From NCBI GenBank assembly GCA_019058445.1, contig JAHPZA010000009.1:658355-722354 (forward strand): a stretch of DNA of 64,000 bases. The letters are read 5' to 3'. The stretch's first letter is position 1, and every line of letters begins with the position of its first letter. Below, piece by piece: positions 1 to 64,000 of the stretch. Under the pieces are notes generated by a model, which saw nothing but the letters and a program-made list of their open reading frames with translations, ran no database searches and had not been told where the DNA came from. Position numbers and translations under genes: made by a program. The stretch comes from Promethearchaeota archaeon (lineage in GTDB: Archaea > Asgardarchaeota > Lokiarchaeia > Sigyniarchaeales > SOKP01).

Positions 1-447
1 TATTTTTGTAAAACCTAAGGGAACGATTATTAATAATAATAAAATAACAATTAGATATTTTAAACTCAATAGTGTTTTGTGCGTTTCAATGCCAACTTTT
101 TTTTTTTGGGTTGGAAAAGCAGCTAATCCATCTTGTATCGTTCCAATAGGGCAAATCCAACCACAGAAAAATCGATTTGAAAACAATACTATTAATATTA
201 AGATTCCTAAAAGTAAAAATGGAAATTCTCCTTCTGCGATAAAATAAAATAAAAATTCTGCAAAACCAGCTCCCTTTGATAGTGGATTTTCTGGGGCCGC
301 AAGAATAGGAAGTACTTTTACAAAAGGTTCAAAGCTTTTCAAATTAAGAAGGAAAATGAATTCAAGAATCACATAATTGATAAACACAAATGAAATAAAC
401 TGGACTATTCTTCGAGGTATCGTGTATCTATGTTCTTTTAAGGTCAA
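1..447 (-). CDS. Partial polytopic membrane protein (cut by window edge) with a NapH/MauN-type CxxxCP Fe-S motif
   Basis: My own minus-strand translation from TTG at 447 stays open to position 1 (149 codons): ...LFSNRFFCGWICPIGTIQDGLAAF..., flanked by hydrophobic helices. FCGW(I/L)CP(I/F)G is typical of NapH/MauN/NosR-like membrane polyferredoxins. Missing from the ORF track because it is truncated. Confidence 0.45.
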   Translation of the reverse strand, partial: MTLKEHRYTIPRRIVQFISFVFINYVILEFIFLLNLKSFEPFVKVLPILAAPENPLSKGAGFAEFLFYFIAEGEFPFLLLGILILIVLFSNRFFCGWICPIGTIQDGLAAFPTQKKKVGIETHKTLLSLKYLIVILLLLIIVPLGFTKI

Positions 448-565
448 GAGAAATTCACATAGTTAGAAATTTTAAGATAATAAATAATTACTATTTAAAA
501 AAATTAAGTTTTACCCTAAATTTCAAAATTTATCATTTGGAAAAATGAGAATATTGTAGTAAAAA

Positions 566-2476
566 TTATTTTAAGATAAGTGTTTCACGATTTTTAGGCG
601 CTTTAGTAGCTTTTCTCAGTTTTTTATGGATCATAGTGCTTAATGAAACACACTTGCTCTCCTCACCATGGTTTGTGATAACAATTTTTGGTCTAGGTTG
701 AATTCTTCTTAAGAACTGAGATATTTGACTCCTTGACGAATGTCCACTAAAACCTTCCAGTGTAAAAACATTAAGATTTAATTTTACTAATTGAGTTCTT
801 CCTTTTGCATCGATATATTGAAATTCTCGGAAACCTCGTTGTATTCGATTTCCTAATGTCCCAGATACTTGATAAGAAACGAATATTAGAGCATTACTTT
901 TATCATTTGCTAATCCTTTTAAATATTGGACAGAAGGACCTCCAATTAGCATTCCGCTTGTTGCCATAATAATACAAGGGCCTCCTTTTAATACATCTAA
1001 TCTCTCCTCATGAGATGTTATGGTAGTAAAAAAATCACTTAAAAAGGGATTTTTACCTTGATGTAATATTTTTTCCCGAAGATCACTACTAAGAAAATCT
1101 GGATTAGCGGTGTGAATAGCTGTCGCCTCGCTAATTAATCCATCAAGAAAAACAGGAACATTCTCAATCACACCCTTAGAAATAAATTCTTCTAAGATTA
1201 TAATTAGTTCTTGTGCCCTCCCTACAGCTAATACGGGAATTAATATTTTTCCTCCTTTGTTAATCGTTGAATTTAAGATCTGTTTAAGTTCTCTTTCTGA
1301 TTCATGTCTACTAGGAATTCGATCTTGGGGCCCACCATAAGTAGCTTCAAGCAGTAAGCTTTCAACCCGAGGGAATTTAACATTTGCCTTTTCTAACAGT
1401 CGTGTTTTTTGAAATTTAAAATCTCCGGTATAAACAAAATTGTACCCTCCTTTTCCAAAGTGTAAATGTACAATTGAAGAGCCTAAAATATGGCCAGAAT
1501 TATGGAGTGTTAATTTAATATCTGGAGCGATATCAGTTACTTTACCCCATGAAAGAGGAATAGTATGAAGAACTGTTGTTTTAACATCTCTCTTAGAATA
1601 AGGACTAATAATCCCTTCTTTCTCACATATTTGGACATAGTCTAATTGGAGCATCGTAGATAAGTTTCTGGTAGGTAATGTGCAATATACAGGCCCCCGG
1701 TATCCATACTTAAATAAAAAAGGTACTAGTCCACAATGATCTAAATGTGCATGAGAAACGATTATCGCATCTAAATCTCGAACAGAAAATTCGGGTATAT
1801 CAAAAAAGGGATATTTTTCATTCGGATTTCCCACATTTAATCCGCAATCAAGTAAGACATTACTGTCTCTGGTTTGCATAAGTATACAAGACCTCCCTAC
1901 TTCTCGAAATCCCCCTAAAGAAGTCATACGGACATATAGATCATTAAAAAGAATTGGACGATGTATTCTTTTCCCAATTCTTAATAAAATTTCCTTCTGA
2001 GTTTTTCTTTCTTGTTTAAGCATCCCTCTAATTAATTGGATTGTCCGTGATGCTAATGGAGGAGTTCTTATCGTTTTAGGTTGCCAAAAGGTATTTGCTC
2101 GTATTTCTTTTAAATTAACTCCTTTTTTTCCGATCACAAGCCCCGGTTTACCCGATTCAATTATGACTTCACCTCTAGTGTGATCGAATTCCATGGCCGA
2201 TATTTCAGCTTCTTCACCTACTAAATTCTTTATATAATCTTCTGTTTCGTTCGGATCTTTTCTTTTTTCTACATTCCATCGAAATACAACTCTTTTCCTC
2301 ATAATTTTTGCAAGATCCTTGAGAACAGTTGAATTCTCATCAATGCTCAAATCACTATTTTCGGAATAAACCGCAATTTCAGGACCTTCAAATTCAATTT
2401 TTTGTACTTTTACTTCTTGAGGAAGATTAGAGATGATTTCATCCTTAATTCTTTGTAATTCACTCTCAAAGCTCAT
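566..2476 (-). CDS. fttA: aCPSF1/FttA: KH-domain beta-CASP metallo-beta-lactamase RNase (archaeal transcription termination / RNA processing factor)
   Basis: 636 aa. N-terminal KH-like segments (GLVIGKKGVNLKEIR), MBL motif HAHLDHCG, and a beta-CASP C-terminal part ending in GHSS. Length and architecture match archaeal CPSF1. Confidence 0.9.
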   Translation of the reverse strand: MSFESELQRIKDEIISNLPQEVKVQKIEFEGPEIAVYSENSDLSIDENSTVLKDLAKIMRKRVVFRWNVEKRKDPNETEDYIKNLVGEEAEISAMEFDHTRGEVIIESGKPGLVIGKKGVNLKEIRANTFWQPKTIRTPPLASRTIQLIRGMLKQERKTQKEILLRIGKRIHRPILFNDLYVRMTSLGGFREVGRSCILMQTRDSNVLLDCGLNVGNPNEKYPFFDIPEFSVRDLDAIIVSHAHLDHCGLVPFLFKYGYRGPVYCTLPTRNLSTMLQLDYVQICEKEGIISPYSKRDVKTTVLHTIPLSWGKVTDIAPDIKLTLHNSGHILGSSIVHLHFGKGGYNFVYTGDFKFQKTRLLEKANVKFPRVESLLLEATYGGPQDRIPSRHESERELKQILNSTINKGGKILIPVLAVGRAQELIIILEEFISKGVIENVPVFLDGLISEATAIHTANPDFLSSDLREKILHQGKNPFLSDFFTTITSHEERLDVLKGGPCIIMATSGMLIGGPSVQYLKGLANDKSNALIFVSYQVSGTLGNRIQRGFREFQYIDAKGRTQLVKLNLNVFTLEGFSGHSSRSQISQFLRRIQPRPKIVITNHGEESKCVSLSTMIHKKLRKATKAPKNRETLILK

Positions 2477-2860
2477 TATTATAACTCTCCTTTAAATAAG
2501 TAATTAAAATATCAAATACCGATGATTTTTATCATAAAATAATCATTTAAAGTACGTTCTAAAATTTTTATTCATATTTATACTATGAAATTTATTTGGA
2601 TATGAAGATATTTAGATTATTTTTTACTTCTGGTTTTAAATAAACGAGATATTATAATTCTCTTACTAACTTTTATTTATAAGAGAATTTAGTTAAAAAA
2701 TAATTTCTATATTTCTAAGTTTATTATACTAATTTTCAAATAAAAACCTTTTGATTATTTAATATTAGGGGAAAGAATCACATACCTAGTAAATTGGTGG
2801 AATAGCAAAACTTCTGAACGATGAGAGAAAGTTTTTTTTAAAGTATTAATTAGGGAATGT

Positions 2861-3493
2861 ATGATAAAAGTAAAAATTGGAGCAATTGCATCGGGTTCGG
2901 GATCGAACTTTGAAGCAATAGTTAAATCAACTGAAAATGGGATTTTAAAAGATAAAGCGATTGTTGAAGTATTAATCTGTAATAAAGCTGGAGCATACTG
3001 TATGGAAAGAGCTAAAAATCATAATATCCCAAGCGTGTTGATTGAATCTAATAAACATAAGGGTAACAGAGAAGAATTCGATGCAAAATTTATTGAAGTC
3101 CTTGATAAATATGAATGTGAATTAATTATTCTTGCAGGATATATGCGGTTCGTTTCCGCAATGTTCATTAACCATTTTAAGGGAAACGTTATGAATATCC
3201 ATCCATCATTATTGCCTTCTTTTAAAGGAATGCATGCCCATAGAGATGTATTAGATTATGGAGTGAAAGTAACTGGATGCACCGTACATTTTGTAGATCC
3301 ACATGAAGATCATGGTCCTATAATAATGCAAAAATGTGTAAAGGTTTATGATAATGATACAGAAGACACCCTTGGACCACGGGTATTAGAATGGGAGCAC
3401 AAGGTCTTTCCTAAATGTATTGAACTTTATTGTGATAAAAGACTACATATTGAAGGGCGAATAGTAAAGATCGATGGAGAGGTAAAATTATAA
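2861..3493 (+). CDS. purN: Phosphoribosylglycinamide formyltransferase
   Basis: N-terminal GAIASGSGSNFEAI, LAGYMR, and the formyltransferase motif NIHPSLLPSFKG followed by TGCTVHFVD. Size is 210 aa. Confidence 0.9.
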   Translation: MIKVKIGAIASGSGSNFEAIVKSTENGILKDKAIVEVLICNKAGAYCMERAKNHNIPSVLIESNKHKGNREEFDAKFIEVLDKYECELIILAGYMRFVSAMFINHFKGNVMNIHPSLLPSFKGMHAHRDVLDYGVKVTGCTVHFVDPHEDHGPIIMQKCVKVYDNDTEDTLGPRVLEWEHKVFPKCIELYCDKRLHIEGRIVKIDGEVKL

Positions 3494-3517
3494 ATTCCTT
3501 TCTAAATATTTTCTAAT

Positions 3518-3607
3518 GGGGAATGATTTTCGTGTGCTTTCTGACCCAACTGAGATAAGGCTTTATCGATGAAGAAGATCTTGAGTAGCTAAAAATCATT
3601 TCCCGCC
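3518..3607. other. GC-enriched intergenic element closed by a 13-bp stem; possible structured RNA of unknown class
   Basis: GGGGAATGATTTT (3518-3530) pairs with AAAATCATTTCCC (3592-3604): 12 Watson-Crick pairs plus 1 G-U, enclosing about 61 nt. Local GC is visibly higher than in the flanking AT-rich spacer. Confidence 0.3.
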
Positions 3608-3694
3608 TTATAATAGCTTTTATTTTTGGAATAAATTATTAAATTTTGTAATTATTGAAGTAGTTAAGTAGAATCGAAAAAATAGAATCTTTAT

Positions 3695-5200
3695 ATGGCT
3701 GTTTATTATTTTTTGTCTGTGGAATGTGGCCCTTCAGAGGATTTATCATTGAACGTATGTAATTACTTTACAGACAAGATATTAAAATTAACTGATGGAA
3801 CCAAAGTATCCCTTCAATGCAGCTACGGGAAAGATAAAATTGGAAATTATTGGGTTGAAGTCATCCCCGAAGGGGTTAACTATGGAAGTCCATCGGGGAG
3901 TGATTATCGATTAGTGGATTATTTTACAGGAGAAATAACACAGCAATTATATGATTTACTTAAGATTGCTCCTCATTTTAGATATGCGCTAGCAGGATAT
4001 GAAGTAGAATTCTTTATTTTATTCAAGGAATTAGCAAAATGCTTGGAAGATGGTTGCTATGAGGGAATGATTTTATCTGAAGAACTTTGGAAGAAATTTG
4101 GTAAATCTGATATGTATGTACCATTCTGCAAAGGGTTTATGTGGTATCCATTTTCAGAATTATCTGTAGTGGGCCAAGAGAGTTGGTTTAAAAAATATTC
4201 TTTACAAAAAGAATTTCATGTGAATGATTATATTACTTTAAGACTTGAGAATGGTGATTCTAATGTATTTGTCCAAGATAAAATAATAATACAATGTAAG
4301 CATTTGTTGTTGAACCAGATGCAATCAGAAAATGCAAATCATTTTGAATTTAAGTCCACTGATGAGATTGAGGAATTATTTGTAAGTTCATCTGAGAGCG
4401 ATGAGCTTATCTCAATTGATACAGAGTTCTGGGGACATTGTTCCAATCTTCAAGCTTGGGCTGAAAATGAATACAATACAAATTTGTTAGATAAATCAAT
4501 TGCTTTTCCTACATTAAAAAGATTAACTAAAGTAGGTGACAAAGTAGCTAAAAGAGTTTTCAAGGAAGAAGTCAGAAAAAGACTAAAAAGTAACTTCTTA
4601 CCTGTTATAATTTTCTTAATCCATGATGCTTATCATCGAATTTTTTCAGATGAGGAGTTAAGACTAATTGTTGACAGACTACATGAATATATTAAAACCT
4701 TGAGTTTAGAAGAGAAAAATAGATGGAATAAACAAATTTCCGAAGCATTTAGAAATTCAATATATATAAGATCCCGTATTGAGGGAAGGAACGATGATTT
4801 TACAATAACACAGTGTAGAATTGCACTTGAATTTGATGAAAAAAATACACATGCTTGGTATGAATTGGCACTTTCATACCAATTTAAAAAAAATTTTGAT
4901 AAAGCCGAAGAGTATTATAAACGTGCTATAAGTATTAGTCCCGAAGATACAATATCACTAGGAAATCTCTGTGAAATATATATTCAACGAGAAAGATATC
5001 AAGATGTGATAGATCTTTTAGAAAATAATTTAAGTGAAGATACTCTCCATTCTCGCTTATGGTTTTTACTTGCAACGGTGTATTACAAGCTAGGGGATTT
5101 AAATAAAGCTTTTAAATACATAAATATAAGCTATGATAATTATCCTTATGATCAAAAAGTAGAGAAATTAAAACACGAAATTTCGAGGAAACTTACCTAA
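3695..5200 (+). CDS. Hypothetical protein with C-terminal TPR repeats
   Basis: 501 aa. The C-terminal third has TPR-like repeats (AWYELALSYQFKKNFDKAEEYYKRAISISPED ... LWFLLATVYYKLGDLNKAFKYI). I do not recognise the N-terminal two thirds. Confidence 0.5.
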   Translation: MAVYYFLSVECGPSEDLSLNVCNYFTDKILKLTDGTKVSLQCSYGKDKIGNYWVEVIPEGVNYGSPSGSDYRLVDYFTGEITQQLYDLLKIAPHFRYALAGYEVEFFILFKELAKCLEDGCYEGMILSEELWKKFGKSDMYVPFCKGFMWYPFSELSVVGQESWFKKYSLQKEFHVNDYITLRLENGDSNVFVQDKIIIQCKHLLLNQMQSENANHFEFKSTDEIEELFVSSSESDELISIDTEFWGHCSNLQAWAENEYNTNLLDKSIAFPTLKRLTKVGDKVAKRVFKEEVRKRLKSNFLPVIIFLIHDAYHRIFSDEELRLIVDRLHEYIKTLSLEEKNRWNKQISEAFRNSIYIRSRIEGRNDDFTITQCRIALEFDEKNTHAWYELALSYQFKKNFDKAEEYYKRAISISPEDTISLGNLCEIYIQRERYQDVIDLLENNLSEDTLHSRLWFLLATVYYKLGDLNKAFKYINISYDNYPYDQKVEKLKHEISRKLT

Positions 5201-5252
5201 AATTTTAATCCAAATATACTTTTGAATACTTAATAAGAGAGCTTCTTAAAAA

Positions 5253-7442
5253 ATGCCACCTAGGAAAGAGATTGCAGAAATTCTCAAGTTAATGGAGAAA
5301 ACTGCTAATATCAGAAACATAGGATTTGTAGGTCATATTGACCACGGTAAAACCACACTATCTGATTCTCTCTTGAGCGAAGCAGGTTTATTAAGCCCAG
5401 ACTTAGCAGGTGAGGCTCGTGCTTTAGATTTTCTCGAGGAAGAGCAAAAGCGAGGCATCACAATGAAATCTGCTAACATTTCATTGTATTATGAGAAATC
5501 TCTTGAGGGCCATGAACCTTTTCTTATTAATCTTGTAGATACTCCTGGTCATTTAGATTTTAGTGGAAAAGTTACAAGGGCTTTAAGACTCGTAGACGGC
5601 GTGGTTGTGGTTGTAGATGCGGTCGAGGAGATAATTACGCAATCTGAGACTGTAATTAAACAAGCTTTACAAGAAGGAGTTAAACCAGCACTTTTCATTA
5701 ATAAAGTTGATAGATTAATTAGAGAGTTAAAGCTTACAGATAAAGATATTAGAAAAAAGTATATTAGAATCATTAATGACTTCAATACATTAATAGAAAG
5801 GTATGCGACCCCACCATTTAATAAAGAATGGAAGGTTTCTCCTGCCGAGGGAAATGTAGCGTTTGGTTCTGCCCTTCATAAATGGGGATTTACCGCTAAA
5901 ATCATGGAAGAAAGTGATCTTAAGTTTAGCGATATTAAATCGCGCTATCAGAAAGAAACTTATTCTAAAGACTCGTATAGTGATTTGCAAATTTATCTTC
6001 CAATACATAGGGCTATATTAGAAATGGTCGTTGATCATCTCCCAAATCCTAATGAGGCTCAAAACTACAGGATTAAGAAGATTTATGAAGGTGATTTGGA
6101 TTCTGAAGTTGGAAAAGCCATGATTAAATGTGATCCTAATGGTCCATTAGTTATTTGTTTAAGTAAAGTTCAAGCAGATAAACATGGTCTTGTCGCAACT
6201 GGGCGAATTTTTTCTGGGAAATGTCCAAAAAAAAAGGAAATATTTCTTTTAAGAGAAAATAATTATGAAACTATTCAGAGAATCGCAATATTCATGGGTC
6301 AAAGAAGAGAACAAGTCGACGAGATTCCTGTGGGAAACATTGTTGCTATAGAAGGCCTTAAAAAGGTTAAGAGTGGGGAAACTATTGTCGAATCTAATTA
6401 TCTAGAACAAATAGTTCCTTTTGAAAATGTGAAATATGTTACAACTCCCGTCGTAACTGCTTCAATTGAGCCTGATTACTTACGTGATTTAGACAAAATG
6501 AAAGAACTCATCGAAAACTTGTTAATTGAGGATCCTAATTTAAAATTCGAAGTTAATGAAGAAAATGGAGAATTCTTATTATCTGGGATGGGCCCACTGC
6601 ATCTTGAAATCAGCACTAATGAGTTAGGAAAAAGGGGAGTGCCCGTCTCGATCTCTGAACCAAGAGCAGTATTTAAAGAGTCATGCAAATACCATTCAAC
6701 ATCAATTAAAGCAGTATCTCCCAATGGTAAAAATTCACTTGAACTTAAAATAGAAAGACTGGATGAAAAATCTGTGAGATTTTTTCAAACTGCAGACTAC
6801 CACTCTATTAAACCTATTAGCAGATTAAAAGAAGTAATGAGAGAAAAAACTGGCCTAAATGACACTGAGATCCAAAAATATTGGAAAACTGACGAAGATC
6901 AAAATGTTTTAATTTATTTAGGAAATTCGGAGTTAAATGATTTATATAAAGATCTGATTCTAAAAATAATAGAAAAAATACATTTAAATGGCCCCCTCTG
7001 CGGAGAAAAATTAACCAAAATTAAAATTTTAATTAATGAATTAAATGGCAGTGAATTAGATGAGGAAGGTGCTTTCACGGAATTATCTGCCATGTTCTAT
7101 GATGCTATAAAACAAGGATTATCTGAAAGCGATTTAATTCTATTAGAGCCTATATATCATACTATTATCCAACTTCCTCCAGATTATATCAAAAATGTAC
7201 TCACTATTCTTTCAAAATACTCCGCTAAAATTAAGACTATAGACCAAGAAAAAGAATATCAAGCTATAATTGAAATTTTGTTACCAGTAAGGAATTCTAT
7301 TAAATTTGCGGAGGATATTAGGTCAGCAACTTCGGGAAGGGCCTTCTGGCAAAATGAATTTTATGCATTTATGGAAGTTCCTAAACACGAGTTAAAAACA
7401 ATAATTAGTAATTTACGTTTTATAAAAGGGCTTTCTTGGTAA
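5253..7442 (+). CDS. Elongation factor 2-like translational GTPase; paralogue lacking the diphthamide histidine
   Basis: G motifs GHIDHGKTTLSD, DTPGHLDF and NKVDR. C-terminal EDIRSATSGRAFWQNEFYAF matches aEF-2 domain V. At the domain IV tip the canonical H-x-D-A-I-H-R-G is replaced by GSELDEEGAF. Confidence 0.85.
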   Translation: MPPRKEIAEILKLMEKTANIRNIGFVGHIDHGKTTLSDSLLSEAGLLSPDLAGEARALDFLEEEQKRGITMKSANISLYYEKSLEGHEPFLINLVDTPGHLDFSGKVTRALRLVDGVVVVVDAVEEIITQSETVIKQALQEGVKPALFINKVDRLIRELKLTDKDIRKKYIRIINDFNTLIERYATPPFNKEWKVSPAEGNVAFGSALHKWGFTAKIMEESDLKFSDIKSRYQKETYSKDSYSDLQIYLPIHRAILEMVVDHLPNPNEAQNYRIKKIYEGDLDSEVGKAMIKCDPNGPLVICLSKVQADKHGLVATGRIFSGKCPKKKEIFLLRENNYETIQRIAIFMGQRREQVDEIPVGNIVAIEGLKKVKSGETIVESNYLEQIVPFENVKYVTTPVVTASIEPDYLRDLDKMKELIENLLIEDPNLKFEVNEENGEFLLSGMGPLHLEISTNELGKRGVPVSISEPRAVFKESCKYHSTSIKAVSPNGKNSLELKIERLDEKSVRFFQTADYHSIKPISRLKEVMREKTGLNDTEIQKYWKTDEDQNVLIYLGNSELNDLYKDLILKIIEKIHLNGPLCGEKLTKIKILINELNGSELDEEGAFTELSAMFYDAIKQGLSESDLILLEPIYHTIIQLPPDYIKNVLTILSKYSAKIKTIDQEKEYQAIIEILLPVRNSIKFAEDIRSATSGRAFWQNEFYAFMEVPKHELKTIISNLRFIKGLSW

Positions 7443-7454
7443 AAAATTAAAAGA

Positions 7455-7525
7455 TGCGCCCACCGGGAATTGAACCCGGGTCCTCAGGTTGGGAACCTGA
7501 GATTCTACCACTATACTACGAGCGC
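7455..7525 (-). tRNA. tRNA-Gly (anticodon CCC)
   Basis: The reverse complement GCGCTCGTAGTATAGTGGTAGAATCTCAGGTTCCCAACCTGAGGACCCGGGTTCAATTCCCGGTGGGCGCA folds by hand. Acceptor is 7 bp (two G-U). Anticodon stem is TCAGG/CCTGA with loop TTCCCAA. T arm is CCGGG-TTCAATT-CCCGG. The D stem is weak. CCA is not encoded. Confidence 0.85.
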
Positions 7526-7813
7526 TTTTTTATTAATAAATAGTATATTAAATTAGTATGATATTCTAATTAAGTTTTTTCTGATTTCCGTAACCTCTTT
7601 TGCCTATTTACATGAGTAAAAATTATGTTAGGGTGTAAACTATTGATTATAACTATAATTAAAATATAAATTATCGACTATAACTCTGCTTGGTCCTTAT
7701 ATATTAAGCAAAAACTTTATTAACAACTTTTTTATTTAGTTTTATGGATAAAAAATCTGTGAAAAAGTATTATTTAATTTATTTTTTCGAAAAATTCCAG
7801 GGTGGATTGAAAA

Positions 7814-10800
7814 TTGATCGAATTGGCATACGTTATGGAGGAAATCAAATCCAAATTAAATAAACTAAAACTTAAAAGCGAATTTCTAAAAAACAAGATA
7901 AATTCAGAATTTAATAAAGATTGTGATGAATTTAAAGCACTTATCGAAGATATAGAAGATGTACTTGATAGAGTTAATACTGATATGATTAGAGATGATT
8001 TTGAACATAAATTGGAATTTGAAGGAACCATTTCTAATATTTTGTCGCGATTTGTAGGGATTTATGATTATGATAGCGCTATAAATACATCTCTCGCTGA
8101 TATAGGTGTGCTAAGTGGGGCAAGTCGTAGCTATCTTTTTTTATTCTCTGAAGATAATAAAAAAATGAGCAATACCCATGAGTGGTGCTCTGAAGGTGTC
8201 TCACCTCAAATTGATTTTCTCCAAAATTTATCAATGGAATATTATCATTGGGCCATTGAAAAACTTGAATCTGAAGGAATCATCTATATTAAAGATGTTT
8301 CAAAAATACCCATTGAAGCAGAGGCAGAAAGGCAAGAATTCGAGAGGGAGAATATTAAATCATTAATAAATATTCCTTTAAAGATTAAAGGAAAACTCTC
8401 TGGATTCATTGGTTTTGATAATGTAAGGAAAACAGGAAAATGGGATAAAAGAAATTTTGATTTATTACGAGTTTCTTCTCAAATTATTGCCAATGTTATT
8501 GAACGCAAACGAGCTGAACAAGAATTAAAAAATCTTAATGAAAAATTAGAGGAAACTGTGGAAGAGAGAACAAAAGAATTAAGGGAATCTGAGGAGAAAT
8601 ATCGGTTAATTTCTGAAGACTCAGATGATTTAATAGCAATTTATGATGAAAACTTTAACATTGAATACCAGAATAAATCTACTCATTCAAGAATCTTAGG
8701 GTATGATTCTCATAAACTTAGGAAGAAGAACTTTAGATATTCTATAATACATAAAGATGATTTTGAAAATTATGTGAATGTTGTAAGAGAAGGGTATAAT
8801 AAAGGTAATTTTAAACACCAAATTAGATTAAAACAAAAAGATGGGGTTTTTCTATGGTTTGAAGTTAGAGGTAAGACTTATTTTGATAAATATCATAGAA
8901 AAAAAATTCTAGTCGTCTCAAGAGATATCACAGAAATAAAAAGTGTAGAACAAAAATTAAGAGAGTCAGAAAAAAATTTTCGCAATCTTATCAATAATGT
9001 TTCAGATGTCATAATGAAAGTTGATTTAGATGGGAAAATCAATTATACAAGTCCACAAATTTATGATTTATTCGGTTATGAAGAAAAAGAATTAATTGGA
9101 TATCATCCATTCGATTTTATTCATCCTGAAGATTTACCCAAATTTGAAAAGTTAAGGAAAGACGCTCCTAATTATAGAGAATCATATACATTTGAATTTA
9201 GGGCAAAACATAAAAAAGGACATTATATATCTATATTCGCAAAAGGAAATATCATAAGAGAAAAGGGAAAAGTTAGAATTATTGGAGTATTAAGAGATGT
9301 TTCAGAGCAAAAAAAGGCGGAAATCGAGTTACGAGAGAAAACTGCAACTATAGAAAGTATTTTTCGGGCGGCACCTACTGGTATAGGGATGGTGGTTGAT
9401 CGAGAAATTAAACAGGTTAATAATCGTTTCTGTGAGCTTGTAGGATACAGTTCTAATGAGCTTATTGGAAAAAATGCTAAAATAGTATACGCTTCCGAAA
9501 AAGATTATGATTATGTGGGAAAAGAAAAATATGATCAGATAAAAGAACATGGAATAGGGACTGTCGAAACACAATTTAAACGAAAAGATGGAAAAATTAT
9601 TGATGTGTTACTTAGTTCTGTTCCAATTAATCCTAAAGATCTCTCAGCAGGGGTTACTTTTACAGCATTAGATATTACTAAACGTAAAAAAATAGAAGAT
9701 AAATTAAGAGATCGTTCAAAAAAATTAGAAATATTAAATAGAATAATCACAGAAAGTAATAAAGCAAAAGATTTAAGTTTACTTCTGGAGGAAATATTAA
9801 GTTCTACCCTTGAATTGATGAATTTTGATGGAGGAGGTATTTACTTAGTTGATAAGTCCTCTGGAACTGCAGAAATCGTTTGTCATGAAGGATTGTCTTA
9901 TGATTTTATTAATACTGTTAAAAAAGTGAATATTGATGATCCTCCATATAAAATTGTGTTTATCCAAGGTCAACCAGTTATAGCTGAAGATTTCCTTGAT
10001 TTTAGTCCTTTCATCGCAAAGAAGGGGAATATAGTATCTTTAGCAAGTATTCCTTTAATTGGCAAAGATGGGATTATTGGAGCGTTAAACCTTGCTTCAA
10101 AAACTCACCACTATTTTTCAAGGGAAGAAGAAGACATCCTTCAATCAATCGGACGGGAAACAGGCACAATAATTCAGAAGATTTTAGCCGAACATAAATT
10201 AGTCAAAGAAAGAGAAAAAGCAAGTTTATATTTGAATTTAGTTGATGTTATTGTGGTTACATTGGATATAAAGGGGAATATTAGTTTATTAAACAAAAAA
10301 GGATATGATATCCTTGAATATGAAGAAGGTGAGTTAATTGGAAAGAATTGGTTTGAAAATTGCATTCCACCAGACAAGCGAGATGGAATACTTGAATATT
10401 TTAAGGGGCTTATGAGTGGTGAAATCAATGTGATCCCATTCTATGAAAATCCAGTCTATACAAAAAATGGAAATGAAAAGTTAATATCATGGTCAACAAT
10501 AATTCTTAAGGATAAAAGCGAAAATATAATTGGGTCATTGAGTTCGGGACAAGATATCACTGAACGCAGAAAGGCTGAAGAAAATTTAAGAGAATCTGAA
10601 GAAAAATATCGACATTTATTTGAAAGTTCTCCTCATGCCATAATTTTAACCAATAAAGAAGGAATAGTAAAAGATTTTAATATGGCAACAATTAAGATGT
10701 TTGGATATAGGAAAGATGAGGTTATTGGTAAAAATTACACCGACTTGAGAACTTTTACTCCTGATCAGATGTCATATTTCATAAAAACATATAAAAAGCT

Positions 10801-11713
10801 TCGCCAAGGGATTGAAACTAAACCAACTGAACTTAAAGTAAGAAAAGAAGATGGAACCATTATATGGATAAATTATCACAGTTCTATGATTGTTTTAGAT
10901 GGAAAGATATTAATTGAGTCTATCGCACAAGATATCACAGAAAAGAAAAAAGCAGAAGAATTAATAAAAGAAGAAGTTAAAAAACTAAAAGAATTAGACC
11001 AGATTAAGACAGATTTTATTGATAGGGCTTCTCATGAGTTAAAAACCCCATTAAACTCTATTTATGGAGCTTCAACTTTTCTTATAGATTATTATAAAGA
11101 TTTTATAGATGATAAAGCTAAAGATCTGTTGGAGATCATTAAGAAAGGAGGAGAGAGGTTACTTCAATTAATCGAGGATTTACTTGATGTATCACAATTA
11201 GAATCAGGAAGATTACACTTAAAAACTCAAAAAGAAAACATAGTTGAGATAATTTATGAATGCGTAAATGATCTGAGATACTTAGCAGAAAAACGTCAAT
11301 TAAGTTTCAATCTCAAAATCCAAAACGACTATTATTTAGAAGTGGATAAGATTAGATTCGAACAGGTTATAACGAACTTGATTTTAAATGCTATCAAAAA
11401 TACATTACCTAGGGGGATTATTTCTATAGATATGGAAAAGCATGAAGCCTCTGTAGATATATTAATTAAAGATACGGGTGTTGGATTTACTGAGAAAGAA
11501 AAGGAAAATGCTTTCAAAAAATTTGGTAAGATTGAAAGATATGGTAAAGGCATGGATATTGATACTGAAGGTTCAGGTTTAGGATTGTATATCTCTAAAA
11601 AAATAGTCGAATTACATCATGGAAAAATTTGGATCGAATCTGAAGGAAGAAAAAAAGGATCAAAGGTAATAGTAAAACTTCCTACTAGCCAAGAAAGTTC
11701 TATTCTTTATTAG
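7814..11713 (+). CDS. Multi-sensor histidine kinase (2 GAF-like and 5 PAS-like modules, HisKA, HATPase_c)
   Basis: 1299 aa. Five PAS-end signatures: SRDITEIK, LRDVSEQKKAE, ALDITKRKK, GQDITERRKAE, AQDITEKKKAE. H box DRASHELKTPLNSI. ATPase G boxes DTGVGF and GSGLGLYISKKIVELHHGKIWIES. The track start is TTG at 7814; ATG at 7835 (MEEIKSK) is an alternative start. Confidence 0.9.
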   Translation: MIELAYVMEEIKSKLNKLKLKSEFLKNKINSEFNKDCDEFKALIEDIEDVLDRVNTDMIRDDFEHKLEFEGTISNILSRFVGIYDYDSAINTSLADIGVLSGASRSYLFLFSEDNKKMSNTHEWCSEGVSPQIDFLQNLSMEYYHWAIEKLESEGIIYIKDVSKIPIEAEAERQEFERENIKSLINIPLKIKGKLSGFIGFDNVRKTGKWDKRNFDLLRVSSQIIANVIERKRAEQELKNLNEKLEETVEERTKELRESEEKYRLISEDSDDLIAIYDENFNIEYQNKSTHSRILGYDSHKLRKKNFRYSIIHKDDFENYVNVVREGYNKGNFKHQIRLKQKDGVFLWFEVRGKTYFDKYHRKKILVVSRDITEIKSVEQKLRESEKNFRNLINNVSDVIMKVDLDGKINYTSPQIYDLFGYEEKELIGYHPFDFIHPEDLPKFEKLRKDAPNYRESYTFEFRAKHKKGHYISIFAKGNIIREKGKVRIIGVLRDVSEQKKAEIELREKTATIESIFRAAPTGIGMVVDREIKQVNNRFCELVGYSSNELIGKNAKIVYASEKDYDYVGKEKYDQIKEHGIGTVETQFKRKDGKIIDVLLSSVPINPKDLSAGVTFTALDITKRKKIEDKLRDRSKKLEILNRIITESNKAKDLSLLLEEILSSTLELMNFDGGGIYLVDKSSGTAEIVCHEGLSYDFINTVKKVNIDDPPYKIVFIQGQPVIAEDFLDFSPFIAKKGNIVSLASIPLIGKDGIIGALNLASKTHHYFSREEEDILQSIGRETGTIIQKILAEHKLVKEREKASLYLNLVDVIVVTLDIKGNISLLNKKGYDILEYEEGELIGKNWFENCIPPDKRDGILEYFKGLMSGEINVIPFYENPVYTKNGNEKLISWSTIILKDKSENIIGSLSSGQDITERRKAEENLRESEEKYRHLFESSPHAIILTNKEGIVKDFNMATIKMFGYRKDEVIGKNYTDLRTFTPDQMSYFIKTYKKLRQGIETKPTELKVRKEDGTIIWINYHSSMIVLDGKILIESIAQDITEKKKAEELIKEEVKKLKELDQIKTDFIDRASHELKTPLNSIYGASTFLIDYYKDFIDDKAKDLLEIIKKGGERLLQLIEDLLDVSQLESGRLHLKTQKENIVEIIYECVNDLRYLAEKRQLSFNLKIQNDYYLEVDKIRFEQVITNLILNAIKNTLPRGIISIDMEKHEASVDILIKDTGVGFTEKEKENAFKKFGKIERYGKGMDIDTEGSGLGLYISKKIVELHHGKIWIESEGRKKGSKVIVKLPTSQESSILY

Positions 11714-11720
11714 GATCCTT

Positions 11721-12464
11721 TTAATTTAGAAGATTAAATAGCATATCAAAATCTGAGAAATCAAAAGGTTTTAGTATAAATCCATTTGCTCCTGTTTCCG
11801 CTATTTTTTTTGAAACCTCTGCTTCGGGGATTGCAGTAATGTAATAAACTGGGACATTTTTTAGGTTCTCATCATCCTTCATTTTTTTGCATATATCATA
11901 CCCACTTATATCAGGTAACATAATATCTAATAAAACTAATTTGGGTATCGAACGGTTTAATTCTTCTATTGCCCTATTACCTGTAGTAACCCCTAAAGAA
12001 GAATAGCCTTTTATTTCTAGAAAATCAGTTAAAACCAAACTTGTGGATGTATCATCTTCAACTATTAAAATGTCATATTGAGAGCTTTCAGGTTCCATAC
12101 CTGTTAAAAATTCATTGATCTTATTTTCAAGAAATACACTTTGGGCATAAATTTTGTGCATAAAATTCAAAATTTTTGAATCCATTTTCTCTGAATAATT
12201 TTCAAGAATTAATTGTGAAAATCCCTTAATTGAGGTTAAAGGTTCTTTTAAATCATGAGATAATTTTGAGAAGTTTTCAATATAAGCAATTTTATCTTGA
12301 GAATCGATATAAAAATTTACTGATTTTCTAATCAAATTTGAAATGGTTGTAAGTTTCGTACTTTCTACAAATTTTTCCCATTTATTCTTTGTTTTTCCTG
12401 AAACTAATATACCAATTCTTTTTATTTCTTCAGTATCTTTTCCATTTATGGTAATATTAATCAC
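11721..12464 (-). CDS. Response regulator with unusual architecture: RHH-like N-terminus, DHp/H-box segment, receiver domain
   Basis: Receiver motifs ILIVEDD, LVLLDIMLPDISG, YYITA and ILKPFD. Upstream H-box-like LSHDLKEPLTSIKGFSQLI with no ATPase domain. N-terminal KRIGILVSGKTKNKWEKFVE...ISNLIRKSVNFYI looks like a ribbon-helix-helix. Converges on the kinase at 7814-11713 with a 7-nt gap. Confidence 0.8.
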   Translation of the reverse strand: MINITINGKDTEEIKRIGILVSGKTKNKWEKFVESTKLTTISNLIRKSVNFYIDSQDKIAYIENFSKLSHDLKEPLTSIKGFSQLILENYSEKMDSKILNFMHKIYAQSVFLENKINEFLTGMEPESSQYDILIVEDDTSTSLVLTDFLEIKGYSSLGVTTGNRAIEELNRSIPKLVLLDIMLPDISGYDICKKMKDDENLKNVPVYYITAIPEAEVSKKIAETGANGFILKPFDFSDFDMLFNLLN

Positions 12465-12557
12465 TTTCTTTATGATTATTTCTCAATATAAATTACATCA
12501 TATTCATTTTTTAAGGTTAATATTTTTTTATGATAGACTTAATTAAATAATAGAAAT

Positions 12558-12586
12558 CATTGCCGAAGGTTTATCCTTCGGCAATG
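12558..12586. repeat. Perfect 12-bp inverted repeat (hairpin or palindromic site) in a long AT-rich spacer
   Basis: CATTGCCGAAGG-tttat-CCTTCGGCAATG read directly from the sequence. It lies 94 nt upstream of the minus-strand regulator gene start. Confidence 0.6.
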
Positions 12587-13142
12587 AGCTGGGGATATTT
12601 GTGGTTAATTTTATTTAGTATTTGCAAAAAATTTCAATATAACCCTCAATTCTAATAGGAAATAAGATTTATCATCCATAGCTCTATTTACTTTAATCAA
12701 ATTATAGTCTTTGTTAGTTTTGATAATAATTAATGAATGTTTAAAAAAAATGGTAAGAAATAATAATGATTATCTTCTCTCCATTTATTTGAAATATTTA
12801 ATTACATTTTATGTTATTTTTAATACTTAATAATTTTCTTGAGAGTTATACTAATATTTTGAGATCCTAATGATAATATTAGTATTTAAATTTACTCATT
12901 TATGACTATTACATATAGTGGAAAATTATATATATACTAATTTGTATTTAAAAGACAAACATTTAAAAATATGTGCAATATTTTAAAATAAGTAAAGTTT
13001 AATTTGTATAATTGTAAAAAATTGTATAATAGATCTAACCAAAAGATTTTCCATTGTTGAAAATCATTAATAAAAATTAATTTAGGGTTGACAGAGAAAG
13101 TAGAAAATTTGAATAATATTAGGTAAAAAAGGTGATTTTAAA

Positions 13143-14033
13143 ATGGATATGGCTTATAAAGAATTTAATACATATGATAGATGTCCCGAATGTAACGGAA
13201 ATGTTTTAGTTGTTAAAGAAAGAGGTGAAAGAACTTGTTGCCAATGCGGATTAATTATAAATGAAAAAGAGTTTGATTATGTTTATAATGAAAAAATTAT
13301 GTTTAATCGCGAAATTAAGTTAACAAATGCAAGGAATGGTCAAATTATCACTCCTCTATTGCCGGACATATCTTTATGTACTCGTATAGAAAAGAAAGAG
13401 ATTTACAATACTAATTTAAAACGAGCTGTTAAAAGGGACAAGTATTTGCGCTGGGAGAAGAAAAATTTATTAATTGCTATTACAGAATTAAAGAGAATTT
13501 GTTATAACTTAAGCTTGCCTGATCACATTGTAAAAGAAGCATTTAAGCTCTACAAGCGAGCATATAAAAAAAATTTAGTAAAAGGAAGAACAATCGTAGG
13601 TATTGTTGCAGCGTGCATCTATTGTACTTGCAAAAAGGAAACTTCTTCGAGAACATTTCAGGATATTCTAAGCCAATCATCTGTGAATCAAAAATCATTA
13701 AAATACTGTATAAGGACATTAGCAGAGGCCTTTAAGCTAACTATTTCACTTTCTAATCCAATTAATATGATACCTCAATTTATAGCTGAATTGGGGCTGA
13801 GTTATGAAGTTGAGAAACTGACAATTAAGGTATTAGATTCTTATCTAAAGAGAGGGCTTTTAAATGGCAAAAATCCTAAGGGATTATGCGGTGGAGCCAT
13901 TTATATGTGCGCAAAATTTAAAAATCAAAAGATTAACCAGAAAAGAATAGGAGAAGTTGTAGGAGTTGCTGAGGCCACACTTAGAAACCAATACAAAGAA
14001 CTTCTAAATACTCTTGATTTTACTTATGCATGA
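13143..14033 (+). CDS. tfb: Transcription initiation factor B (TFIIB homologue)
   Basis: N-terminal Zn ribbon CPECNG...CCQCG, followed by two cyclin-like repeats (RTIVGIVAACIYCTCK ... GLCGGAIYMCAK). 296 aa. Confidence 0.9.
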   Translation: MDMAYKEFNTYDRCPECNGNVLVVKERGERTCCQCGLIINEKEFDYVYNEKIMFNREIKLTNARNGQIITPLLPDISLCTRIEKKEIYNTNLKRAVKRDKYLRWEKKNLLIAITELKRICYNLSLPDHIVKEAFKLYKRAYKKNLVKGRTIVGIVAACIYCTCKKETSSRTFQDILSQSSVNQKSLKYCIRTLAEAFKLTISLSNPINMIPQFIAELGLSYEVEKLTIKVLDSYLKRGLLNGKNPKGLCGGAIYMCAKFKNQKINQKRIGEVVGVAEATLRNQYKELLNTLDFTYA

Positions 14034-14219
14034 GATTATAAACAATTTATCTAAATAGCATCTCTTTTAAGTTTATAAAAAATCAAAACCCTTTAACTGA
14101 TGACATAAGTTTAAATTTATTTTCTCTATTTTTATTTCAAGAAATTGTTTTAAATGCATAAATAAAATCACTTCTTAAGACAAGTCTGCTCAAATTTATA
14201 TTTAATATCTGCTGGATTA

Positions 14220-15860
14220 TTGTTCATGTCGTTAGAAAATCGCTTAAATTTTGAAAAAGTGGTCTCTAGAATTTCAGCCCGCTTCGTAGGTAATATACAT
14301 TTTGATGAGGCTATTGATTCTTCTATTGAAGATATGGGAAATTTATCAAAAGCAACTTACATTCTCTATTATTCTCTCGAAAAAGGTATATTTAAGAATA
14401 CTCATAAATGGTATATAAAGGGTGCAAATTCATTAAAAAAGTCTATTAAAGAGATCTCAGTAAATGATTTTTCTTGGTGCTTAGGACAATTCGATAAATA
14501 TAGTTTCGTTTTAATTAGAGATGTCACTAAGCTTCAAGAGGGTGCTAAAGCCATCAAAACTATACTAGAAGCCCATAACATTAAATCCTTCCTAGCTTTT
14601 CCTGTTAAAATGAGCAATAAGGTGATCGGATTTATAAGCTTTAATCATGTATTGAAAACGATTGAGTGGAGAGGAAAGGATTTTGCAATATTACGCTTAT
14701 TTTCTGAGCTACTCGGTAAAGCTTTAGAACTCAAACAGGCAGATTTAGAACTTCATTTGAAAGAGGGATTATTAAGAGCTATATTTGAATCAACAGCAGA
14801 AGGTTTATTAACTGTGGATGAAAATGGAAAGATCACACACACTAATGTTCGATTCAACTATATGTGGCGAATACCAAATGATGTTCTTAATAAGGGAAAT
14901 GCAAATGCTTTATTTGATTATACTCTTAACCAATTGGAAGACCCCGAAACATTCATATCAAAAATAGCTATTCTATCTAATTCATCAGAAATTATTTTTG
15001 ATATGATATTTTTTAAGGACCATCGCGTTTTTGATTGTTATTCTTGTCCCTTAATTTTTGAAGGTAAAATAAAAGGAAGAGTTTGGAGCTTTAGAGACAT
15101 CACAGAATTCGTGCACGCAGAGAAAATGCTTCGAAAATCAGAAAAACAGTATAAAAATGCCTATGATCGTGCGAATTTTTATAAAGATTTATTTACTCAT
15201 GACATGAATAACATTCTTCACAATATTAAGTCTTCTGTTGAGCTATTTTCGATACTTAAAAATCAACCAGAAAAGAAACAAGAATTAGATGAATTAAATC
15301 ATATTATAGAAAGACAATGTATTAGGGGAACAAAATTAGTAAATAATGTTCGGAAATTATCTGAACTTGATACTAAGGAAATTATCTTAAAACCAGTTAA
15401 TATTTTTGAAGTATTAAATGATGCCATAAAATATTTTGATAAAAATTCGCATGAGAAAAAGATAAATGTTAATGTTAAAGTTCCAGATAAAGATTTGTTA
15501 GTTCAGGCAAATGAGTTATTATTGGATGTTTTTGAAAATATTTTAAATAATGCTGTTAAATATACTGATAATCCTATCGTGGACATTAATGTTGTTGTTT
15601 CAAAAGAACAACTTAATGGTTATATATATATAAAAACCATGCTTATTGATAAAGGAATCGGGATTTCTGATAATCAAAAAGAGCTAATTTTTAAAGGGGG
15701 ATTTAGGACAGACCAAAACATTAGAGGAATGGGATTAGGATTATCCCTGGTGAAAAATATAATAGAAAGCTATAAAGGTCAAATTTGGGTTGAGGATCGA
15801 GTTAAAGGTGATTATAGGAAAGGAAGCAATTTTGTGGTTTTAATCCCCGAATCAAACTAA
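14220..15860 (+). CDS. GAF-PAS sensor histidine kinase
   Basis: N-terminal GAF-like region similar to the start of the 1299-aa kinase (SRISARFVG...). One PAS module ending in FRDITEF. H box FTHDMNNILHNIKSS. ATPase region DKGIGISD and GMGLGLSLVKNIIESYKGQIWVEDR. ATG at 14226 is an alternative start. Confidence 0.85.
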   Translation: MFMSLENRLNFEKVVSRISARFVGNIHFDEAIDSSIEDMGNLSKATYILYYSLEKGIFKNTHKWYIKGANSLKKSIKEISVNDFSWCLGQFDKYSFVLIRDVTKLQEGAKAIKTILEAHNIKSFLAFPVKMSNKVIGFISFNHVLKTIEWRGKDFAILRLFSELLGKALELKQADLELHLKEGLLRAIFESTAEGLLTVDENGKITHTNVRFNYMWRIPNDVLNKGNANALFDYTLNQLEDPETFISKIAILSNSSEIIFDMIFFKDHRVFDCYSCPLIFEGKIKGRVWSFRDITEFVHAEKMLRKSEKQYKNAYDRANFYKDLFTHDMNNILHNIKSSVELFSILKNQPEKKQELDELNHIIERQCIRGTKLVNNVRKLSELDTKEIILKPVNIFEVLNDAIKYFDKNSHEKKINVNVKVPDKDLLVQANELLLDVFENILNNAVKYTDNPIVDINVVVSKEQLNGYIYIKTMLIDKGIGISDNQKELIFKGGFRTDQNIRGMGLGLSLVKNIIESYKGQIWVEDRVKGDYRKGSNFVVLIPESN

Positions 15861-16056
15861 TTTTCTGAATCTTATTATCCATTCTTAAAAATTTAATCTG
15901 AAACATACATTTTTTAATTATTTGAAACAACAAACTTGAAATCGGTTTTTAAAAACCATTTTTTAAAAATAAACCCAGAGTTTAATTAGCTTGGTATATT
16001 TATAATATTGAGAAAGAAAAAATTGGAAGAATTAGAAGTATATTGTAGTGAAATAA

Positions 16057-17208
16057 TTGAATTTTAAAGAATTAGGTATTAAACGCATTGAAACTATCAA
16101 TGCTTTAAATGAATTAAACATAACTTATCCTACACCTGTCCAAGAACAGGCAATTCCTTTGATTTTGGGGGGTCATAATATTATGGCTCAGTCTAAAACA
16201 GGAACTGGGAAGACGTTAGCTTTTGTTATACCAATAATTGAGAGATTATCCTTTCAATCTAATGAAGCATTAATTTTAGTCCCAACTCGGGAACTTGCAA
16301 AGCAGGTTAATAATGTTGTTAAGGATCTAGGAAATAGCAAAATAAAGTCGCAAACTGTATACGGGGGCGTCTCAATAAATAATCAAATTCGAAAACTAGA
16401 ACAAGGAATACACATTATTGTTGGAACACCTGGGAGAATTATTGATTTATACAAAAGGAGAAAATTAAATTTAGCTAACATTAAATTTGTAGTGTTAGAT
16501 GAGGGTGATAGGCTCTGGGATATGGGTTTTGCTCCAGATGTCAAATACATATTAAACCAAATCAAGTCTAAATATCAATTCATGTTATTTTCAGCCACAT
16601 TGGATTATGATATGAGGGAATTAGTGAAGAAATACTCTAAAAATAAATTTGATTTTCTCAATTTAAGCAGAGATGATCTAACCGTTAAAAACACACTACA
16701 GTTTTATTATTTAATTGATAGATTTGAACAGAAATTCAAAACATTTTTGGAGATTTTAAGAAAAGAAAGGCCAAAACATGCACTTGTATTTGTTAATACA
16801 AAAAAAACGGCTAATTGGCTATTTAATAGATTAAAATCAAATAAAGGGAATCATAATAAAATTGGATTAATTTCAGGTAATTTATCCCAATTTCAACGTG
16901 AAAAAATTCTAAAGGAATATCGAGATCACAAAATTAACATGCTCATAGCTACTGATGTGGCAGCAAGAGGTTTAGATATTGAGAATATATCTCACGTTTT
17001 TAACTATGATGTTCCTAAATTTCCTGAGAATTACGTTCACAGGATAGGTAGAACATCCCGTATGAATAAAAGAGGTATAGCAATTACTCTCTGTCTAAAG
17101 GACGAGTATGAGTACCTGTGTCATATAGAGGGTTTAATAGATAAGGAGATAAGACTGAAAACTCTTGAAAGTCAAAAACGCGCAAGGCACAGATTTACTA
17201 TTTATTAG
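16057..17208 (+). CDS. DEAD-box family RNA helicase (motif II variant DEGD)
   Basis: Q motif PTPVQ, motif I AQSKTGTGKT, Ia PTRELA, TPGR, motif II VLDEGD, III SAT, V ATDVAARGLD, VI HRIGRTSR. Confidence 0.9.
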   Translation: MNFKELGIKRIETINALNELNITYPTPVQEQAIPLILGGHNIMAQSKTGTGKTLAFVIPIIERLSFQSNEALILVPTRELAKQVNNVVKDLGNSKIKSQTVYGGVSINNQIRKLEQGIHIIVGTPGRIIDLYKRRKLNLANIKFVVLDEGDRLWDMGFAPDVKYILNQIKSKYQFMLFSATLDYDMRELVKKYSKNKFDFLNLSRDDLTVKNTLQFYYLIDRFEQKFKTFLEILRKERPKHALVFVNTKKTANWLFNRLKSNKGNHNKIGLISGNLSQFQREKILKEYRDHKINMLIATDVAARGLDIENISHVFNYDVPKFPENYVHRIGRTSRMNKRGIAITLCLKDEYEYLCHIEGLIDKEIRLKTLESQKRARHRFTIY

Positions 17209-17277
17209 ATAATCTATCCCTATCAATTAAAATTTCGTAATAAAAATCTTTTAAAATTAAGATTTAAATTACTAATT

Positions 17278-17901
17278 ATGGCAGAAGAGAGAAAGTTTAT
17301 AGATAAACTTTTAGACATCCTTCCAGGAGGAATATATGGAATACTATCCCTCATTGCAAGAATTTCAGGTGATTTTATAGCTTTTCTTTTTTTCCCGGGA
17401 TATAGTATTTTTAATAATATGGTAAGTGACTTAGGAGTGGGCGAAGGAGGAATTTTTTTTAGTTTAGGATTAATCATATCTGGAATCATCTGTGTTCCAT
17501 TTTATATTACACTTGCAAGGTCACTTAAGAGCGAAGAAATTAGTGAAAAATCGATAAAAACAGGATTAATCTTTTTTTACATTTCTGATATTGCTTATAT
17601 TCTTGTAGGTTTTTTTCCCTCCATTGAAGAAAATTATATTATTTATACGACTCATGGGGTTTTAGCAGTTATCAGTTGGCTTACAGGAATAGTCTATTTA
17701 ATAACTTTCAGTAAATTAATGCTTAAACATGATAATTATACAAAATTACCAGCGTATTCTGGATTTTTTTTGATAGGTTTTATGCTTCTATTTCTGTTTA
17801 CGTGGATTCCTATTTTAGAATGGGTAATGACATTTGCGTTTATTAGTTGGTTAATAATAATTTCATGTTATGTACGTTATAACAGATTAGATGAAATATA
17901 A
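17278..17901 (+). CDS. Six-TM membrane protein, DUF998-like, tandem paralogue 1 of 3
   Basis: Shares the motif PGGI(Y/F)G(I/L)LS...FPGY(S/N)IFNNM(V/I)SDLGVG(E/K)GGIFF with the next ORF. Hydrophobic throughout. The DUF998 assignment is from memory of the family SDLG signature. Confidence 0.5.
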   Translation: MAEERKFIDKLLDILPGGIYGILSLIARISGDFIAFLFFPGYSIFNNMVSDLGVGEGGIFFSLGLIISGIICVPFYITLARSLKSEEISEKSIKTGLIFFYISDIAYILVGFFPSIEENYIIYTTHGVLAVISWLTGIVYLITFSKLMLKHDNYTKLPAYSGFFLIGFMLLFLFTWIPILEWVMTFAFISWLIIISCYVRYNRLDEI

Positions 17902-17939
17902 TCATAATTTTTAAAATTCAGAATTCAATCTTATAACTT

Positions 17940-18605
17940 ATGGATAAACCTACTAAATTAATAGACAAAATTCTCGAAGTTATACCTGGAGGAATATTTG
18001 GATTATTATCTGTAGTCAGCATAATTTTAGGAGAATTATTTGCATTCTTGCTATTTCCGGGATATAACATTTTTAATAACATGATCTCTGATCTTGGAGT
18101 TGGAAAAGGAGGGATTTTTTTTAATTTAGGCTTAATAATATCCGGTATAATTATAATCCCCTATTATATACACCTCGCAAAATCCATAAAAGGTGAAAAT
18201 ATTAAGGAAGATCTCAGGAGATATGCAATATTAGCAGCAATTCTTTCTTGCATAACATTTTCCCTGCTGGGTATGTTTCCGGCTATAGAGGATAATATAA
18301 TTATTTATTACGCTCATGGTATTTTGGCAACGATTAGCATTGCTAGCGGATTAGGGTATTTATTATTGTATAGCATTTTGATGTATAAAGCCCAAAACTA
18401 TTCGAAATCCCAAGCGTACCATGGGTTTGTTGTTGCAGTACTATACGCTGCGTTTCTTCTTACATGGATACCTCTAGTTGAGTGGGTGATGAATCTGGCG
18501 ATACTAAGCTGGATAACAATAAATTCTATATATTTGTTATATTTAAACAAGCAAGAAAAACTAACTTTTAAAGATAAACTGGTAAATAATGAAAAAATTG
18601 GATAA
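17940..18605 (+). CDS. Six-TM membrane protein, DUF998-like, tandem paralogue 2 of 3
   Basis: Collinear similarity to 17278-17901 (LPGGIFGLLS, FPGYNIFNNMISDLGVGKGGIFFNLGLIISGI, TWIPLVEWVM). Confidence 0.5.
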   Translation: MDKPTKLIDKILEVIPGGIFGLLSVVSIILGELFAFLLFPGYNIFNNMISDLGVGKGGIFFNLGLIISGIIIIPYYIHLAKSIKGENIKEDLRRYAILAAILSCITFSLLGMFPAIEDNIIIYYAHGILATISIASGLGYLLLYSILMYKAQNYSKSQAYHGFVVAVLYAAFLLTWIPLVEWVMNLAILSWITINSIYLLYLNKQEKLTFKDKLVNNEKIG

Positions 18606-19212
18606 ATTTATTACTTCTTTCTTCAACTATATTCCAGGGGGTGTTTTTGGTCTATTATCTGTATTTTTAGCCATTCTATTTGTTTTTTTGTCATATCTTC
18701 TTTTCCCCGGTTATAACATGCTAAATAATGATATTAGTGTATTAGGGATCGGACCAGGATTATCAGCATCACTCTTTAACAATGGATTAAAAATCACAGG
18801 AATTACTGCAATACCTTTTTTTATTTATTTTGGAAGAATTTTAAGAAAGGAACCTGATAATCAAATATATGTTAAATCAGCAGTAAGATTATCTATTGTT
18901 GGATGTATAGCATTATCATTAATAGGTTTTTTTCCGGTTATCAATCGTACAATGGGTATAATTCATGCTGGCTTAGCGTTAATTTTTTTTTTATGTTCTA
19001 TAATCAATTTAGTCTATTTTAGCATGGCAATTTTAAAAGATCAAAAATTTTCAAAAAATCATGCATATTTTGGATTTATTATAGCAGGGTTGATTGCTTT
19101 TTATATTGCTGTGAGATGGTCTATTGTAGAATGGATTGTTTTTTTTGTATTAGGATTTTGGATAATAGATATCAGTATCTATATATTTTATAAAAAATTT
19201 AGCATACAATAA
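18589..19212 (+). CDS. Six-TM membrane protein, DUF998-like, tandem paralogue 3 of 3 (more divergent)
   Basis: IPGGVFGLLS, FPGYNMLNNDISVLGIG, SIVEWIVF. Its start overlaps the stop of paralogue 2 by 17 nt. Confidence 0.5.
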   Translation: MKKLDKFITSFFNYIPGGVFGLLSVFLAILFVFLSYLLFPGYNMLNNDISVLGIGPGLSASLFNNGLKITGITAIPFFIYFGRILRKEPDNQIYVKSAVRLSIVGCIALSLIGFFPVINRTMGIIHAGLALIFFLCSIINLVYFSMAILKDQKFSKNHAYFGFIIAGLIAFYIAVRWSIVEWIVFFVLGFWIIDISIYIFYKKFSIQ

Positions 19213-19315
19213 CAGATTATGCTTATTTTTTTAAATAAAAGGAAGAAGTTATTTTATTTATTAAAAAAAATACATTTAAAAATTAGAGAAAGTAATTTTT
19301 AATGGGTAAACTACA

Positions 19316-19999
19316 ATGAAAATTAATGATTTAAAGATTAAAAAAGGAATTAGAATAAATGAGAAAGACGCATTATTAGTCGTTGATATACAAAACGATT
19401 TCTTACCAGGTGGGGCACTAGCTGTTGAACAAGGTGATAGTATCATTGATGGGGTAAATAAAATTGCTAAAAATTTCAGTAAAAATAATGCTGCGATTAT
19501 AATGACCCAGGATTGGCATCCTAAAGGGCATTTATCTTTTGCAAGTAGTTATCCTGATAAAAATCCTGGTGATGAATATCAATCTAAAGATGGAGCCATA
19601 GGACCAGTATTATGGCCAGATCATTGCGTACAAGGTACTAAAGGTGCTGAATTTCATAAAGATTTAAATTTATTATTTGCGAGTGCTATAATTCGTAAAG
19701 GCCGAAATCCAACTGTAGATAGTTATTCCGCCTTTTTAGAAAATGATAAGGTGGTAGAAACAGGATTATCAGGATATTTAAAATCTTTGAATATTAAACG
19801 AATATTTATTTGTGGATTAGCATTAGATTACTGCTGTTATTATAGCGCAATTGATGCTGTGGATTTTGGCTTTGAAGAAGTATATCTTTTAGTAGATCTT
19901 ACGAAGGGAATTGATTTACCTCCAGGAAACATTTCTGCTTCTTTAGAAAATATGATAAACAAGGGTATAAAATTCGGAAATATAGATAACTTTAATTAA
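19316..19999 (+). CDS. pncA: Nicotinamidase/pyrazinamidase (isochorismatase family)
   Basis: LLVVDIQNDFLPGGALAV, metal site DWHPKGHLSF, IIRKG, and catalytic Cys context FICGLALDYCC. Confidence 0.85.
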   Translation: MKINDLKIKKGIRINEKDALLVVDIQNDFLPGGALAVEQGDSIIDGVNKIAKNFSKNNAAIIMTQDWHPKGHLSFASSYPDKNPGDEYQSKDGAIGPVLWPDHCVQGTKGAEFHKDLNLLFASAIIRKGRNPTVDSYSAFLENDKVVETGLSGYLKSLNIKRIFICGLALDYCCYYSAIDAVDFGFEEVYLLVDLTKGIDLPPGNISASLENMINKGIKFGNIDNFN

Positions 20000-20187
20000 T
20001 TCTATCATTTTCAGATTTAATTAGATAAATCGATTAATATTCCTTTTACTTATAAGGCTAAATAATTTAATATTTAAATGCCTAAAAAATAATTTAAGTA
20101 ATATTCTTCAATATAATAGAAATTTATTCATATAGTGAAATAATTATTAATCCTCCCATAACTGCCAAAAGAATCTATACCAGTGTA

Positions 20188-21702
20188 GTGAATAGGAAAA
20201 TTAGCAAATCAGCGGCTTTGGATCTTTTAGTTTCTTTAATTGAGAATAGCGATAATCACAAGACCAGATTTGAATGTATGGAAATAATTGATAAAATGGA
20301 TTATACAACCAAAGGAATTTTTAAATATCTTGAAAATTGCTTAGTATCGGATGAAAATCCAAAAGTAAGAGCGTCAGCCGCAAAATTAATTATAAAAAAT
20401 TTCTTAGAGGAGGGATATTCATCGTTAAAATGGACAATTGCTTATGATGATTCCGCTGTAGTTTTGAAGACGTTACATGATTTATTTAAAGGAGCTACTG
20501 ATCGTTATATTAATGAATTAAAAAGAGATTTAAATCGAAGATTATCGTCAATTTATGGTGTAATTTCTGATGAAGCATTATTTCTTTTAGACCTCGAATT
20601 AGGTGTCAGTTTTTTCAATACTAATTACTTAAAAATTTATACTTCCAATACCATAAATGGCGTAATTAATGGTAATTACATGATGTGTGTAATAAAAAAT
20701 GGACATATTATGGCTTTAAATTTAAGCAACTGGGGATTAAATAATTTACCAGTTTCTATTGGCTCACTTTCCAGATTAAAGCATTTAATTCTAAAAAATA
20801 ATAATATCAAGACATTACCAAGTTCAATTGGTCTACTTCATCATCTGAGAACACTTGACTTAAGTAAATGTAACATAAAATCTTTACCAGACTCCTTAAT
20901 TAATCTTCACATGCTTAAAAGAGTATCATTGAATCGTAATCATAATATGAAAGAGATCCCGCGTTCTATAAGTCTATTAGCAAAAAAGTATTTCAGTAGA
21001 AAATACATCTGGGAGGGAGTTTCTTCCAACGATGCATTTGTATTAGGTTTATTAGAGATTCTTACAGGATTCGAACTAAAACGACTTAAACCCGAGGATT
21101 TTACTATGTATCGTGAGTCAGCATGTCATTACAAAATAAATAAAAAAGGAAATGTCATTGGCATTTACATATTTCACCCACAATTATCGAATTTAACAAT
21201 TATCCCAGATTCCTTATGTACATTAGGGCACCTAAAAGAATTAGAATTACCTAACAATGATATCAAATATATCCCGAAATCAATTGGGGAATTAAAAATG
21301 ATAAAGTATCTAAATTTGAGAAACAATATCATTGAGCAAATTCCAGAATCATTAAATAAATTAAAATACTTGACTTGTTTAAAACTATCAGGAAATCGAA
21401 TTGAATCCCCCCCTGATTGGCTAAAGTTTAAACTTGATAAGAGTGAAAATAAAGAAAATTTAAATGGATGTAAAAAATACTTTTTTGGTATCCCCTTTAG
21501 CGAAATCATGCGAAAATTCCCCGAAAATAATAACTTAAATAGCGAAAATTATTATGAAATACTCAAAAAAGTAAAGGATATTTGTCTAGTATGTAGAGAT
21601 AAAGTCCTAAGATTTAGGGGATTTACATGCGAAGGTTCTTCTATTTATTGTCAAAATTGTGCTCGCGCATTGAACAATTTAGAACGAAATCAGAAATCTT
21701 GA
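20188..21702 (+). CDS. HEAT-repeat / leucine-rich-repeat protein with C-terminal Cys-rich zinc-ribbon-like module
   Basis: N-terminal HEAT-like ENPKVRASAAKLI. Multiple LRRs (LPVSIGSLSRLKHLILKNNNIKTLPSSIGLLHHLRTLDLSKCNIKSLPDSLINL... and LELPNNDIKYIPKSIGELKMIKYLNLRNNIIEQIPESL). C-terminal CLVCRD...C...CQNC. Confidence 0.8.
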   Translation: MNRKISKSAALDLLVSLIENSDNHKTRFECMEIIDKMDYTTKGIFKYLENCLVSDENPKVRASAAKLIIKNFLEEGYSSLKWTIAYDDSAVVLKTLHDLFKGATDRYINELKRDLNRRLSSIYGVISDEALFLLDLELGVSFFNTNYLKIYTSNTINGVINGNYMMCVIKNGHIMALNLSNWGLNNLPVSIGSLSRLKHLILKNNNIKTLPSSIGLLHHLRTLDLSKCNIKSLPDSLINLHMLKRVSLNRNHNMKEIPRSISLLAKKYFSRKYIWEGVSSNDAFVLGLLEILTGFELKRLKPEDFTMYRESACHYKINKKGNVIGIYIFHPQLSNLTIIPDSLCTLGHLKELELPNNDIKYIPKSIGELKMIKYLNLRNNIIEQIPESLNKLKYLTCLKLSGNRIESPPDWLKFKLDKSENKENLNGCKKYFFGIPFSEIMRKFPENNNLNSENYYEILKKVKDICLVCRDKVLRFRGFTCEGSSIYCQNCARALNNLERNQKS

Positions 21703-21743
21703 AAATTTTAAAATTATCCTTAATTATTATAATTCAATAAATA

Positions 21744-22265
21744 TTGATAATCTCGGGACATATGAATAACACTTTTCCTTATAAATCAATCCTAATTGTT
21801 TGTAGCGTAAATACCGCAAGATCAAGAATGGCAGAAGGGTACTTTAATAATTTCTGTACTGAAAACAATTTAGATGTCGAGATAAATTCGGGTGGAATTG
21901 CTTCTAATGCAAGGGATGGAATGCTTATCTCAATGGATGCCCATATGGCAATGATGGAAGAAGGAATTAAACTTTCTGAAACTGCAATGTCAGTAGATCT
22001 AAAGAAAAAAGAACATCAATATCTAATTGAAAACGCAGATTTAATTTTAACTTTAACTGATCAGCATAAAGCTGAGATAAAGAAATATATTAAATCAAAC
22101 AATAAAGAAGTTTTTACGTTAAGAGAATTCGCCGGTGAATGCGGAAACATAAAAGATCCCTCTATGAAAGGGATAGAAGGATTTAGAATAGCACGAGATA
22201 AAATAAAAGATTGTTTAATAAAAGGTTTAGATAATTTGGGCTTTAAATTTATTCAAGAACGTTAA
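21744..22265 (+). CDS. Low-molecular-weight protein tyrosine phosphatase / ArsC-like phosphatase
   Basis: P-loop C-X5-R-S: ILIVCSVNTARSRMAEG. Downstream IKDP (general-acid Asp context). The likely true start is ATG at 21762. Confidence 0.8.
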   Translation: MIISGHMNNTFPYKSILIVCSVNTARSRMAEGYFNNFCTENNLDVEINSGGIASNARDGMLISMDAHMAMMEEGIKLSETAMSVDLKKKEHQYLIENADLILTLTDQHKAEIKKYIKSNNKEVFTLREFAGECGNIKDPSMKGIEGFRIARDKIKDCLIKGLDNLGFKFIQER

Positions 22266-22282
22266 AAAAATAGAAAAAAAAA

Positions 22283-23770
22283 TTAATCTTCTCCCTCTTT
22301 AAATCCCATTTGTTTATGTACTGATTTTATTTTTTTCTTTCTTTCTTTCTTTTTTCTCTGTTTTAAGCGTTTCTTCTTTTCCTCTTCAAGAAAATCCTCC
22401 ATTTGTTCAAGTTTGGTCTTTTTTCTTATGGCAATCGATTGAGAGAAATGCCTTATCATTGATTCTGTTCTTCTTATCTCTCTCTTCACCGTTTGACCTG
22501 TTTTACGGCCAACTCGACTGAATTGAACCATTATCCATTCAGGAGAGCCAATTCCCTTAGCATAAGTATTCCAAATATACATAAAAAACCCCATAAATCC
22601 CGCAAATGCGAAAATAGCAATTAAAAATATAATAATATTAAGCTGCCTTAAGAACAAGACTGCGAATATCAAATGAATTAAAAATAAACTCAAAGAAATT
22701 TTTCCGTAGTAGATCAACATTCTAATAAACTTGTTGTCTCGGTTATCAAGGTCAATGAAATAGAAGCTAATTGCTATTATTAAGAGCCCTGCGCCAAGAT
22801 TATAGAACATATTCGCCGATGTGCTTCTTATGAGAAATTCAGGAATCCCTTTAAAGTGGTACTGATCTTGCTGGTTCATGACCTCCAATAGATGTAAATG
22901 AACATACTCATCTACTTCCATATTGTCAAAATTCCGTAATCGAAGCCCTATAGAAACGCCAATTATCACTAAAATTATACCCCAAATTAAAAAAATTCGA
23001 AATAGTACCACATAATCCTGGTGGGTTCCTTTTATCATCGCTTCATAAAGGTATTCTCCAAATATAGTGGATATGAAACATATTGAAATCCATGGTAATA
23101 CAGGTAATTGTGGGGCTGGAGACGTTATAAGAAAATGCAATGTCCATATAAATACACTAGAGTCTTTTCCAAGGAATAGATATTCTCTTATCGTCGGGGA
23201 AACTAATATAATCCCGACCCCTATTAGCGCTCGATAACTTTTTTTCAATTTCAAAGCATAATAAGAGGCTATTTGAGAAAATCCTAAAAACATTAATATA
23301 TTCCACCCCCATAATACCAAGGGAAAAGGGGGTCTATAGACAGCTTGGTTTAACCCTGCTAAATTCATTAACACTCCTATGAACATTATAGTAAACCCCC
23401 TTGAAAATACTCTGTTTCTTATTACCTTTCTTGGTAAAATCCCCTCCTTATTTTTAATACTAAAAATAACGCTGAGTGCCGAAAGGTATACGAAAAGAGA
23501 AGGTCCTAAAATGTCCAATGCACAGAAAAGTACAGCATATACGTATAGCCAATCATTATCCAACCAAGCTTCTGCTATGTGTGCCATCATGATCATGATA
23601 ATAGCCAGTCCTTTTACAAAGTCAATACTCCGGATTCTCTTAGGGCTTGCATAGTCGAGCAATTCGTCCATAGGGATTGATTGGCGAAGATAATCGAAAA
23701 GTGGGGGAGATTCCATCTCAATTTCTGCTTCTGATGTCATACTTCTACACAACGTATAAAATTTTAACAA
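22283..23770 (-). CDS. Polytopic membrane protein, HGSNAT/DUF1624-like acyltransferase family, with Lys-rich C-terminal tail
   Basis: N-terminal RIRSIDFVKGLAIIMIMMAHI resembles the R-x-x-S-(L/I)-D-x-x-(R/K)-G signature of heparan-alpha-glucosaminide N-acetyltransferase-like proteins. About 10 hydrophobic helices. Tail is EEEKKKRLKQRKKKERKKKIKS. Confidence 0.5.
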   Translation of the reverse strand: MLKFYTLCRSMTSEAEIEMESPPLFDYLRQSIPMDELLDYASPKRIRSIDFVKGLAIIMIMMAHIAEAWLDNDWLYVYAVLFCALDILGPSLFVYLSALSVIFSIKNKEGILPRKVIRNRVFSRGFTIMFIGVLMNLAGLNQAVYRPPFPLVLWGWNILMFLGFSQIASYYALKLKKSYRALIGVGIILVSPTIREYLFLGKDSSVFIWTLHFLITSPAPQLPVLPWISICFISTIFGEYLYEAMIKGTHQDYVVLFRIFLIWGIILVIIGVSIGLRLRNFDNMEVDEYVHLHLLEVMNQQDQYHFKGIPEFLIRSTSANMFYNLGAGLLIIAISFYFIDLDNRDNKFIRMLIYYGKISLSLFLIHLIFAVLFLRQLNIIIFLIAIFAFAGFMGFFMYIWNTYAKGIGSPEWIMVQFSRVGRKTGQTVKREIRRTESMIRHFSQSIAIRKKTKLEQMEDFLEEEKKKRLKQRKKKERKKKIKSVHKQMGFKEGED

Positions 23771-23933
23771 TTAATTAAATTGGACTTAAATTCTTTAATA
23801 ATTAAAGGTTAGATATTGTAATTCCTATTAATTTTTTTATTACTAATAATTAAAACAAACTTATATAAAAAAGTAGAAGATCAATCAAATTGTCTTAATT
23901 TAAATTTAATTATCAACTATTATCAACTATCTT

Positions 23934-24791
23934 ATGATTGAGTTTGTTATCATTGCTATTTTACAGGGATTGCTTGAATGGCTCCCTATCTCTTCTTCTG
24001 GAACAGTAATGATTGTTGCAATCAATTTTTTTGGCATATCTCCTAAAGAGGCTTTTAGTCTTGCAATATGGTTACATTTAGGTACGGCCTTAGCTGTTAT
24101 CGTCAAATTTAGAACAGATTTCGTTGAAATCTCAAAAGCATGTTTTCCACAGGTATTCGGGGAACCGGAAGAACTTGTAAGGAAGAAAAGAAATTGGCTA
24201 ATAATAGCAACTATAGGCACTGGTATTACCGCTTTACCACTTTATTTTTTGTTTAAAGTAATATTAATCGGAACTTTCACTGCCTTTCAAGGAGATATAA
24301 TAACATTGATCATCTCCGGCTTACTAGTAATGACTGGAGTAGTTTTACTGAAATTTAAAAAAGTATATGGAGAGAGGGAATTAAATGATACGAATAATAA
24401 GCAAATAAAGAAAGAAAGCATGGTTTCGGGATTGGCCCAAGGAGTTTCAATCCTCCCCGGGATATCAAGATCGGGTATGACAATTTCTACAATATTATTA
24501 AAAAATTATGACCAAGACACGGCATTGAGAATGAGCTTTTTAATGTCTGTTCCAGCAGTTTTTGCATCAATTATAGTTGATTTTATATTTGGAGAGGGCT
24601 CAGTTTTTGGAATCTTAGATCCCCTCACAATTCTTATAATAACTTTTGTTAGTTTTGTAGTAGGGTATGTATCTATGGAAGTATTACTTAAATTAGCTCT
24701 GAAAATTAATTTTGGGTATTTCTGTATTATTTATGGAATAATTGCTTTTATTATAATAATTCCTTTTTTGCTTATTTCAAACGTATTTTGA
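23934..24791 (+). CDS. uppP: Undecaprenyl-diphosphatase
   Basis: GLLEWLPISSSG and PGISRSG motifs, in an 8-TM-like profile. Confidence 0.9.
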   Translation: MIEFVIIAILQGLLEWLPISSSGTVMIVAINFFGISPKEAFSLAIWLHLGTALAVIVKFRTDFVEISKACFPQVFGEPEELVRKKRNWLIIATIGTGITALPLYFLFKVILIGTFTAFQGDIITLIISGLLVMTGVVLLKFKKVYGERELNDTNNKQIKKESMVSGLAQGVSILPGISRSGMTISTILLKNYDQDTALRMSFLMSVPAVFASIIVDFIFGEGSVFGILDPLTILIITFVSFVVGYVSMEVLLKLALKINFGYFCIIYGIIAFIIIIPFLLISNVF

Positions 24792-24794
24792 ATT

Positions 24795-25682
24795 TTAAAA
24801 TAAAGTCAGAATAAAATCAGCCAAAATGTTCTCAATATTCTTTATTCCCCTTAACCCGGGAAAATCATTTAAATCAACTAAATAAAGCTTGTTGTCTTTA
24901 ACACTTTTAATTAAATCAAATCCAAAAATTTTAAGCTTTAATTCTCTTGAAAGAATTTTTGCTAAAATTTTCATCTCTTTGGGAACCATAAACTCATCCC
25001 TAGAAATTGTATCGACATCTATTGCGTCTGGACTATCTCTCATGTAAATATAAATTGGATTTTCTCTCTTAATTCCAAAGATTTTGTCTCCTACAACGTA
25101 TACTTTACGGTCAATACCATCGCATTCAATGAATTTTTGGACATATACATCGTAATATAAAAAGTTTGAATACATTTTGCAGAATTTATCCACTTCATCA
25201 ATTTCTCTGACTAAAAAATTAAATCTCATATATTTATCGTGCTGAAAATGGCTTTTAATCACAATTGGTAATTTTTTTACTGCCCATTCTTTAAATCTAT
25301 CAACATCTGATAAGTTTTGAGTCCATGACTTAGGCAATGAAATATTCGCTAAAATCTCTGAATTATCCTGAAGAATCTTTCGAAAAGCGTGATCTAAGGC
25401 AACCTTGTTACGCGTTAATAGGACAGTATCAACATCATGCAAAGTGGGGATATCATGAAGTTTTGCGTAATGTAATAAATCTATTGAACATTCACTTCTT
25501 ACTTTTACAATGAGCATATCAACCTTATTGAGTAGGTTTGATGTATTTTCTAAATCAAGAAAATCTTTAGTTGGATCATGTAAGATTAAGTTAGCATCTT
25601 TAGTTTTCTTTTTTAGAATAGGTATAACTGTTTTTATTACATCATGCTCTAATTTCGCAGAAAAAACTACTTTTTTAACCAT
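24795..25682 (-). CDS. ATP-grasp kinase, inositol-tris/tetrakisphosphate kinase (ITPK1)-like
   Basis: RKVYVVGDKIFGIKRE and IFGFDLIKSVKDNKLYLVDLNDFPGLRGI align by eye with human ITPK1 YKVFVVGESYTVVQRP and LFGIDIIINNQTGQHAVIDINAFPGYEGV. Confidence 0.7.
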   Translation of the reverse strand: MVKKVVFSAKLEHDVIKTVIPILKKKTKDANLILHDPTKDFLDLENTSNLLNKVDMLIVKVRSECSIDLLHYAKLHDIPTLHDVDTVLLTRNKVALDHAFRKILQDNSEILANISLPKSWTQNLSDVDRFKEWAVKKLPIVIKSHFQHDKYMRFNFLVREIDEVDKFCKMYSNFLYYDVYVQKFIECDGIDRKVYVVGDKIFGIKRENPIYIYMRDSPDAIDVDTISRDEFMVPKEMKILAKILSRELKLKIFGFDLIKSVKDNKLYLVDLNDFPGLRGIKNIENILADFILTLF

Positions 25683-25772
25683 AATAATTCATAAAAATAT
25701 GCTTATATAGAATAAACACGCAATGTAATATTAACATTTGATTTACTAATACTGAAAAAGTGATATATAATA

Positions 25773-27068
25773 TTGGAAGATATTGATAAAAAAGAAGTGC
25801 TTGATAAGTTACCGAAAAAAGTAAAGAGAACAGCTATAATTGTGGGTTTAATTTTTGCCGGATCACAAATATTCGGTTATTTTGAGGCTAGTTTCTTTAA
25901 CACCTATTTAGACCACGTTTTAAATTTGCCGTATTATTACATTTCCATAATGGTCTCCTTATCTGCAGCGATGGGTCTTGTCATGATGATTGTATGGGGT
26001 ATAAAAAGTGATAACACACGTTCTAAATTCGGGCGTCGTAAACCGTATTTATTTTTTGGTTTTATCATGGGCGTTGCAATGATTGCATTCGCTTTTGCCG
26101 AGAATTTTTTAATGTGTATTATTTTAGATGTGATAGTTATAGGAATTGCGTCTAATGCGTTCTATGTAGCTCAGCGTTCATTTATTCCAGATTTAATCGA
26201 ACCTGAACATCGGGGTAGGGCAAATGGAATCGCAGGTGTTTTTGGAAATATTGGTTTGTTGACAGCAATTGCATTGACAATTATCGCTAATGAGTTATTT
26301 ACGGTAAAAAGAGGTACGGGAAATATCATTACACGGGAGGGACATTTGTTTTTATTTATTATAGGGGGAGGGGGTGTTATGCTTAGTGCCATAATAGGTC
26401 TTCTATTTATATCAGAGCCTTCCCCGTCTGAATTACCCCCCAAAAAAGCCTTTATGCTTGAATTAAAAAAAATGTTTGATTTAGAAGAATTTAGAAGAAA
26501 TAAGCAATTCTATCGGATTGTTTTTGCCCAAACTATCTTTAGAGCCCATATTTATGTGGTATTACCCTTTTTATTCAATTACCTATTCTCTTTAGCACTT
26601 ACTACACTGGAATTCCTATTAGTTGTCATAATTTCTTTTCCGGTAATACTTGGAGTGATGATGATGCTCGGGAAAATTGCGGATAAGTATGGAAGAAAAA
26701 CTTCAATAGTACCTGGTATTCTAATTGCCTGTGTGGGTTTTTTCATGATGCCAATTGCAACATTAACGGGTTATAGATTAATAATATTACTCATCGCAAT
26801 GCCATTGGTGTTAATGGGCTTATTAGGGCTGGATGTACCTCTGAATGCATGGTCGCAAGATCTTTTTCCAGAAGATAAACGGGGTAAATTCATAGGAATT
26901 TTAAATGTGGTTAGTACCATCTCTCAAATAATTGGGGCAACTGTGGGGGGAATAGTAGCCACGCTTTATGGCCTTCCATGGGTTTTTGCTTTTGCTCCTA
27001 TATTTCTAATAGCTTCAATTTTTCTCTTCAAAAGAGTAGAAGAAACTTTGAAATCTAACGATATATAA
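25773..27068 (+). CDS. MFS transporter of the GPH / SLC45-sucrose-transporter-like type, tandem copy 1
   Basis: 12-TM profile. Loop 2-3 signature GIKSDNTRSKFGRRKPYLFFG, like the SD-x(5)-GRRRP motif of GPH/SUT/SLC45 carriers. Confidence 0.75.
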   Translation: MEDIDKKEVLDKLPKKVKRTAIIVGLIFAGSQIFGYFEASFFNTYLDHVLNLPYYYISIMVSLSAAMGLVMMIVWGIKSDNTRSKFGRRKPYLFFGFIMGVAMIAFAFAENFLMCIILDVIVIGIASNAFYVAQRSFIPDLIEPEHRGRANGIAGVFGNIGLLTAIALTIIANELFTVKRGTGNIITREGHLFLFIIGGGGVMLSAIIGLLFISEPSPSELPPKKAFMLELKKMFDLEEFRRNKQFYRIVFAQTIFRAHIYVVLPFLFNYLFSLALTTLEFLLVVIISFPVILGVMMMLGKIADKYGRKTSIVPGILIACVGFFMMPIATLTGYRLIILLIAMPLVLMGLLGLDVPLNAWSQDLFPEDKRGKFIGILNVVSTISQIIGATVGGIVATLYGLPWVFAFAPIFLIASIFLFKRVEETLKSNDI

Positions 27069-27199
27069 CTAATTTTCTTTTTTTTTTATTTTTTATTCTT
27101 TAACCAATTTAAAATCAATAGCTTTATTTGTTTTCTGAATTATTTTCAATTAATTAACACTTTAACCTTTCAAAATAAGTTTAGAAGAGTGAATATATA

Positions 27200-28492
27200 A
27201 TGGAAAAAACTAAGGATCAAAAAGTCTTTACCAAGGAATTAAAGATTCAAACATTCATAATTGGGATTGTGTTTGCTGCTGATATGATTTTCGGTTTTGC
27301 AGAACAAAATTTCCTTAATACCTATCTTGTTCACGTTTTGGGTTTAACAGAACTACATGTTGCAATTATGGTTTCATTATCGGCAATTATGGGACTTATT
27401 TTTCTTCTTGTATGGGGGATCATCTCCGATAATACGCGTTCGAAACATGGAAGAAGAAAACCATATTTGCTTATTGGAGGAATTATTTCTGGAGTGGCAA
27501 TGATTATTTATGCATTTTCCCCTAATTTTTACTGGGCATTATTTCTAGATGTTGTGATAATCGGTATATTTTCTAATGCATATTTCGCGGGTGAAAGAGC
27601 ACTAGTCCCTGATACTATTGAACCAGAATTGCGCGGAAGAGCAAATGGAATTATTCAATCATTTGCTAATTTGGGAATTTTAGTAGCCGTTGCAATTTTT
27701 TTAATATCTTATGAACTGTTTGCAATTGATAATCCAAAAGGTTCTGGAACAATTTTAACTCAAGAGGGTCATTTATTTGTTCTTGGAATAGGAGGTATCG
27801 GTTTCGCGTTATGTGGAATAATTGGATTTGTTTTTATTAAAGAAAAATCGGTTACGGAATTGCCCCCCAAAAAAAAATTCTTTGTTGAGCTTAAAGAAAT
27901 CATAGATATTGAAGAATTTAAGGAACAAAAAGAATTCTATAAAATTACTTTAGCATATTTAATATTTCAAACAGGGATTGGGTGTATCTTACCTTTTCTA
28001 TTCATATATCTATTTGCTTTAGGCCTCACAACCTTAGAACTTTTAATGGCAATCGGTATGGGTTTTCCGATATTAATAATCGTCACAATATTCTTAGGTA
28101 AACTAGCAGATAAACATGGTCGAAAGAAATATATTCCTGCTATAATTGTTATCATCAGTGTTGGCGTATTTTCAACAATTTTCGTGAGAAACGATGCAGG
28201 GGTAAATTTAATCCTGTTTTTTATTCTTCTTCCATTTATTTTAGTGGCTATTTTAGGAGTTCGAGCAATCCTTGATACTTGGTCTCAAGACTTGTTGCCT
28301 CCAGATAAAAGAGGTAAGTTTTTCGGGATCTTAAATATAGTCTTTACACTTTCACAAATAGTAGGCGCTTTAGCAGCAGGATTTATAGCTACTCTTTATG
28401 GATTAGATTGGATCTTTGTTTTAGGAACAGTATTTTTCTTGGTTTCGATTATATTTTTTCTGAGAGTTGAAGAAACTTTAGTAGTTGATTAA
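27200..28492 (+). CDS. MFS transporter of the GPH / SLC45-like type, tandem copy 2
   Basis: Collinear with 25773-27068 (GIISDNTRSKHGRRKPYLLIG, EPELRGRANGI, SELPPKK, WSQDLLPPDKRGKFFGILN). Confidence 0.75.
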   Translation: MEKTKDQKVFTKELKIQTFIIGIVFAADMIFGFAEQNFLNTYLVHVLGLTELHVAIMVSLSAIMGLIFLLVWGIISDNTRSKHGRRKPYLLIGGIISGVAMIIYAFSPNFYWALFLDVVIIGIFSNAYFAGERALVPDTIEPELRGRANGIIQSFANLGILVAVAIFLISYELFAIDNPKGSGTILTQEGHLFVLGIGGIGFALCGIIGFVFIKEKSVTELPPKKKFFVELKEIIDIEEFKEQKEFYKITLAYLIFQTGIGCILPFLFIYLFALGLTTLELLMAIGMGFPILIIVTIFLGKLADKHGRKKYIPAIIVIISVGVFSTIFVRNDAGVNLILFFILLPFILVAILGVRAILDTWSQDLLPPDKRGKFFGILNIVFTLSQIVGALAAGFIATLYGLDWIFVLGTVFFLVSIIFFLRVEETLVVD

Positions 28493-28509
28493 TTCAACTT
28501 ATTTTTTTT

Positions 28510-29487
28510 TTATTTTACTTTTAATATATGTTCTGATAATACTAGGTTTTCCACGGTAAATTTTATATGGTCCTTTATATCTTGTTCTAATATTCGTTCT
28601 AGATCAGGGGAAACAACTATAAATTCTTTTTCTGATAAAGATATCTCATCTTTATAAAGCATATAAAAAGCCTGTTTTAAACCTCTTGGTTCTCGACCCA
28701 TAGGTCCTTTAGTATCATAAAGACCATTCTTTTGCTTATGCAGTTCTTCTTGCAATTTATCTAGTTGCGAATCTTCCCCTTTTAACGCCTTTTGAAACAA
28801 TTCTTTGCAAATATTAGAAATATTACTAATACTTGGCACCAAACCAGAATATTTTCTGAGCTTCATAGGAACAACCTTAAGAAACGCGGAATAATTGTTT
28901 TCATCGCCGCAAAAAACAGCAAAATCTTCGCTGATAAAATCGATGAGCTCTTTAGTATTATTAAGATCATCAGTGGTATCCTTAATGCCTTTTAAATTAT
29001 CGCATTTTAATAAGCTTTTTACAATTTCTCCGTTAATATTGTTTTTGGCAAATCGATACGGGTTATTATAGAGAAAAATCTGATTTTTTAAATTGAGTGA
29101 TTCTAAAATATTTTCGAAATAGATTATCAATTCATTATTAACTAGCCTTTGTGAAATAGGTGGAGTAATTACAAAGTTTAAAGCTTTATACTCTTTACCT
29201 AATAATTCAATTTGATTGATTGTCTCCTCAGTATTATTTCCAAATGCTCCCAAAAGAATAGGGACCTTGTTATCTGAGATTTTAAAGGCCAATTCTACAG
29301 ATTTACGCTTCTCATCAATCTTATCAATAAATTCTATACCCTCACCTGTATTACCAAATAAAAAGAGACTGTCAGCACCATTTAGTAATATATGCCTAAA
29401 TAATAGTGAATTTAATTCATCATTCACTTCAAATTTCTCGTTAAAGAAAGTAATACTAGGGACTATTATACCATTTAGATGTTGCAT
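28510..29487 (-). CDS. DapA/N-acetylneuraminate-lyase family class I aldolase (possibly KDG-aldolase-like)
   Basis: GIIVPSITFFNE...D...L...I..GADSLFLFGNTGEG matches the DHDPS-family N-terminus. Schiff-base lysine context LKGIKDTTDD. Confidence 0.75.
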   Translation of the reverse strand: MQHLNGIIVPSITFFNEKFEVNDELNSLLFRHILLNGADSLFLFGNTGEGIEFIDKIDEKRKSVELAFKISDNKVPILLGAFGNNTEETINQIELLGKEYKALNFVITPPISQRLVNNELIIYFENILESLNLKNQIFLYNNPYRFAKNNINGEIVKSLLKCDNLKGIKDTTDDLNNTKELIDFISEDFAVFCGDENNYSAFLKVVPMKLRKYSGLVPSISNISNICKELFQKALKGEDSQLDKLQEELHKQKNGLYDTKGPMGREPRGLKQAFYMLYKDEISLSEKEFIVVSPDLERILEQDIKDHIKFTVENLVLSEHILKVK

Positions 29488-29527
29488 AATAATATATCCT
29501 CTTTGTTTTTGTAATTTATAATAAAGT

Positions 29528-30553
29528 TTATTTTTTCTGTGGTTCTACAATGATCTTAATCCATTTTTCTCTATCATAATATCTGAACGCATCTACAGCT
29601 TCTTCTAATGTAATTCTTTTAGTAATTAGACTTTCTAAATCTAATTTTTTGCTAGCAATCATATCAAGTGCATCGTCCCAGTAATCTTTATCCGCCTTTG
29701 AATTTACCATTGCCTCAGGATATACTAATTCCACACCTTTTTTTCGGCAATTTACATAAGGTATATATTGCATCTTTTGAGCTCCGAATACAATAACTCG
29801 ATAACCTGATTTAATTATATTAATGGCATCAAGAAGCGTGTCATTATGACCAACCATTTCAAAAACAGCATGCGCTTCACCAAAATTCTTTTTAATCTCA
29901 TCTGCCACTGAGTAATTTCCATGAGTTGCTCTAGAAAATTCATCTGGATTAAACACTTTTGCGCCCCATTTTTTAGCAATATCTCTTTTATGATGGTAAG
30001 GCTCGCTTGCAGCAACCTCAATGTTATTGTTTAATAATATTTTTGTAAGTATTAGTCCTATTGGTCCAAGCCCAATAACTATAGCCTTCTTCTCACCTTC
30101 AATTTTATCAAGTTCAGCTCTCTCATAGCAATTTATTGCACACCCAACAGCATCAGCAAATGAAATCTCGTCCATAGTAAGATCATTTCTTACAATCGGA
30201 ACTCCTCCAGTTAATTCATCTTTCCCATGTCCAACTACATTAACATGAGTAGAATATTCTGCATAACCTTGCCCCATTCTTGCTAAATGATCCCCAACAT
30301 TTATTTTACCCTCTAAATTTTTCCCAACTTCTACGGTAATTGCTCCAGTTTCATGCCCATGTCCTCCCGGCTCATGAGCAATAATCCAATGATCTCCTTC
30401 AAATATCCCTACATCGCTTCCACAAATACCAACAGATATCATTTCGGCCAAAATTTGGTTAGGTTCGGGTTTAGGGATATCGAGCTCTATAAGCTTAACT
30501 ACCCAAGGTTCTGGAAATAACAAGGCTTTCATTTTTCCTTCCATATAACTCAA
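29528..30553 (-). CDS. Zn-dependent medium-chain dehydrogenase/reductase (sugar or polyol dehydrogenase-like)
   Basis: GICGSDVGIFEGDH and GHGHETGA (catalytic Zn ligands). Rossmann VIGLGPIGL. Confidence 0.85.
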   Translation of the reverse strand: MSYMEGKMKALLFPEPWVVKLIELDIPKPEPNQILAEMISVGICGSDVGIFEGDHWIIAHEPGGHGHETGAITVEVGKNLEGKINVGDHLARMGQGYAEYSTHVNVVGHGKDELTGGVPIVRNDLTMDEISFADAVGCAINCYERAELDKIEGEKKAIVIGLGPIGLILTKILLNNNIEVAASEPYHHKRDIAKKWGAKVFNPDEFSRATHGNYSVADEIKKNFGEAHAVFEMVGHNDTLLDAINIIKSGYRVIVFGAQKMQYIPYVNCRKKGVELVYPEAMVNSKADKDYWDDALDMIASKKLDLESLITKRITLEEAVDAFRYYDREKWIKIIVEPQKK

Positions 30554-30589
30554 CTTAAAATTTTTTAGTATTATTTTTAAAGATTTTTA

Positions 30590-33397
30590 TTATCTTCCTC
30601 TAATACCGTCAATTAACATCATTATTAAATCGCCAATACTCAAGGGGAGTCCCCCTCCGTGTTCTTCTTCTTGCGCATTAGGATCAAAGTTTTCGTTTAC
30701 TTTTCTTACCCATTCTAAATAAGATAAGTTCATTAAATCATCAATTTCGTATTCTCTTTTAATAGATTCTGCTATTTCTCCATAATGAGAGAGATTATTT
30801 ACTAAATTCATTTTATCTTTTTTTCCAATAATAACTAATGGTGGTAATGAAAAATGATCTGCAAGAGACTGTACAGATTCAGGAGGTTTATCTCCTTTAT
30901 AGGGTGCGATGATTAAATCAAAATTCAAAGTTTTTCCATTATAAGTTGGTGCTGTTGGTTGGTCTTGATGAGTTAAGAATTTTTCTGCTATTTTATAGGC
31001 ACGACCTGAGCCTGTTGTCCAATAATGTAATATTTTTCCATAATAATTTCCAAAGGGATTAATTCGAACTTGTTGACCCTTTTTATATCCATCTCCAAAC
31101 CCTTTATCTTTAATCTTTAAAGGACTAAAAGCAAAGTTAGATGCTTTTAACGAATTGAATCCTACTAATATACCATTTTTTCTGTCTGAAACAGCCATCC
31201 ATCCATCAGAGATATTACTTACAAGGTTATCTATATTTTTATTCCGAGAATCGACTTCCCGTATATCAAGATCGAAATAAGATACTCTACCTAAAAAATT
31301 TCTTTTCCATATTCTTAATGGTTCATTATTGCCGATAAGATTAGGTTTAATTTCACATGGGATAACTTCTTGCCATCTATTATCATATTTCTCAGCAACA
31401 TAAGCATGACCATCTTCAATAGTACTTTCACCTATGATGTCGCACAACTTCATTTTAACATCCACGAACATCGCTGGAACCCCTGAATATAGGATAAGTA
31501 TTTTTTCTGATTGGACGTCATATCCCCTTAAAATTTCAAATTTACTATAAATTTTAATTGATGCTGAAAATCCATCACTTCCATCTCTCAAAATCTCAAT
31601 CCTATTACGGTTTGAATGATATCTCTTTCCATTTTTTGATTCTCCGAAGGTCACAGCAGATTCTAAAAAATTTGGGCATGCTAAATCTACTCCATTAAAA
31701 TTAAATGAGGTTATTAGACCATTATCATTCAAAATTAATTCTATTATTTCATTTTGCAGAGATCGAATTGTTGCTTTGATTTTTCCGTTATTCTTTAGAT
31801 TGTTAGCTGAATTATTTAATGATAATTTAGAAAGATAGATCTTTTCTGATTCGAATACTTCTTTTGGAACTATAGCTTCAAGAAAAAGCCCATGGTTCGA
31901 ATTGTCATCATATAATCCGTATTTAAAATTTCTTAAATTCAAACCTTTATCATTATTTAATAATTCATTTGATAGTTCCTGAGGGAGTTTTGTTTTTATA
32001 AGAACTGATGAATTAATCTGACTTTTTTCTTGTTCTGTGATGCCCCTGTTTAGTATAGGGCAAATTATCATATTATAATCATTATTTTCAATCCTATTGG
32101 AAATATATTTAAAAGATTCATCGATTGCTAAATTCACAGCATTTTCAGCAGCATTATGAGCTTTTAAAGCGTAAGCCATTCCGGTTTTGATTCTAGTTGG
32201 ATGCATAAAGGGTACAGATAAACCAAAATTTGTAGTAGAAGCGAGTAATATTTTATTTTTAATATATGATTCCGAAGAATCCTTTTCATTGCGAATTAGA
32301 TTATTAATGTTAGCTTTTTTATTTTCTACCATATTTTGAGAAATTAAAGTATCTGAAATGCACTTTTGCCACCTTGCTCTTTGTCCGATTGTCCATAATT
32401 TAGTATTATCATATTTCTGAGCCCAATTGTAAAATCCATTATTAAGCCCATCAGCAGCATCAGGATACAATGTTGTCTCGCCATGAATTTTGAGTTTGGG
32501 GATAACATCTAATAAGTTTGCGAATTCTACGTAATCTAGTAAATCAACCGCTTCAGCAAATTCAATTAAACCTCTTGTTTTAGGCATCCATTGTAAAAAC
32601 TTAGGTAGTTTTTGTGGTAACCACAAATCAACATCCATATCAAAATTGAAGAATAATAGGGCATGTCCTGTGATTTCACCTTTTTCTTGCATTTTTCTTA
32701 TCAATTTAAACCATCTTTTTATCGAAAAATAGTCCACTACATCTCCAAAAGCATACATTGGAATCATTATCATCGAGGCATCGGAAATTGATGAATTGAA
32801 TTTTACTAAACCATATCTCTGATTAGTATTTAACCGCGGATTTAAAAAGGGTCTTCCGACGTCAAAAGGATACACACAATAATAAATGCAAATTCCCTCT
32901 ACACCAATTTTATTATAAAGTTCAATCATTCCTTGAGTAAACATCGTTTCTTGAGTACGGGCGTAAGGTGCAATCCTTCCTGGAAATAACTGTTTCAAAC
33001 CAATTCCCATTTCATTCTCTAAAAACCATTCATGATCGCGAACAAATTCTTCACTATCAAGCATTGGTTTCGCAACATTGCCCCAAGATCCAATTAAAAC
33101 TTCATCTTTTCCTTTTTTACATCGCTCAATTACTCGTTCCAATACATCTTGCTGGTACTCTTGTTGAAGTTGTATAGACCAAAAAGTATCACCGTAATCC
33201 CAAGTAATTTTCATATCTTTAAAAGAAAATCCCTTTTCTTCAATTTCATCTAATTTATCAAGAATAGCTCTCATAGTCGTAAGATCAGTTCCGAAGCCAT
33301 CCCTCCCTCTTGAATCTCCCCGATAAGAATGATAATAATTAATATGGGGAGAGATCACAAAAAATATCTTTTTTTCTTTTAAATCCAATTTATTCAT
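30590..33397 (-). CDS. Large divergent GH57-like glycoside hydrolase / glucanotransferase-like protein
   Basis: By-eye collinearity of the N-terminal ~260 aa with GH57 regions: KIFFVISPHINYYH vs INFIFGIHNHQP; KKGKDEVLIGSWGNVAKPML vs KRGQLEIVVAGFYEPVL; ARTQETMF vs WLTERVW (nucleophile Glu); LLFFNFDMDVDLW vs VAVFHDDGEKFGVW. I do not recognise the ~650-aa C-terminal part. Confidence 0.4.
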   Translation of the reverse strand: MNKLDLKEKKIFFVISPHINYYHSYRGDSRGRDGFGTDLTTMRAILDKLDEIEEKGFSFKDMKITWDYGDTFWSIQLQQEYQQDVLERVIERCKKGKDEVLIGSWGNVAKPMLDSEEFVRDHEWFLENEMGIGLKQLFPGRIAPYARTQETMFTQGMIELYNKIGVEGICIYYCVYPFDVGRPFLNPRLNTNQRYGLVKFNSSISDASMIMIPMYAFGDVVDYFSIKRWFKLIRKMQEKGEITGHALLFFNFDMDVDLWLPQKLPKFLQWMPKTRGLIEFAEAVDLLDYVEFANLLDVIPKLKIHGETTLYPDAADGLNNGFYNWAQKYDNTKLWTIGQRARWQKCISDTLISQNMVENKKANINNLIRNEKDSSESYIKNKILLASTTNFGLSVPFMHPTRIKTGMAYALKAHNAAENAVNLAIDESFKYISNRIENNDYNMIICPILNRGITEQEKSQINSSVLIKTKLPQELSNELLNNDKGLNLRNFKYGLYDDNSNHGLFLEAIVPKEVFESEKIYLSKLSLNNSANNLKNNGKIKATIRSLQNEIIELILNDNGLITSFNFNGVDLACPNFLESAVTFGESKNGKRYHSNRNRIEILRDGSDGFSASIKIYSKFEILRGYDVQSEKILILYSGVPAMFVDVKMKLCDIIGESTIEDGHAYVAEKYDNRWQEVIPCEIKPNLIGNNEPLRIWKRNFLGRVSYFDLDIREVDSRNKNIDNLVSNISDGWMAVSDRKNGILVGFNSLKASNFAFSPLKIKDKGFGDGYKKGQQVRINPFGNYYGKILHYWTTGSGRAYKIAEKFLTHQDQPTAPTYNGKTLNFDLIIAPYKGDKPPESVQSLADHFSLPPLVIIGKKDKMNLVNNLSHYGEIAESIKREYEIDDLMNLSYLEWVRKVNENFDPNAQEEEHGGGLPLSIGDLIMMLIDGIRGR

Positions 33398-33598
33398 TCC
33401 CTAATTATTCATTTGTATGTTATTATAAATGCTATTAAAATTAAAAACATTGATAAAAAAGGATTTGTGAGAGATGATTACCTTTCTTGTGCTATAGAGA
33501 TGCACTATTTCTCTATATAGATTAACCTTTAATTTTTAATTATAATTAAGTCTTATTTGATAAGAGAATTTTATTAATTTTATTAGTTTTATTAAATT

Positions 33599-34360
33599 AT
33601 GACAAACTCGAATAACTATGTACTAATTACAGGTGCGAGTAGTGGTATCGGAAGAGCGACCGTAGAATTTTTAGCTTCAAAGGAATTTTATGTGTATGCT
33701 GGTGCCCGAAAACAAGAAGATATCAGAGAATTAAATAAGCTAGGAAATGTGACTGCTCTTGAAATCGATGTTACAAAGCAAGATACAATTGAAAATGCAG
33801 TTAAATATATTAAAAACCAAAAAACAGGTTTAAATGCTCTCATCAATAATGCTGGTATTGCTCGTGCAGGTCCTTTGATGGAATTGCCAGTAAAAGAGTT
33901 ATACGAGCAGTTTGATGTTAATCTATTTGGAATACATCGAATAACTAGAATGGTGTTTCCCTTGTTATTAGAATCAAAAGGAAAAATAGTTATGATGAGC
34001 AGTGATTCTGGATTCTTTGCATCTCCCTTTTTTGGACCTTATTGCTCCAGTAAATTTGCTTTAGAGGGATACTCTGATTCACTTAGAAGAGAGTTGATTA
34101 TTTTGGGCGTTAAAATTGTGATAATTGAACCTGGAAGGGTAAATACATCGATATGGGAAAAGGGCGAAGTTTTACTTAATTCCCTTTTAGCAAGACTAAA
34201 GGGGTCCATTTTTGAAAAGATTGCAAAGGAAGTTGGAGAATATGCTATTAAAAAAGGTAAAACTGAAAGCTTGGATCCTATAGAAATTGCTAAGCTAATA
34301 TATAAAATACTAAATCTTAAAGAGCCAAAAACGAGATATTTAACAGCACCGGATAAATAA
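33599..34360 (+). CDS. Classical short-chain dehydrogenase/reductase; its C-terminus appears interrupted by an in-frame TAA
   Basis: TGASSGIGRA, NNAG, and catalytic S...YCSSK. See the finding on the stop at 34358-34360. Confidence 0.9.
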   Translation: MTNSNNYVLITGASSGIGRATVEFLASKEFYVYAGARKQEDIRELNKLGNVTALEIDVTKQDTIENAVKYIKNQKTGLNALINNAGIARAGPLMELPVKELYEQFDVNLFGIHRITRMVFPLLLESKGKIVMMSSDSGFFASPFFGPYCSSKFALEGYSDSLRRELIILGVKIVIIEPGRVNTSIWEKGEVLLNSLLARLKGSIFEKIAKEVGEYAIKKGKTESLDPIEIAKLIYKILNLKEPKTRYLTAPDK

Positions 34361-34625
34361 AGGTATAAACTTATAAAAATATTACCGGATAAAACAATTG
34401 ATAAAAGGCTTGAAAAAGAATTTAAAAAAATAAAATAATTTTATTTGAAGATACTAACAAGATATTGAAAGGGTTCTTATTTTTGTTATTTCATTAAGTT
34501 TAAGATTTCGAAATTACCAATCCAATTTAAAATGGTTTAAATATTATAATAAAATATTACACTTTATCATGGCTAACAAGAGATGATTATTTTCTATCAT
34601 TTCTTAATAAAGGAAGGTAAAAAAT

Positions 34626-35678
34626 ATGCCAAATAGGATAAAATTAGCAATAGTGGGAATAGGTAATGCTGCTTCGGCTCTGATTCAAGGCATTGAGTAT
34701 TATAAAGATCGTTCCTTTAATAAGGGTTTGTTATATCCTACATTTGCAGGATATCATATAACTGATATTGAGATCTCTGCTGCATTCGATATTTCTGCTA
34801 ATAAAGTTGGAATGGCTCTTAATGAAGCATTAAAATCCAATGAATTACAAATTATTGTAGACTTAAGTAATCAAGATAAAATTGTCTCAATGGGGGTAGT
34901 TAAAGATGGAATAATTAAAGAGACAATTGGAAAGATTAACCCTTCAAATGCTCCATCTATTAATATAGCAGATAAATTAAGGGATTCGGCTACTGAGATT
35001 GTTCTTTGCCTATTACCATCTGGTGCAGATGAAGCAGTGGAATTCTATGCAAAACAAGCGTTAGATGCCGGTTGTGCTTTTATTAATGCTACTCCAACTT
35101 CAATTGCGACAAACAAAACTTTTGCTAAAAAATATCAAGATGCTGGGCTCCCTCTAATTGGAGACGATCTTCAAGATCAATTTGGAGCAACAATTGTTCA
35201 CAAGCTTCTTTTACAACAGATGATAGATCAAGGAGTTGAAATTAAAGAGAGTTATGCCTTAGATGTTGGGGGAGGATTAGAGTCCTTGAATACAATCTAT
35301 CGAACGCGTCATGTAAAACGGGAAATTAAAAGTAAATCTGTAGCTGCTGCCCTCAAAATAAATGCTCCTATTGTAGCAGGAACTTCTGATTATGTTCCCC
35401 ATTTAGGAAATAGTAGGAATTCCATGTTATGGTTAGTAGGACAAGGTTTTTTAGGGTCAGAAATAATAATGGATATTAAAATCCAGACGCAAGACGGGCC
35501 TAACGGAGGCGCAATTTTGATTGACGTAATTAGAGCCACCAAAATCGCCTTACAACAAGGAGCATCGGGGTCGATAAATGAGATATCAAGTTATGGATTC
35601 AAAAATCCCCCCAGACTGATAAGTAACCCAAAAAAAGCGGGAGAGGACTTAGCAAAATTCATTATGGGGATGATGTAA
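34626..35678 (+). CDS. myo-Inositol-3-phosphate synthase family, paralogue 1 (shortest and most divergent)
   Basis: IKLAIVGIGNAASALIQGIEYYK, LPLIGDDLQDQFGATIVHKLL, DVGGGLESLNT, IKSKSVAAAL and QDGPNGGAILIDVIR are collinear with mycobacterial Ino1 (VGVGNCASSLVQGVEYY, GDDIKSQVGATITHRVLAKLF, NVGGNMDFLNM, SKTQAVTS, DSPNSAGVIIDAVR). Confidence 0.75.
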   Translation: MPNRIKLAIVGIGNAASALIQGIEYYKDRSFNKGLLYPTFAGYHITDIEISAAFDISANKVGMALNEALKSNELQIIVDLSNQDKIVSMGVVKDGIIKETIGKINPSNAPSINIADKLRDSATEIVLCLLPSGADEAVEFYAKQALDAGCAFINATPTSIATNKTFAKKYQDAGLPLIGDDLQDQFGATIVHKLLLQQMIDQGVEIKESYALDVGGGLESLNTIYRTRHVKREIKSKSVAAALKINAPIVAGTSDYVPHLGNSRNSMLWLVGQGFLGSEIIMDIKIQTQDGPNGGAILIDVIRATKIALQQGASGSINEISSYGFKNPPRLISNPKKAGEDLAKFIMGMM

Positions 35679-35683
35679 TAAAG

Positions 35684-36844
35684 ATGAGCAAAACGGATAA
35701 TAGAGAAATACGGGTCGCTATCGCAGGATTAGGTAACGTGGCGGCAGCAATAGTAATGGGTATTGAATACTATAAGAATGTAAAGCAAGAAGAAAAATAT
35801 CAAGCAGGATTGATTAATGCTTCTGTAGGAGGATATTTACCCTCGGATATTAAGATCGTAGCAGCATTCGATATAGCAACAACTAAAATTGGAAAAGATA
35901 TTTCGGAAGCTATTTATGCTGAGCCTAATATGTGCCATCCGATTATACTTCCGGAAAATATGCCAAAATCAAATGCATTATGTTACCCAGGTCCTATTTC
36001 GGATGGGTGTTATCAAACTAAAGACTCAAAGGGAAAAATAATTTTTGACACCTATAACTATTTTAAAGCTTATAATGAAAAAGATGTGAAACCAAGTAAT
36101 ATAACTCAAGTATTACTAGACAATAAAGCACAAATTTTAGTTAATCTACTTCCAGTTGGAAGTTATCAGGCTTCACGAATTTATGCTCAAGCAGCTTTGG
36201 ATGCAAATTGTGCATTAATTAATGGAATTCCTGAATTTATTGTCTCAGAGCAAGTCGAAGGCGATAGAGACTGGGTTGCTGAATTCATAAAAAAAGGTCT
36301 CCCCTGTGCGGGAGATGATATTAAATCTCAAGTTGGAGCAACAATCATACATAGAACACTTGCGAAATTATTCTTAGATCGAGGAGTTATTGTTAATGAT
36401 ACTTATCAATTGAATATAGGGGGAAATGGCGATTTCTATAATATGAAATCAGAAGAACGCCTAACCACAAAACGTAAATCAAAAACATCAGCGGTTACAA
36501 GTGTTCTTCCGTATGGAGATAAAGTTGGTTGTAGAATCGGTCCAAGTGATTATGTGCCATTTTTAGGAGATAAAAAAATCTGTTATATTAGAATTAATGG
36601 AACTACATTTGGAGGGTTACCACTTGTTTGTGATATGAAATTACGTGTTGAAGATTCTCCAAATTCAGCGGGATTAATAATTGATCTTATTCGTCAAACA
36701 AGGTTAGCCATAGATAGGGGGATTGTCGGACGTTTGGACAGTATTAGCTCGTTTAGTTTCAAACATCCACATATTCAACCTTCTTCAGATTTTGAAGCAA
36801 AAAAGTGGGTACAAGAATATATTGAGGGTAAAAGAGAGAGATAA
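35684..36844 (+). CDS. ino1: myo-Inositol-3-phosphate synthase, paralogue 2
   Basis: IRVAIAGLGNVAAAIVMGIEYYK, GDDIKSQVGATIIHRTLAKLFLDRGV, QLNIGGNGDFYNM, KSKTSAVTSVL, EDSPNSAGLIIDLIR, FKHP. Starts 5 nt after paralogue 1. Confidence 0.9.
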   Translation: MSKTDNREIRVAIAGLGNVAAAIVMGIEYYKNVKQEEKYQAGLINASVGGYLPSDIKIVAAFDIATTKIGKDISEAIYAEPNMCHPIILPENMPKSNALCYPGPISDGCYQTKDSKGKIIFDTYNYFKAYNEKDVKPSNITQVLLDNKAQILVNLLPVGSYQASRIYAQAALDANCALINGIPEFIVSEQVEGDRDWVAEFIKKGLPCAGDDIKSQVGATIIHRTLAKLFLDRGVIVNDTYQLNIGGNGDFYNMKSEERLTTKRKSKTSAVTSVLPYGDKVGCRIGPSDYVPFLGDKKICYIRINGTTFGGLPLVCDMKLRVEDSPNSAGLIIDLIRQTRLAIDRGIVGRLDSISSFSFKHPHIQPSSDFEAKKWVQEYIEGKRER

Positions 36845-37009
36845 AAAAAAATTTTTATATCCTATTGATATTTCATAATTTTTTATGAGAGTTCAAATCA
36901 CCAAAAAATGAAGTAAGATCTTTATCGGATTCTATATATTATATAGATTAAAAGCAAGAGCATTTTTTTAAAATGATTTAAATAGGATTATATAATTATA
37001 CCTATTATC

Positions 37010-38101
37010 ATGGCTAATACAATTAATGTTGCCTTAATTGGACTAGGAGATGTAGCCTCTGCATTGGTACAAGGTGTTTCCAATTATAAAAAAAATCCGG
37101 ATAAGATAATTGGTTTACTACCAGAAATTACCCAATATAGTGTTAATGATATTAATTTTGTTGTTGGTTTTGAAGTGAATTCAAATAAAATAGGAAAAGA
37201 TATGAGCGAAGCTATTTTTGCTGAACCTAATTGTAATATGAAATTATACCCTCCTGAGTTCCTAAATGCCCCAATTTTAAGAGGCCCGATCTTAGATGGA
37301 TTAGACAGTAATATTAAGGATATTGTCCCGGTCTCGAATGGAGAAGAAGCTGTTAGCGTATCTAAAGAGATGAAAGATCGATTAGTCGATGTCGCAGTAA
37401 TTCTACTTCCAACAGGAGCACATAAGGCAGTTAAGTTTTATGCCATGGCTGCTCTAGAAGCTGGAGCATGTGTTATTTGTGGTATGCCCTCCCATGTTGC
37501 AAAAAATCCAGAGATTGTTAAAAAAGCCGAAGAATTAAAATTACCATTAATAGGAGATGATGTAAAGTCCCAAATAGGTGCTACTATAATTCATAGATCT
37601 TTAGCAAATCTTTTTCCAATGAGAGGAGCTATATTGGACCGCACAATCCAGCTCGATTGGGGAGGCTGTTCCGATTTTCTAAATCTCTTAACCCCTCAAG
37701 CAGATGGAAAGTTAGTGTATGAAGAAGGGAAGCGTCAATCCAAAACAGAGTCTGTGGTGGCTAAGCTTCAAAATAAAGATACTGTAGAATGCCAAATTTC
37801 GGCAGTAGATTATATTCCTTTCTTAAAAAACCAAAAGGAAGCATATATGAGACTTGAGGGTCGTATTTTTGGAGGTGCTCCTGTTAGAGTGGATATTACA
37901 ATGTTTGTACAAGACGGTAATAATTCTGCTGGCATTATCGCGGACTGCATTCGCATATCTAAGATCGCAAGAGATAGAAAAATAGGCGGAATTCTGTCTT
38001 CAGCATGTTCATTTTTTATGAAACATCCTCCAGAACAATTAGAAGATTATATAGCCAAAAAACATTTGGTAGAATTTATAGAAGGTAATAGAGAAAGATA
38101 A
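37010..38101 (+). CDS. ino1: myo-Inositol-3-phosphate synthase, paralogue 3
   Basis: INVALIGLGDVASALVQGVSNYK, GDDVKSQIGATIIHRSLANLF, QLDWGGCSDFLNL, QSKTESVVAKL, QDGNNSAGIIADCIR, FMKHPPEQL (compare Mtb Ino1 YLMKSPPEQL). Confidence 0.9.
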   Translation: MANTINVALIGLGDVASALVQGVSNYKKNPDKIIGLLPEITQYSVNDINFVVGFEVNSNKIGKDMSEAIFAEPNCNMKLYPPEFLNAPILRGPILDGLDSNIKDIVPVSNGEEAVSVSKEMKDRLVDVAVILLPTGAHKAVKFYAMAALEAGACVICGMPSHVAKNPEIVKKAEELKLPLIGDDVKSQIGATIIHRSLANLFPMRGAILDRTIQLDWGGCSDFLNLLTPQADGKLVYEEGKRQSKTESVVAKLQNKDTVECQISAVDYIPFLKNQKEAYMRLEGRIFGGAPVRVDITMFVQDGNNSAGIIADCIRISKIARDRKIGGILSSACSFFMKHPPEQLEDYIAKKHLVEFIEGNRER

Positions 38102-38144
38102 AATGGGAATTTAAAGAAACTAAATGACAAATTAGCTATATTAT

Positions 38145-39113
38145 TTATGTCATGTACGTTCTTGTCTTTAATCTCATAGGGATTCTTTCATCTATCTTTT
38201 GTCTTGCTATCAAAAATTCATAAATATAGTCAGAGATAAGACTTATCGCTTCAGGAATATTTCTAAAACTGGGGAAGTCATTAATATCTATAATATAAGG
38301 AACACCTTCCTCACTAAAGATGTAATCAATTCCAAAAACAGACATACCAAACTTCTTACTTAATCTCAACACTTTTCTTTTCAATTCTTTATCTATAGGT
38401 ACTCTTATATGTACCATTTCATATGGTGTGAGGGGTCTCTGCTTTATTCTGTTATGGGCAGTTATAGATACCACCCATCGGTCTATTACATATACTTTAT
38501 ATACGATATCTATTTTGCCCAAATAATCTTGGAAGAATAACTCATTTTCATCATAATTTTTAACCAATTCAATGAAATCATTTATATTTCTTGCAATACC
38601 AATAACTCGATCTTCTTTAGGTATATCAGGTGCGTTGTGAATATCATGTTTAATAATTATTTTTACTCCATTACTGCAGGCTAAATAAGCGTCTTTGAGA
38701 GAAAAATATGATTTTGGAATAGGTATTTTTTTATATTTTTCCTCTATACGCTTAAAAGTTGCTTTTCTGCTCTCACAGGTCTGAACTGCTTTTAGGCTAT
38801 TGAGAAGAGGTATTTTTGGGGCATAGATTTTAATAGTATCATATATAATCTGATTTTCCTTTTCAGAAAGTAATTTAACAATGATTAATGAAATTGGATA
38901 CTTTTTTATTTTTTTTCGAAAATATTTAATATCAAAAATTCCTTTTTTATTGCCCTTATGAGGTATGAGATTTACAATTTTGATATTATAGTTAACTTTT
39001 GCAAATTTGATGATCTTCTCAAAAATTTCAAGATCCCTATTGCAAATGGCTCCAATATAGATTTTTTTTATAGACATAAAAAAAAATAAGGGAGTTTGAT
39101 ACCTTAAAAACAA
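38145..39113 (-). CDS. ATP-grasp kinase, ITPK1-like
   Basis: YKVYVIDRWVVSITAHNR and SVFGIDYIFSEEGVPYIIDINDFPSFRNIPE (D-x-N-x-F-P signature). The track start is TTG at 39113; ATG at 39077 (MSIKKIYIG) is more likely. Confidence 0.65.
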   Translation of the reverse strand: MFLRYQTPLFFFMSIKKIYIGAICNRDLEIFEKIIKFAKVNYNIKIVNLIPHKGNKKGIFDIKYFRKKIKKYPISLIIVKLLSEKENQIIYDTIKIYAPKIPLLNSLKAVQTCESRKATFKRIEEKYKKIPIPKSYFSLKDAYLACSNGVKIIIKHDIHNAPDIPKEDRVIGIARNINDFIELVKNYDENELFFQDYLGKIDIVYKVYVIDRWVVSITAHNRIKQRPLTPYEMVHIRVPIDKELKRKVLRLSKKFGMSVFGIDYIFSEEGVPYIIDINDFPSFRNIPEAISLISDYIYEFLIARQKIDERIPMRLKTRTYMT

Positions 39114-39284
39114 ACTATCCTATATAAATATATTTATTATTTTTATTGTAATTCGATTCCAAACTAACAGATTTTTGGTTAAGAATTAGATAGAATTATG
39201 AAAAGTTCTTTTAAAATTATGGAAGATAAGCGAACATTGACTATCCTTGAATTTAAATGAAATAAAATATTATTTAAACAGTCC

Positions 39285-40121
39285 ATGAGTAAAGTTAAGA
39301 TTGGAATAATTATTGATAGATATCATCTAGAGCAAAAAGCAACAGAATTTTTAAAGTACTTAAAATTGGTTGCAAATGTTTCCTTGTATATTGAAGAATC
39401 ATATCTTTTAAAATCTTTTGACTCCACTTTTGATGAGGATTTATTTTTTGTCAAGGGTAAGGGAGATTTAATATTAGCCCTTGTTAAACTCATTGAAAAA
39501 GAGACGTCAATACCGGTAATTAATTCCTATAAAGGAATTTGGAATGCTATACATAGGTTCATGAATAGCGTTTTATTAAAAAAAGCAGGAATCCCTGTGC
39601 CTGATTTTTCGTTGATTCCTAGTGAATATCCACCACCCTTTGAATCATATATTATAAAAAATATTATTGATCAAAAAAATTACAAATTCAAACCGAATAT
39701 TGAAAATATAAATGGAGCTATAAAAGTAAGCGATGAGAGGGCTTTAACGGAGATGTATAATGGATTTTATGGAGACATGGGGAATTATCACTATCTCTAC
39801 TATCAAAAATTTATTAAAAGCGAATGGGAGTATAAGATCTACATTATAGGGGAAGATATTTACTTTTACAAGCAAATACCAGTGCTTGTTAATCCTAATA
39901 AAATGGAGTCAAGGCGAAAGATTGCCGAAATTCCAGAATTAAAAGAATTGGCTTTTAAGGCAGTTAAGACAACCGGATTAAAAATTACATCAATAGATTT
40001 TCTTCAAAATAAAAATGGACAGTTCTTCTTATCGGATATTAATTGTACTCCAAATTTCAATTATATTAAGAATGGTCCAAAAATTGTTGGAGAATATTTA
40101 ATAGAGCAAGCTAAAAAATGA
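39285..40121 (+). CDS. ATP-grasp protein, divergent ITPK1-like
   Basis: EYKIYIIGEDIYFYKQ and LKITSIDFLQNKNGQFFLSDINCTPNFNYI. D-I-N is retained, but F-P-G is replaced by T-P-N. Confidence 0.55.
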   Translation: MSKVKIGIIIDRYHLEQKATEFLKYLKLVANVSLYIEESYLLKSFDSTFDEDLFFVKGKGDLILALVKLIEKETSIPVINSYKGIWNAIHRFMNSVLLKKAGIPVPDFSLIPSEYPPPFESYIIKNIIDQKNYKFKPNIENINGAIKVSDERALTEMYNGFYGDMGNYHYLYYQKFIKSEWEYKIYIIGEDIYFYKQIPVLVNPNKMESRRKIAEIPELKELAFKAVKTTGLKITSIDFLQNKNGQFFLSDINCTPNFNYIKNGPKIVGEYLIEQAKK

Positions 40122-40130
40122 TTTAAAGAA

Positions 40131-40946
40131 ATGACTATGAAGATTGGGATACTCTCAAAAAAAACTACTGGCATGACGGGTTTGATGAGAGAATTTTTTG
40201 AAAATGCGGGACACACTGTGAAAATATATACATTGAAAGATTTATGCATAAATGAAGCACTGTTTGAAAATGATTTTTATGTACTTAAATCAAAAAAAAT
40301 AGTGTATATCTATGCTGGTCATTACTTAGAGAAAAATAATATTCCCGTAATTCCAAATCCAAATACCATTTATAATAATAAAAATCGTATAGAGGCACAT
40401 TATTTAATTAAGCAAACAGGCTTAAGGCTGCCCGAATTTTATTATGGAAAAGTCCAAACTTTAAAAGATCAACTTAAAGCAGATGATTTTCCTTTAATTT
40501 TAAAACCAATTATGGGTTCTGGGAGTAGAGGCATAAAAAAAGTAATTTCATTTGACGATTTAGAGCCGAAAAATGATCAACCATTATACTTAGAAAAATA
40601 TATAGAAGGAACTCATTATTTGGTGTATTTTATTGAAAATCAGGTATGCATTTTAGAAAAACCTCCGCTATCAAATGAACATGTAGAAATGAAGAAAATT
40701 TTACTGAATGACAATAATGAAGATATCCAAGAGGTTGTAATCAAATGGAAATCTTATTATAATCTACAATTTGGCCATTTAGATATTGTAAGAGAAGACA
40801 ATACCAATAAAATTTATCTTGTAGATCCGGGTTCTTTTCCCGAATTCTCAAATTGGTGGTATGATGAGAATCCCACACCTAAAATCTGTAATCTTATATT
40901 AAAAAGATATGAAGATTTAAAACATAATAATCATAAAAATATCTGA
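40131..40946 (+). CDS. ATP-grasp protein (generic RimK/ITPK-like); terminal metal-site motif altered
   Basis: PLILKPIMGSGSRGIKKV (ATP-grasp phosphate loop), LYLEKYIEG, and FGHLDIVREDNTNKIYLVDPGSFPEFSN (D-P-G where the others have D-x-N). Starts 9 nt after the previous ORF. Confidence 0.6.
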   Translation: MTMKIGILSKKTTGMTGLMREFFENAGHTVKIYTLKDLCINEALFENDFYVLKSKKIVYIYAGHYLEKNNIPVIPNPNTIYNNKNRIEAHYLIKQTGLRLPEFYYGKVQTLKDQLKADDFPLILKPIMGSGSRGIKKVISFDDLEPKNDQPLYLEKYIEGTHYLVYFIENQVCILEKPPLSNEHVEMKKILLNDNNEDIQEVVIKWKSYYNLQFGHLDIVREDNTNKIYLVDPGSFPEFSNWWYDENPTPKICNLILKRYEDLKHNNHKNI

Positions 40947-40975
40947 ACCAATTACTAAAAAGGATTCGTACTATT

Positions 40976-41956
40976 TTGAATGACCCAGATAAGTTACAGG
41001 ATTTAGAATTTAAGTCCATAACTGATATGTTTGGAAAGCAAAAAGTTAGACTTTATAAAATAAAACATATTATCTTCGACTTTGGAGGGGTAATGATAGA
41101 AAAAACATTTGTTTTAAAGAATCTGTTTGACATTATTGAAGCTGACTTAAAGCTTTCAATACCTCGTACAGAAGATTCCTATTTTAGAAAACTACGAAGG
41201 CAAGTGAGCTCTGGAATCATATCTTCTCGAGAATTTTTAGAAAAAATGCTAGAAAAATATTATTATCCATTTTTGAAAAATGATGGGGCATTACCGGCAA
41301 AAAGGGCAAATGTCGATTATTATTTAGAGCTCTGGTTCCAGATTTATACAGTAGTTACAAAATTTTCAAAAGATATGGCCGAAATAATTGAAAGATTTCA
41401 TCAGGCCGGTTATATTGTAAGTTTAATGTCCAATACATACGATATTCATGCAAGATCAAATGAATTGAGGGGTTTTTATGATGCTTTTGATAATGTATAT
41501 CTCTCAAGTGAAATAGGGCTTATTAAACCCAATATCGAGAAATACAAATATGTTTTATCAAAATTAAATACGGAACCTAAAAAATGTATATTTATTGATG
41601 ATAAGCTTGTAAATCTTATCCCAGCACGTGAGTTAGGAATCATTGTTATTAGATTTGAGTCATTAGAAAAATTTAAAAAGCAATTGAACCAAATAGGGAT
41701 AAAAAAACTCAGACCTAATCTTAGGCATGAAATAAAAAAAAAGTATAAAAAATATAAAAAGGTTAAAAAGTCTTATAAAAAAGCGAAACGAGCATACAAA
41801 AAGGCTAGGAAAGAATTCTTAAAAAAGAAGAGAAAATCCTCCAAAAGACATAGAGAATTTCGAAGAAGATATGCCGAATATAGGAAGAAAAAACAGGAAT
41901 ATAAAGAAGAAAAAAAGAAAAAGAAGGAATTAATCTCCAAAGTTAGTATTGCTTAA
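40976..41956 (+). CDS. HAD-superfamily hydrolase (subfamily IA-like) with a ~90-aa polybasic C-terminal extension
   Basis: Motif I IIFDFGGVMI (Gly at the Asp+2 position), motif II LMSNT, motif III GLIKPN, motif IV FIDDK. Tail is KKKYKKYKKVKKSYKKAKRAYKKARKEFLKKKRKSSKRHREFRRRYAEYRKKKQEYKEEKKKKKE. Confidence 0.8.
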   Translation: MNDPDKLQDLEFKSITDMFGKQKVRLYKIKHIIFDFGGVMIEKTFVLKNLFDIIEADLKLSIPRTEDSYFRKLRRQVSSGIISSREFLEKMLEKYYYPFLKNDGALPAKRANVDYYLELWFQIYTVVTKFSKDMAEIIERFHQAGYIVSLMSNTYDIHARSNELRGFYDAFDNVYLSSEIGLIKPNIEKYKYVLSKLNTEPKKCIFIDDKLVNLIPARELGIIVIRFESLEKFKKQLNQIGIKKLRPNLRHEIKKKYKKYKKVKKSYKKAKRAYKKARKEFLKKKRKSSKRHREFRRRYAEYRKKKQEYKEEKKKKKELISKVSIA

Positions 41957-41988
41957 TGATTTGAAACCAAGAATAATGATGGAACATC

Positions 41989-43275
41989 TTATAAGAAATC
42001 ATTAATGAAATAATCATCACAAAATTCAAGGCGATCTAATGTCCAATCTTTTAATTGGTTGATATAATTCTCAGAATTATATGTTTGTTTCCAGAGATTC
42101 AGATCTTGTTGTACAAAAGGTCTGCATTCACTGTAGATATTAGATATTGTGTTGGAAATTGATTCATTACTCCAAATATTATTCCGCAAATCATTCCAGC
42201 GGTTAGTGCAATTTTGCCTAAAAGTCTGATTATATAACAATCTATCATACAGTCTGTTCTTTGAGCATATCTCTTCTTGTATGACTGTAGACGTATTATC
42301 ATATATAGTTGTGGAATTTTGTCCAAAGCTAATATCAAAATCCCAAGGAATGAGATAAAAGAGTGAATCATGCGAATTTCTTGCAATAAAATAATTTTTA
42401 TCCCAAAAGTCTCCATGGAGCATAAAAAAATTAAACAGAAAAAAATCAATAAGATTAATTTCGCTAAAATTAGCAAAAATTCCATTCTGAGGGTGGTAAA
42501 AAGTGTTATTTAGAGAATTATTAACAAAATCTATCAATGGGGGTAAAATTTTATCCTTTACATAAAATCCCTCATCTTCATTCGGCCAATCTTGTTCCCA
42601 CCGGTCTTTTTCATAAACTGTAAAGTTTGTATAATCTTTAGCTTGAAATATGACGCTTGAATTCGTATAATTCGTTGCGGTCGTTTCATCTATACCCAAT
42701 AATTTACGATCATTCTTCTCAGCAAGTAAATAGAGACCTTTATAATCCCCATTAAAATATAATAATACATATCTCGATCGTGGAAGAATTGCAGTTGGAT
42801 TATTTTCTAATAAAAGATTTCGCCAAAGATTAAATGACAGTTTAGTTTTCAGTCGAGTATAATCATAATAACTGGCAAACAATTGCCAATCGTCATCATC
42901 TCTCATCCCAAGTAAAGGTTCTCCTTTTGATAATTGCAAACGATAACCTTTTTTTGGATATGTTGCGCTTGTTTCACCTCTTATTTTAATTTCGGCTTCT
43001 AATGGATCAATTCTTTCAGAAGATTCTTCACTATCTAATTCAAATACACAATTAGAATAGTTTTCGTTATCAAGGGCTTCATAACAGGTAATATATATTG
43101 TTGGAAAGTCTGGATGGTCATCTGAGGAATCAGATTCTTCTTCTGTCGGATATGGGAAATATATGAAAAAAAGAACTGTGGAAAGAGTAATAATGCTTAT
43201 TAAAATTAGAGATAATAAATTTCTTCTACGTCGGCGCGGTGGGTGCCTATCTACAAAATCTATTGCCTTAACCAT
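41989..43275 (-). CDS. Membrane-anchored CotH-family (atypical kinase fold) protein, predicted extracellular
   Basis: N-terminal RRRRR plus a TM helix. IKIRGETSATYPKKGYRLQL, YVLLYFNGDYKGLYLLAEKNDRK and LIPWDFDISFGQ match my memory of CotH signatures. There are many N-x-S/T sequons. Confidence 0.65.
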   Translation of the reverse strand: MVKAIDFVDRHPPRRRRRNLLSLILISIITLSTVLFFIYFPYPTEEESDSSDDHPDFPTIYITCYEALDNENYSNCVFELDSEESSERIDPLEAEIKIRGETSATYPKKGYRLQLSKGEPLLGMRDDDDWQLFASYYDYTRLKTKLSFNLWRNLLLENNPTAILPRSRYVLLYFNGDYKGLYLLAEKNDRKLLGIDETTATNYTNSSVIFQAKDYTNFTVYEKDRWEQDWPNEDEGFYVKDKILPPLIDFVNNSLNNTFYHPQNGIFANFSEINLIDFFLFNFFMLHGDFWDKNYFIARNSHDSLFYLIPWDFDISFGQNSTTIYDNTSTVIQEEICSKNRLYDRLLYNQTFRQNCTNRWNDLRNNIWSNESISNTISNIYSECRPFVQQDLNLWKQTYNSENYINQLKDWTLDRLEFCDDYFINDFL

Positions 43276-43513
43276 AAGGTTTCTTGATAAATTTATCTAT
43301 TATTTTAAATCAACTATAATTTGGTAATACTTTTTAATTTTTAAAATTTAAAAGGATTTTAACATCTATTATTTTATATATTTAAATATAGCAAAATAGG
43401 TATTACAAACTTCTAATCTTTCTAATATCCATTGATTTAGATGTTTTATATACTTATGTACATCGCAATTCGAAAATTAAAAATTATATAAGAATAAGTC
43501 TATGAAAAAAGGA

Positions 43514-44641
43514 TTATTCCTCTTTGGATACTTCTTTCTCTTCCTCGTTAGAATTCTCTTTATTTAATTCTTCTACTTTTTTCATAACAGATTCAGAAGC
43601 ATCTGTGGGAAGTGGCATTTTCTCAAAGACTTCAATAAATTTCACATCGCCAATTTCTAAATGACTCTGCAAATCCATGGCAAGCCCAAATTTCAAATAT
43701 GTAAGGTTTTGAAACATAAACATTTTTGGGATGTAAAATTCGATTGAATTTTCATCTTTATTATAGGTAATCTTAAAATCTGCGATATTTTGTTTAGGGA
43801 TTCCTTTAGAAGTCATGAAATATTCGATTTTCTCATTAAAATCTTCTATTTTATCAATAACTTCTAAATTGTAATCTATGCTCTGCCCTGCGAGTGGATG
43901 ATTATAATCAACAATAACTTTTCCTTGAGCTACTCGGATGACTGTACCCCTCTGAGACTGACCCTGTTGGGTTTGCTTCACAAATTCCTGTCCTAATTCC
44001 GGATTCTTTCCATTGTTCAATTTTCTAAATTTTGCTATCCCAATTCGCTCAATTTTTTGAGGATCACGCTTACCAAACGCTTTTGTGGGAGGAATTCTTA
44101 CGGATTTTTTCTGAAAATAATTCATATCTTTTATAGTCTCTGTAAGACCTTCATTTAAGAAACCAGGTTTTCCCACGATTACGAACTCAGGGGTATAGAA
44201 ACCTTGTTGCTCTTTTTGCTCGTCATAAATCCCTGCTTTTTTAGCATCTTCAACAGAAGAGACCTGAAACACTTTACCTTTTTGAGTTTTAGCAGTGATT
44301 TTCAAAAGAATAAAGTCGCCATCTTCTACTTTTTTATCCCCTAATTGTTTTTTCTTTTCTTCTAACTTTTTAAGTTCTTCTTGAATTCTTTTTTCCTCTT
44401 CATCATCTTCCTTAACACTTTCTTCACCCTCTTCATCGGCTACTGGTTTCTCTGATTGATGTTCTATTAACTCTTTTGCATTATCTATATATTTTTGAGC
44501 TGAAGCCTTACCTATCCCTTTAATTTCTAATAATTCCTCAACTTTAGCATCAGCTAGCTTTTCAACGGTATCTATTCCAGCTCCTTTAAGATCTTCAATC
44601 TTTTTACCAAGTCCTTTTACATCTTCCAATTTTAAGCTCAT
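43514..44641 (-). CDS. Long-type FKBP peptidyl-prolyl isomerase (SlyD-like, with IF insert) fused to an N-terminal (HhH)2 module
   Basis: N-terminal VKGLGKKIEDLKGAGIDTVEKL...IKGIGKASAQKY, an acidic linker, then the FKBP core ending in VDYNHPLAGQSIDYNLEVIDKI (compare SlyD VDGNHMLAGQNLKFNVEVV). Confidence 0.8.
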   Translation of the reverse strand: MSLKLEDVKGLGKKIEDLKGAGIDTVEKLADAKVEELLEIKGIGKASAQKYIDNAKELIEHQSEKPVADEEGEESVKEDDEEEKRIQEELKKLEEKKKQLGDKKVEDGDFILLKITAKTQKGKVFQVSSVEDAKKAGIYDEQKEQQGFYTPEFVIVGKPGFLNEGLTETIKDMNYFQKKSVRIPPTKAFGKRDPQKIERIGIAKFRKLNNGKNPELGQEFVKQTQQGQSQRGTVIRVAQGKVIVDYNHPLAGQSIDYNLEVIDKIEDFNEKIEYFMTSKGIPKQNIADFKITYNKDENSIEFYIPKMFMFQNLTYLKFGLAMDLQSHLEIGDVKFIEVFEKMPLPTDASESVMKKVEELNKENSNEEEKEVSKEE

Positions 44642-45074
44642 AAATATCCAAATCCTATTTTAAAGTTAAGCTCTATAAGTGATATTTGTTAAATTTTGAA
44701 ATATTTCATAATTTTTAGACTTTTCTAATTCTGATCCTTAATCTTTGCTAAAAGCTTGATTAAAAGGGAATAAATTTTATTTTCACATATATTCCATGAG
44801 GAACATCCTATTGAATAATATGAACTTAAAAGTCTAATTCATTTAGAGATTCCATAATCTTTTTAGGAACTATCTACAAGGATAATTGATACTTTTAAAA
44901 ACCATTCTTATAATTTATAATGCAGTGTAATTTATTTAATCGAATCTTTCTGGATATAATAAAGCAACCTAGTCTTCTATATGAATTTATAACAGACTGG
45001 CAATACAACTAAAAAAAATGTAGAGACGAAGAGTTATTATTATTGTAAAGGGTATTCTTAGATCTATAGTTTAT

Positions 45075-46544
45075 TTGACAGTTGGAATTGCATGTATAAT
45101 TCCACCATTTATTGGCATAAGTCTTTTTTGGAATTATATCCCATATTTATCTTTTTATCTATGGCTAATTACCGCTTTTTACTTGATTTTATTTACTTGC
45201 GGAATATTTAATCTAATTCAAGGAGTTCGCAGTATAAAAGCTGCCAGAGAAAATAAAAGGTTTATTTCTTCTCCATTCTATAATATTGTAAACTTTTTTT
45301 TAATAATCATCTTGATCGGATCTCCTTTATTTTATATTTATTATACCGAAACTAAAGAGTGGAATTATGGTCCATATCTCTCTTGGACCGACGAAGACTC
45401 ATCAAAAACGATGACAATTACATGGATCACTGAAGCCGCTGAACCAAATCCCATATTCAAATGGGGAGACACGTCATATGATCTCAGTAAAATAGCTAAT
45501 GTGGAAGGGGATGATCATCATCATACTGTAAAATTAAAAGGGTTAAAACCTGATTCAAATTATTTTTATCAAATTCCTGGCTTTCGAGAGATAATTACAG
45601 AATTTAGAACCGGTCCTAGGATTGGAAGTAGGACTCCATTTTCATTCGTGTTATATGGTGATACCCGTGAAGATGAACCTTCAGAATCAGAACTCACTCA
45701 TGAAGAAATTATTGAGCGAATGGGAAAAGAAAAGGATGTTCGGTTCGTATTACAAGCAGGGGATGTTGCCAATAATTATGATGAAAACTGGAAAGAGCAG
45801 TGGCATTATAATTTTGAGGTTATTAAACCTTTATCAAAAAAAATACCTTTTATGTCAGTCGCAGGAAATCATGGTTGGAATGAAGGGGTTACGAAAACAA
45901 TTACTGGAAGTATATATATAAATTATTATGAACTACCTCGAAATGGTCCCGGTAAAGACGGAGAATCTTATTACTTTAATTATGGAAATGCTTTTTACCT
46001 GGTTATTGGCTATGATCAACAAGAGGCAGCTAGTCCAGAAGAATATGACGCTCCATTTGTTGAATGGGTAGTTGAACAATTGCAGTATGCCAAAACCTGT
46101 GGTCTATTTGATTGGATTTTTGTTATGTTTCATAAACCTCCCTTCTCGGTTAAAATTGAGAATAATGTGATTGAAGAGAATCATACTCAAATTCGCTATT
46201 GGCACCCTATTTTTATGGATTTAGGAGTTGATTTTGTATTTAATGGACATAACCATCACTATGAACGAATTCAGGTGGGAAATTCTCCCGAAGAGATTGG
46301 AACCCATAATATCACTTATGTTGTAAGTGGAGGCGGAGGTGGAGGGGGCGATCTTCATGATACGCTACCAGCTATTTTCAATTCAAGCAAGGACGGTGTA
46401 GGAGATCTAGAATATTATGGGAAAACAGCCTATGCTGAAAAATGCTATCATTATGTTCGATTTTCTGTTCAAGGTAATACCATCTCTCTTAAAACTATTA
46501 CTGTGAGTGGAGAAGTTATAGATAGGTATACTGTGACAAAGTAA
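45075..46544 (+). CDS. Membrane-anchored purple-acid-phosphatase-like metallophosphoesterase
   Basis: Three N-terminal TM helices, an FN3-like PAP N-domain (PYLSWTDEDSSKTMTITW) and metallophosphoesterase motifs GDTRED, AGDVANN, AGNHG, FHKPPF, GHNHHYER. Confidence 0.8.
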   Translation: MTVGIACIIPPFIGISLFWNYIPYLSFYLWLITAFYLILFTCGIFNLIQGVRSIKAARENKRFISSPFYNIVNFFLIIILIGSPLFYIYYTETKEWNYGPYLSWTDEDSSKTMTITWITEAAEPNPIFKWGDTSYDLSKIANVEGDDHHHTVKLKGLKPDSNYFYQIPGFREIITEFRTGPRIGSRTPFSFVLYGDTREDEPSESELTHEEIIERMGKEKDVRFVLQAGDVANNYDENWKEQWHYNFEVIKPLSKKIPFMSVAGNHGWNEGVTKTITGSIYINYYELPRNGPGKDGESYYFNYGNAFYLVIGYDQQEAASPEEYDAPFVEWVVEQLQYAKTCGLFDWIFVMFHKPPFSVKIENNVIEENHTQIRYWHPIFMDLGVDFVFNGHNHHYERIQVGNSPEEIGTHNITYVVSGGGGGGGDLHDTLPAIFNSSKDGVGDLEYYGKTAYAEKCYHYVRFSVQGNTISLKTITVSGEVIDRYTVTK

Positions 46545-46645
46545 TTTATTTATTAGTTTATTTTGCTTAAAGAAATATATTTAAAAGTTGTAATCAAGAA
46601 TATATGGATGTGGAAGTTAAAAATCAGCCAAATAAGGTAAAATAC

Positions 46646-47758
46646 TTAGGATACAGGCCTCCATAAAATCCCTAGTTTACTCGCATAATCTCTAACTTCT
46701 TGTATTTCTTCTGATGTTGGACGTCTGTTTATTTCTTCATAATTATAGGCTTTATATTGTGGTCTATATTGTTGCATCACATTCACCACACATTTAGGAA
46801 TTTCTTTCGCAACATAATCCAAAATAGGTTTCGAGCAACACTCAACATGATTTGGCATTACTAAGTGTCGGATTATAATTTCACCAGAACCCTCGTCATG
46901 TATGCACTTATGGTTTCTGGCAATTACATCAAAATAGTTTTTAACACCAGAATATTTTTCTGCGCAATGATTGTTTCCGTATTTAAAGTCAGGTAGCCAG
47001 AAATCCATAAAATCAATAATCAAAGAGAGTGCTTTATTAGTTAAATAAAAATTGGAATTCCACAATTGGCAAATATTCGATTTTTGATATAGTAAGCTTC
47101 CAACAATGGTATGGAGATTCGGAATTGGGTCTCCTCCTACATAATTTATGTTTATTGCTCCTTTATCCACGAGCTTCTCTGCGAGCTCAGCTAATCTTTT
47201 ATAGTTTACATTAGTGGCAATATCTTCGATATTTCTTTTTCCTTTCCATGCTTGAGAAATATCGTAGTTTTGACAAAACACACAACCAAAATTACAGGAT
47301 TGAAAAAAAATCGTCCCGCTTGGGATTAGAACGCTCTCTTCTCCCATATGTAAAAATGCGGATGATACAAAAGAATCCTTTGTTAAAAGACAATATCCTT
47401 TTTCATCCTTAATACGATTTGCCCCGCACTCCCTTTCACAAAAAATGCAGCTTTCCAGATATTTATTTGCTAGCGTTTCAGATAAAGTAATATAATTAGA
47501 AGATTTAATTTCTCGTGTTTTAAGTTCTTCTGTATTTTTTTTAATAAGTTGTTTAAACTCTGTTGATTTTTCATGAAGAAGGTTTTCTAATTTCTCTATT
47601 GGATCATTTGGATTAAACCTACATTCTAAGGTCTTTGCTATCAAATATCTTGCGATGTGGGTTCCATCCATAATGCCCTTATAATACGAAAATCTTGTTT
47701 TTATTTCTTCATTCTTCCACACTGACATTGAATCTGGTCGTAGAATTCTATAAACCAT
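46646..47758 (-). CDS. Radical SAM protein, PflX-like (pyruvate formate-lyase activase homologue family)
   Basis: CNFGCVFCQN (CxxxCxxC) plus an upstream extra Cys cluster CIFCERECGANR. Confidence 0.8.
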   Translation of the reverse strand: MVYRILRPDSMSVWKNEEIKTRFSYYKGIMDGTHIARYLIAKTLECRFNPNDPIEKLENLLHEKSTEFKQLIKKNTEELKTREIKSSNYITLSETLANKYLESCIFCERECGANRIKDEKGYCLLTKDSFVSSAFLHMGEESVLIPSGTIFFQSCNFGCVFCQNYDISQAWKGKRNIEDIATNVNYKRLAELAEKLVDKGAININYVGGDPIPNLHTIVGSLLYQKSNICQLWNSNFYLTNKALSLIIDFMDFWLPDFKYGNNHCAEKYSGVKNYFDVIARNHKCIHDEGSGEIIIRHLVMPNHVECCSKPILDYVAKEIPKCVVNVMQQYRPQYKAYNYEEINRRPTSEEIQEVRDYASKLGILWRPVS

Positions 47759-48481
47759 TTTATCAACTTAATTTTATTGTATGAGCTCTTGTCATTAATT
47801 AAAGATTAATTAATTTATAAATTTAGATTTTTCACAGTTCTTTATCTTTATTTAATCTTATAGAAATGATTGATTTGAATGCTTATTATGAAGTAGAATC
47901 ATTTATATTTCGTTGAGGCATATGTCATTAAAAATAAACCGATGATTTGAAAGATTAATGACACAATCCACATAGTTATTTTAATTATTGTTCCATAACT
48001 TTCTCTTAACGGAGCCAATATAAATTCTGCTACAATAGCAACTCCAATGTAGAACATTATAATCCCAATTGCAGATATATATGAAGTAGTCCTTTGACTG
48101 GGTGTTTTAACACCAATGTAAATGAAAATGAATGGTACTAATAATCCTATAAAAAAGGGAATTATTTCTAATGCTGATATAAATTCGAAATCTTCACGCT
48201 GGACAATGAATCTTAATAATCATATCTGAGGTTGGATTTTTTTTTAACATTTAGTAATTTAGAAAAGGTGTTTATGTTTATTCTTAGAAATACCCTAATA
48301 TTTTATTTCTATATAGTGATATATAAGATTTTATGTATATATTGTTAATGTAATTATTTCGTTTTGCTTGCTAATCTGAAGGTTAATATTAGTATGTGAT
48401 CCTTATCACAAAATTATGTAAAAAACGCAAATTTAAATATTTCTCATTTTATTACATACTCACAGTTTCTAAATACTAAGA

Positions 48482-49303
48482 TTGGGGATATTTGTGATTT
48501 TACAGACGAATTATGATAATAACTTAAATTTTATTCTTATACCCATTTGTGTAGTGATCATTTCTTTAGTATATAAATATCATTATCGAAAAGAAACAAC
48601 TAATATATATGCTATAGTAGCTTTTGTTTCTACTTTTGTAGTGGGCTTGATGGCTATGTTGGGTTTGCTTCAGGCTGGAACATTTAATAATTCATGGATT
48701 TCAGCATTTATTCTTTATCCAATTGGAATTTCAGTAGCAATACTCCTCACGCTTTATATGAATAGAATTATTAGGGCAAATTTTCAAAAATTAGAAGAGG
48801 TAATTAAAGCATCATCAGAGAATTCTATAAATGTCTCTAATATTGCTATGGAATTGGCAGCAAGCGCAAGTGAAGTAAATGCGGCTTCAGAAGAAATCGC
48901 ATCATCCTCAATGGAAATGACGAAAACCACAGAGGATGTGATGCGTTCCTCGACAAATATTATAAACATTATGGACATCATCACAAATTTAGCCGAACAT
49001 ACTCATTTATTAGCTTTAAATGCTCGTATAGAAGCTGGCAGAGCAGGAGAGCATGGTCGTGGTTTTGCAGTTGTAGCAGAAGAAGTTAGAAAATTAGCAA
49101 CCCAGTCAAAACAAGCAGTTTCAAATACAGGGAATGAAATTAATGAAATAATTAACAAAATAAATGTATCATTTGAGAATATGCAAGAAATTAGTTCTTC
49201 AGCAGAAGAGCAAACAGCTTCAATGGAGGAAATTTCCGCAACAGCAAATAAGTTAGAAGCCTTAGCAGAAGAACTAAAAAACAGTTTATATCAATATAAA
49301 TAA
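48482..49303 (+). CDS. Minimal methyl-accepting-chemotaxis-protein-like transducer (3 TM helices and a short MCP signalling hairpin)
   Basis: Highly conserved MCP tip [34 protein letters not shown]. Only about 170 aa of coiled coil. I saw no HAMP or periplasmic sensor domain. Confidence 0.8.
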
Positions 49304-49453
49304 TCCATTCATGACCATATTTGAAAGCTTAATAGTATTTTTATATCTAACCAAAAATTTAATCTGGATAAGATTAAACTATAATTTAATTTAGTTTAAA
49401 GTCAAATCAAATATGGTTAAGTTTTAAATGTAAATTAGTATATTAGTAAGAAA

Positions 49454-50182
49454 TCAGATTTCAAAACTCAACCATTTTATAACATTATCAAGAAACTTTA
49501 AGTTATCTCCTGCGTCTATTCCAAAGTCGCTGTCTTCAATCATCCAATCCGAGGAGCCAAAAGTAGCACATCTTCCATTGTAAAAATCGCTTACTACACA
49601 AATAGGTACTGGCCCGACCTCATCAGTATCGTCATCACTATAATATTTAAATTCTGCTTTTTCTGAAGTAACAATGATGTCTTCAACATCTTCCTCAGTC
49701 AAACTGAAAAACGTACATTCTGGAAAAACTAATTCGGAGATTCCTTTTGTAATCGGATGATTAAATAACTCATTTATTAATAAATTCTCTTTATTTACTA
49801 AGAAATTTGATGAGGATTCCATAATTCTCCCGTTCCAAAACCTCTTTACTCCGGTTAATTTATATAAAACCCTAATGGATCCTAATTTCATAGGAATGTC
49901 TTGATCTCCTCCAGCACCAGAAGTCATTAGGAATCCTCCTCCCTCACCTACAAATTTTTTAATGTCTTTTAGTTGCTCAGGAGTAAACTTATCTTTTTTA
50001 CTATTTTTTGTGTGCTGAATGTTTCCTATAAATAAAATATCAAAATCTTCTAATCTATCAAAAGTGAGAGTCTCATTTTTATCAATATATTCCACATCAA
50101 AATCATCCTCACCTAAACTGAATTCTGGAAACTCTTCGATTTGTTCATTGTGAGATAAATCAACGATTATCTTGTAGGACAT
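49454..50182 (-). CDS. Acidic hypothetical protein (possibly a class-I amidotransferase-like / DUF4350-like fold)
   Basis: 242 aa with coding-like composition. FDILFIGN...GGGFLMTSGAGGD resembles the flavodoxin-like GATase-1 topology. I recognise no catalytic motif. Confidence 0.35.
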   Translation of the reverse strand: MSYKIIVDLSHNEQIEEFPEFSLGEDDFDVEYIDKNETLTFDRLEDFDILFIGNIQHTKNSKKDKFTPEQLKDIKKFVGEGGGFLMTSGAGGDQDIPMKLGSIRVLYKLTGVKRFWNGRIMESSSNFLVNKENLLINELFNHPITKGISELVFPECTFFSLTEEDVEDIIVTSEKAEFKYYSDDDTDEVGPVPICVVSDFYNGRCATFGSSDWMIEDSDFGIDAGDNLKFLDNVIKWLSFEI

Positions 50183-50399
50183 TTTATTGCTCCACGAAAG
50201 TTAATATTAATTGTTAGTCGGTGCTACTGACTTAATTATTGTATTTTATTTTTATAAAGATATGTGATAATTATTAAAGATTATTAAAATCACTAAATTA
50301 GTATAATCAACACATATAAACTTTATTCTCAAATATAAAGTTAACGGATTTAGGATGAGTTACTCTTAATAAGAGATTAACAAAAAAAATTTTTTTATA

Positions 50400-51110
50400 T
50401 TATTTTATAGGAATAAATTCTCTTTCAGCTGGACCCTCTTTTTTAAGTATAGCTATATCAATTCCATTTCCACTTGCCATATCTCTAATAATAGAGGATG
50501 TAACTGCTTTTTTAACAATTTCCTTGCCTTGTTCTGGTGTTAAATCATCTTTATATTTAGCCTCAAGCACGCCGTATGAAAAATTTTGCCCACTTCCAAC
50601 TGCTACATATTTTTCTGGCAGAATTGATCCATAAGCACCAATATCTAAAATAGTAGGTCCTTCTTCTTCAGTTACACCACCTAATATAAGCCCTACTTGA
50701 AAAGGGAATGACTTATTCCTATACAAAATGTTTGATAACATCCTTCCCGCAGCTTTTATTGGGATTGGTTTGTCTTTTTCAAGTTGATAAATTGAAGTTT
50801 CAGCTCTTAATACTTCTACAAGGTATTGGGCATCAGCAACTCCTCCAGCTATCGTAATCCAAGCGTGGTCCTGGATCTTATGCAGCTTTTCAGCAGTTTT
50901 GCTGGCAACAAAATAAGCCATTGTGGCTCTTTTATCGGTACCTAAGATTACTGCATCTTTACAAGTTAGGCCAACTGTAGTGGTTCCCGTACTGAAAGTA
51001 TGATTCTTAATGATTTCTTCATTCAAATGCTCTTTAGAAAATGCTTCTTGTATAACAGAATCTTTTAAAATCTTAGAATCAATAGATTTCAAAAATTCTT
51101 CTTTTCTCAT
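50400..51110 (-). CDS. psmB: Proteasome beta subunit (with propeptide)
   Basis: Propeptide followed by GTTTVGLTCKDAVILGTDKRAT (active-site Thr1 context). Confidence 0.9.
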   Translation of the reverse strand: MRKEEFLKSIDSKILKDSVIQEAFSKEHLNEEIIKNHTFSTGTTTVGLTCKDAVILGTDKRATMAYFVASKTAEKLHKIQDHAWITIAGGVADAQYLVEVLRAETSIYQLEKDKPIPIKAAGRMLSNILYRNKSFPFQVGLILGGVTEEEGPTILDIGAYGSILPEKYVAVGSGQNFSYGVLEAKYKDDLTPEQGKEIVKKAVTSSIIRDMASGNGIDIAILKKEGPAEREFIPIK

Positions 51111-51256
51111 AATTTCATTAAAGGTAAAAAGGTTTAATAATTTTTTTCTAATTTATTATAAATTCGCACCAAATTAGGAACATAAAAGTTTCGAAAGATA
51201 AATTAGTTATGAATTAAATACCTAGTTAATCATAACCATTTTCGATTCAATACAAA

Positions 51257-52201
51257 ATGGCAGAATTAATAGGGTATTTGCTTACCCTTGACGCGATTAT
51301 TACATGGAGTTTGGCGTCTTTAGTTTATAAGTTTGGTTTAGGAAAAACAGATACAAAAGGAACCATCCTATTTAGATTATGTTGTGTATCACTTTTCACA
51401 TTCATAATTTCTTTGATCATTGGAAGCTATTCATTTTTTTCAAGATTGAGTGAACACGAACTTACAATTTATCTTATCTCATGCTTAATTTGTGGTTTAA
51501 GTGTAACTATAGGCGATTTAATGTACTTTACTTCATTGAAAAAAATTGATGCTTCGCGGGCGTTTCCACTGACACAATTGAGCTTGGTATTTGTGTATCC
51601 TTTCGCCTTCTTCCTATTTGGCGAGGAATTAACTTGGTCTATTTTTATCGGAGGTATGTTAATAATTTCAAGCGTTTTTTTATTGAGTAAAAAGGATTCA
51701 GAAAATGCAGAAATAACAAATGAAAGGGAACAAATTGATAATAACAAAAGAGAAACAAATATATATATTGGAGTTGCATTAGCGACAGGTGCCGCATTTT
51801 GCTGGGCGATTACGATGGTAACTTTTCATCAAGCACGAGCCATTAGTCATGATGTTCATGTTACAAATTTTATTCGAACTTTTTTAGCTACTATATCCGT
51901 GGCCACATTAGGATTATTTCAAAGGGATTATTATTGTGCATTTAAAAAAGAAAATAGAGAAGACTTGAAATACTATGGATATATGGGTATAGCCGGATCT
52001 TTATCTTTAGGTTTAGCAGATTCATTATTTTATGAAGCTGCTGGGATTAATGGGCTAATTTTGACGTCAACCATAACTGCTAATACCCCGATGGTCCAGC
52101 AAATCTTTTCAATCCTTATCTTAAAAGAAAAGTTTCGTAAGCGATTTCTAATTGCTGTGTGTTTGATAATTATTGGAAATTATATTATCCTGTTTTTATA
52201 G
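51257..52201 (+). CDS. EamA/DMT-superfamily transporter
   Basis: 10-TM profile in two halves separated by a charged loop (KKDSENAEITNEREQIDNNKRE), as expected for duplicated EamA domains. Confidence 0.65.
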   Translation: MAELIGYLLTLDAIITWSLASLVYKFGLGKTDTKGTILFRLCCVSLFTFIISLIIGSYSFFSRLSEHELTIYLISCLICGLSVTIGDLMYFTSLKKIDASRAFPLTQLSLVFVYPFAFFLFGEELTWSIFIGGMLIISSVFLLSKKDSENAEITNEREQIDNNKRETNIYIGVALATGAAFCWAITMVTFHQARAISHDVHVTNFIRTFLATISVATLGLFQRDYYCAFKKENREDLKYYGYMGIAGSLSLGLADSLFYEAAGINGLILTSTITANTPMVQQIFSILILKEKFRKRFLIAVCLIIIGNYIILFL

Positions 52202-52247
52202 AAAAAAACATTAGGAAAAATAGATATTAAATAAAAGGGGATGAAAA

Positions 52248-53774
52248 TTATTTATCCTCACGAATTTCGATTCCATCGGGAAGAGTTACAGAATCAGCAC
52301 TCATTCCTTCTGCTTCTCTAAAATAATCATATGTTCTTTCCCCCACCATTTTCATAAAAGCTTTTATTTCTTTATCCATATCCGGTGGAATTTCAAATTC
52401 AGTGAAATATTTAAGAATTTGTTCAACTTTTTCACTTGCACTCATAATTATGTCTTTTTCACCTTTTTTCCTCCATGTTGTCCGTCTGTTTCTGTTCATT
52501 AATGTAGGCATATATAATTCTTTTTTCATGTAATTTCTGGTATGTTTTTCACTTAAAAAGGTCGCACCTGGTTTTGTTTCAGTAGCAACTTTCTCAATTA
52601 CATCTAATCCAATTGTATCTTCATTTACATCAATACCATTAAAAGCTCTATTAATCATACCAACAATTTCATCGTCAATGAGAACTAATTCTAAGGCTTC
52701 CGCAAGCGTAGCTTCATATGTTCCAGCACATGTAATATAATTAATACCTGCTAAAGCAGCTAACATCAAAGTTTGGTATCGTTCTAGACCATTTTGAATA
52801 TCAAAACATTTGGAATCTGTAACTGCTCCTAAACCTCTGCTAGGAATATTATAAAATCTAGCTAGTTGAGCTATTCCAGCAGTCATAAGACCTGTCTCAA
52901 CTGATCCTATTGCGGAGTTACCAGATCTCATGTCAGTCGAGTGTGAAACAGTTCCAAAGAATACAGGTGCACCTGGATTATATAATTGAGCCACTACAAT
53001 TCCAGCGAGTATTTCAGCATTTGTTTGTGCTAATAATCCGGCCATAGTAACCGGAGCAGACGTTCCAGCTAGTGCCTCTGGAGCGACAATCGTAGGTTGT
53101 TTATATTTAGCAAACACTTCAAGTCCGTTTGTCATTAATATTGGTAAATGTAGGGGACTTGTTGGATTCATAAAACCAATCATTCTTGGTCTTTTTGTCA
53201 ATTCTTCTTCTCCACCTACAAGAAGTGACATCATATCAATCATATCTTTGCTCGCAACTCTTCCATAACATCCGCCACCGTAAGGTTTTCGTGTATTTTT
53301 TGCCCATACATATATACATTCCGTATGGACAGTAAGATATTTAACATCGCTGGGCCATACATCTATATGTGATGCCATAATATTCTCAGTACTATCTACA
53401 ATCCGTATTTGTTTTATGTTGTCATCTAAGACAACTTTTCTATAGCCTCTTTTGTTACTCGGATCATAGATACGGACTGGGGTACCAATAGTCCCAAATT
53501 GTGTACTATGAGTATTAACCTCAAAACTAAATGAGCCATCTCTTCCATATAATTTAAATGAGTCTGGAACATGTTTTAATTGTTCCTTTACTAAGATTTC
53601 AGGAAATTTCACGAAATTAGAATGTTCATCTACTTCAGCTCCATTATCTTTAAGCAGTTGTCGACAATCTGGAGCATCTACTTTAATACCGACCTTTTCC
53701 AATAATTTTATAGAGGCAGCATGAATGGTTTCTATCTCATCCTTTGAAAGAACTTCTAATTTATTTATTTTCAT
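52248..53774 (-). CDS. MttB-superfamily methyltransferase (non-pyrrolysine type; substrate:corrinoid methyltransferase)
   Basis: 508 aa, collinear with Methanosarcina MttB. The frame is uninterrupted. At the Pyl position (MttB ...AGS-O-SDAK) it reads RGLGAVTDSK. Confidence 0.85.
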   Translation of the reverse strand: MKINKLEVLSKDEIETIHAASIKLLEKVGIKVDAPDCRQLLKDNGAEVDEHSNFVKFPEILVKEQLKHVPDSFKLYGRDGSFSFEVNTHSTQFGTIGTPVRIYDPSNKRGYRKVVLDDNIKQIRIVDSTENIMASHIDVWPSDVKYLTVHTECIYVWAKNTRKPYGGGCYGRVASKDMIDMMSLLVGGEEELTKRPRMIGFMNPTSPLHLPILMTNGLEVFAKYKQPTIVAPEALAGTSAPVTMAGLLAQTNAEILAGIVVAQLYNPGAPVFFGTVSHSTDMRSGNSAIGSVETGLMTAGIAQLARFYNIPSRGLGAVTDSKCFDIQNGLERYQTLMLAALAGINYITCAGTYEATLAEALELVLIDDEIVGMINRAFNGIDVNEDTIGLDVIEKVATETKPGATFLSEKHTRNYMKKELYMPTLMNRNRRTTWRKKGEKDIIMSASEKVEQILKYFTEFEIPPDMDKEIKAFMKMVGERTYDYFREAEGMSADSVTLPDGIEIREDK

Positions 53775-53809
53775 TTTGATTCTAACTCTCAGAAATTATC
53801 ATTTTTAGC

Positions 53810-54454
53810 TTATGAATTTAAAATTTTATTAACTAAGGATACCGCTTCTATAGCATCATCAGCCCAACCATCTGCTCCAATTTCATCAGCCCATTCGTCC
53901 GATGTCGGACTTCCACCGACGATCACTTTAAAGTTATCCCGAATCCCTCTCTTTTCTAGTTCCGAAATAAGTTTCCTTTGAAAATCCATTGACATTGTTA
54001 AAAGTGATGACATTGCGATAATTTGAGCTCCAACTTCTTCTGCTTTCTCAATAAATTTCGCAGCAGGGACATCAACTCCTAAATTAAACACCTCAAATCC
54101 ATTAGAAAAAAGAAATGATCCAACAAGATCCTTCCCTATTGAGTGAACATCGCTTTCAACAGTGCCCAAAACAACTTTTCCTTTTGTCTTTTTTTCTTCT
54201 CCTGCAGCTCTAATAGCAGGATCTAAGATTTCGTCGATTATACTTTTTACAGTATCAGCAGAACCAATTAAATCTGGTAGAAATATTTCTTCGTTCTCAA
54301 ATTGTTCACCTATAAATCTCATGATATCACCGATATAACTTAAAAGCTCAGCCGCCGATGCTTCTTTATTCTCAATGGCAGATTTACACATCTCTTTTAA
54401 TCCATCTTCGTCCCATTCTATAATTGCTTCTTTCATTTTTTCTTGTAAAGACAA
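53810..54454 (-). CDS. Cobalamin-binding corrinoid protein (MtbC/MttC/MtgC-like)
   Basis: B12-binding motif D-x-H-x-x-G (GTVESDVHSIGKDLV), MSSLLT and VIVGGS. N-terminal helical cap domain. Confidence 0.85.
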   Translation of the reverse strand: MSLQEKMKEAIIEWDEDGLKEMCKSAIENKEASAAELLSYIGDIMRFIGEQFENEEIFLPDLIGSADTVKSIIDEILDPAIRAAGEEKKTKGKVVLGTVESDVHSIGKDLVGSFLFSNGFEVFNLGVDVPAAKFIEKAEEVGAQIIAMSSLLTMSMDFQRKLISELEKRGIRDNFKVIVGGSPTSDEWADEIGADGWADDAIEAVSLVNKILNS

Positions 54455-54580
54455 TTTGACATCCTCTTTCTATTATTCTTTATATTATGAATCTTTTAAT
54501 ATTATTTTAAAAAAACTATTATTTTTAAAAAAATTATTCAATAAAAATTAAGAAAATAACAAAAAAGGAGCAATTTTAAT

Positions 54581-56101
54581 ATGAAAATGGGTAGAATGGA
54601 AGTGCTCGCGAAAGATGAAGTTGAATTAATCCACAGTTCGACTCTCGAACTATTAGAAACTATAGGTATCATGGTCGATTCTCCAGAAGCAAGAGCTTTA
54701 CTAAACCAAAATGGAGCAATTGTGGATGACAATAGTAAAAATATGTGGATTAAATTTCCAGAAGAGCTCGTTAAAGAACAGTTGAAACATGTCCCTGATT
54801 CTTTTACTTTATGGGGGCCAGATGGTTCATTTTCATTTACTGTAGATACTAAATCAACCCAATTTGCCACAGTTGGAACACCAGTAAAAATTTATGATCC
54901 CGAAAGCAAGAGAGGAGTACGAAAAACAATCATGGATGATACGATCAAACAAATTAGAATCGTTGATAGCCTTAAGAATATCATGTGTTCCCATGTGGAT
55001 GTATGGCCTAATGATGTGCCATTTTTAGAATTACATTGCCATGCGATAAAGGCTTGGGCAAAAAATAGTCGCAAACCATATGGTTTAGGATGTTATGGAG
55101 GCATGGCATCTCAGGATATGATGAATTTGACATCCATTATTGTGGGAGGAGATGAAGAACTCATAAGCCACCCTAGATTGATTGGTTTCTTTAATCCTAC
55201 AAGTCCTCTAATGTTAACTAGAATTATGCTGAATGGATTATTTGTTTGGGTAAAATATAAACAACCCACTATAGTAGCCCCTGCTGCAAGTGCTGGCTCA
55301 ACTGCACCGGTTACATTAGCAGGATTAATTACTCAAACAAATATGGAAATATTGTCATCTATAACGCTAACCCAACTAATAAATAAAGGGGCTCCAGTTT
55401 TCTATTCAACAATGTCAGCACCAATGGATCCTCCAACTGGTAATGTAGCATGGGGCTCTATAGAAACGGGATTAATCACATCGGCATTTGCACAGTTAGG
55501 ACGGTTTTATAATATCCCTTCTCGAGGACCTGGGGCAGTCACAGAATCAAAAGTATTCGATATTCAAAATGGATATGAGCGATTTATGACTTTATTATGT
55601 GCTGCTAATTCTGGTATAAATTATATTACATGTGCGGGTACATATGAATCTTCTCTGTCTGAAGCTTTAGAATTGCTTGTAATAGATGATGAATTAATCG
55701 ATATAATTAAGAGAGGGATGGAAGGAGTGTGTGTTAATGAGGATACAATCGCAATGGATGAGATAAAAAAAATTGTAACTACGACAAGAAACTTCTTGGG
55801 TACGAAACATTCTGTAAAAAATATAAGGAAAGAGCTATTTGTTCCTAAATTAGGGGATCGAGATAGACGTGGTACTTGGAAAAAGAGAGGAGCAAAAGAT
55901 ATTATCCAAAATGCGCATGAGAAAGTAGAAGCAATTCTACAGAAACAAATTGGACCTGAGCTAGACCCACTCGTTGAAGAGAAACTAGTAGAATATACGA
56001 AGAAAGTCGCAGCTCGAACGATGGATGATTATCAAAAAGCGGAAGGAATGGAAAAATCTGCTGGCACTGATTCGGTACCCGGAATTAAATTAGATGAATG
56101 A
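54581..56101 (+). CDS. MttB-superfamily methyltransferase, second paralogue (non-Pyl)
   Basis: Long identical runs shared with 52248-53774 (VKEQLKHVPDSF, KQPTIVAP, INYITCAGTYE). The Pyl-equivalent site reads RGPGAVTESK. A strong SD-like AAGGAG lies upstream. Confidence 0.85.
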   Translation: MKMGRMEVLAKDEVELIHSSTLELLETIGIMVDSPEARALLNQNGAIVDDNSKNMWIKFPEELVKEQLKHVPDSFTLWGPDGSFSFTVDTKSTQFATVGTPVKIYDPESKRGVRKTIMDDTIKQIRIVDSLKNIMCSHVDVWPNDVPFLELHCHAIKAWAKNSRKPYGLGCYGGMASQDMMNLTSIIVGGDEELISHPRLIGFFNPTSPLMLTRIMLNGLFVWVKYKQPTIVAPAASAGSTAPVTLAGLITQTNMEILSSITLTQLINKGAPVFYSTMSAPMDPPTGNVAWGSIETGLITSAFAQLGRFYNIPSRGPGAVTESKVFDIQNGYERFMTLLCAANSGINYITCAGTYESSLSEALELLVIDDELIDIIKRGMEGVCVNEDTIAMDEIKKIVTTTRNFLGTKHSVKNIRKELFVPKLGDRDRRGTWKKRGAKDIIQNAHEKVEAILQKQIGPELDPLVEEKLVEYTKKVAARTMDDYQKAEGMEKSAGTDSVPGIKLDE

Positions 56102-56193
56102 CCTTTAAAACTTTAAGAATTTATAATTCCTTTCATTTTAATATTTATTAAATTAGTAAATAATAGCTAGTAGTTATCAAAATTTACATAATA

Positions 56194-57492
56194 GTGGTTA
56201 CTATGGGGGAAAAAGAAAAAGATCCGCGGAAAATTCCGCGAGAAGATGATAAAATAAATCGAGAGCTTTGGGATAAAATGAGTTTTGATACGCAGATACT
56301 TAGAGCGGGAGAAGATCCGTACCCTGAGACATCACATAGTATTCGCCCGCCGATATATGCTGCAAAATCCTATACATTTACAACTTTTGAAGAAATGCTC
56401 CAAGATCGTTATTTTTATTCAAGAACGGAAAATCCAACGTTATATGCTTTAGATCAAAAGCTTGCAACTCTCCATCGAGGAGAAAAAGCGATTTCAGTAG
56501 CATCAGGGATGGCAGCTGTCCATCTTGCAAGCATGTGTGTTCTCCAGAAGCGTATAGAGAGAGTTAAACCTGAAAAACTCAAAGAATTACTCCCGCAAAA
56601 TAATCCTGAAACGATTCCAAATATTATTATTCATAAAAATCTATATACAGGATCTTACCGGCTCTTTACCAAGATTTATCCTCAAATGGGTATAGATTTT
56701 AAAAGAATTGATATGCGTAATATTGACGAAGTAAAAAATGCGATAGATGAGCAAACTAAATTAGTTTACGTTGAAACCCCAGCAAATCCAACTAATGATA
56801 TCATAGATATTAAAACATGTGCGGATTTGATACATGAAGTAGGGGGTAAATGCGTTGTTGATAATACATGGGCATCTCCTGCTCTTCAAAGGCCCTTGGA
56901 GTTAGGTGCGGATTTAGTTATTGAGAGTTTAACGAAATATATAAATGGACATGGAGATTGCCTCGGCGGAGCAGTTATCGGGACTGAAAATGATATAAGA
57001 AATATTCGCTATTTCTGGGGTGAAACTCATGGTCCTGTTATGAGTCCATTTAATGCGTGGTTGATATTGAGAGGAATGAGAACTTTAAATATGCGGATGG
57101 AAAGACATTGTTCAAACGCAATGAAAATTGCTAGATATTTAAATGAGCATCCTAAAGTTAGAGAAGTTATCTATCCTGGTTTGGAACATCACCCCGGACA
57201 TGAACTTGCTAAGAGACAAATGAAAAGATTTGGAGGAATGGTGGATTTTGAACTCGAAACGGAAGAGATGAGCAATAAATTCATAAATTTGTTAAAGCTC
57301 ATTAAGGTTGGAGTTTCACTTGGAGACACTACCTCATTGATAGAATTTACTGGTTTGATGACAGGAATCGATTTAGCAAGATGGGAGCGCAGATCGATGA
57401 ATATTTCTAAAACACACTTTCGATTTTCTGTAGGATTAGAAGATCCGGATGATTTAATATTGGATTTTGAACAAGCACTTAATCAATTATAA
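56194..57492 (+). CDS. PLP-dependent Cys/Met-metabolism enzyme (methionine gamma-lyase / O-acetylhomoserine sulfhydrylase / cystathionine synthase family)
   Basis: PLP-lysine motif VIESLTKYINGHGD, plus YSRTENPT and VETPANPT. Confidence 0.85.
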   Translation: MVTMGEKEKDPRKIPREDDKINRELWDKMSFDTQILRAGEDPYPETSHSIRPPIYAAKSYTFTTFEEMLQDRYFYSRTENPTLYALDQKLATLHRGEKAISVASGMAAVHLASMCVLQKRIERVKPEKLKELLPQNNPETIPNIIIHKNLYTGSYRLFTKIYPQMGIDFKRIDMRNIDEVKNAIDEQTKLVYVETPANPTNDIIDIKTCADLIHEVGGKCVVDNTWASPALQRPLELGADLVIESLTKYINGHGDCLGGAVIGTENDIRNIRYFWGETHGPVMSPFNAWLILRGMRTLNMRMERHCSNAMKIARYLNEHPKVREVIYPGLEHHPGHELAKRQMKRFGGMVDFELETEEMSNKFINLLKLIKVGVSLGDTTSLIEFTGLMTGIDLARWERRSMNISKTHFRFSVGLEDPDDLILDFEQALNQL

Positions 57493-57570
57493 TCCTTTTT
57501 TTAGATTAACTGATTCAATATAAATAAGAGAAAATAAAAAATAGCGTTTTTTATATCTAATTTGTTAAAT

Positions 57571-64000: not shown

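Follow-up and report, generated by a model that had tools for sequence, protein, structure and literature searches.

An Asgard archaeal gene cluster linking inositol-phosphate synthases to ITPK1-like ATP-grasp kinases

The window considered here, a stretch of 64,000 nucleotides from a Promethearchaeota archaeon, encompasses three genes of the myo-inositol-1-phosphate synthase (MIPS) family, four ATP-grasp genes (AGA, AGB, AGC, and AGD) and a gene for a HAD hydrolase, along with MFS transporters and an accessory block (28510..34360) that consists of the DHDPS-like protein, Zn-ADH, a 935-aa protein and SDR (Table 1). Checking of the ORFs reproduced exactly the coordinates that an earlier note had given for the MIPS, ATP-grasp and HAD genes, as well as the gaps of 9 and 29 nt within AGC-AGD-HAD; the true start of AGB is probably the ATG at 39077 (MSIKKIYIG...), because orthologues begin there and the 322-aa version starting at TTG is missing from the protein collection. 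The conserved core follows the order AGA / MIPS3 / AGB / AGC-AGD, with or without HAD, and comprises four transcription units in divergent and convergent orientations. In the NCBI annotation, all four ATP-grasps are assigned to the RimK family.

Table 1. Genes of the locus, with positions in the window
Feature	Position	Strand	Evidence
BacA-type polyprenyl-diphosphate phosphatase	23934..24791	+	Pfam BacA 1.9e-47
AGA, ITPK1-family ATP-grasp kinase, core member	24795..25682	-	Pfam Ins134_P3_kin 4.7e-14, 52.8 bits
Two tandem MFS transporters	25773..28492 (25773-27068, 27200-28492)	+	Pfam MFS_1
DHDPS-family protein	28510-29487	-	Pfam
Zn-dependent dehydrogenase (Zn-ADH)	29528-30553	-	Pfam
935-aa protein, no family match	30590-33397	-	ORF
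SDR	33599-34360	+	Pfam
MIPS1, divergent MIPS paralogue	34626..35678	+	Pfam Inos-1-P_synth 58.8 bits, 7.1e-16
MIPS2, canonical myo-inositol-1-phosphate (Ins3P) synthase	35684..36844	+	Pfam Inos-1-P_synth 110.7 bits, 4.9e-32
MIPS3, core MIPS, LDWGG-x-x-DF subfamily	37010..38101	+	Pfam Inos-1-P_synth 74.3 bits
AGB, distant ITPK1-family ATP-grasp kinase	38145..39077 (ORF to 39113)	-	Pfam Ins134_P3_kin 1.9e-5, 24.7 bits
AGC, divergent ATP-grasp, opens AGC-AGD-HAD operon	39285..40121	+	No Pfam family above cut-off
AGD, LysX/ArgX-like ATP-grasp, altered Mg2+ motif	40131..40946	+	Pfam ATP-grasp_3 2.9e-5
HAD-IA hydrolase, polybasic C-terminal tail	40976..41956	+	Pfam Hydrolase 2.3e-14

Among the four ATP-grasp genes, only AGA and AGB pass the Pfam cut-off for Ins134_P3_kin (PF05770; 23 bits). 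Comparison of family profiles with the PDB recovered solely ITPK1 and ITPK4 both for AGA (5.5e-10 to 2.7e-5, with RimK at 0.1) and for AGB (1.1e-4, with no ligase below E=1); hhalign matched the two to human ITPK1 with probabilities of 94% and 93%, respectively, and PPIP5K/Vip1 appeared in the AGA sequence search at 8e-3. Human ITPK1 residues K59, K199, D281, D295, and N297 are conserved in both proteins (K60, K193, D256, D270, and N272 in AGA; K68, K194, D251, D264, and N266 in AGB), and AGA also retains the equivalents of H162 and R212 (H148 and R206). The D-(I/L)-N-x-F-P motif previously ascribed to at least two of the ATP-grasps is indeed present in AGA (LVDLNDFPG) and AGB (IIDINDFPS), and the strand motif YKV(F/Y)V(V/I)G is matched at six of seven positions in each (KVYVVG and YKVYVID). 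AGA and AGB retain the metal ligands of ITPK1 together with most of the residues that contact InsP and are predicted to act as kinases; in direct searches, their ITPK1 similarity is largely restricted to the C-terminal 60-120 residues. Homologues of AGA number more than 450; those listed are 59-89% identical and bear Asgard MAG labels where named. By sequence and fold, the families closest to AGC and AGD are of the LysX/ArgX/RimK/PurK type rather than ITPK1, so that the earlier note's view of four ITPK1-like enzymes stands for AGA and AGB and fails for the other half of the set, which scores better as ligases.

All three MIPS proteins belong to the family (Pfam Inos-1-P_synth cut-off, 27 bits), as had been proposed, and form three distinct orthologue groups rather than equivalent enzymes of the committed step. 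MIPS2 matches Mycobacterium tuberculosis Ino1 (1GR0) at 8.9e-83 and retains nearly all of the approximately 95 invariant or near-invariant positions of 72 bacterial and archaeal homologues, and the few positions that differ fall outside the motifs discussed here. MIPS1 shares 31-36% identity with MIPS2 and MIPS3 and carries fixed changes (K214Q, D250E, F251S, K298R, S325G, and others) at sites invariant in 72 MIPS2-type enzymes; with these substitutions at catalytic positions, it has lost catalytic residues. It is always found immediately upstream of MIPS2, and the tandem is conserved in loci L001-L008. MIPS3 (5e-82 against 1GR0), which belongs to a separate MIPS subfamily, retains the catalytic Lys/Asp set; in all loci examined, its orthologues, 77-88% identical, adjoin AGA and AGB. 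The motif LDWGG[D/G] is common to MIPS3 and its nearest relatives, one of which, P0385, overlaps a CDP-alcohol phosphatidyltransferase gene near CarS; other members of the subfamily adjoin tailoring enzymes, for example methyltransferases.

The core arrangement recurs in five fetched genome loci (CP070805.1 and four more) and in metagenome loci and, therefore, is not due to chance. In a survey of 80 metagenome loci anchored on AGA, with gene presence counted only where the contig reached far enough, AGB came after MIPS3 in 26 of 26 loci, and AGC and AGD were present in 18/18 and 15/15, respectively. HAD was found in 6 of 10 and is thus dispensable, being missing from four otherwise complete loci in which FKBP adjoins AGD instead. 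Insertions and rearrangements occur around AGA-MIPS3-AGB-AGC-AGD and in the AGA/MIPS3 slot of the metagenome loci, and none ever removes a core member. The window and CP070805.1 are collinear over 64 kb, including unrelated housekeeping genes (EF-2, proteasome, FKBP), and therefore synteny alone is weak evidence within the clade. The slot between AGA and MIPS3 often harbors an MFS gene (MFS2 of the window is 57% identical to the one in this position in L084), and the first gene upstream of AGA encodes an MFS protein in 23 of 47 metagenome loci. The 935-aa protein, for which a Pfam scan gave no match even at E<=10, recurs in the slot together with Zn-ADH and MFS in at least 12 of the 80 metagenome loci; the accessory block is absent from CP070805.1. 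In the lineage of the window, the separately conserved MIPS1-MIPS2 pair has been relocated into the same slot, and the presence of three MIPS genes at one locus is lineage-specific. The BacA gene is convergent with AGA and adjoins it in most loci; it is probably only a neighbour, outside the module. Thus, the physical and evolutionary linkage of MIPS to ITPK1-family ATP-grasps in an Asgard archaeon, as suggested in the earlier note, is borne out by a neighbourhood conserved across related genomes: the gene cluster is real, is strongly conserved in Loki-type Asgard archaea and connects inositol-phosphate synthases to ITPK1-like kinases.

We propose, with a probability of roughly 0.6, that the locus encodes a module of inositol-phosphate synthase and ITPK1-like kinases acting by a lipid-independent InsP route. 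MIPS2, and probably MIPS3 as well, would cyclise glucose-6-phosphate to Ins3P, which is known to be phosphorylated by ITPK1 (PMC6900528), and AGA and AGB would use ATP to convert Ins3P to higher inositol phosphates without a lipid intermediate. AGC and AGD, their constant companions, would most probably act further on the product, either extending or modifying it; the YihX-like HAD, where present, would remove a phosphate, and its +30 tail would tether it to a polyanion, be it InsPs, polyP, nucleic acid or acidic membrane. A self-contained pathway, as originally envisaged, is not supported by the gene content: no IPK/IPMK or InsP5 2-kinase family was found among the window ORFs scanned, and HAD is not a constant component.

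The best PDB match of the AGC profile is ArgX (2.2e-4), with no match to ITPK1, and at the same database size the profile detects AGA at 2.5e-7; hence AGC is nearer to AGA than to any solved ligase. Together with an hhalign probability of 97.7% for the AGA-AGC pair, this identifies AGC as a diverged paralogue of AGA. Foldseek comparison of the AGC model (AF2 pLDDT 89.7) retrieved LysX/ArgX (2.5e-15), PPIP5K2 (5e-14), and ZmITPK1 (2e-13). AGD is the most ligase-like of the set, closest to the LysX/ArgX ligases: its profile matches PurK (2.9e-7) and ArgX (2.3e-6), with ITPK1 at 0.045, and in Foldseek ArgX/LysX rank on top (TM 0.72-0.77) and ITPK1 is absent from the best 50. In AGD, D-P-G replaces the D-x-N of the Mg2+ motif, with D232 and G234 invariant, and the protein has neither the Mg2+-site Asn nor a Lys corresponding to K199. 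Neither protein has the ITPK1-type motif, the corresponding segments being DINCTPN in AGC and VDPGSFPE in AGD.

These matches (LysX/ArgX, RimK, Ddl, and PurK) raise the unlikely alternative that the product is a conjugated cyclitol metabolite and not an inositol-polyphosphate ladder, whereby MIPS3 would provide inositol phosphate, AGA and AGB would add one or two phosphates to it, AGC and AGD would be true LysX/ArgX/RimK-type ligases that couple a partner bearing a carboxylate to an amino acid or peptide, HAD would strip an activating phosphate and MFS would export or import the product. The ligase-typical glycine-rich loop retained by AGD (KPIMGSGSRG), the frequent MFS transporter, and the tailoring enzymes next to MIPS3-subfamily members elsewhere all fit this scheme. 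However, the R-x-N-x-x-x-G-G segment that is kept in RimK, LysX, and ArgX is replaced by KMES in AGC and deleted in AGD in HMMER alignments, the scores for ligase families all lie far under the curated cut-offs (36-49 bits against 143 for NCBIfam rimK_fam), the conserved core in the fetched genome loci has no gene for a LysW-like carrier protein or amino-acid biosynthesis, and AGC sides with AGA.

The HAD tail spans 78 aa (residues ~249-326) with 40 Lys+Arg, a net charge of +32 and periodic Tyr-Lys-Lys, in full agreement with its earlier description as polybasic, and is conserved wherever HAD is present (+28 to +32 in five orthologues). The protein resembles E. coli YihX-type HAD-IA sugar-phosphate phosphatases, matching NCBIfam HAD-1A3 (3e-21) and glucose-1-phosphatase YihX (2.4e-15), both under their cut-offs and the latter far under the equivalog threshold (56.7 vs 295). 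Its motif I, FDFGGV, has Gly at D+2, as does that of YihX (FDLGNV), whereas YihX is not known to have a polybasic tail of this kind. Conceivably, such a tail could bind acidic membranes, and a role in lipid head groups, which we consider very unlikely, would have MIPS3 feed archaetidylinositol-phosphate synthesis, the ATP-grasp kinases make phosphoinositide-like lipids from archaetidylinositol, and HAD act as a membrane-docked archaetidylinositol-phosphate phosphatase. The gene overlap of P0385 and the constant proximity of BacA are compatible with this proposal, as is a 2026 preprint according to which neither kinases nor phosphatases acting on archaetidylinositol are known. It is countered by the soluble substrates of the known ITPK1 enzymes (PMC6900528), the dispensability of HAD, the lack of a CDP-alcohol phosphatidyltransferase in or near the Asgard core of the fetched genome loci, and a Pfam scan in which neither the HAD core nor any of the four ATP-grasps matched a family associated with membranes or binding lipids. 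Moreover, small, soluble substrates are the usual ones for HAD-IA enzymes that possess a cap domain. That the genes are neighbours by conserved chromosomal context only, with ATP-grasps that modify proteins or cofactors as ligases unrelated to inositol, is hardly credible: the 64-kb collinearity and the RimK annotation would allow it, but the ITPK1 likeness of AGA and AGB is specific, rearrangements spare every core member, an extra MIPS pair was recruited in this lineage, and the Lokiarchaeum homologue LcIKC has InsP-related activity in yeast.

The inositol-phosphate module proposed here can be compared with several known systems. The LysX/ArgX/RimK ligases (5K2M, 3VPB, 3VPD, and 4IWX) are the best fold matches of AGC and AGD (TM 0.7-0.77) and share the ATP loop with AGD, but show 15-19% identity and differ in the R-x-N-x-x-x-G-G segment, and no gene for a LysW-like carrier lies near AGC and AGD. 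The PPIP5K/Vip1 kinase domain (3T9C and 9GR8), an ATP-grasp inositol-phosphate kinase, is among the top Foldseek matches of AGC and AGD, which have no significant sequence match to it and no histidine-phosphatase domain. The archaeal MIPS / archaetidylinositol-phosphate synthase operon shares the LDWGG-x-x-DF motif with MIPS3, whereas the partners in the Asgard core are ATP-grasps in place of a lipid synthase. Eukaryotic ITPK1 (human 2Q7D, maize 7TN5, potato 8OXE, and Entamoeba 1Z2N) has the ATP-grasp fold and the residues listed above in common with AGA and AGB; the differences are that the similarity in direct searches lies largely in the C-terminal third, that the Pfam N-terminal ITPK1 domain finds no match in either protein, that no residue aligns with human H167 (AGA carries an invariant Arg close by), and that G301 is replaced by Ser in AGB.

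The closest parallel is the Lokiarchaeum locus, the first of this kind to be noted, in which ITPK1 homologues (LcIKA-D) flank IPS genes (Desfougères et al., 2019, PNAS; PMC6900528); the window contains its Lokiarchaeial (Promethearchaeota) form. The core of the cluster was thus published in 2019, contrary to the supposition that no such arrangement had been described. In its main text, that work speaks of no more than two IPS genes and four ITPK1 homologues; AGC and AGD, the HAD with its polybasic tail, the accessory block with MFS and the 935-aa protein, and the MIPS paralogy go unmentioned. The window differs from the Lokiarchaeum locus in that it contains three MIPS genes and, within the locus, about 9 kb of additional genes. 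In plc1-delta yeast, InsP6 is restored in part by LcIKC, a rescue that depends on downstream yeast kinases (PMC6900528). Two contigs of the LAZR series, whose accession is cited alongside the Lokiarchaeum genome, carry AGB-MIPS3-AGA like the core of the window (LAZR01005205.1 and LAZR01001692.1; L119 and L137), and this double occurrence fits the published description of two pairs flanking two IPS genes. The same function was inferred there, namely the channeling of Ins3P into a soluble InsP route (PMC6900528).

The locus is real and strongly conserved, but it is of an already described type. An ORF check of the window bore out all ORF coordinates of the earlier note, as well as the 9-nt and 29-nt gaps in the run that comprises two of the four ATP-grasp genes, AGC and AGD, and the following HAD hydrolase gene. 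We consider it likeliest, with a probability of roughly 0.6, that the cluster represents the published inositol phosphate (InsP) route, now with an exact parts list. Along this route, two of the three MIPS-family proteins, MIPS2 and MIPS3, would make Ins3P, the ATP-grasp proteins AGA and AGB would phosphorylate it, their constant companions AGC and AGD would extend or modify the product, and the optional HAD would trim one phosphate.

Features of the cluster and its surroundings, with positions in the window
Feature	Coordinates	Strand	Match or context
Acyltransferase	22283-23770		insertion relative to the collinear Asgard contig CP070805.1
AGA	24795-25682		Pfam Ins134_P3_kin, 52.8 bits (cut-off 23)
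AGA-MIPS3 block	25773-36844		insertion relative to CP070805.1
DHDPS-family protein	28510-29487		
Zn-dependent dehydrogenase	29528-30553		
935-aa protein	30590-33397	-	no hit in Pfam or in NCBIfam, up to and including E<=10
MIPS1	34626-35678	+	Pfam Inos-1-P_synth, 7.1e-16, 58.8 bits (cut-off 27)
MIPS2	35684-36844	+	Pfam Inos-1-P_synth, 4.9e-32, 110.7 bits (cut-off 27)
MIPS3	37010-38101	+	Pfam Inos-1-P_synth, 1.1e-20, 74.3 bits (cut-off 27)
AGB (mechanical ORF)	38145-39113	-	Pfam Ins134_P3_kin, 24.7 bits (cut-off 23)
AGC	39285-40121		Ddl/RimK Pfam matches only, all sub-threshold
AGD	40131-40946	+	generic ATP-grasp_3 Pfam match
CotH-kinase-like protein	41989-43275	-	N-terminal transmembrane segment; insertion relative to CP070805.1
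Purple-acid-phosphatase-like protein	45075-46544	+	Pur_ac_phosph_N and Metallophos, hydrophobic N-terminal helices; insertion relative to CP070805.1
Corrinoid (B12-binding) protein between two MttB-family methyltransferases	52248-56101		

All four ATP-grasp proteins had been called ITPK1-like. This holds for AGA and AGB, which exceed the cut-off of the Pfam ITPK1 model (PF05770), but not for AGC and AGD, which have no match to it; similarly, the D-(I/L)-N-x-F-P motif reported in at least two of the proteins is present in AGA (DLNDFP) and AGB (DINDFP), with DINCTP in AGC and DPGSFP in AGD instead. When compared with PDB sequences, the AGA family profile retrieves ITPK1/ITPK4 (5.5e-10 to 2.7e-5), followed by the Vip1 kinase (8e-3) and RimK (0.1), and the AGB profile retrieves ITPK1 (1.1e-4) and no ligase below E=1. 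Homologues of AGA number more than 450, the 120 listed being 59-89% identical; those named, among the matches listed, come from Asgard MAGs and carry the NCBI label 'RimK family'. Against a manually entered human ITPK1 sequence, the numbering of which reproduces every residue quoted by Desfougères et al. (2019; PMC6900528), AGA aligns with 94% hhalign probability and keeps K59, H162, K199 and R212 (as K60, H148, K193 and R206) along with the metal/ATP ligands D281, D295 and N297 (as D256, D270 and N272); human H167 has no aligned counterpart, and an invariant arginine, R153, lies five residues past H148. AGB aligns with the same sequence at 93% probability and keeps K59 and K199 (as K68 and K194) and the three metal ligands (D251, D264 and N266), the remaining InsP contacts falling in gapped regions. 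The most likely start of AGB is the ATG at 39077, which is used by its orthologues; the mechanical ORF opens at a TTG 36 nt upstream, and the protein collection contains no copy of the resulting 322-aa form.

AGC and AGD are more divergent. The AGC profile retrieves ArgX (2.2e-4) and no ITPK1 from the PDB sequences, and the AGD profile retrieves PurK (2.9e-7), ArgX (2.3e-6) and ITPK1 (0.045). Mapped to human ITPK1 via AGA, AGC has the metal/ATP ligands (D238, D251 and N253 for D281, D295 and N297) and, of the contact residues, K57 (K59) and K184 (K199) only. In AGD, D218 and D232 are kept, N297 is replaced by G234, which is invariant in 42 homologues, K53 is the only contact residue, and L164 occupies the K199 position. 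Thus D-P-G stands in place of the ATP-grasp Mg2+ motif D-x-N in 42/42 aligned homologues, with the glycine-rich ATP loop, which is of the ligase type, kept. The AF2 models are confident (pLDDT 89.7 for AGC and 91.2 for AGD). Foldseek with the AGC model leaves the families unseparated (LysX/ArgX 2.5e-15, PPIP5K2 5e-14, ZmITPK1 2e-13), and with the AGD model it favors ArgX/LysX (TM up to 0.77), ITPK1 being missing from the top 50.

These affinities bear on an alternative in which the cluster encodes a pathway that includes ligases and leads to a conjugated cyclitol. The earlier note had raised the prospect of ligase-like scoring, and this is borne out in part: AGC and AGD are closer to ligases, but AGA and AGB are closer to ITPK1, and none of the four reaches the NCBIfam cut-offs for rimK_fam (143.4 bits, against 48.7 for AGC, 36.4 for AGD, 26.6 for AGB and no match for AGA) or LysX_arch (275.6 bits, against 22-32); the only NCBIfam match of AGA is MptN, at 36.8 bits versus a cut-off of 350. 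Moreover, where RimK, LysX and ArgX have the segment R-x-N-x-x-x-G-G, AGC carries a replacement and AGD a deletion. Given these differences and the low NCBIfam scores, neither AGC nor AGD looks like a standard ligase at the sequence level, and we regard the ligase pathway as unlikely.

When the four families were searched against one another at equal database size, profile E-values were 2e-10 for AGA to AGB, 2.5e-7 for AGC to AGA, 3.8e-7 for AGC to AGD and 2.2e-6 for AGD to AGC; hhalign probabilities were 98% for A-B, 97.7% for A-C, 96% for C-D and 9% for B-D. Together, these comparisons arrange the proteins as a chain, AGB, AGA, AGC, AGD and then LysX/ArgX. This graded series could be a record of the origin of InsP kinases from amino-acid ligases via tandem duplication in Asgard archaea. 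Furthermore, the four ATP-grasps and the HAD with its polybasic tail might make a product new to prokaryotes, perhaps highly phosphorylated or pyrophosphorylated inositols (in fold, AGC and AGD are as close to PPIP5K as to ITPK1) or phosphoinositide-like lipids of archaea, which have neither a kinase nor a phosphatase assigned to them (2026 preprint). Taken together as one reading, this ancestry and unprecedented product seem to us distinctly improbable. Even less probable is action of the enzymes on inositol lipids, in favor of which stands the remark in the same preprint that kinases and phosphatases of archaetidylinositol are not known.

With respect to the first step of the InsP route, the three genes taken to be MIPS all exceed the Inos-1-P_synth cut-off, but they are three orthologue groups (31-42% mutual identity), the catalytic motifs of MIPS1 are changed, and all fall short of the actinobacterial equivalog TIGR03450 (252, 328 and 298 bits for MIPS1, MIPS2 and MIPS3; cut-off 638). 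Positions were mapped to what we take to be the yeast and A. fulgidus catalytic residues. MIPS2 retains nearly all positions invariant among 72 bacterial and archaeal homologues, including the catalytic Lys/Asp set and the GDD-x-KS, GGN-x-DF and DSPNSAG motifs, and matches M. tuberculosis Ino1 at 8.9e-83. MIPS1 has fixed changes at catalytic-motif positions (K214Q, D250E, F251S, K298R, S325G, S328G and A329G) and reads GDDLQDQ where GDD-x-KSQ is expected. Its gene invariably precedes MIPS2 by 5-40 nt (loci L001-L008, from Loki-type and Hod-labelled genomes), the pair being surrounded at other sites by unrelated housekeeping genes, and may be a pseudo-enzyme partner or a hetero-oligomer subunit.

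MIPS3, the core-locus copy, differs at about 20 of the positions invariant in the 72 homologues and reads LDWGGCSDF and DGNNSAG, motifs common to a wider subfamily. In a library of 1.84 billion proteins, its closest relatives share LDWGG-x-x-DF and D-x-x-NSAG, and the gene for one of them overlaps a CDP-alcohol phosphatidyltransferase gene, with CarS adjoining. Given these relatives, the kept Lys and Asp residues and the Ino1 match (5e-82), MIPS3 is, on sequence grounds, probably a true MIPS that belongs to another subfamily; neofunctionalization was considered and dropped, since the divergent motifs are those of its relatives. MIPS of this subfamily also occur outside Asgard archaea (L087, 10001-11676; L089; P0386), in contexts that include the phosphatidyltransferase overlap, methyltransferases with a sugar ABC transporter, and a methyltransferase-domain fusion.

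The HAD hydrolase is confirmed by Pfam (Hydrolase 54.7 bits, HAD_2 43.2 bits). It is of the HAD-IA type, with the nucleophile Asp present in motif I (FDFGGV) and Gly at D+2; its best NCBIfam matches, the sEH-N-terminal-like phosphatase and the glucose-1-phosphatase YihX, are both under cut-off. In all five orthologues examined, the C-terminal 78-79 residues contain 37-40 Lys+Arg (net charge +28 to +32) that follow a conserved pattern, KKYKKYKK...EYKKAKK. Among metagenome loci with sufficient contig, HAD is found in 6/10; in the other four, otherwise complete, FKBP abuts AGD across an 84-nt gap (L112, L118, L128, L141 and others are of this kind), making HAD an optional member of the module.

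Conservation of the neighborhood in related genomes, which the earlier note had posed as a check, is clear. Among species representatives, the nearest are MAGs of Promethearchaeota (Loki-type Asgard), and five fetched loci, including that on the 2.27-Mb contig CP070805.1, share the order HHH-FKBP, HAD-AGD-AGC (one operon), AGB, MIPS (363-364 aa), AGA, BacA, LMWPc and isochorismatase. Apart from insertions, CP070805.1 and the window are collinear throughout the 64 kb. When metagenomes were scanned with the AGA alignment, 80 loci were obtained; counting presence only where the contig was long enough, AGB follows MIPS3 in 26/26, AGC is present in 18/18 and AGD in 15/15. That the genes are mere neighbors with no shared pathway is very improbable. 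The interval between AGA and MIPS3 is empty in 25 loci, holds an MFS transporter in about 10 and combinations of the 935-aa protein, Zn-ADH, a DHDPS-like protein and MFS in at least 12/80, and, in a small number of close relatives (L094, L097, L101, L001 and L002), contains MIPS1-MIPS2; the insertion there is therefore a recurrent accessory set and no one-off. The 935-aa protein, which recurs with the Zn-dependent dehydrogenase, the DHDPS-family protein and MFS transporters, may be an uncharacterized accessory enzyme of the module.

The CotH-kinase-like gene sits between HAD and HHH-FKBP and is missing from CP070805.1 and the other four fetched genome loci. The purple-acid-phosphatase-like gene lies at a distance of 3 kb from the cluster, between HHH-FKBP and a radical-SAM gene; in plants, certain enzymes of its family are phytases. 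The MttB-corrinoid set is a sign that this Asgard genome encodes a methyl-transfer metabolism based on methylated amines, or a related one. Near-identical syntenic loci in four NCBI MAG records (L083-L086) are labelled Hodarchaeota, Thorarchaeota, Lokiarchaeota and Hermodarchaeota; these phylum labels look unreliable, so the spread of the module can be claimed for Loki-type genomes only.

Returning to the InsP route, the archaeal genes are not isolated homologues: throughout the Loki-type genomes they form a fixed module of five, comprising a MIPS dedicated to it, two clear relatives of ITPK1 and another two ATP-grasps. The locus thereby offers a defined protein set and a prediction for cultured Lokiarchaeia, namely that they turn glucose into soluble InsP2 or higher species. 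A self-contained pathway to InsP6 is unsupported, since no IPK or InsP5 2-kinase family member was detected in any window ORF scanned.

Nor is the arrangement without precedent, as the earlier note had supposed: Lokiarchaeum ITPK1 homologues on either side of inositol-phosphate-synthase genes were described previously (PMC6900528), and the added value here is the exact parts list and the corrected ITPK1-like membership. In that study (Desfougères et al., 2019), four homologues, LcIKA-D, were reported in Lokiarchaeum, one of which, LcIKC, gave a partial rescue of InsP6 in plc1-delta yeast; AGC, AGD and HAD go unmentioned in its main text, and a literature search found no later biochemical study. 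A 2026 preprint again places Asgard sequences sister to eukaryotic ITPK1. Few enzymes of InsP signalling have been followed back to the archaeal ancestor of eukaryotes, ITPK1 being one of them (PMC6900528; 2026 preprint). Arg156 of LcIKC fits the AGB type, the orthologue assignment being uncertain. Two contigs with the LAZR prefix (L119 and L137), an accession that is cited along with the genome of Lokiarchaeum, each carry AGB-MIPS3-AGA. This order fits the locus description in PMC6900528 and points to the four LcIKs being two genes of the AGA type and two of the AGB type.

Follow-up and report, generated by a model that had tools for sequence, protein, structure and literature searches.

Three MIPS-family genes side by side in an Asgard archaeon belong to separately conserved subfamilies, one of which keeps the canonical active site

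Genes at the locus

We analysed a stretch of 64,000 nucleotides from an Asgard archaeon, of the phylum Promethearchaeota as NCBI names it (GCA_019058445.1, JAHPZA010000009.1:658355-722354), called the window below. It contains three intact genes of the MIPS (myo-inositol-3-phosphate synthase) family, arranged head to tail and named here P1, P2 and P3 (Table 1). The open reading frames agreed with the original prediction, including protein lengths and the short gap between P1 and P2. The motifs it had listed were also found in the reading frames: the dinucleotide loop (GIGNAAS in P1, GLGNVAA in P2, GLGDVAS in P3), the GDD...GAT segment (GDDLQDQFGATIVH, GDDIKSQVGATIIH and GDDVKSQIGATIIH, respectively), the lysine segment (KxxxK) in all three, and the differences at the equivalents of NVGGNMDF (DVGGGLES, NIGGNGDF, DWGGCSDF) and of DSPNSAG (DGPNGG, DSPNSAG, DGNNSAG).

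Table 1. Positions of the MIPS-family genes and neighbouring features in the window
Feature	Coordinates	Strand	Remarks
Clear ITPK1 homologue	24795-25682	-	upstream of P3 cluster; PF05770, 52.8 bits
MFS transporter	25773-27068	+	PF07690, E = 3.5e-40
MFS transporter	27200-28492	+	PF07690, E = 1.3e-45
Zn-dependent dehydrogenase	29528-30553	-	optional upstream part of P3 cluster
935-aa protein	30590-33397	-	no family match; optional upstream part of P3 cluster
SDR oxidoreductase	33599-34360	+	PF00106, E = 5e-44; one module with P1-P2 in this clade
P1, MIPS-family gene	34626-35678	+	350 aa
P1-P2 junction	35679-35683	+	5 nt (TAAAG) past P1 stop; purine-rich stretch within P1 3' end
P2, MIPS-family gene	35684-36844	+	386 aa
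P2-P3 spacer	36845-37009	+	165 nt; T-run past P2 stop and conserved P3 promoter
P3, MIPS-family gene	37010-38101	+	363 aa
ITPK-like ATP-grasp gene	38145-39113	-	convergent with P3; PF05770 Ins134_P3_kin, 24.7 bits (gathering score 23)
ATP-grasp gene	39285-40121	+	RimK-like by sequence, ambiguous function
ATP-grasp gene	40131-40946	+	RimK-like by sequence, ambiguous function
HAD-family phosphatase	40976-41956	+	Lys-rich C-terminal tail; PF00702, E = 2.3e-14
HHH + FKBP-like protein	43514-44641	-	marks conserved end of P3 cluster

Family membership and divergence

All three proteins scored above the Pfam gathering score of 27 bits for PF01658, Inos-1-P_synth (P1 58.8, P2 110.7 and P3 74.3 bits), and could be aligned over their entire length with M. 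tuberculosis Ino1 (1GR0; E = 1.7e-67, 8.9e-83 and 5e-82, respectively). The AF2 models of P1 and P3 (pLDDT 90.0 and 89.7) gave TM-scores of 0.87/0.93 and 0.84/0.93 when superposed on 1GR0, and their top 28 structural matches were all MIPS or Ari2. The likeness of the modelled proteins to the 1GR0 fold is far beyond chance expectation. A complete two-domain MIPS fold was found by model superposition for P1 and P3 and by full-length 1GR0 alignment for P2. None of the three reached the cut-off of 638 bits of TIGR03450, the mycothiol-type INO1 equivalog (251.8, 327.6 and 298.3 bits for P1, P2 and P3); they count as homologues and not as equivalogs of the actinobacterial enzyme. Such scores are expected, as the three proteins stand outside the actinobacterial clade.

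We observed that P1, P2 and P3 share 32-41% identity pairwise, while the orthologues of each copy are 60-94% identical across several Asgard phyla. Each of the three families has an active-site signature of its own, invariant in about 120/120 orthologues, and each evolves under purifying selection (dN/dS 0.09-0.11 for P1, 0.09-0.12 for P2, 0.04-0.08 for P3). The P1-like and P3-like classes recurred among 150 family-wide representatives, also outside the close Asgard orthologues. Their clades persisted in the tree after removal of the diagnostic columns, with modest neighbour-joining bootstrap (56% for the P3-like clade, lower for the P1-like one).

Active sites

Residues are numbered as in M. 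tuberculosis Ino1 (EC 5.5.1.4), with which P1, P2 and P3 have the fold over its full length in common, as well as the NAD-binding domain, GDD, KxxxK, D310 and K346. D197, K248, K252, D310 and K346 were kept in all three families; the importance of the KxxxK pair (yeast K369/K373), D310 and K346 comes from earlier work (PMC5614600). P2 agrees with Ino1 at all examined positions (K199, S200, N229, N233, D235, F236, K248, K252, K284, D310, S311, P312, N313, S314 and K346) and is predicted to be a glucose-6-phosphate (G6P) to Ins3P synthase (EC 5.5.1.4).

In contrast to Ino1, P1 and P3 lack N229, N233 and S311. Positions 229, 233 and 235 are N, N, D in P2; they are invariantly D, G, E in P1 and D, C/S, D in P3. 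Lysine 284 (AfMIPS K306, a substrate contact) is present in P2 and P3 and is arginine in P1. The whole P1 signature, K199Q, S200D, N229D, N233G, D235E, F236S, K284R, S311G and S314G, was invariant in 120/120 orthologues, and P1 keeps the NAD loop (GxGN), the KxxxK lysines, D310 and K346. These substitutions describe a substrate pocket that appears rebuilt: the GDD-x-KS loop has become QD, all of the triad N229/N233/S311 is exchanged, and D235E and K284R come in addition.

The P3 signature comprises N25D, V148T, N229D, V230W, N233C/S, M234S, P273A, S274V, W285E, S311G and P312N (120/120 orthologues). Its dinucleotide loop reads GxGD in 120 of 120 orthologues, as opposed to GxGN in P1 and P2; since the glycine spacing is kept, P3 has probably retained NAD binding. 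Its orthologues in different Asgard phyla are 74-94% identical, and no other of the three copies is as conserved as P3. One P3-like protein (P0365) occurs as a fusion with a SAM-methyltransferase.

In the yeast enzyme, positions 229, 233, 235, 284 and 310 correspond to residues (the first four being N350, N354, D356 and K412) that are at least 90% conserved in 172 MIPS sequences (PMC5614600). Validated MIPS enzymes have N at position 229, and the validated A. fulgidus enzyme has D at 233; the states of P1 and P3 were not found in any validated MIPS compared. Among 149 family representatives D229 never occurred together with N233 and it accompanied loss of S311, by a covariation statistic that ignores phylogeny.

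The conserved cluster around P3

The highly conserved Asgard ITPK cluster has P3 as its MIPS gene; P1 and P2 join it in the window's clade only. The ITPK-like gene adjoins P3 in 67/69 genomes (Asgard species representatives); in the window its best PDB matches were ITPK1 structures (2ODT, 2QB5; E = 1.4e-3). The ATP-grasp pair was detected downstream of P3 in 61 of 63 genomes; of 57 genomes, 45 have the HAD phosphatase in the cluster and 56 the HHH-FKBP gene. Upstream of P3 there was a distant ITPK-like gene in 30/42 genomes, an MFS gene in 16/42 and, directly adjoining, the 935-aa gene in 14/59. With E about 1e-6, the distant homologue in the window matched two structures of ITPK1, 7TN6 and 8OXE. 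The ITPK-like kinase genes flanking P3 are a decisive part of the context that the original prediction did not have.

The P2-P3 spacer preserves, intact, a conserved promoter belonging to P3. A TATA-like TTTAAATA lies at 36977-36984, position -33, and was found there in 29 of 43 loci, window included. In the consensus of the 43 loci the mean top-base frequency was 0.75 at -45..-1 compared with 0.49 upstream.

Linkage of such genes was already published for Lokiarchaeum, where genes of the ITPK1-like LcIK flank IPS genes (Desfougeres et al. 2019, PNAS, PMC6900528), and is here generalised to the Asgard species representatives counted above. In that work ITPK1 phosphorylated Ins(3)P, yeast plc1 mutants regained IP6 with LcIKC, and a flow from G6P to Ins(3)P and higher inositol phosphates was proposed (PMC6900528). 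The window is alike in that a MIPS-family gene, P3, is flanked by ITPK1-like ATP-grasp genes. It differs in three respects. The IPS was treated there as a generic MIPS, whereas P3 is a member of a separate subfamily whose active site is non-canonical; the canonical P2 is normally located elsewhere, paired with P1; and two of the four ATP-grasp neighbours in the window look RimK-like rather than clearly ITPK-like.

Origin of the array and the P1-P2 pair

The tandem array is a secondary juxtaposition: in one clade, an SDR-P1-P2 module came to stand next to P3. The gene order SDR-P1-P2 was shared by the window and two further loci (L006, L007), while another locus (L012) has the same flanks without these three genes; in the window they are inserted between the 935-aa gene and P3. 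Nucleotide identity was higher in the SDR-P1-P2 block than in P3 and its downstream genes, with a step where P2 gives way to P3; dS was 0.4-0.5 for P1 and P2 compared with 1.7 for P3. P1 or P2 lay near P3 in only one of 80 genomes, and in one Hodarchaeote assembly the P1-P2 pair (L004) is on a different contig from L017.

P1-P2 junctions measured -8 to +7 nt in L004, L005, L006, L008 and L009 and ranged from overlap to +22 nt in L171-L174; pairs within these limits span Thor-, Hod-, Sigyn- and Promethearchaeota. This arrangement indicates that P1 is normally translationally coupled to P2 in Asgard archaea, as the 5-nt gap and the purine-rich stretch in the 3' end of P1 imply for the window. 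Of 53 P1-like genes from outside Asgard, 48 stand alone in a range of 6 kb, and L. ossiferum has P1 and P2 at unlinked places; therefore P1 has no strict need of P2. Such independence would suit a partner and an autonomous enzyme equally. In archaea other than Asgard, P1-like genes occur alone beside a phosphoglucose/phosphomannose-isomerase-like gene.

An N-terminal HTH was detected in 62 of 120 P1 orthologues (Pfam HTH-clan matches, E from 1e-5 to 1e-3). It is absent from P1 of the window, which has no N-terminal extension and is preceded by 266 nt of non-coding sequence. The direct repeat TAGTAACA-N11-TAGTAACA was present in the P1 promoter of four independent genomes, compared with a chance expectation of 0.34, and lay upstream of HTH-P1 genes only. 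The HTH together with this putative operator in the P1-P2 promoter suggests autoregulation.

In PutA, BirA and NadR, for example, an enzyme is joined to a DNA-binding domain and controls the pathway to which it belongs. The HTH-P1 orthologues look similar in build, combining a metabolite- and NAD-binding enzyme fold with an N-terminal HTH, and have a conserved repeat in their own promoter. They are unlike these proteins in that DNA binding by HTH-P1 is putative, and P1 of the window lacks the HTH. We found no MIPS-fold transcription factor in the searched literature.

CDP-inositol-dependent pathways include IPCT/DIPPS of di-myo-inositol-phosphate synthesis and TagF-like polymerases. In L004 and L008 the P1-P2 pair occurs with a nucleotidyltransferase, Glyphos_transf (TagF-like) enzymes, glycosyltransferases and ABC2 exporters, a context which by analogy might fit an activated inositol phosphate built into a surface polymer. 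None of these neighbours adjoins P1-P2 in the window.

Proposed roles of the three proteins

We lean towards the explanation that two independent inositol modules lie side by side. That the genes are intact, belong to these subfamilies and are under purifying selection is shown, as are their synteny and coupling, the fusion to the HTH and the motifs in the promoters; all enzymatic activities, the interaction of P1 with P2 and DNA binding are inferred here. Module A would be the operon SDR-P1-P2, in which P2 acts as an ordinary NAD-dependent synthase converting glucose-6-phosphate to myo-inositol-3-phosphate, and P1 may be a ligand-binding partner which tunes or extends the P2 pathway. Orthologues with the HTH would regulate themselves through the repeat in the P1-P2 promoter. 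P1 of the window has no HTH, so any effect would come through protein contact with P2 or a second enzymatic step. Module B would begin at P3 under its own promoter. P3 would be the dedicated cyclitol-phosphate synthase of the Asgard ITPK cluster, supplying inositol monophosphate or a close variant for further phosphorylation by the adjacent ITPK-like ATP-grasp kinases, while the HAD phosphatase and the MFS transporters would serve turnover and transport.

This bears on the suggestion, made in the original prediction, that the three copies differ in function. Both outcomes that it had named as refuting it, near-identical dosage copies and decayed relics, were tested and rejected. The idea of functional divergence stands, as judged from sequence. 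Two of the options offered with it gained circumstantial support: a hetero-oligomer or partner role for P1 and P2 from translational coupling, and a regulatory role for P1 from the HTH fusion in about half of its orthologues and the promoter repeat.

Possible, but doubtful, is the reading that P1 and/or P3 run a different reaction on the MIPS scaffold, such as use of another hexose or heptose phosphate, formation of a cyclitol of other stereochemistry or ring size, or NAD-dependent epimerisation of the P2 product. P1, with most catalytic residues retained, may simply be an enzyme. The precedent is Ari2 (6K96), the five-membered cyclitol-phosphate synthase of aristeromycin biosynthesis, which ranks second among the solved relatives of all three proteins and has the MIPS fold with changed substrate and product. 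The invariance of the altered residues also speaks for this reading, as do the P3-like fusion to a SAM-methyltransferase, pointing to a small-molecule product that is further tailored, the isomerase-like neighbour of P1-like genes outside Asgard, and the SDR oxidoreductase accompanying P1-P2 in the window. However, Ari2 keeps the canonical N229, N233, D235 and K284, its gene sits in a bacterial antibiotic gene cluster, and P1 and P3 are 28-30% identical to it with different residues changed. Since Ari2 changes substrate with a canonical signature, active-site signatures predict function poorly in both directions. Against a different reaction, the ITPK context favours an inositol-like product of P3, and the HTH fusion and promoter repeat point to regulation by P1 instead of, or besides, catalysis.

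We consider it rather unlikely that all three proteins are ordinary myo-inositol-3-phosphate synthases, that is, isozymes whose substitutions tune cation dependence, regulation or stability; P3 could then serve soluble inositol phosphates, and P1 and P2 lipids or surface polymers. The complete fold and the five residues kept in all three agree with this, and so does D at position 233 in the validated A. fulgidus enzyme. AfMIPS N255 (position 229) was described as substrate-distal and possibly allosteric (PMC11348189), so the chemistry need not be altered by N229D, and an ordinary MIPS is what P3 could be. Metal-dependent class II aldolases occur among archaeal MIPS, while eukaryotic MIPS use monovalent cations (PMC11348189); the acidic N25D and N229D could simply switch the cation. 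The published model also takes the IPS of the cluster to make Ins(3)P (PMC6900528). On the other hand, the exclusion of D229 with N233 and its tracking of S311 loss argue for a coordinated rebuild of the site and not drift. The K284R, D235E and QD loop of P1 are invariant, the P1 and P3 states are absent from validated MIPS, and redundancy hardly explains three copies kept over hundreds of millions of years together with a tight P1-P2 pair.

Decay of P1 and P3 into unexpressed pseudo-enzyme relics, which their departure from highly conserved residues might suggest, is refuted at the level of selection by dN/dS of 0.04-0.11, orthologues across Asgard phyla and invariant substitutions, and it also conflicts with intact reading frames, confidently modelled folds and the strongly conserved promoter of P3. 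Recent local triplication of one MIPS gene with rapid divergence, or dosage duplication, has in its favour the tandem order on one strand and is refuted by the low identity, the separate Asgard orthologues, the family-specific signatures and the placement of P1-P2 elsewhere in other genomes. Thus the original description of genes triplicated in one locus gave way to three ancient subfamilies, P3 standing without P1 or P2 in 79/80 genomes.

In the searchable literature we found no account of the subfamily split, of a non-canonical ITPK-linked copy or of the HTH fusion. In summary, three old versions of the enzyme family of inositol-phosphate synthesis, each conserved separately, occur in this uncultured Asgard archaeon, and only one of them has the textbook active site. 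It is a different copy that is tied to the genes of eukaryote-like inositol-phosphate kinases.

Three ancient subfamilies of MIPS

We designated the three MIPS-family genes P1, P2 and P3. Their lengths and head-to-tail order, with 5 nt between the first two, were confirmed by their coordinates (see the table), and the motifs that the original prediction had quoted for each of them were all correct in the sequence. The spacer between P2 and P3 was 165 nt long. Each protein scored above the gathering threshold of the Pfam model for the catalytic domain of MIPS and aligned over its full length with Ino1 of M. tuberculosis (Mtb; structure 1GR0), with E values of 1.7e-67 for P1, 8.9e-83 for P2 and 5e-82 for P3. 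The five-membered-cyclitol-phosphate synthase Ari2 (6K96) ranked second among the matches of all three. The AF2 models of P1 (pLDDT 90.0, TM 0.87/0.93 on 1GR0) and P3 (pLDDT 89.7, TM 0.84/0.93 on 1GR0) showed reduced confidence only near residues 220-260, and this segment of MIPS becomes ordered upon substrate binding (PMC11348189).

The remaining part of the window (GC content approximately 31%) resembled an ordinary archaeal chromosome, with genes for FttA/aCPSF1, EF-2, TFIIB, proteasome, MttB methyltransferases and sensor kinases. Among rRNA and tRNA markers only one tRNA-Gly was detected. The closest homologues belonged, by their annotation, to Promethearchaeota, Lokiarchaeota and other Asgard MAGs, and P2 had a match of 100% in an NCBI contig of 793 kb.

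Features of the window and direct-repeat sites in other loci (positions in the window unless a locus is named)
Feature	Position	Strand	Remarks
Three DUF998 membrane-protein paralogues	17278-19212	+	in tandem
ITPK-like gene	24795-25682		ITPK ATP-grasp Pfam, 52.8 bits; best solved relatives are ITPK1 structures
935-aa protein	30590-33397	-	
P1	34626-35678	+	350 aa
P2	35684-36844	+	386 aa
P3 promoter/leader	36960-37009		
TTTAAATA in P2-P3 spacer	36977-36984		
P3	37010-38101	+	363 aa
ITPK-like gene	38145-39113		ITPK ATP-grasp Pfam, 24.7 bits; best solved relatives are ITPK1 structures
ATP-grasp pair	39285-40121, 40131-40946		RimK-like in appearance
HAD phosphatase	40976-41956	+	C-terminal tail of approximately 90 aa, extremely Lys/Arg-rich
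CotH-family kinase	41989-43275	-	N-terminal transmembrane segment; next gene after HAD phosphatase
Corrinoid-binding protein gene between two MttB-family methyltransferase genes	52248-56101		
TAGTAACA-N11-TAGTAACA	L001: 9964-9989		
TAGTAACA-N11-TAGTAACA	L002: 9941-9966		
TAGTAACA-N11-TAGTAACA	L003: 5543-5568		
TAGTAACA-N11-TAGTAACA	L008: 9944-9969		
TAGTAACA-N11-TAGTAACA	L174: 2941-2967		

Pairwise identity was 34% for P1 and P2, 32% for P1 and P3, and 41% for P2 and P3. Orthologues of P1, 60-90% identical, were found in Prometh-, Thor-, Hod- and Sigynarchaeota and in L. ossiferum, those of P2 (also 60-90%) across Asgard archaea, and those of P3 (74-94%) additionally in Heimdall-, Hermod- and Odinarchaeota. 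We aligned 359 orthologues against the Mtb numbering, which is used throughout. Canonical residues were present everywhere in P2. All 120 orthologues of P1 carried K199Q, S200D, N229D, N233G, D235E, F236S, K284R, S311G and S314G, while all 120 of P3 carried N25D, V148T, N229D, V230W, N233C/S, M234S, P273A, S274V, W285E, S311G and P312N. K199Q/S200D of P1 may represent an altered phosphate-binding loop, and position 25 of P3 presumably corresponds to the Asn that coordinates the cation in the fungal enzyme. Position 229 is Asn in the validated MIPS of Mtb, T. maritima, A. fulgidus and yeast. In a set of 172 MIPS sequences covering all domains of life (PMC5614600), conservation reaches at least 90% at the yeast residues that, by our own mapping onto Mtb, are equivalent to 229, 232, 233, 235, 248, 252, 284 and 310.

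The ratio dN/dS in comparison with close relatives was 0.04-0.12 for all three genes. Low identity, invariant subfamily-specific residues and this constraint together exclude both that the genes are mere dosage copies and that any of them is a dead relic. P1, P2 and P3 belong to three ancient subfamilies. The divergence originally predicted is thus real and constrained, each gene having its own signature, and the term triplication has to be abandoned.

A coupled triad in the MIPS family

When 1.84 billion cluster representatives were searched with a profile, 3,704 members of the MIPS family were obtained. Approximately 98 of the best 150 were canonical. The same 150 contained approximately 16 independent 50%-identity clusters with the P1-like signature (D229, G/S233, E235, R284) and approximately 9 with the P3-like signature (D229-W230, A273-V274, K284-E285 and a small residue at 311), so both subfamilies reach beyond the close Asgard orthologues. 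With the diagnostic columns left out, the P3-like set formed a clade in 112 of 200 NJ bootstraps; the P1-like set was a clade once one truncated sequence was counted in.

Positions 229, 233 and 311 co-varied almost perfectly across the family, as either N-N-S or D-(G/D/S/C)-(G/A). None of 25 representatives with D229 had N233, which accompanied N229 in 118 of 121. S311 was lost in 18/23 sequences with D229 versus 5/110 otherwise (Fisher p of approximately 1e-13, uncorrected for phylogeny). Since D229 excludes N233 and goes together with loss of S311, the comparison indicates that N229, N233 and S311 form one site that was rebuilt as a unit. We found no description of this coupled triad in the accessible literature.

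Two metagenome proteins had unusual architectures. P0363 (837 aa) is a canonical MIPS split by an intein, which bears a homing-endonuclease domain of the LAGLIDADG type (PF14890, PF14528). P0365 (567 aa) is a non-Asgard P3-like homologue fused at its C-terminus to a SAM-dependent methyltransferase (PF08241, E = 3e-16); this fusion implies that P3-like enzymes may make a small molecule which is later methylated.

P3 is linked to ITPK-like genes across Asgard archaea

We scanned one genome per species and obtained 80 Asgard loci with P3, in which neighbours were counted by ORF and BLAST analysis. A convergent ITPK-like ATP-grasp gene followed P3 in 67/69 loci. Further downstream there were two more ATP-grasp genes (61/63), a HAD phosphatase (45/57) and an HHH-FKBP gene (56/57), and a more remote ITPK-like gene was located upstream (30/42). 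The 935-aa protein, for which searches of Pfam, NCBIfam and PDB sequences gave no match, was conserved directly upstream of P3, together with a Zn-dependent dehydrogenase, in 14/59 Asgard genomes. A contig labelled 'Candidatus Nanopelagicaceae bacterium' (L072, DATKTW010000070.1), which is probably mis-binned, also contained the whole P3/ITPK cluster of Asgard type; its P3 shared 78% identity with that of the window.

The linkage of ITPK and IPS (inositol-phosphate synthase) genes is already known, as Desfougeres et al. reported two IPS genes flanked by four ITPK1 homologues in Lokiarchaeum, phosphorylation of Ins(3)P by ITPK1, and restoration of IP6 in yeast plc1-delta by LcIKC (PMC6900528). 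What is new is that the linkage is near-universal in Asgard archaea and that the linked synthase belongs to a non-canonical subfamily. We found no treatment of the Asgard MIPS paralogues in the searchable literature.

P3 has its own conserved promoter

Comparison across genomes revealed archaeal TATA-like elements. The 50 nt 5' of P3 were conserved across Asgard phyla, with the consensus TTTTAAAATGATTTAAATATTATCATTTTATTATAGAAAATATC-ATG, and the mean frequency of the top base was 0.75 near the P3 start versus 0.49 farther upstream. The element TTTAAATA was located at -33 in 29/43 loci and was present in the window as well. Because P3 has its own conserved promoter in the spacer, it is most likely transcribed apart from P1 and P2.

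In the window and 42 further loci this promoter/leader was kept at the nucleotide level despite saturated synonymous sites in P3. An inverted repeat, AAAATGAT...ATCATTTT, surrounded the TATA-like box in 17/37 loci and is possibly a repressor site; it was rejected as a universal element, being limited to those 17 loci and lacking its right arm in the window. A scan for bacterial promoters and terminators gave 37 sites versus 31 expected and was uninformative for an archaeon.

P1 and P2 belong to a separate module, probably inherited on its own

Among the 80 P3 loci, P1 or P2 was found at only one (L011), and the triplet P1-P2-P3 was otherwise present only in the window and L006. Tight P1-P2 pairs apart from P3, the two genes being spaced by -8 to +22 nt, were observed in Hod- (L004), Prometh- (L008, L173, L174), Thor- (L009) and Sigynarchaeota (L171, L172). 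In a single Hodarchaeote assembly, P1-P2 (L004) and the P3 cluster (L017) lay on different contigs. Locus L012 had the flanks of the window (MFS, DHDPS-like, Zn-ADH and the 935-aa gene on one side, P3 and ATP-grasp genes on the other) without the SDR-P1-P2 block.

Nucleotide identity to L011 was 87-91% over 33599-36844 (SDR-P1-P2) versus 78-84% over 37010-39113, with 78-81% in P3 itself, and identity to L006 was 78-84% versus 72-74% over the same segments. The dS values were 0.41-0.49 for P1 and P2 versus 1.70 for P3. This step in identity and dS at the P2/P3 boundary fits the view that SDR-P1-P2 is a separately inherited insert, and suggests that the block may have been exchanged or inserted later than its surroundings.

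In L004 and L008, P1-P2 was located within clusters of TagF-like glycerophosphotransferases, glycosyltransferases, a nucleotidyltransferase, a sulfotransferase and ABC2 exporters. This gene context hints at a teichoic-acid-like polymer with inositol phosphate in Asgard archaea.

Some P1 orthologues carry an HTH and a candidate operator

An N-terminal extension of approximately 45 aa was present in 62/120 P1 orthologues. Its residues 10-41 matched several HTH-clan Pfam families (E of 1e-5 to 1e-3), and 51 of the 62 extended proteins shared the motif [IV]S[RK]xT[IV]xR[IV][KR]. P1 of the window had no HTH and its upstream region was non-coding. The direct repeat TAGTAACA-N11-TAGTAACA was located 18-60 nt ahead of the ATG of HTH-fused P1 (HTH-P1) in four independent genomes (L. 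ossiferum L001, L002, L008 and L174). In AT-rich genomes the TAGTAACA direct repeat preceded every HTH-P1 orthologue examined, and in L174 it abutted a TATA-like box. The GC-richer loci L171-L173 had variants of the repeat, AGTCAC(A)/GGTAACA. The paired TAGTAACA pattern occurred nowhere else in 2.1 Mb of loci (0.34 expected) nor in the window, and loci of P1 without HTH had neither the repeat nor its variants. We consider TAGTAACA-N11-TAGTAACA a candidate operator for a putative MIPS-fold transcription factor. An inverted repeat was rejected for this role; only weak AT-rich palindromes were found, and alignment identified the direct repeat as the conserved element.

P1-like genes stood alone in 48/53 non-Asgard loci, and P1 and P2 were unlinked in L. 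ossiferum. Therefore P1-like proteins are not obligate partners of canonical MIPS everywhere. In loci L091-L127 the archaeal non-Asgard P1-like gene was convergent with a SIS-type gene (25 loci), which, judging from its GMGGSAIGG motif alone, is probably phosphoglucose/phosphomannose-isomerase-like. These P1-like genes were placed amid a housekeeping block (GlyRS, ribosomal P0/P1, tRNA endonuclease), with no second MIPS nearby. From the adjoining genes we infer that the non-Asgard P1-like set is of archaeal origin.

Predicted functions and their significance

P2 is very probably a canonical MIPS. P3 is predicted to serve the ITPK cluster as its dedicated synthase. On balance we expect that it still yields inositol monophosphate from G6P, perhaps with changed cation dependence; a different substrate or product seems rather unlikely. 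AfMIPS residue roles were taken as related in PMC5614600 and PMC11348189, the latter of which describes N255 of that enzyme, at position 229, as lying distal to its substrate. Specificity is changed in Ari2 although it keeps the canonical residues N229, N233, D235 and K284. P1 could well be a ligand-binding regulatory partner or sensor, and an enzyme with a new activity is nearly as likely; that it is a plain MIPS is improbable. We regard as doubtful the combined proposal that P3 is no standard MIPS (making another cyclitol phosphate, or using another sugar phosphate or cation mechanism) and that P1 is a MIPS-derived metabolite sensor, a transcription factor where fused to an HTH and elsewhere a regulatory or accessory subunit of P2.

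In summary, what is new here comprises three MIPS subfamilies under constraint, a cluster-linked synthase that is non-canonical, and a paralogue that is fused to an HTH and has a candidate operator. The case for soluble inositol-phosphate metabolism before eukaryotes rests mainly on the ITPK1 homologues of Asgard archaea, and it takes for granted that Ins(3)P is the product of the 'IPS' gene beside them. The cluster-linked gene belongs to a MIPS subfamily of its own, which is extremely conserved and has a rebuilt active-site triad, and the same genomes carry a fully canonical MIPS at another place, so that this assumption can be tested directly. If P3 were non-standard, the ancestral ITPK pathway would have acted on a substrate other than the one presently assumed. 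Two widespread, uncharacterised archaeal MIPS subfamilies have been identified. One of them is fused to an HTH in many Asgard genomes and, with its candidate operator, would represent a novel kind of regulator that responds to metabolites and is based on the fold of an isomerase.

Follow-up and report, generated by a model that had tools for sequence, protein, structure and literature searches.

The locus described here probably (with a probability of roughly 0.6) represents the Asgard (Promethearchaeota/Lokiarchaeia) cluster for soluble inositol phosphates, orthologous to the published LcIKA-D/IPS cluster, in which four enzymes would follow MIPS. The four enzymes are encoded by the ATP-grasp genes G1 to G4, and our results support their assignment to four old orthologous families that have diversified functionally.

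Gene organization of the locus

The window analyzed was a 64-kb stretch (64,000 nucleotides) of contig JAHPZA010000009.1 from a Promethearchaeota archaeon. The four ATP-grasp open reading frames listed in a first-pass annotation of this DNA were all found where it had placed them, and all lie within 16 kb. The genes and the region between G2 and G3 are as follows.

24795..25682, minus strand: G1, predicted ITPK1-family ATP-grasp kinase, 295 aa
34626-35678, 35684-36844, and 37010-38101, plus strand: three tandem myo-inositol-1-phosphate synthase (MIPS/IPS) genes (block 34626..38101)
38145..39077, minus strand: G2, predicted ITPK1-family ATP-grasp kinase, 310 aa from ATG 39077
39078..39284, no strand: divergent intergenic region between G2 and G3
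39121..39128, minus strand: TATA-box-like element TTTATATA of the putative G2 promoter, 44 nt upstream of ATG 39077
39285..40121, plus strand: G3, uncharacterised ATP-grasp family, 278 aa
40131..40946, plus strand: G4, uncharacterised ATP-grasp family and outlier of the four, 271 aa
40976..41956, plus strand: HAD-IA hydrolase, co-directional with G3 and G4, 326 aa

The three MIPS genes scored 58.8, 110.7, and 74.3 bits with the Pfam family Inos-1-P_synth and gave E values of 1e-74 to 1e-97 with TIGR03450 (NCBIfam). Their mutual identity was 32-41%, and the third copy is the one kept beside G2 across all related loci. MIPS and G1 are separated by additional genes that span approximately 9 kb (MFS, DHDPS-like, ADH, a 935-aa open reading frame, and SDR). 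G3, G4, and the HAD gene form an operon with gaps of 9 and 29 bp; the G3 and G4 open reading frames, 9 bp apart here, overlap in many related loci. The HAD-IA hydrolase, which matched Pfam Hydrolase/HAD_2 and reached 76 bits with TIGR02247 (NCBIfam), under the family cut-off, has its gene directly after G4 in most loci from Promethearchaeota. Its motifs are conserved: motif I reads D-F-G, without the second Asp, and motifs II-IV are kept. The C-terminal tail of about 85 aa is also conserved and rich in Lys/Arg (median 47% K/R in 47 orthologues).

The gene order, written HAD<-G4<-G3<-/->G2<-MIPS...G1 with the slash at the divergence, was kept in approximately 55 species-level Promethearchaeota genomes with protein identities of 53-65%, indicating that the four ATP-grasp genes and the HAD hydrolase gene behave as a single conserved module. 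A tight MIPS<-G4<-G3<-/->G2 block was also observed in non-Asgard archaeal loci, and a form diverged in sequence occurred in a Thermoplasmatota MAG. As most of the synteny comes from one archaeal class, some of it might reflect shared ancestry of the gene order and not a functional link.

The first-pass annotation missed that this arrangement was already published from a Lokiarchaeon, in which four ITPK1 homologues (LcIKA-LcIKD) lie beside IPS genes (Desfougères et al. 2019, PNAS, PMC6900528). The present locus matches that cluster: four ITPK1-like ATP-grasp genes stand by IPS, and the families are found at 55-65% identity in many Promethearchaeota, whereas the three tandem MIPS copies and the extra genes before G1 distinguish the present genome. 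All four proteins were treated as ITPK1 homologues in that paper, whereas here two pass the Pfam threshold and two are ligase-like. LcIKC, the sole Lokiarchaeum homologue tested, partly restored IP6 in yeast plc1-delta, and Arg156 was reported for this protein (PMC6900528). The one-to-one names are our proposal. G2 is probably the LcIKC orthologue, because the invariant Arg of the G2 family stands at each protein's own position 156 in 35 of 50 orthologues, as in LcIKC, a mapping drawn from this single residue number.

Start of G2 and the divergent promoter region

A 171-bp spacer had been proposed between the divergently transcribed G2 and G3. The divergent orientation was verified and is kept in every related locus, but the size was not, since 171 bp needs a start at TTG 39113, to which the open reading frame itself reaches. 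The most likely start of G2 is ATG 39077, with a conserved putative TATA box in front of it, because the gene call in the database (P0001, 310 aa) begins there, the N-termini across the G2 family favour this codon, and the conserved TTTATATA box at 39121-39128 lies only 8 nt upstream of TTG 39113. The spacer would then measure 207 bp. Of 18 related loci that were compared, most carry an (A)ATCAATATATTTATATA block equally far from the ATG. The TTTATATA box is read as an archaeal TATA box in the light of archaeal promoters in general.

Metal-binding motif and glycine-rich loop

Four peptide strings had been assigned to the C-terminal strand-loop that binds Mg/ATP, and a fifth, a glycine-rich loop, to G4 only. 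All five are present in the genes to which they had been assigned, and they are given here together with a His-x-Asp element of G4.

24846-24881, minus strand: Mg motif LVDLNDFPGLRG of G1 (aa 268-279)
38259-38294, minus strand: Mg motif IIDINDFPSFRN of G2
40029-40064, plus strand: motif LSDINCTPNFNY of G3
40818-40853, plus strand: metal motif LVDPGSFPEFSN of G4, with Asn replaced by Gly
40503-40532, plus strand: glycine-rich loop KPIMGSGSRG of G4 (aa 125-134)
40776-40784, plus strand: invariant His216-x-Asp218 of G4

HMM and HHalign alignments confirmed the first four strings as the Mg-binding strand-loop, with D-x-N placed on D295/N297 of HsITPK1 and on the E-x-N of ArgX. Among 49-51 orthologues per family (53-91% identity), each family had its own fixed variant, namely DLND, DIND, DIN[CS], and DPG[ST] for G1 to G4, respectively. 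The first Asp was invariant in all four families and the Asn in G1, G2, and G3. The complete Mg triad, which corresponds to D281/D295/N297 of HsITPK1 and is invariant in 15 ITPK1 representatives, was likewise invariant in G1 (D256/D270/N272), G2 (D251/D264/N266), and G3 (D238/D251/N253). G4 was the exception: D218 and D232 are kept, and the loss of the Asn noticed earlier proved to be a Gly (G234) in 50/50 sequences. This DPG variant was also found in non-Asgard versions of about 30% identity (distant loci L065/L066). The glycine-rich loop was confined to G4, with none in the G1, G2, and G3 families; its residues G129-S130-G131-S132-[RK]-G134 were conserved in 49-50/50 sequences, and the family form is KP[IL][ML]GSGS[RK]G. 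The motif differences are fixed signatures of four families, not steps of decay.

Relation of the four families to each other and to ITPK1

The description of the four proteins as paralogues holds at the deep family level only; their pairwise identity is ≤26%, so they are not recent copies. G4 and G2 were undetectable to each other by BLAST and gave an HHalign probability of 2.7%. The G1 HMM matched G2 at 8e-15 and G4 at 3e-7, and the G3 HMM matched G1 at 4e-11 (35 bits) and G4 at 4e-10 (32 bits), while HHalign between families gave 96.8% for G4-G3 (E 2e-10) and 77% for G3-G2. The graded divergence that had been proposed was reproduced in HHalign comparisons with a 15-sequence ITPK1 profile, the probabilities being 99.7% for G1 (E 2e-25), 98.6% for G2 (E 8e-16), 96.2% for G4 (E 2e-9), and 95.5% for G3 (E 1.4e-8, 255 columns). 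The gathering cut-off of Pfam PF05770 (Ins134_P3_kin, 23 bits) was passed only by G1 (52.8 bits) and G2 (24.7 bits, borderline); G3 stayed below it at 12.7 bits and G4 gave no match. Most G2 orthologues have a precomputed PF05770 match, which only 4/120 G4 orthologues carry among the matches listed.

G1 matched only ITPK1 in the PDB, plus a weak RimK, and the G2 family profile matched ITPK1 only (E 4e-7); through this homology to ITPK1 structures both are placed in the ATP-grasp superfamily as predicted ITPK1-family kinases. Residues were mapped to K157, H167, K199, and R212 of ITPK1 with sequence alignments. K143, H148, K193, R206, D256, D270, and N272 of G1, invariant in 49 orthologues, correspond to the full HsITPK1 set K157, H167, K199, R212, D281, D295, and N297; of the four proteins, G1 is the most eukaryote-like. 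G2 holds most of the set. Its residues K143, H147, R157, K194, D251, D264, and N266 are invariant; of these, K143 and K194 are the kept lysines, R157 takes the place of H167 with H147 nearby, and the equivalent of R212 is ambiguous. Like the eukaryotic enzymes (human 2Q7D/2QB5, maize 7TN5, E. histolytica 1Z2N), G1 and G2 share the ATP-grasp fold without a Gly loop. Unlike them, G2 has a 4-5-residue loop insertion beside its H167-to-Arg change, and G1 to G4 are all shorter, without the long eukaryotic insertion after R212.

For G3, no Pfam family was found at its cut-off (PF08443, 19.7 bits vs 21). The best PDB match of its profile was ArgX at 3e-4, and no ITPK1 was found at E≤10. The AF2 model of G3 (pLDDT 90.2) gave Foldseek matches to LysX/ArgX at 2e-15, PPIP5K2 at 7e-14, and ZmITPK1 at 7e-14. 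G3 has K125, K184, and the complete triad, whereas R212 is replaced by Q197 and the His corresponding to H167 is missing, as is the Gly loop. By these comparisons G3 is intermediate between the ITPK1 and RimK/LysX types.

G4 exceeded the cut-off of Pfam ATP-grasp_3 (24.6 bits vs 23.2). In the PDB, its profile matched ArgX at 2e-7 and PurK at 6e-7, with ITPK1 only at 0.04-0.09, and with single-sequence targets HHalign gave 91% for ArgX and 74% for HsITPK1. The best 50 Foldseek matches of its AF2 model (pLDDT 92.3) included ArgX, LysX, Ddl, RimK, PPIP5K2, and PurK, and ITPK1 was not found among these 50. Both the G3 and G4 models gave hundreds of matches to the three-domain ATP-grasp fold at E≤1e-12 and TM 0.65-0.78. 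In the alignment of G4 with ITPK1, K125 is kept, R212 becomes K177, K199 becomes L/N164, and H167 becomes R/K133; two ITPK1-invariant residues, K199 and N297, are thus lost, while K177-PPLSN is aligned to R212-PSLKN of HsITPK1. K125, the whole Gly loop, D218, D232, and His216 are invariant, and E155 nearly so. G4 is a hybrid that combines a ligase-type loop with an ITPK1-like KPPLSN, the Asn-to-Gly change, and the invariant His216.

Kinase or ligase chemistry of G3 and G4

The first-pass annotation had named placement in unrelated ATP-grasp families with known non-inositol substrates as evidence against its reading. In profile and fold searches, G3 and G4 indeed came nearest to LysX/ArgX/RimK/Ddl/PurK ligases, but their scores were far below the cut-offs. 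Membership in RimK/LysX was therefore rejected for both at 36-49 bits vs 143: with TIGR00768 (cut-off 143.4), G3 scored 48.7, G4 36.4, and G2 26.6 bits, and with LysX TIGR02144 the scores were ≤32.5 bits vs a cut-off of 275.6. The aligned sequences of ArgX (ANVALGG), LysX (TNTARGG), and RimK (SNLHRGG) contain [ST]-N-x-x-x-G-G, the substrate motif that defines this family; it was absent from the aligned 'VNPNKMESRRK' of G3 and 'PPLSNEHVEM' of G4, neither of which has GG. The RimK-type loop K-P-x-x-G-S-x-G-x-G was found in G4 only, where, as in LysX/ArgX/RimK (3VPB, 5K2M, 1UC8, 4IWX), the metal motif is also followed by a 'PEF' element. Among solved structures, G3 and G4 matched these enzymes best, by profile HMM and by Foldseek alike; unlike them, G4 lacks E-x-N, and the two genes lie beside MIPS and HAD, not in a lysine/arginine biosynthesis context or with a LysW or S6-type partner gene.

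Alternatively, G3 and/or G4 might be new RimK/LysX-like carboxylate-amine (or phosphodiester-forming) ligases and only G1 and G2 kinases, in which case the cluster would produce an inositol-derived conjugate or solute, not an inositol polyphosphate ladder. The top PDB profile matches of both proteins (ArgX, LysX, RimK, PurK, Ddl, and RiPP ATP-grasp ligases) point in this direction, as do the predominance of ligases in the G4 Foldseek list, the canonical ligase-type KPxxGSGSxG loop of G4, its better single-sequence HHalign result with ArgX, and the location of His216, which corresponds to that of Arg255 in Ddl. We nevertheless consider it unlikely. The scores came to 23-49 bits where the families require 143-350, neither protein has the [ST]N...GG motif, G3 has no Gly loop, and both reach about 96% HHalign probability with the ITPK1 family profile. 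In addition, no LysW-like open reading frame was found in the 64-kb window, and the gaps in the G3-G4-HAD operon leave no room for such a carrier gene. The kinase domain of PPIP5K/Vip1/Asp1 (3T9C, 5BYA, 8E1H), moreover, is a RimK-like ATP-grasp that phosphorylates an inositol phosphate, and it ranked among the top Foldseek matches of G3 (7e-14) and G4 (1e-13). This likeness is at the fold level and no better than that to ligases; PF18086 gave no Pfam match to G3 or G4 at E≤0.1, nor is there a sequence-level match or a fused histidine-phosphatase.

The loss of the Mg-binding Asn in G4, together with Leu/Asn in place of Lys199, would also suit a catalytically impaired partner of G3 (a pseudoenzyme or regulatory subunit) kept for complex formation, and the 9-bp gap between the genes and the overlaps elsewhere suggest coupled expression. 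This seems improbable, however, as pseudoenzymes usually lose ATP-binding residues, which are strictly conserved in G4 alongside its family-specific His216. Active ATP-grasp enzymes without the Mg Asn exist, namely the PurK/PurT type with E-x-[AS]-P-R, and PurK is among the best sequence matches of G4. Four ATP-grasp genes so close together, one without a canonical metal ligand, could finally be redundant recent duplicates whose motifs reflect relaxed selection or decay. The conservation data refute this reading, leaving it a negligible chance: besides the low pairwise identity, in dozens of genomes each copy has orthologues (53-91% identity) that keep its variant motif unchanged, and the Gly variant recurs in the non-Asgard homologues. 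What stands of the earlier proposal of diversification instead of redundancy is that these are separate conserved families with their own fixed signatures, co-retained by MIPS in dozens of genomes.

Proposed pathway

The inositol-phosphate pathway proposed here is inferred, as are its substrates, the order of its reactions, and the view that G3 and G4 work as kinases and not as ligases. The three MIPS copies would convert glucose-6-phosphate to Ins(3)P, and four anciently diverged ATP-grasp enzymes would then modify Ins(3)P and the compounds derived from it. Of these enzymes, G1 and G2 would be true ITPK1-type kinases: they have the ATP lysine, a counterpart of Lys199, and an Asp/Asp/Asn site for Mg, and in them a His/Arg-rich substrate loop replaces the glycine loop. 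G3, with a kinase-type core (Lys and Asp/Asp/Asn) and a pocket remodelled by Arg212 to Gln197 and the missing His, would most likely be another InsP kinase that differs in substrate or position. G4 may be mechanistically distinct, binding ATP via its ligase-type glycine loop, using a two-carboxylate metal site with His216 in place of the Asn, and keeping [KR]-P-x-L-x-N; it probably still adds phosphate to an inositol phosphate, on a hydroxyl or, as PPIP5K does, on a phosphate group. A phosphorylated intermediate might then be trimmed or recycled by the HAD hydrolase encoded downstream, which has the polybasic tail.

Inositol polyphosphates have long been regarded as a eukaryotic hallmark, and the case for a soluble pathway older than eukaryotes rests chiefly on the ITPK1 homologues of Asgard archaea. 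The present data show that the "four ITPK1 homologues" differ in kind: two are ITPK1 relatives, and the other two are separate, equally conserved families with ligase-like features. A bolder proposal, which we consider doubtful, is that G3 and G4 are founding members of two uncharacterised ATP-grasp families of archaea, devoted to InsP chemistry that ITPK1 does not carry out. If so, G4 could make a phosphoanhydride, as an archaeal PPIP5K-independent route to PP-InsP, or a phosphodiester, and the D-x-G HAD hydrolase with the polybasic tail would act on its product. The module may predate the Asgard archaea because MIPS-G2-G3-G4 also occurs in a Thermoplasmatota-labelled contig; eukaryotes would then have inherited only the ITPK1 branch.

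A HAD module also accompanies an ITPK-type ATP-grasp in plants. In AtITPK4 (7PUP), a HAD-like domain is fused to the ITPK kinase domain, and the HAD domain of ITPK4 has been reported only in plants (PMC7614388). Motif I is non-canonical in both cases (DES in AtITPK4, D-F-G here), whereas the archaeal HAD protein is encoded adjacently instead of being fused, keeps motifs II-IV, and carries the polybasic tail.

Gene layout and genomic context

Four ATP-grasp genes, named G1 to G4, lie in the AT-rich window (about 30% GC), and their ORFs exist exactly as the first-pass annotation had listed them. They are accompanied by inositol-phosphate synthase genes (MIPS or IPS) and a hydrolase gene.

24795-25682, minus strand, G1, ORF of 295 aa
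34626-38101, three tandem MIPS genes, directly upstream of G2
38145-39113, minus strand, G2, ORF of 322 aa counted from a TTG
39285-40121, plus strand, G3, ORF of 278 aa
40131-40946, plus strand, G4, ORF of 271 aa
40976-41956, HAD-IA hydrolase gene, after G4

This type of locus is already known from Lokiarchaeum, in which four ITPK1 homologues (LcIKA-D) flank IPS genes. These were modelled on ITPK1 with the catalytic residues conserved, additional basic residues were described in LcIKA-C, Arg156 was noted for LcIKC, and LcIKC partially restored IP6 in the yeast plc1-delta strain (Desfougères et al. 2019, PMC6900528). The invariant loop Arg of the G2 family stands at its own position 156 in 35 of 50 orthologues, and Arg is found at position 156 in none of the G1, G3, and G4 families, suggesting that G2 is probably the LcIKC orthologue. 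Searches of the later literature gave only citations of this work and no paper with biochemistry on the archaeal enzymes, including the other three. Asgard sequences have been placed as sister to eukaryotic ITPK1 (2026 preprint).

The genomic context was scanned with one genome per species, which gave 576 relatives of G2, and the best 80 of the 576 loci were analysed. Among these 80, about 55 Promethearchaeota loci share the order HAD<-G4<-G3<-|->G2<-MIPS...G1-><-BacA/UppP, in which MIPS and G1 are often separated by a variable set of inserted genes (935-aa ORF, Zn-ADH, DHDPS-like, MFS). The conserved MIPS-G2-G3-G4 arrangement is as strong a link between G3, G4, and inositol phosphate as gene context can provide. 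The block MIPS<-G4<-G3<-|->G2 was also observed in three divergent loci (L064, L065, and L066, one labelled Thermoplasmatota and two "uncultured archaeon"), with genes about 30% identical to their window counterparts and MIPS belonging to the G3-G4 transcription unit. In L066 the compact block occupies 7087-11646, and a gene for a xylose-isomerase-like TIM barrel, of the fold family of IolE/IolI, comes after the G2-like gene. With contig taxonomy as labelled, the MIPS-G2-G3-G4 module may not be Asgard-specific.

A single MIPS gene, orthologous to the third copy of the window, is usual in related Promethearchaeota loci. The three copies of the window (34626-38101) share a mutual identity of only 32-41%; three copies were found elsewhere only in one locus (L002, 83% G2 identity), nearly all related genomes being single-copy. 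The two additional copies may have diverged in function. In about 10 related loci the 935-aa ORF (30590-33397) is again found between MIPS and G1, often together with a Zn-dependent dehydrogenase (29528-30553 in the window) and an MFS transporter; a Pfam search with it returned nothing at E<=0.001. G1 is convergent with a homologue of the undecaprenyl-diphosphatase BacA/UppP, 3 bp apart (23934-25682), and this pairing is retained in about 40 related loci. A CotH-family kinase gene (41989-43275) adjoins the HAD gene in the window and in L061, and is absent there in most related loci. One contig labelled "Candidatus Nanopelagicaceae bacterium" (DATKTW010000070.1) carries a full Asgard-type cluster of G4, G3, G2, MIPS, MFS, G1, and UppP with 53% G2 identity, and is probably a mis-binned archaeal contig.

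Start codon and promoter of G2

The 171-bp divergent spacer between G2 and G3 proposed in the first-pass annotation depends on the TTG at 39113, and three lines of evidence favour the ATG at 39077 instead. The G2 gene product on record has 310 aa and begins with MSIKKIY, whereas an exact-protein look-up with the 322-aa TTG-start form gave no match; distant orthologues begin only about 5 residues ahead of the conserved IYIG; and a conserved block, TATA-like in the window, keeps its distance to the ATG across related loci.

39121-39128, minus strand, TATA-like box TTTATATA, 8 nt upstream of the TTG

Given the general geometry of archaeal promoters, transcription from this box would start downstream of the TTG. 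Thus G2 most likely starts at 39077, with a divergent spacer of 207 bp. Compared over 18 loci, this conserved block reads AATCAATATATTTATATA and keeps a constant spacing from the G2 ATG in most of them. As the promoter-like (A)ATCAATATATTTATATA, some 44-50 nt ahead of the start codon, it is strongly conserved in the window and L020-L063, the genomes sharing it having only about 60% protein identity. Immediately before the ATG, TAATAGGGTTTTT is present in many loci and is replaced by CAAACTCCC in the lineage of the window. For the G3 side, the start-finding rule matched only 5 loci.

Metal-site and loop signatures of the four families

The five peptide strings from which the first-pass annotation read a graded metal/substrate motif were all found in their genes, and the nucleotide coordinates were checked. 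HMM alignments with human and maize ITPK1 and ArgX showed that the strings span the C-terminal strand-loop with the second and third metal ligands, the D-x-N corresponding to D295-x-N297 of human ITPK1 (HsITPK1) and to E-x-N of ArgX.

Metal-site residues in orthologue alignments (G1 sequences drawn from fetched genome loci), PF05770 score (cut-off 23 bits), and HHalign E-value to a 15-sequence ITPK1 profile
G1 (n = 49): first Mg Asp D256, second D270, N272, next residue D, all invariant; 52.8 bits; 2e-25
G2 (n = 50): first Mg Asp D251, second D264, N266, next residue D, all invariant; 24.7 bits; 8e-16
G3 (n = 51): first Mg Asp D238, second D251, and N253 invariant, next residue C in 38 and S in 12; 12.7 bits; 1.4e-8
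G4 (n = 50): first Mg Asp D218 and second D232 invariant, Asn position G234 in 50/50, next residue S in 35 and T in 13; no match (Pfam ATP-grasp_3 only); 2e-9

The reported loss of the Asn in G4 was borne out by Gly in all 50 orthologues, and G4-type motifs (DPG in two, EAG in a third) also occur in non-Asgard archaeal homologues of about 30% identity. The glycine-rich loop is likewise confined to G4, in which G129 S130 G131 S132 [RK] G134 is fixed; at this position G1 has K-S-H-x-Q-H-D-K-x-x-R, G2 has K-x-x-x-H...R, and G3 has K-N-x-x-D-Q-K. Since the pattern is fixed within each family, the motif observation is confirmed, and on these alignments the differences are family signatures kept by purifying selection rather than products of drift.

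The residues of the pocket were placed by sequence alignment only, on ITPK1, in which K157, H167, K199, S214, D281, D295, and N297 are invariant in 15 diverse representatives and R212 is present in 14 of them. G1 has all the equivalents (K143, H148, K193, R206, D256, D270, and N272), each invariant. G2 keeps K143, K194, and the D/D/N set, and its longer loop carries the invariant H147 and R157. G3 keeps K125, K184, and the D/D/N set without the His, and has an invariant Gln197 at the R212 position with Lys196 adjacent. For the ATP lysine of G3, HHalign and the strand pattern of the AF2 model disagree (K125 vs K136); K125 was adopted because it is invariant (51/51) and K136 is not (33/51). In G4, K125 is kept, the K199 position is Leu/Asn, and "RPSLKN" of HsITPK1 aligns with "KPPLSN" (K177); two invariant His, His162 and His216, are peculiar to G4 among the four families. 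The conserved basic residues of G4 are K10, R11, K53, K55, K177, and R/K133. The position of HsITPK1 K59 is Lys in all four, as part of a K-x-K pair in G3 and G4.

Placement relative to ITPK1 and ATP-grasp ligases

The closest database matches were Promethearchaeota (Lokiarchaeia-type Asgard) MAG proteins, and proteins 100% identical to G2 and G3 are recorded from an NCBI contig. For G2, G3, and G4, 340-430 homologues each were retrieved, the best 100 or so (53-91% identity) being nearly all from Asgard MAGs. The G1 family is narrow, comprising just ten clusters (50% identity) at E<1e-30; among its weaker matches, many proteins match human ITPK1 at 1e-25 to 1e-51.

HHalign against single sequences gave probabilities for human ITPK1 of 94% (G1), 95% (G2), 0.75% (G3), and 74% (G4), and for ArgX of 70%, 0.6%, 11%, and 91%, respectively. 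The human sequence within the ITPK1 profile is identical to PDB 2Q7D over residues 1-335. Against the PDB, the G2 family profile matched ITPK1 only; that of G3 matched ArgX, RiPP ligases, and RimK and did not match ITPK1 at E<=10; and that of G4 matched ArgX, PurK, LysX, biotin carboxylase, and Ddl, its ITPK1 matches being no better than E of about 0.04-0.09. The AF2 models of G3 and G4 were confident (pLDDT 90 and 92). Foldseek matches of G3 were LysX/ArgX, PPIP5K2, RimK, and maize ITPK1, all with similar E-values; those of G4 were ligases, PPIP5K2, and PurK, ITPK1 being absent from the top 50.

The wording "paralogues" does not hold if close relationship is meant, as BLAST identities are at most 26% and G4 vs G2 is undetectable. 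By profile comparison the four families appear connected as a chain, through G4-G3 (96.8% probability, E 2e-10, full length) and G3-G2 (77%, E 2e-5), with G4-G2 at 2.7%. Family HMMs run against the window matched only these four ORFs, the G1 HMM matching G2 (8e-15) and G4 (3e-7) and the G3 HMM matching G1 (4e-11) and G4 (4e-10); G1 thus looks like the hub. Profile and fold placement together make "graded divergence" a fair description of a gradient from ITPK1-like to ligase-like over four ancient families. Two results go beyond the published locus: two of the "ITPK1 homologues", G3 and G4, form distinct, uncharacterised families, and the module may extend beyond Asgard archaea.

Proposed function

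We propose, with a probability of roughly 0.6 for the mechanism as a whole, that MIPS would supply Ins(3)P, G1 and G2 would be kinases of the ITPK1 type, and G3 would be an enzyme with a kinase core and a remodelled pocket. G4 would be an active ATP-grasp enzyme combining a ligase-type ATP loop with a His/Asp/Asp metal site, its substrate an inositol phosphate possibly attacked at a phosphate, as by PPIP5K, and the HAD hydrolase would trim an intermediate.

The ligase-like profile and fold matches would also suit G3 and/or G4 as new ligases, which we consider rather unlikely. In the NCBIfam ligase families they score 36-49 bits, where the cut-offs are 143-350, the [ST]N...GG segment of ArgX, LysX, and RimK is missing from both, and G3, unlike the ligase families, lacks the glycine loop; by these comparisons G3 and G4 are not members of the ligase families that they resemble. 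A LysW-dependent LysX/ArgX system was rejected, as there is no LysW-like carrier ORF in the window, scores are far under the cut-off, and the motif is missing. The lost Asn might instead mark G4 as a pseudoenzyme partner, which its two invariant Asp and fixed glycine loop make quite improbable in our estimation. That four genes of one fold in one window are redundant copies is scarcely credible: conservation of the variant motifs in the orthologue alignments rules out recent paralogues or decay. The earlier interpretation as functional diversification (different positional specificities or a ligase activity) is partly supported, redundancy being refuted by signatures fixed per family.

As for the HAD protein in the proposed pathway, its C-terminal tail of about 85 aa is conserved and contains about 47% Lys/Arg (47 orthologues), and motif I is D-F-G-G-V, with no second Asp, in at least 90% of orthologues. 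Speculatively, a higher inositol phosphate or another polyanionic ligand would fit well with such a polycationic tail.

Distant G2-like ATP-grasp proteins were also observed in Streptomyces, Embleya, Yinghuangia, Ktedonobacteraceae, and Chloroflexota (L070-L081), aligning over the C-terminal two-thirds with a best-segment identity of 23-32%. Such proteins are sometimes encoded as tandem pairs (L076 and L077).
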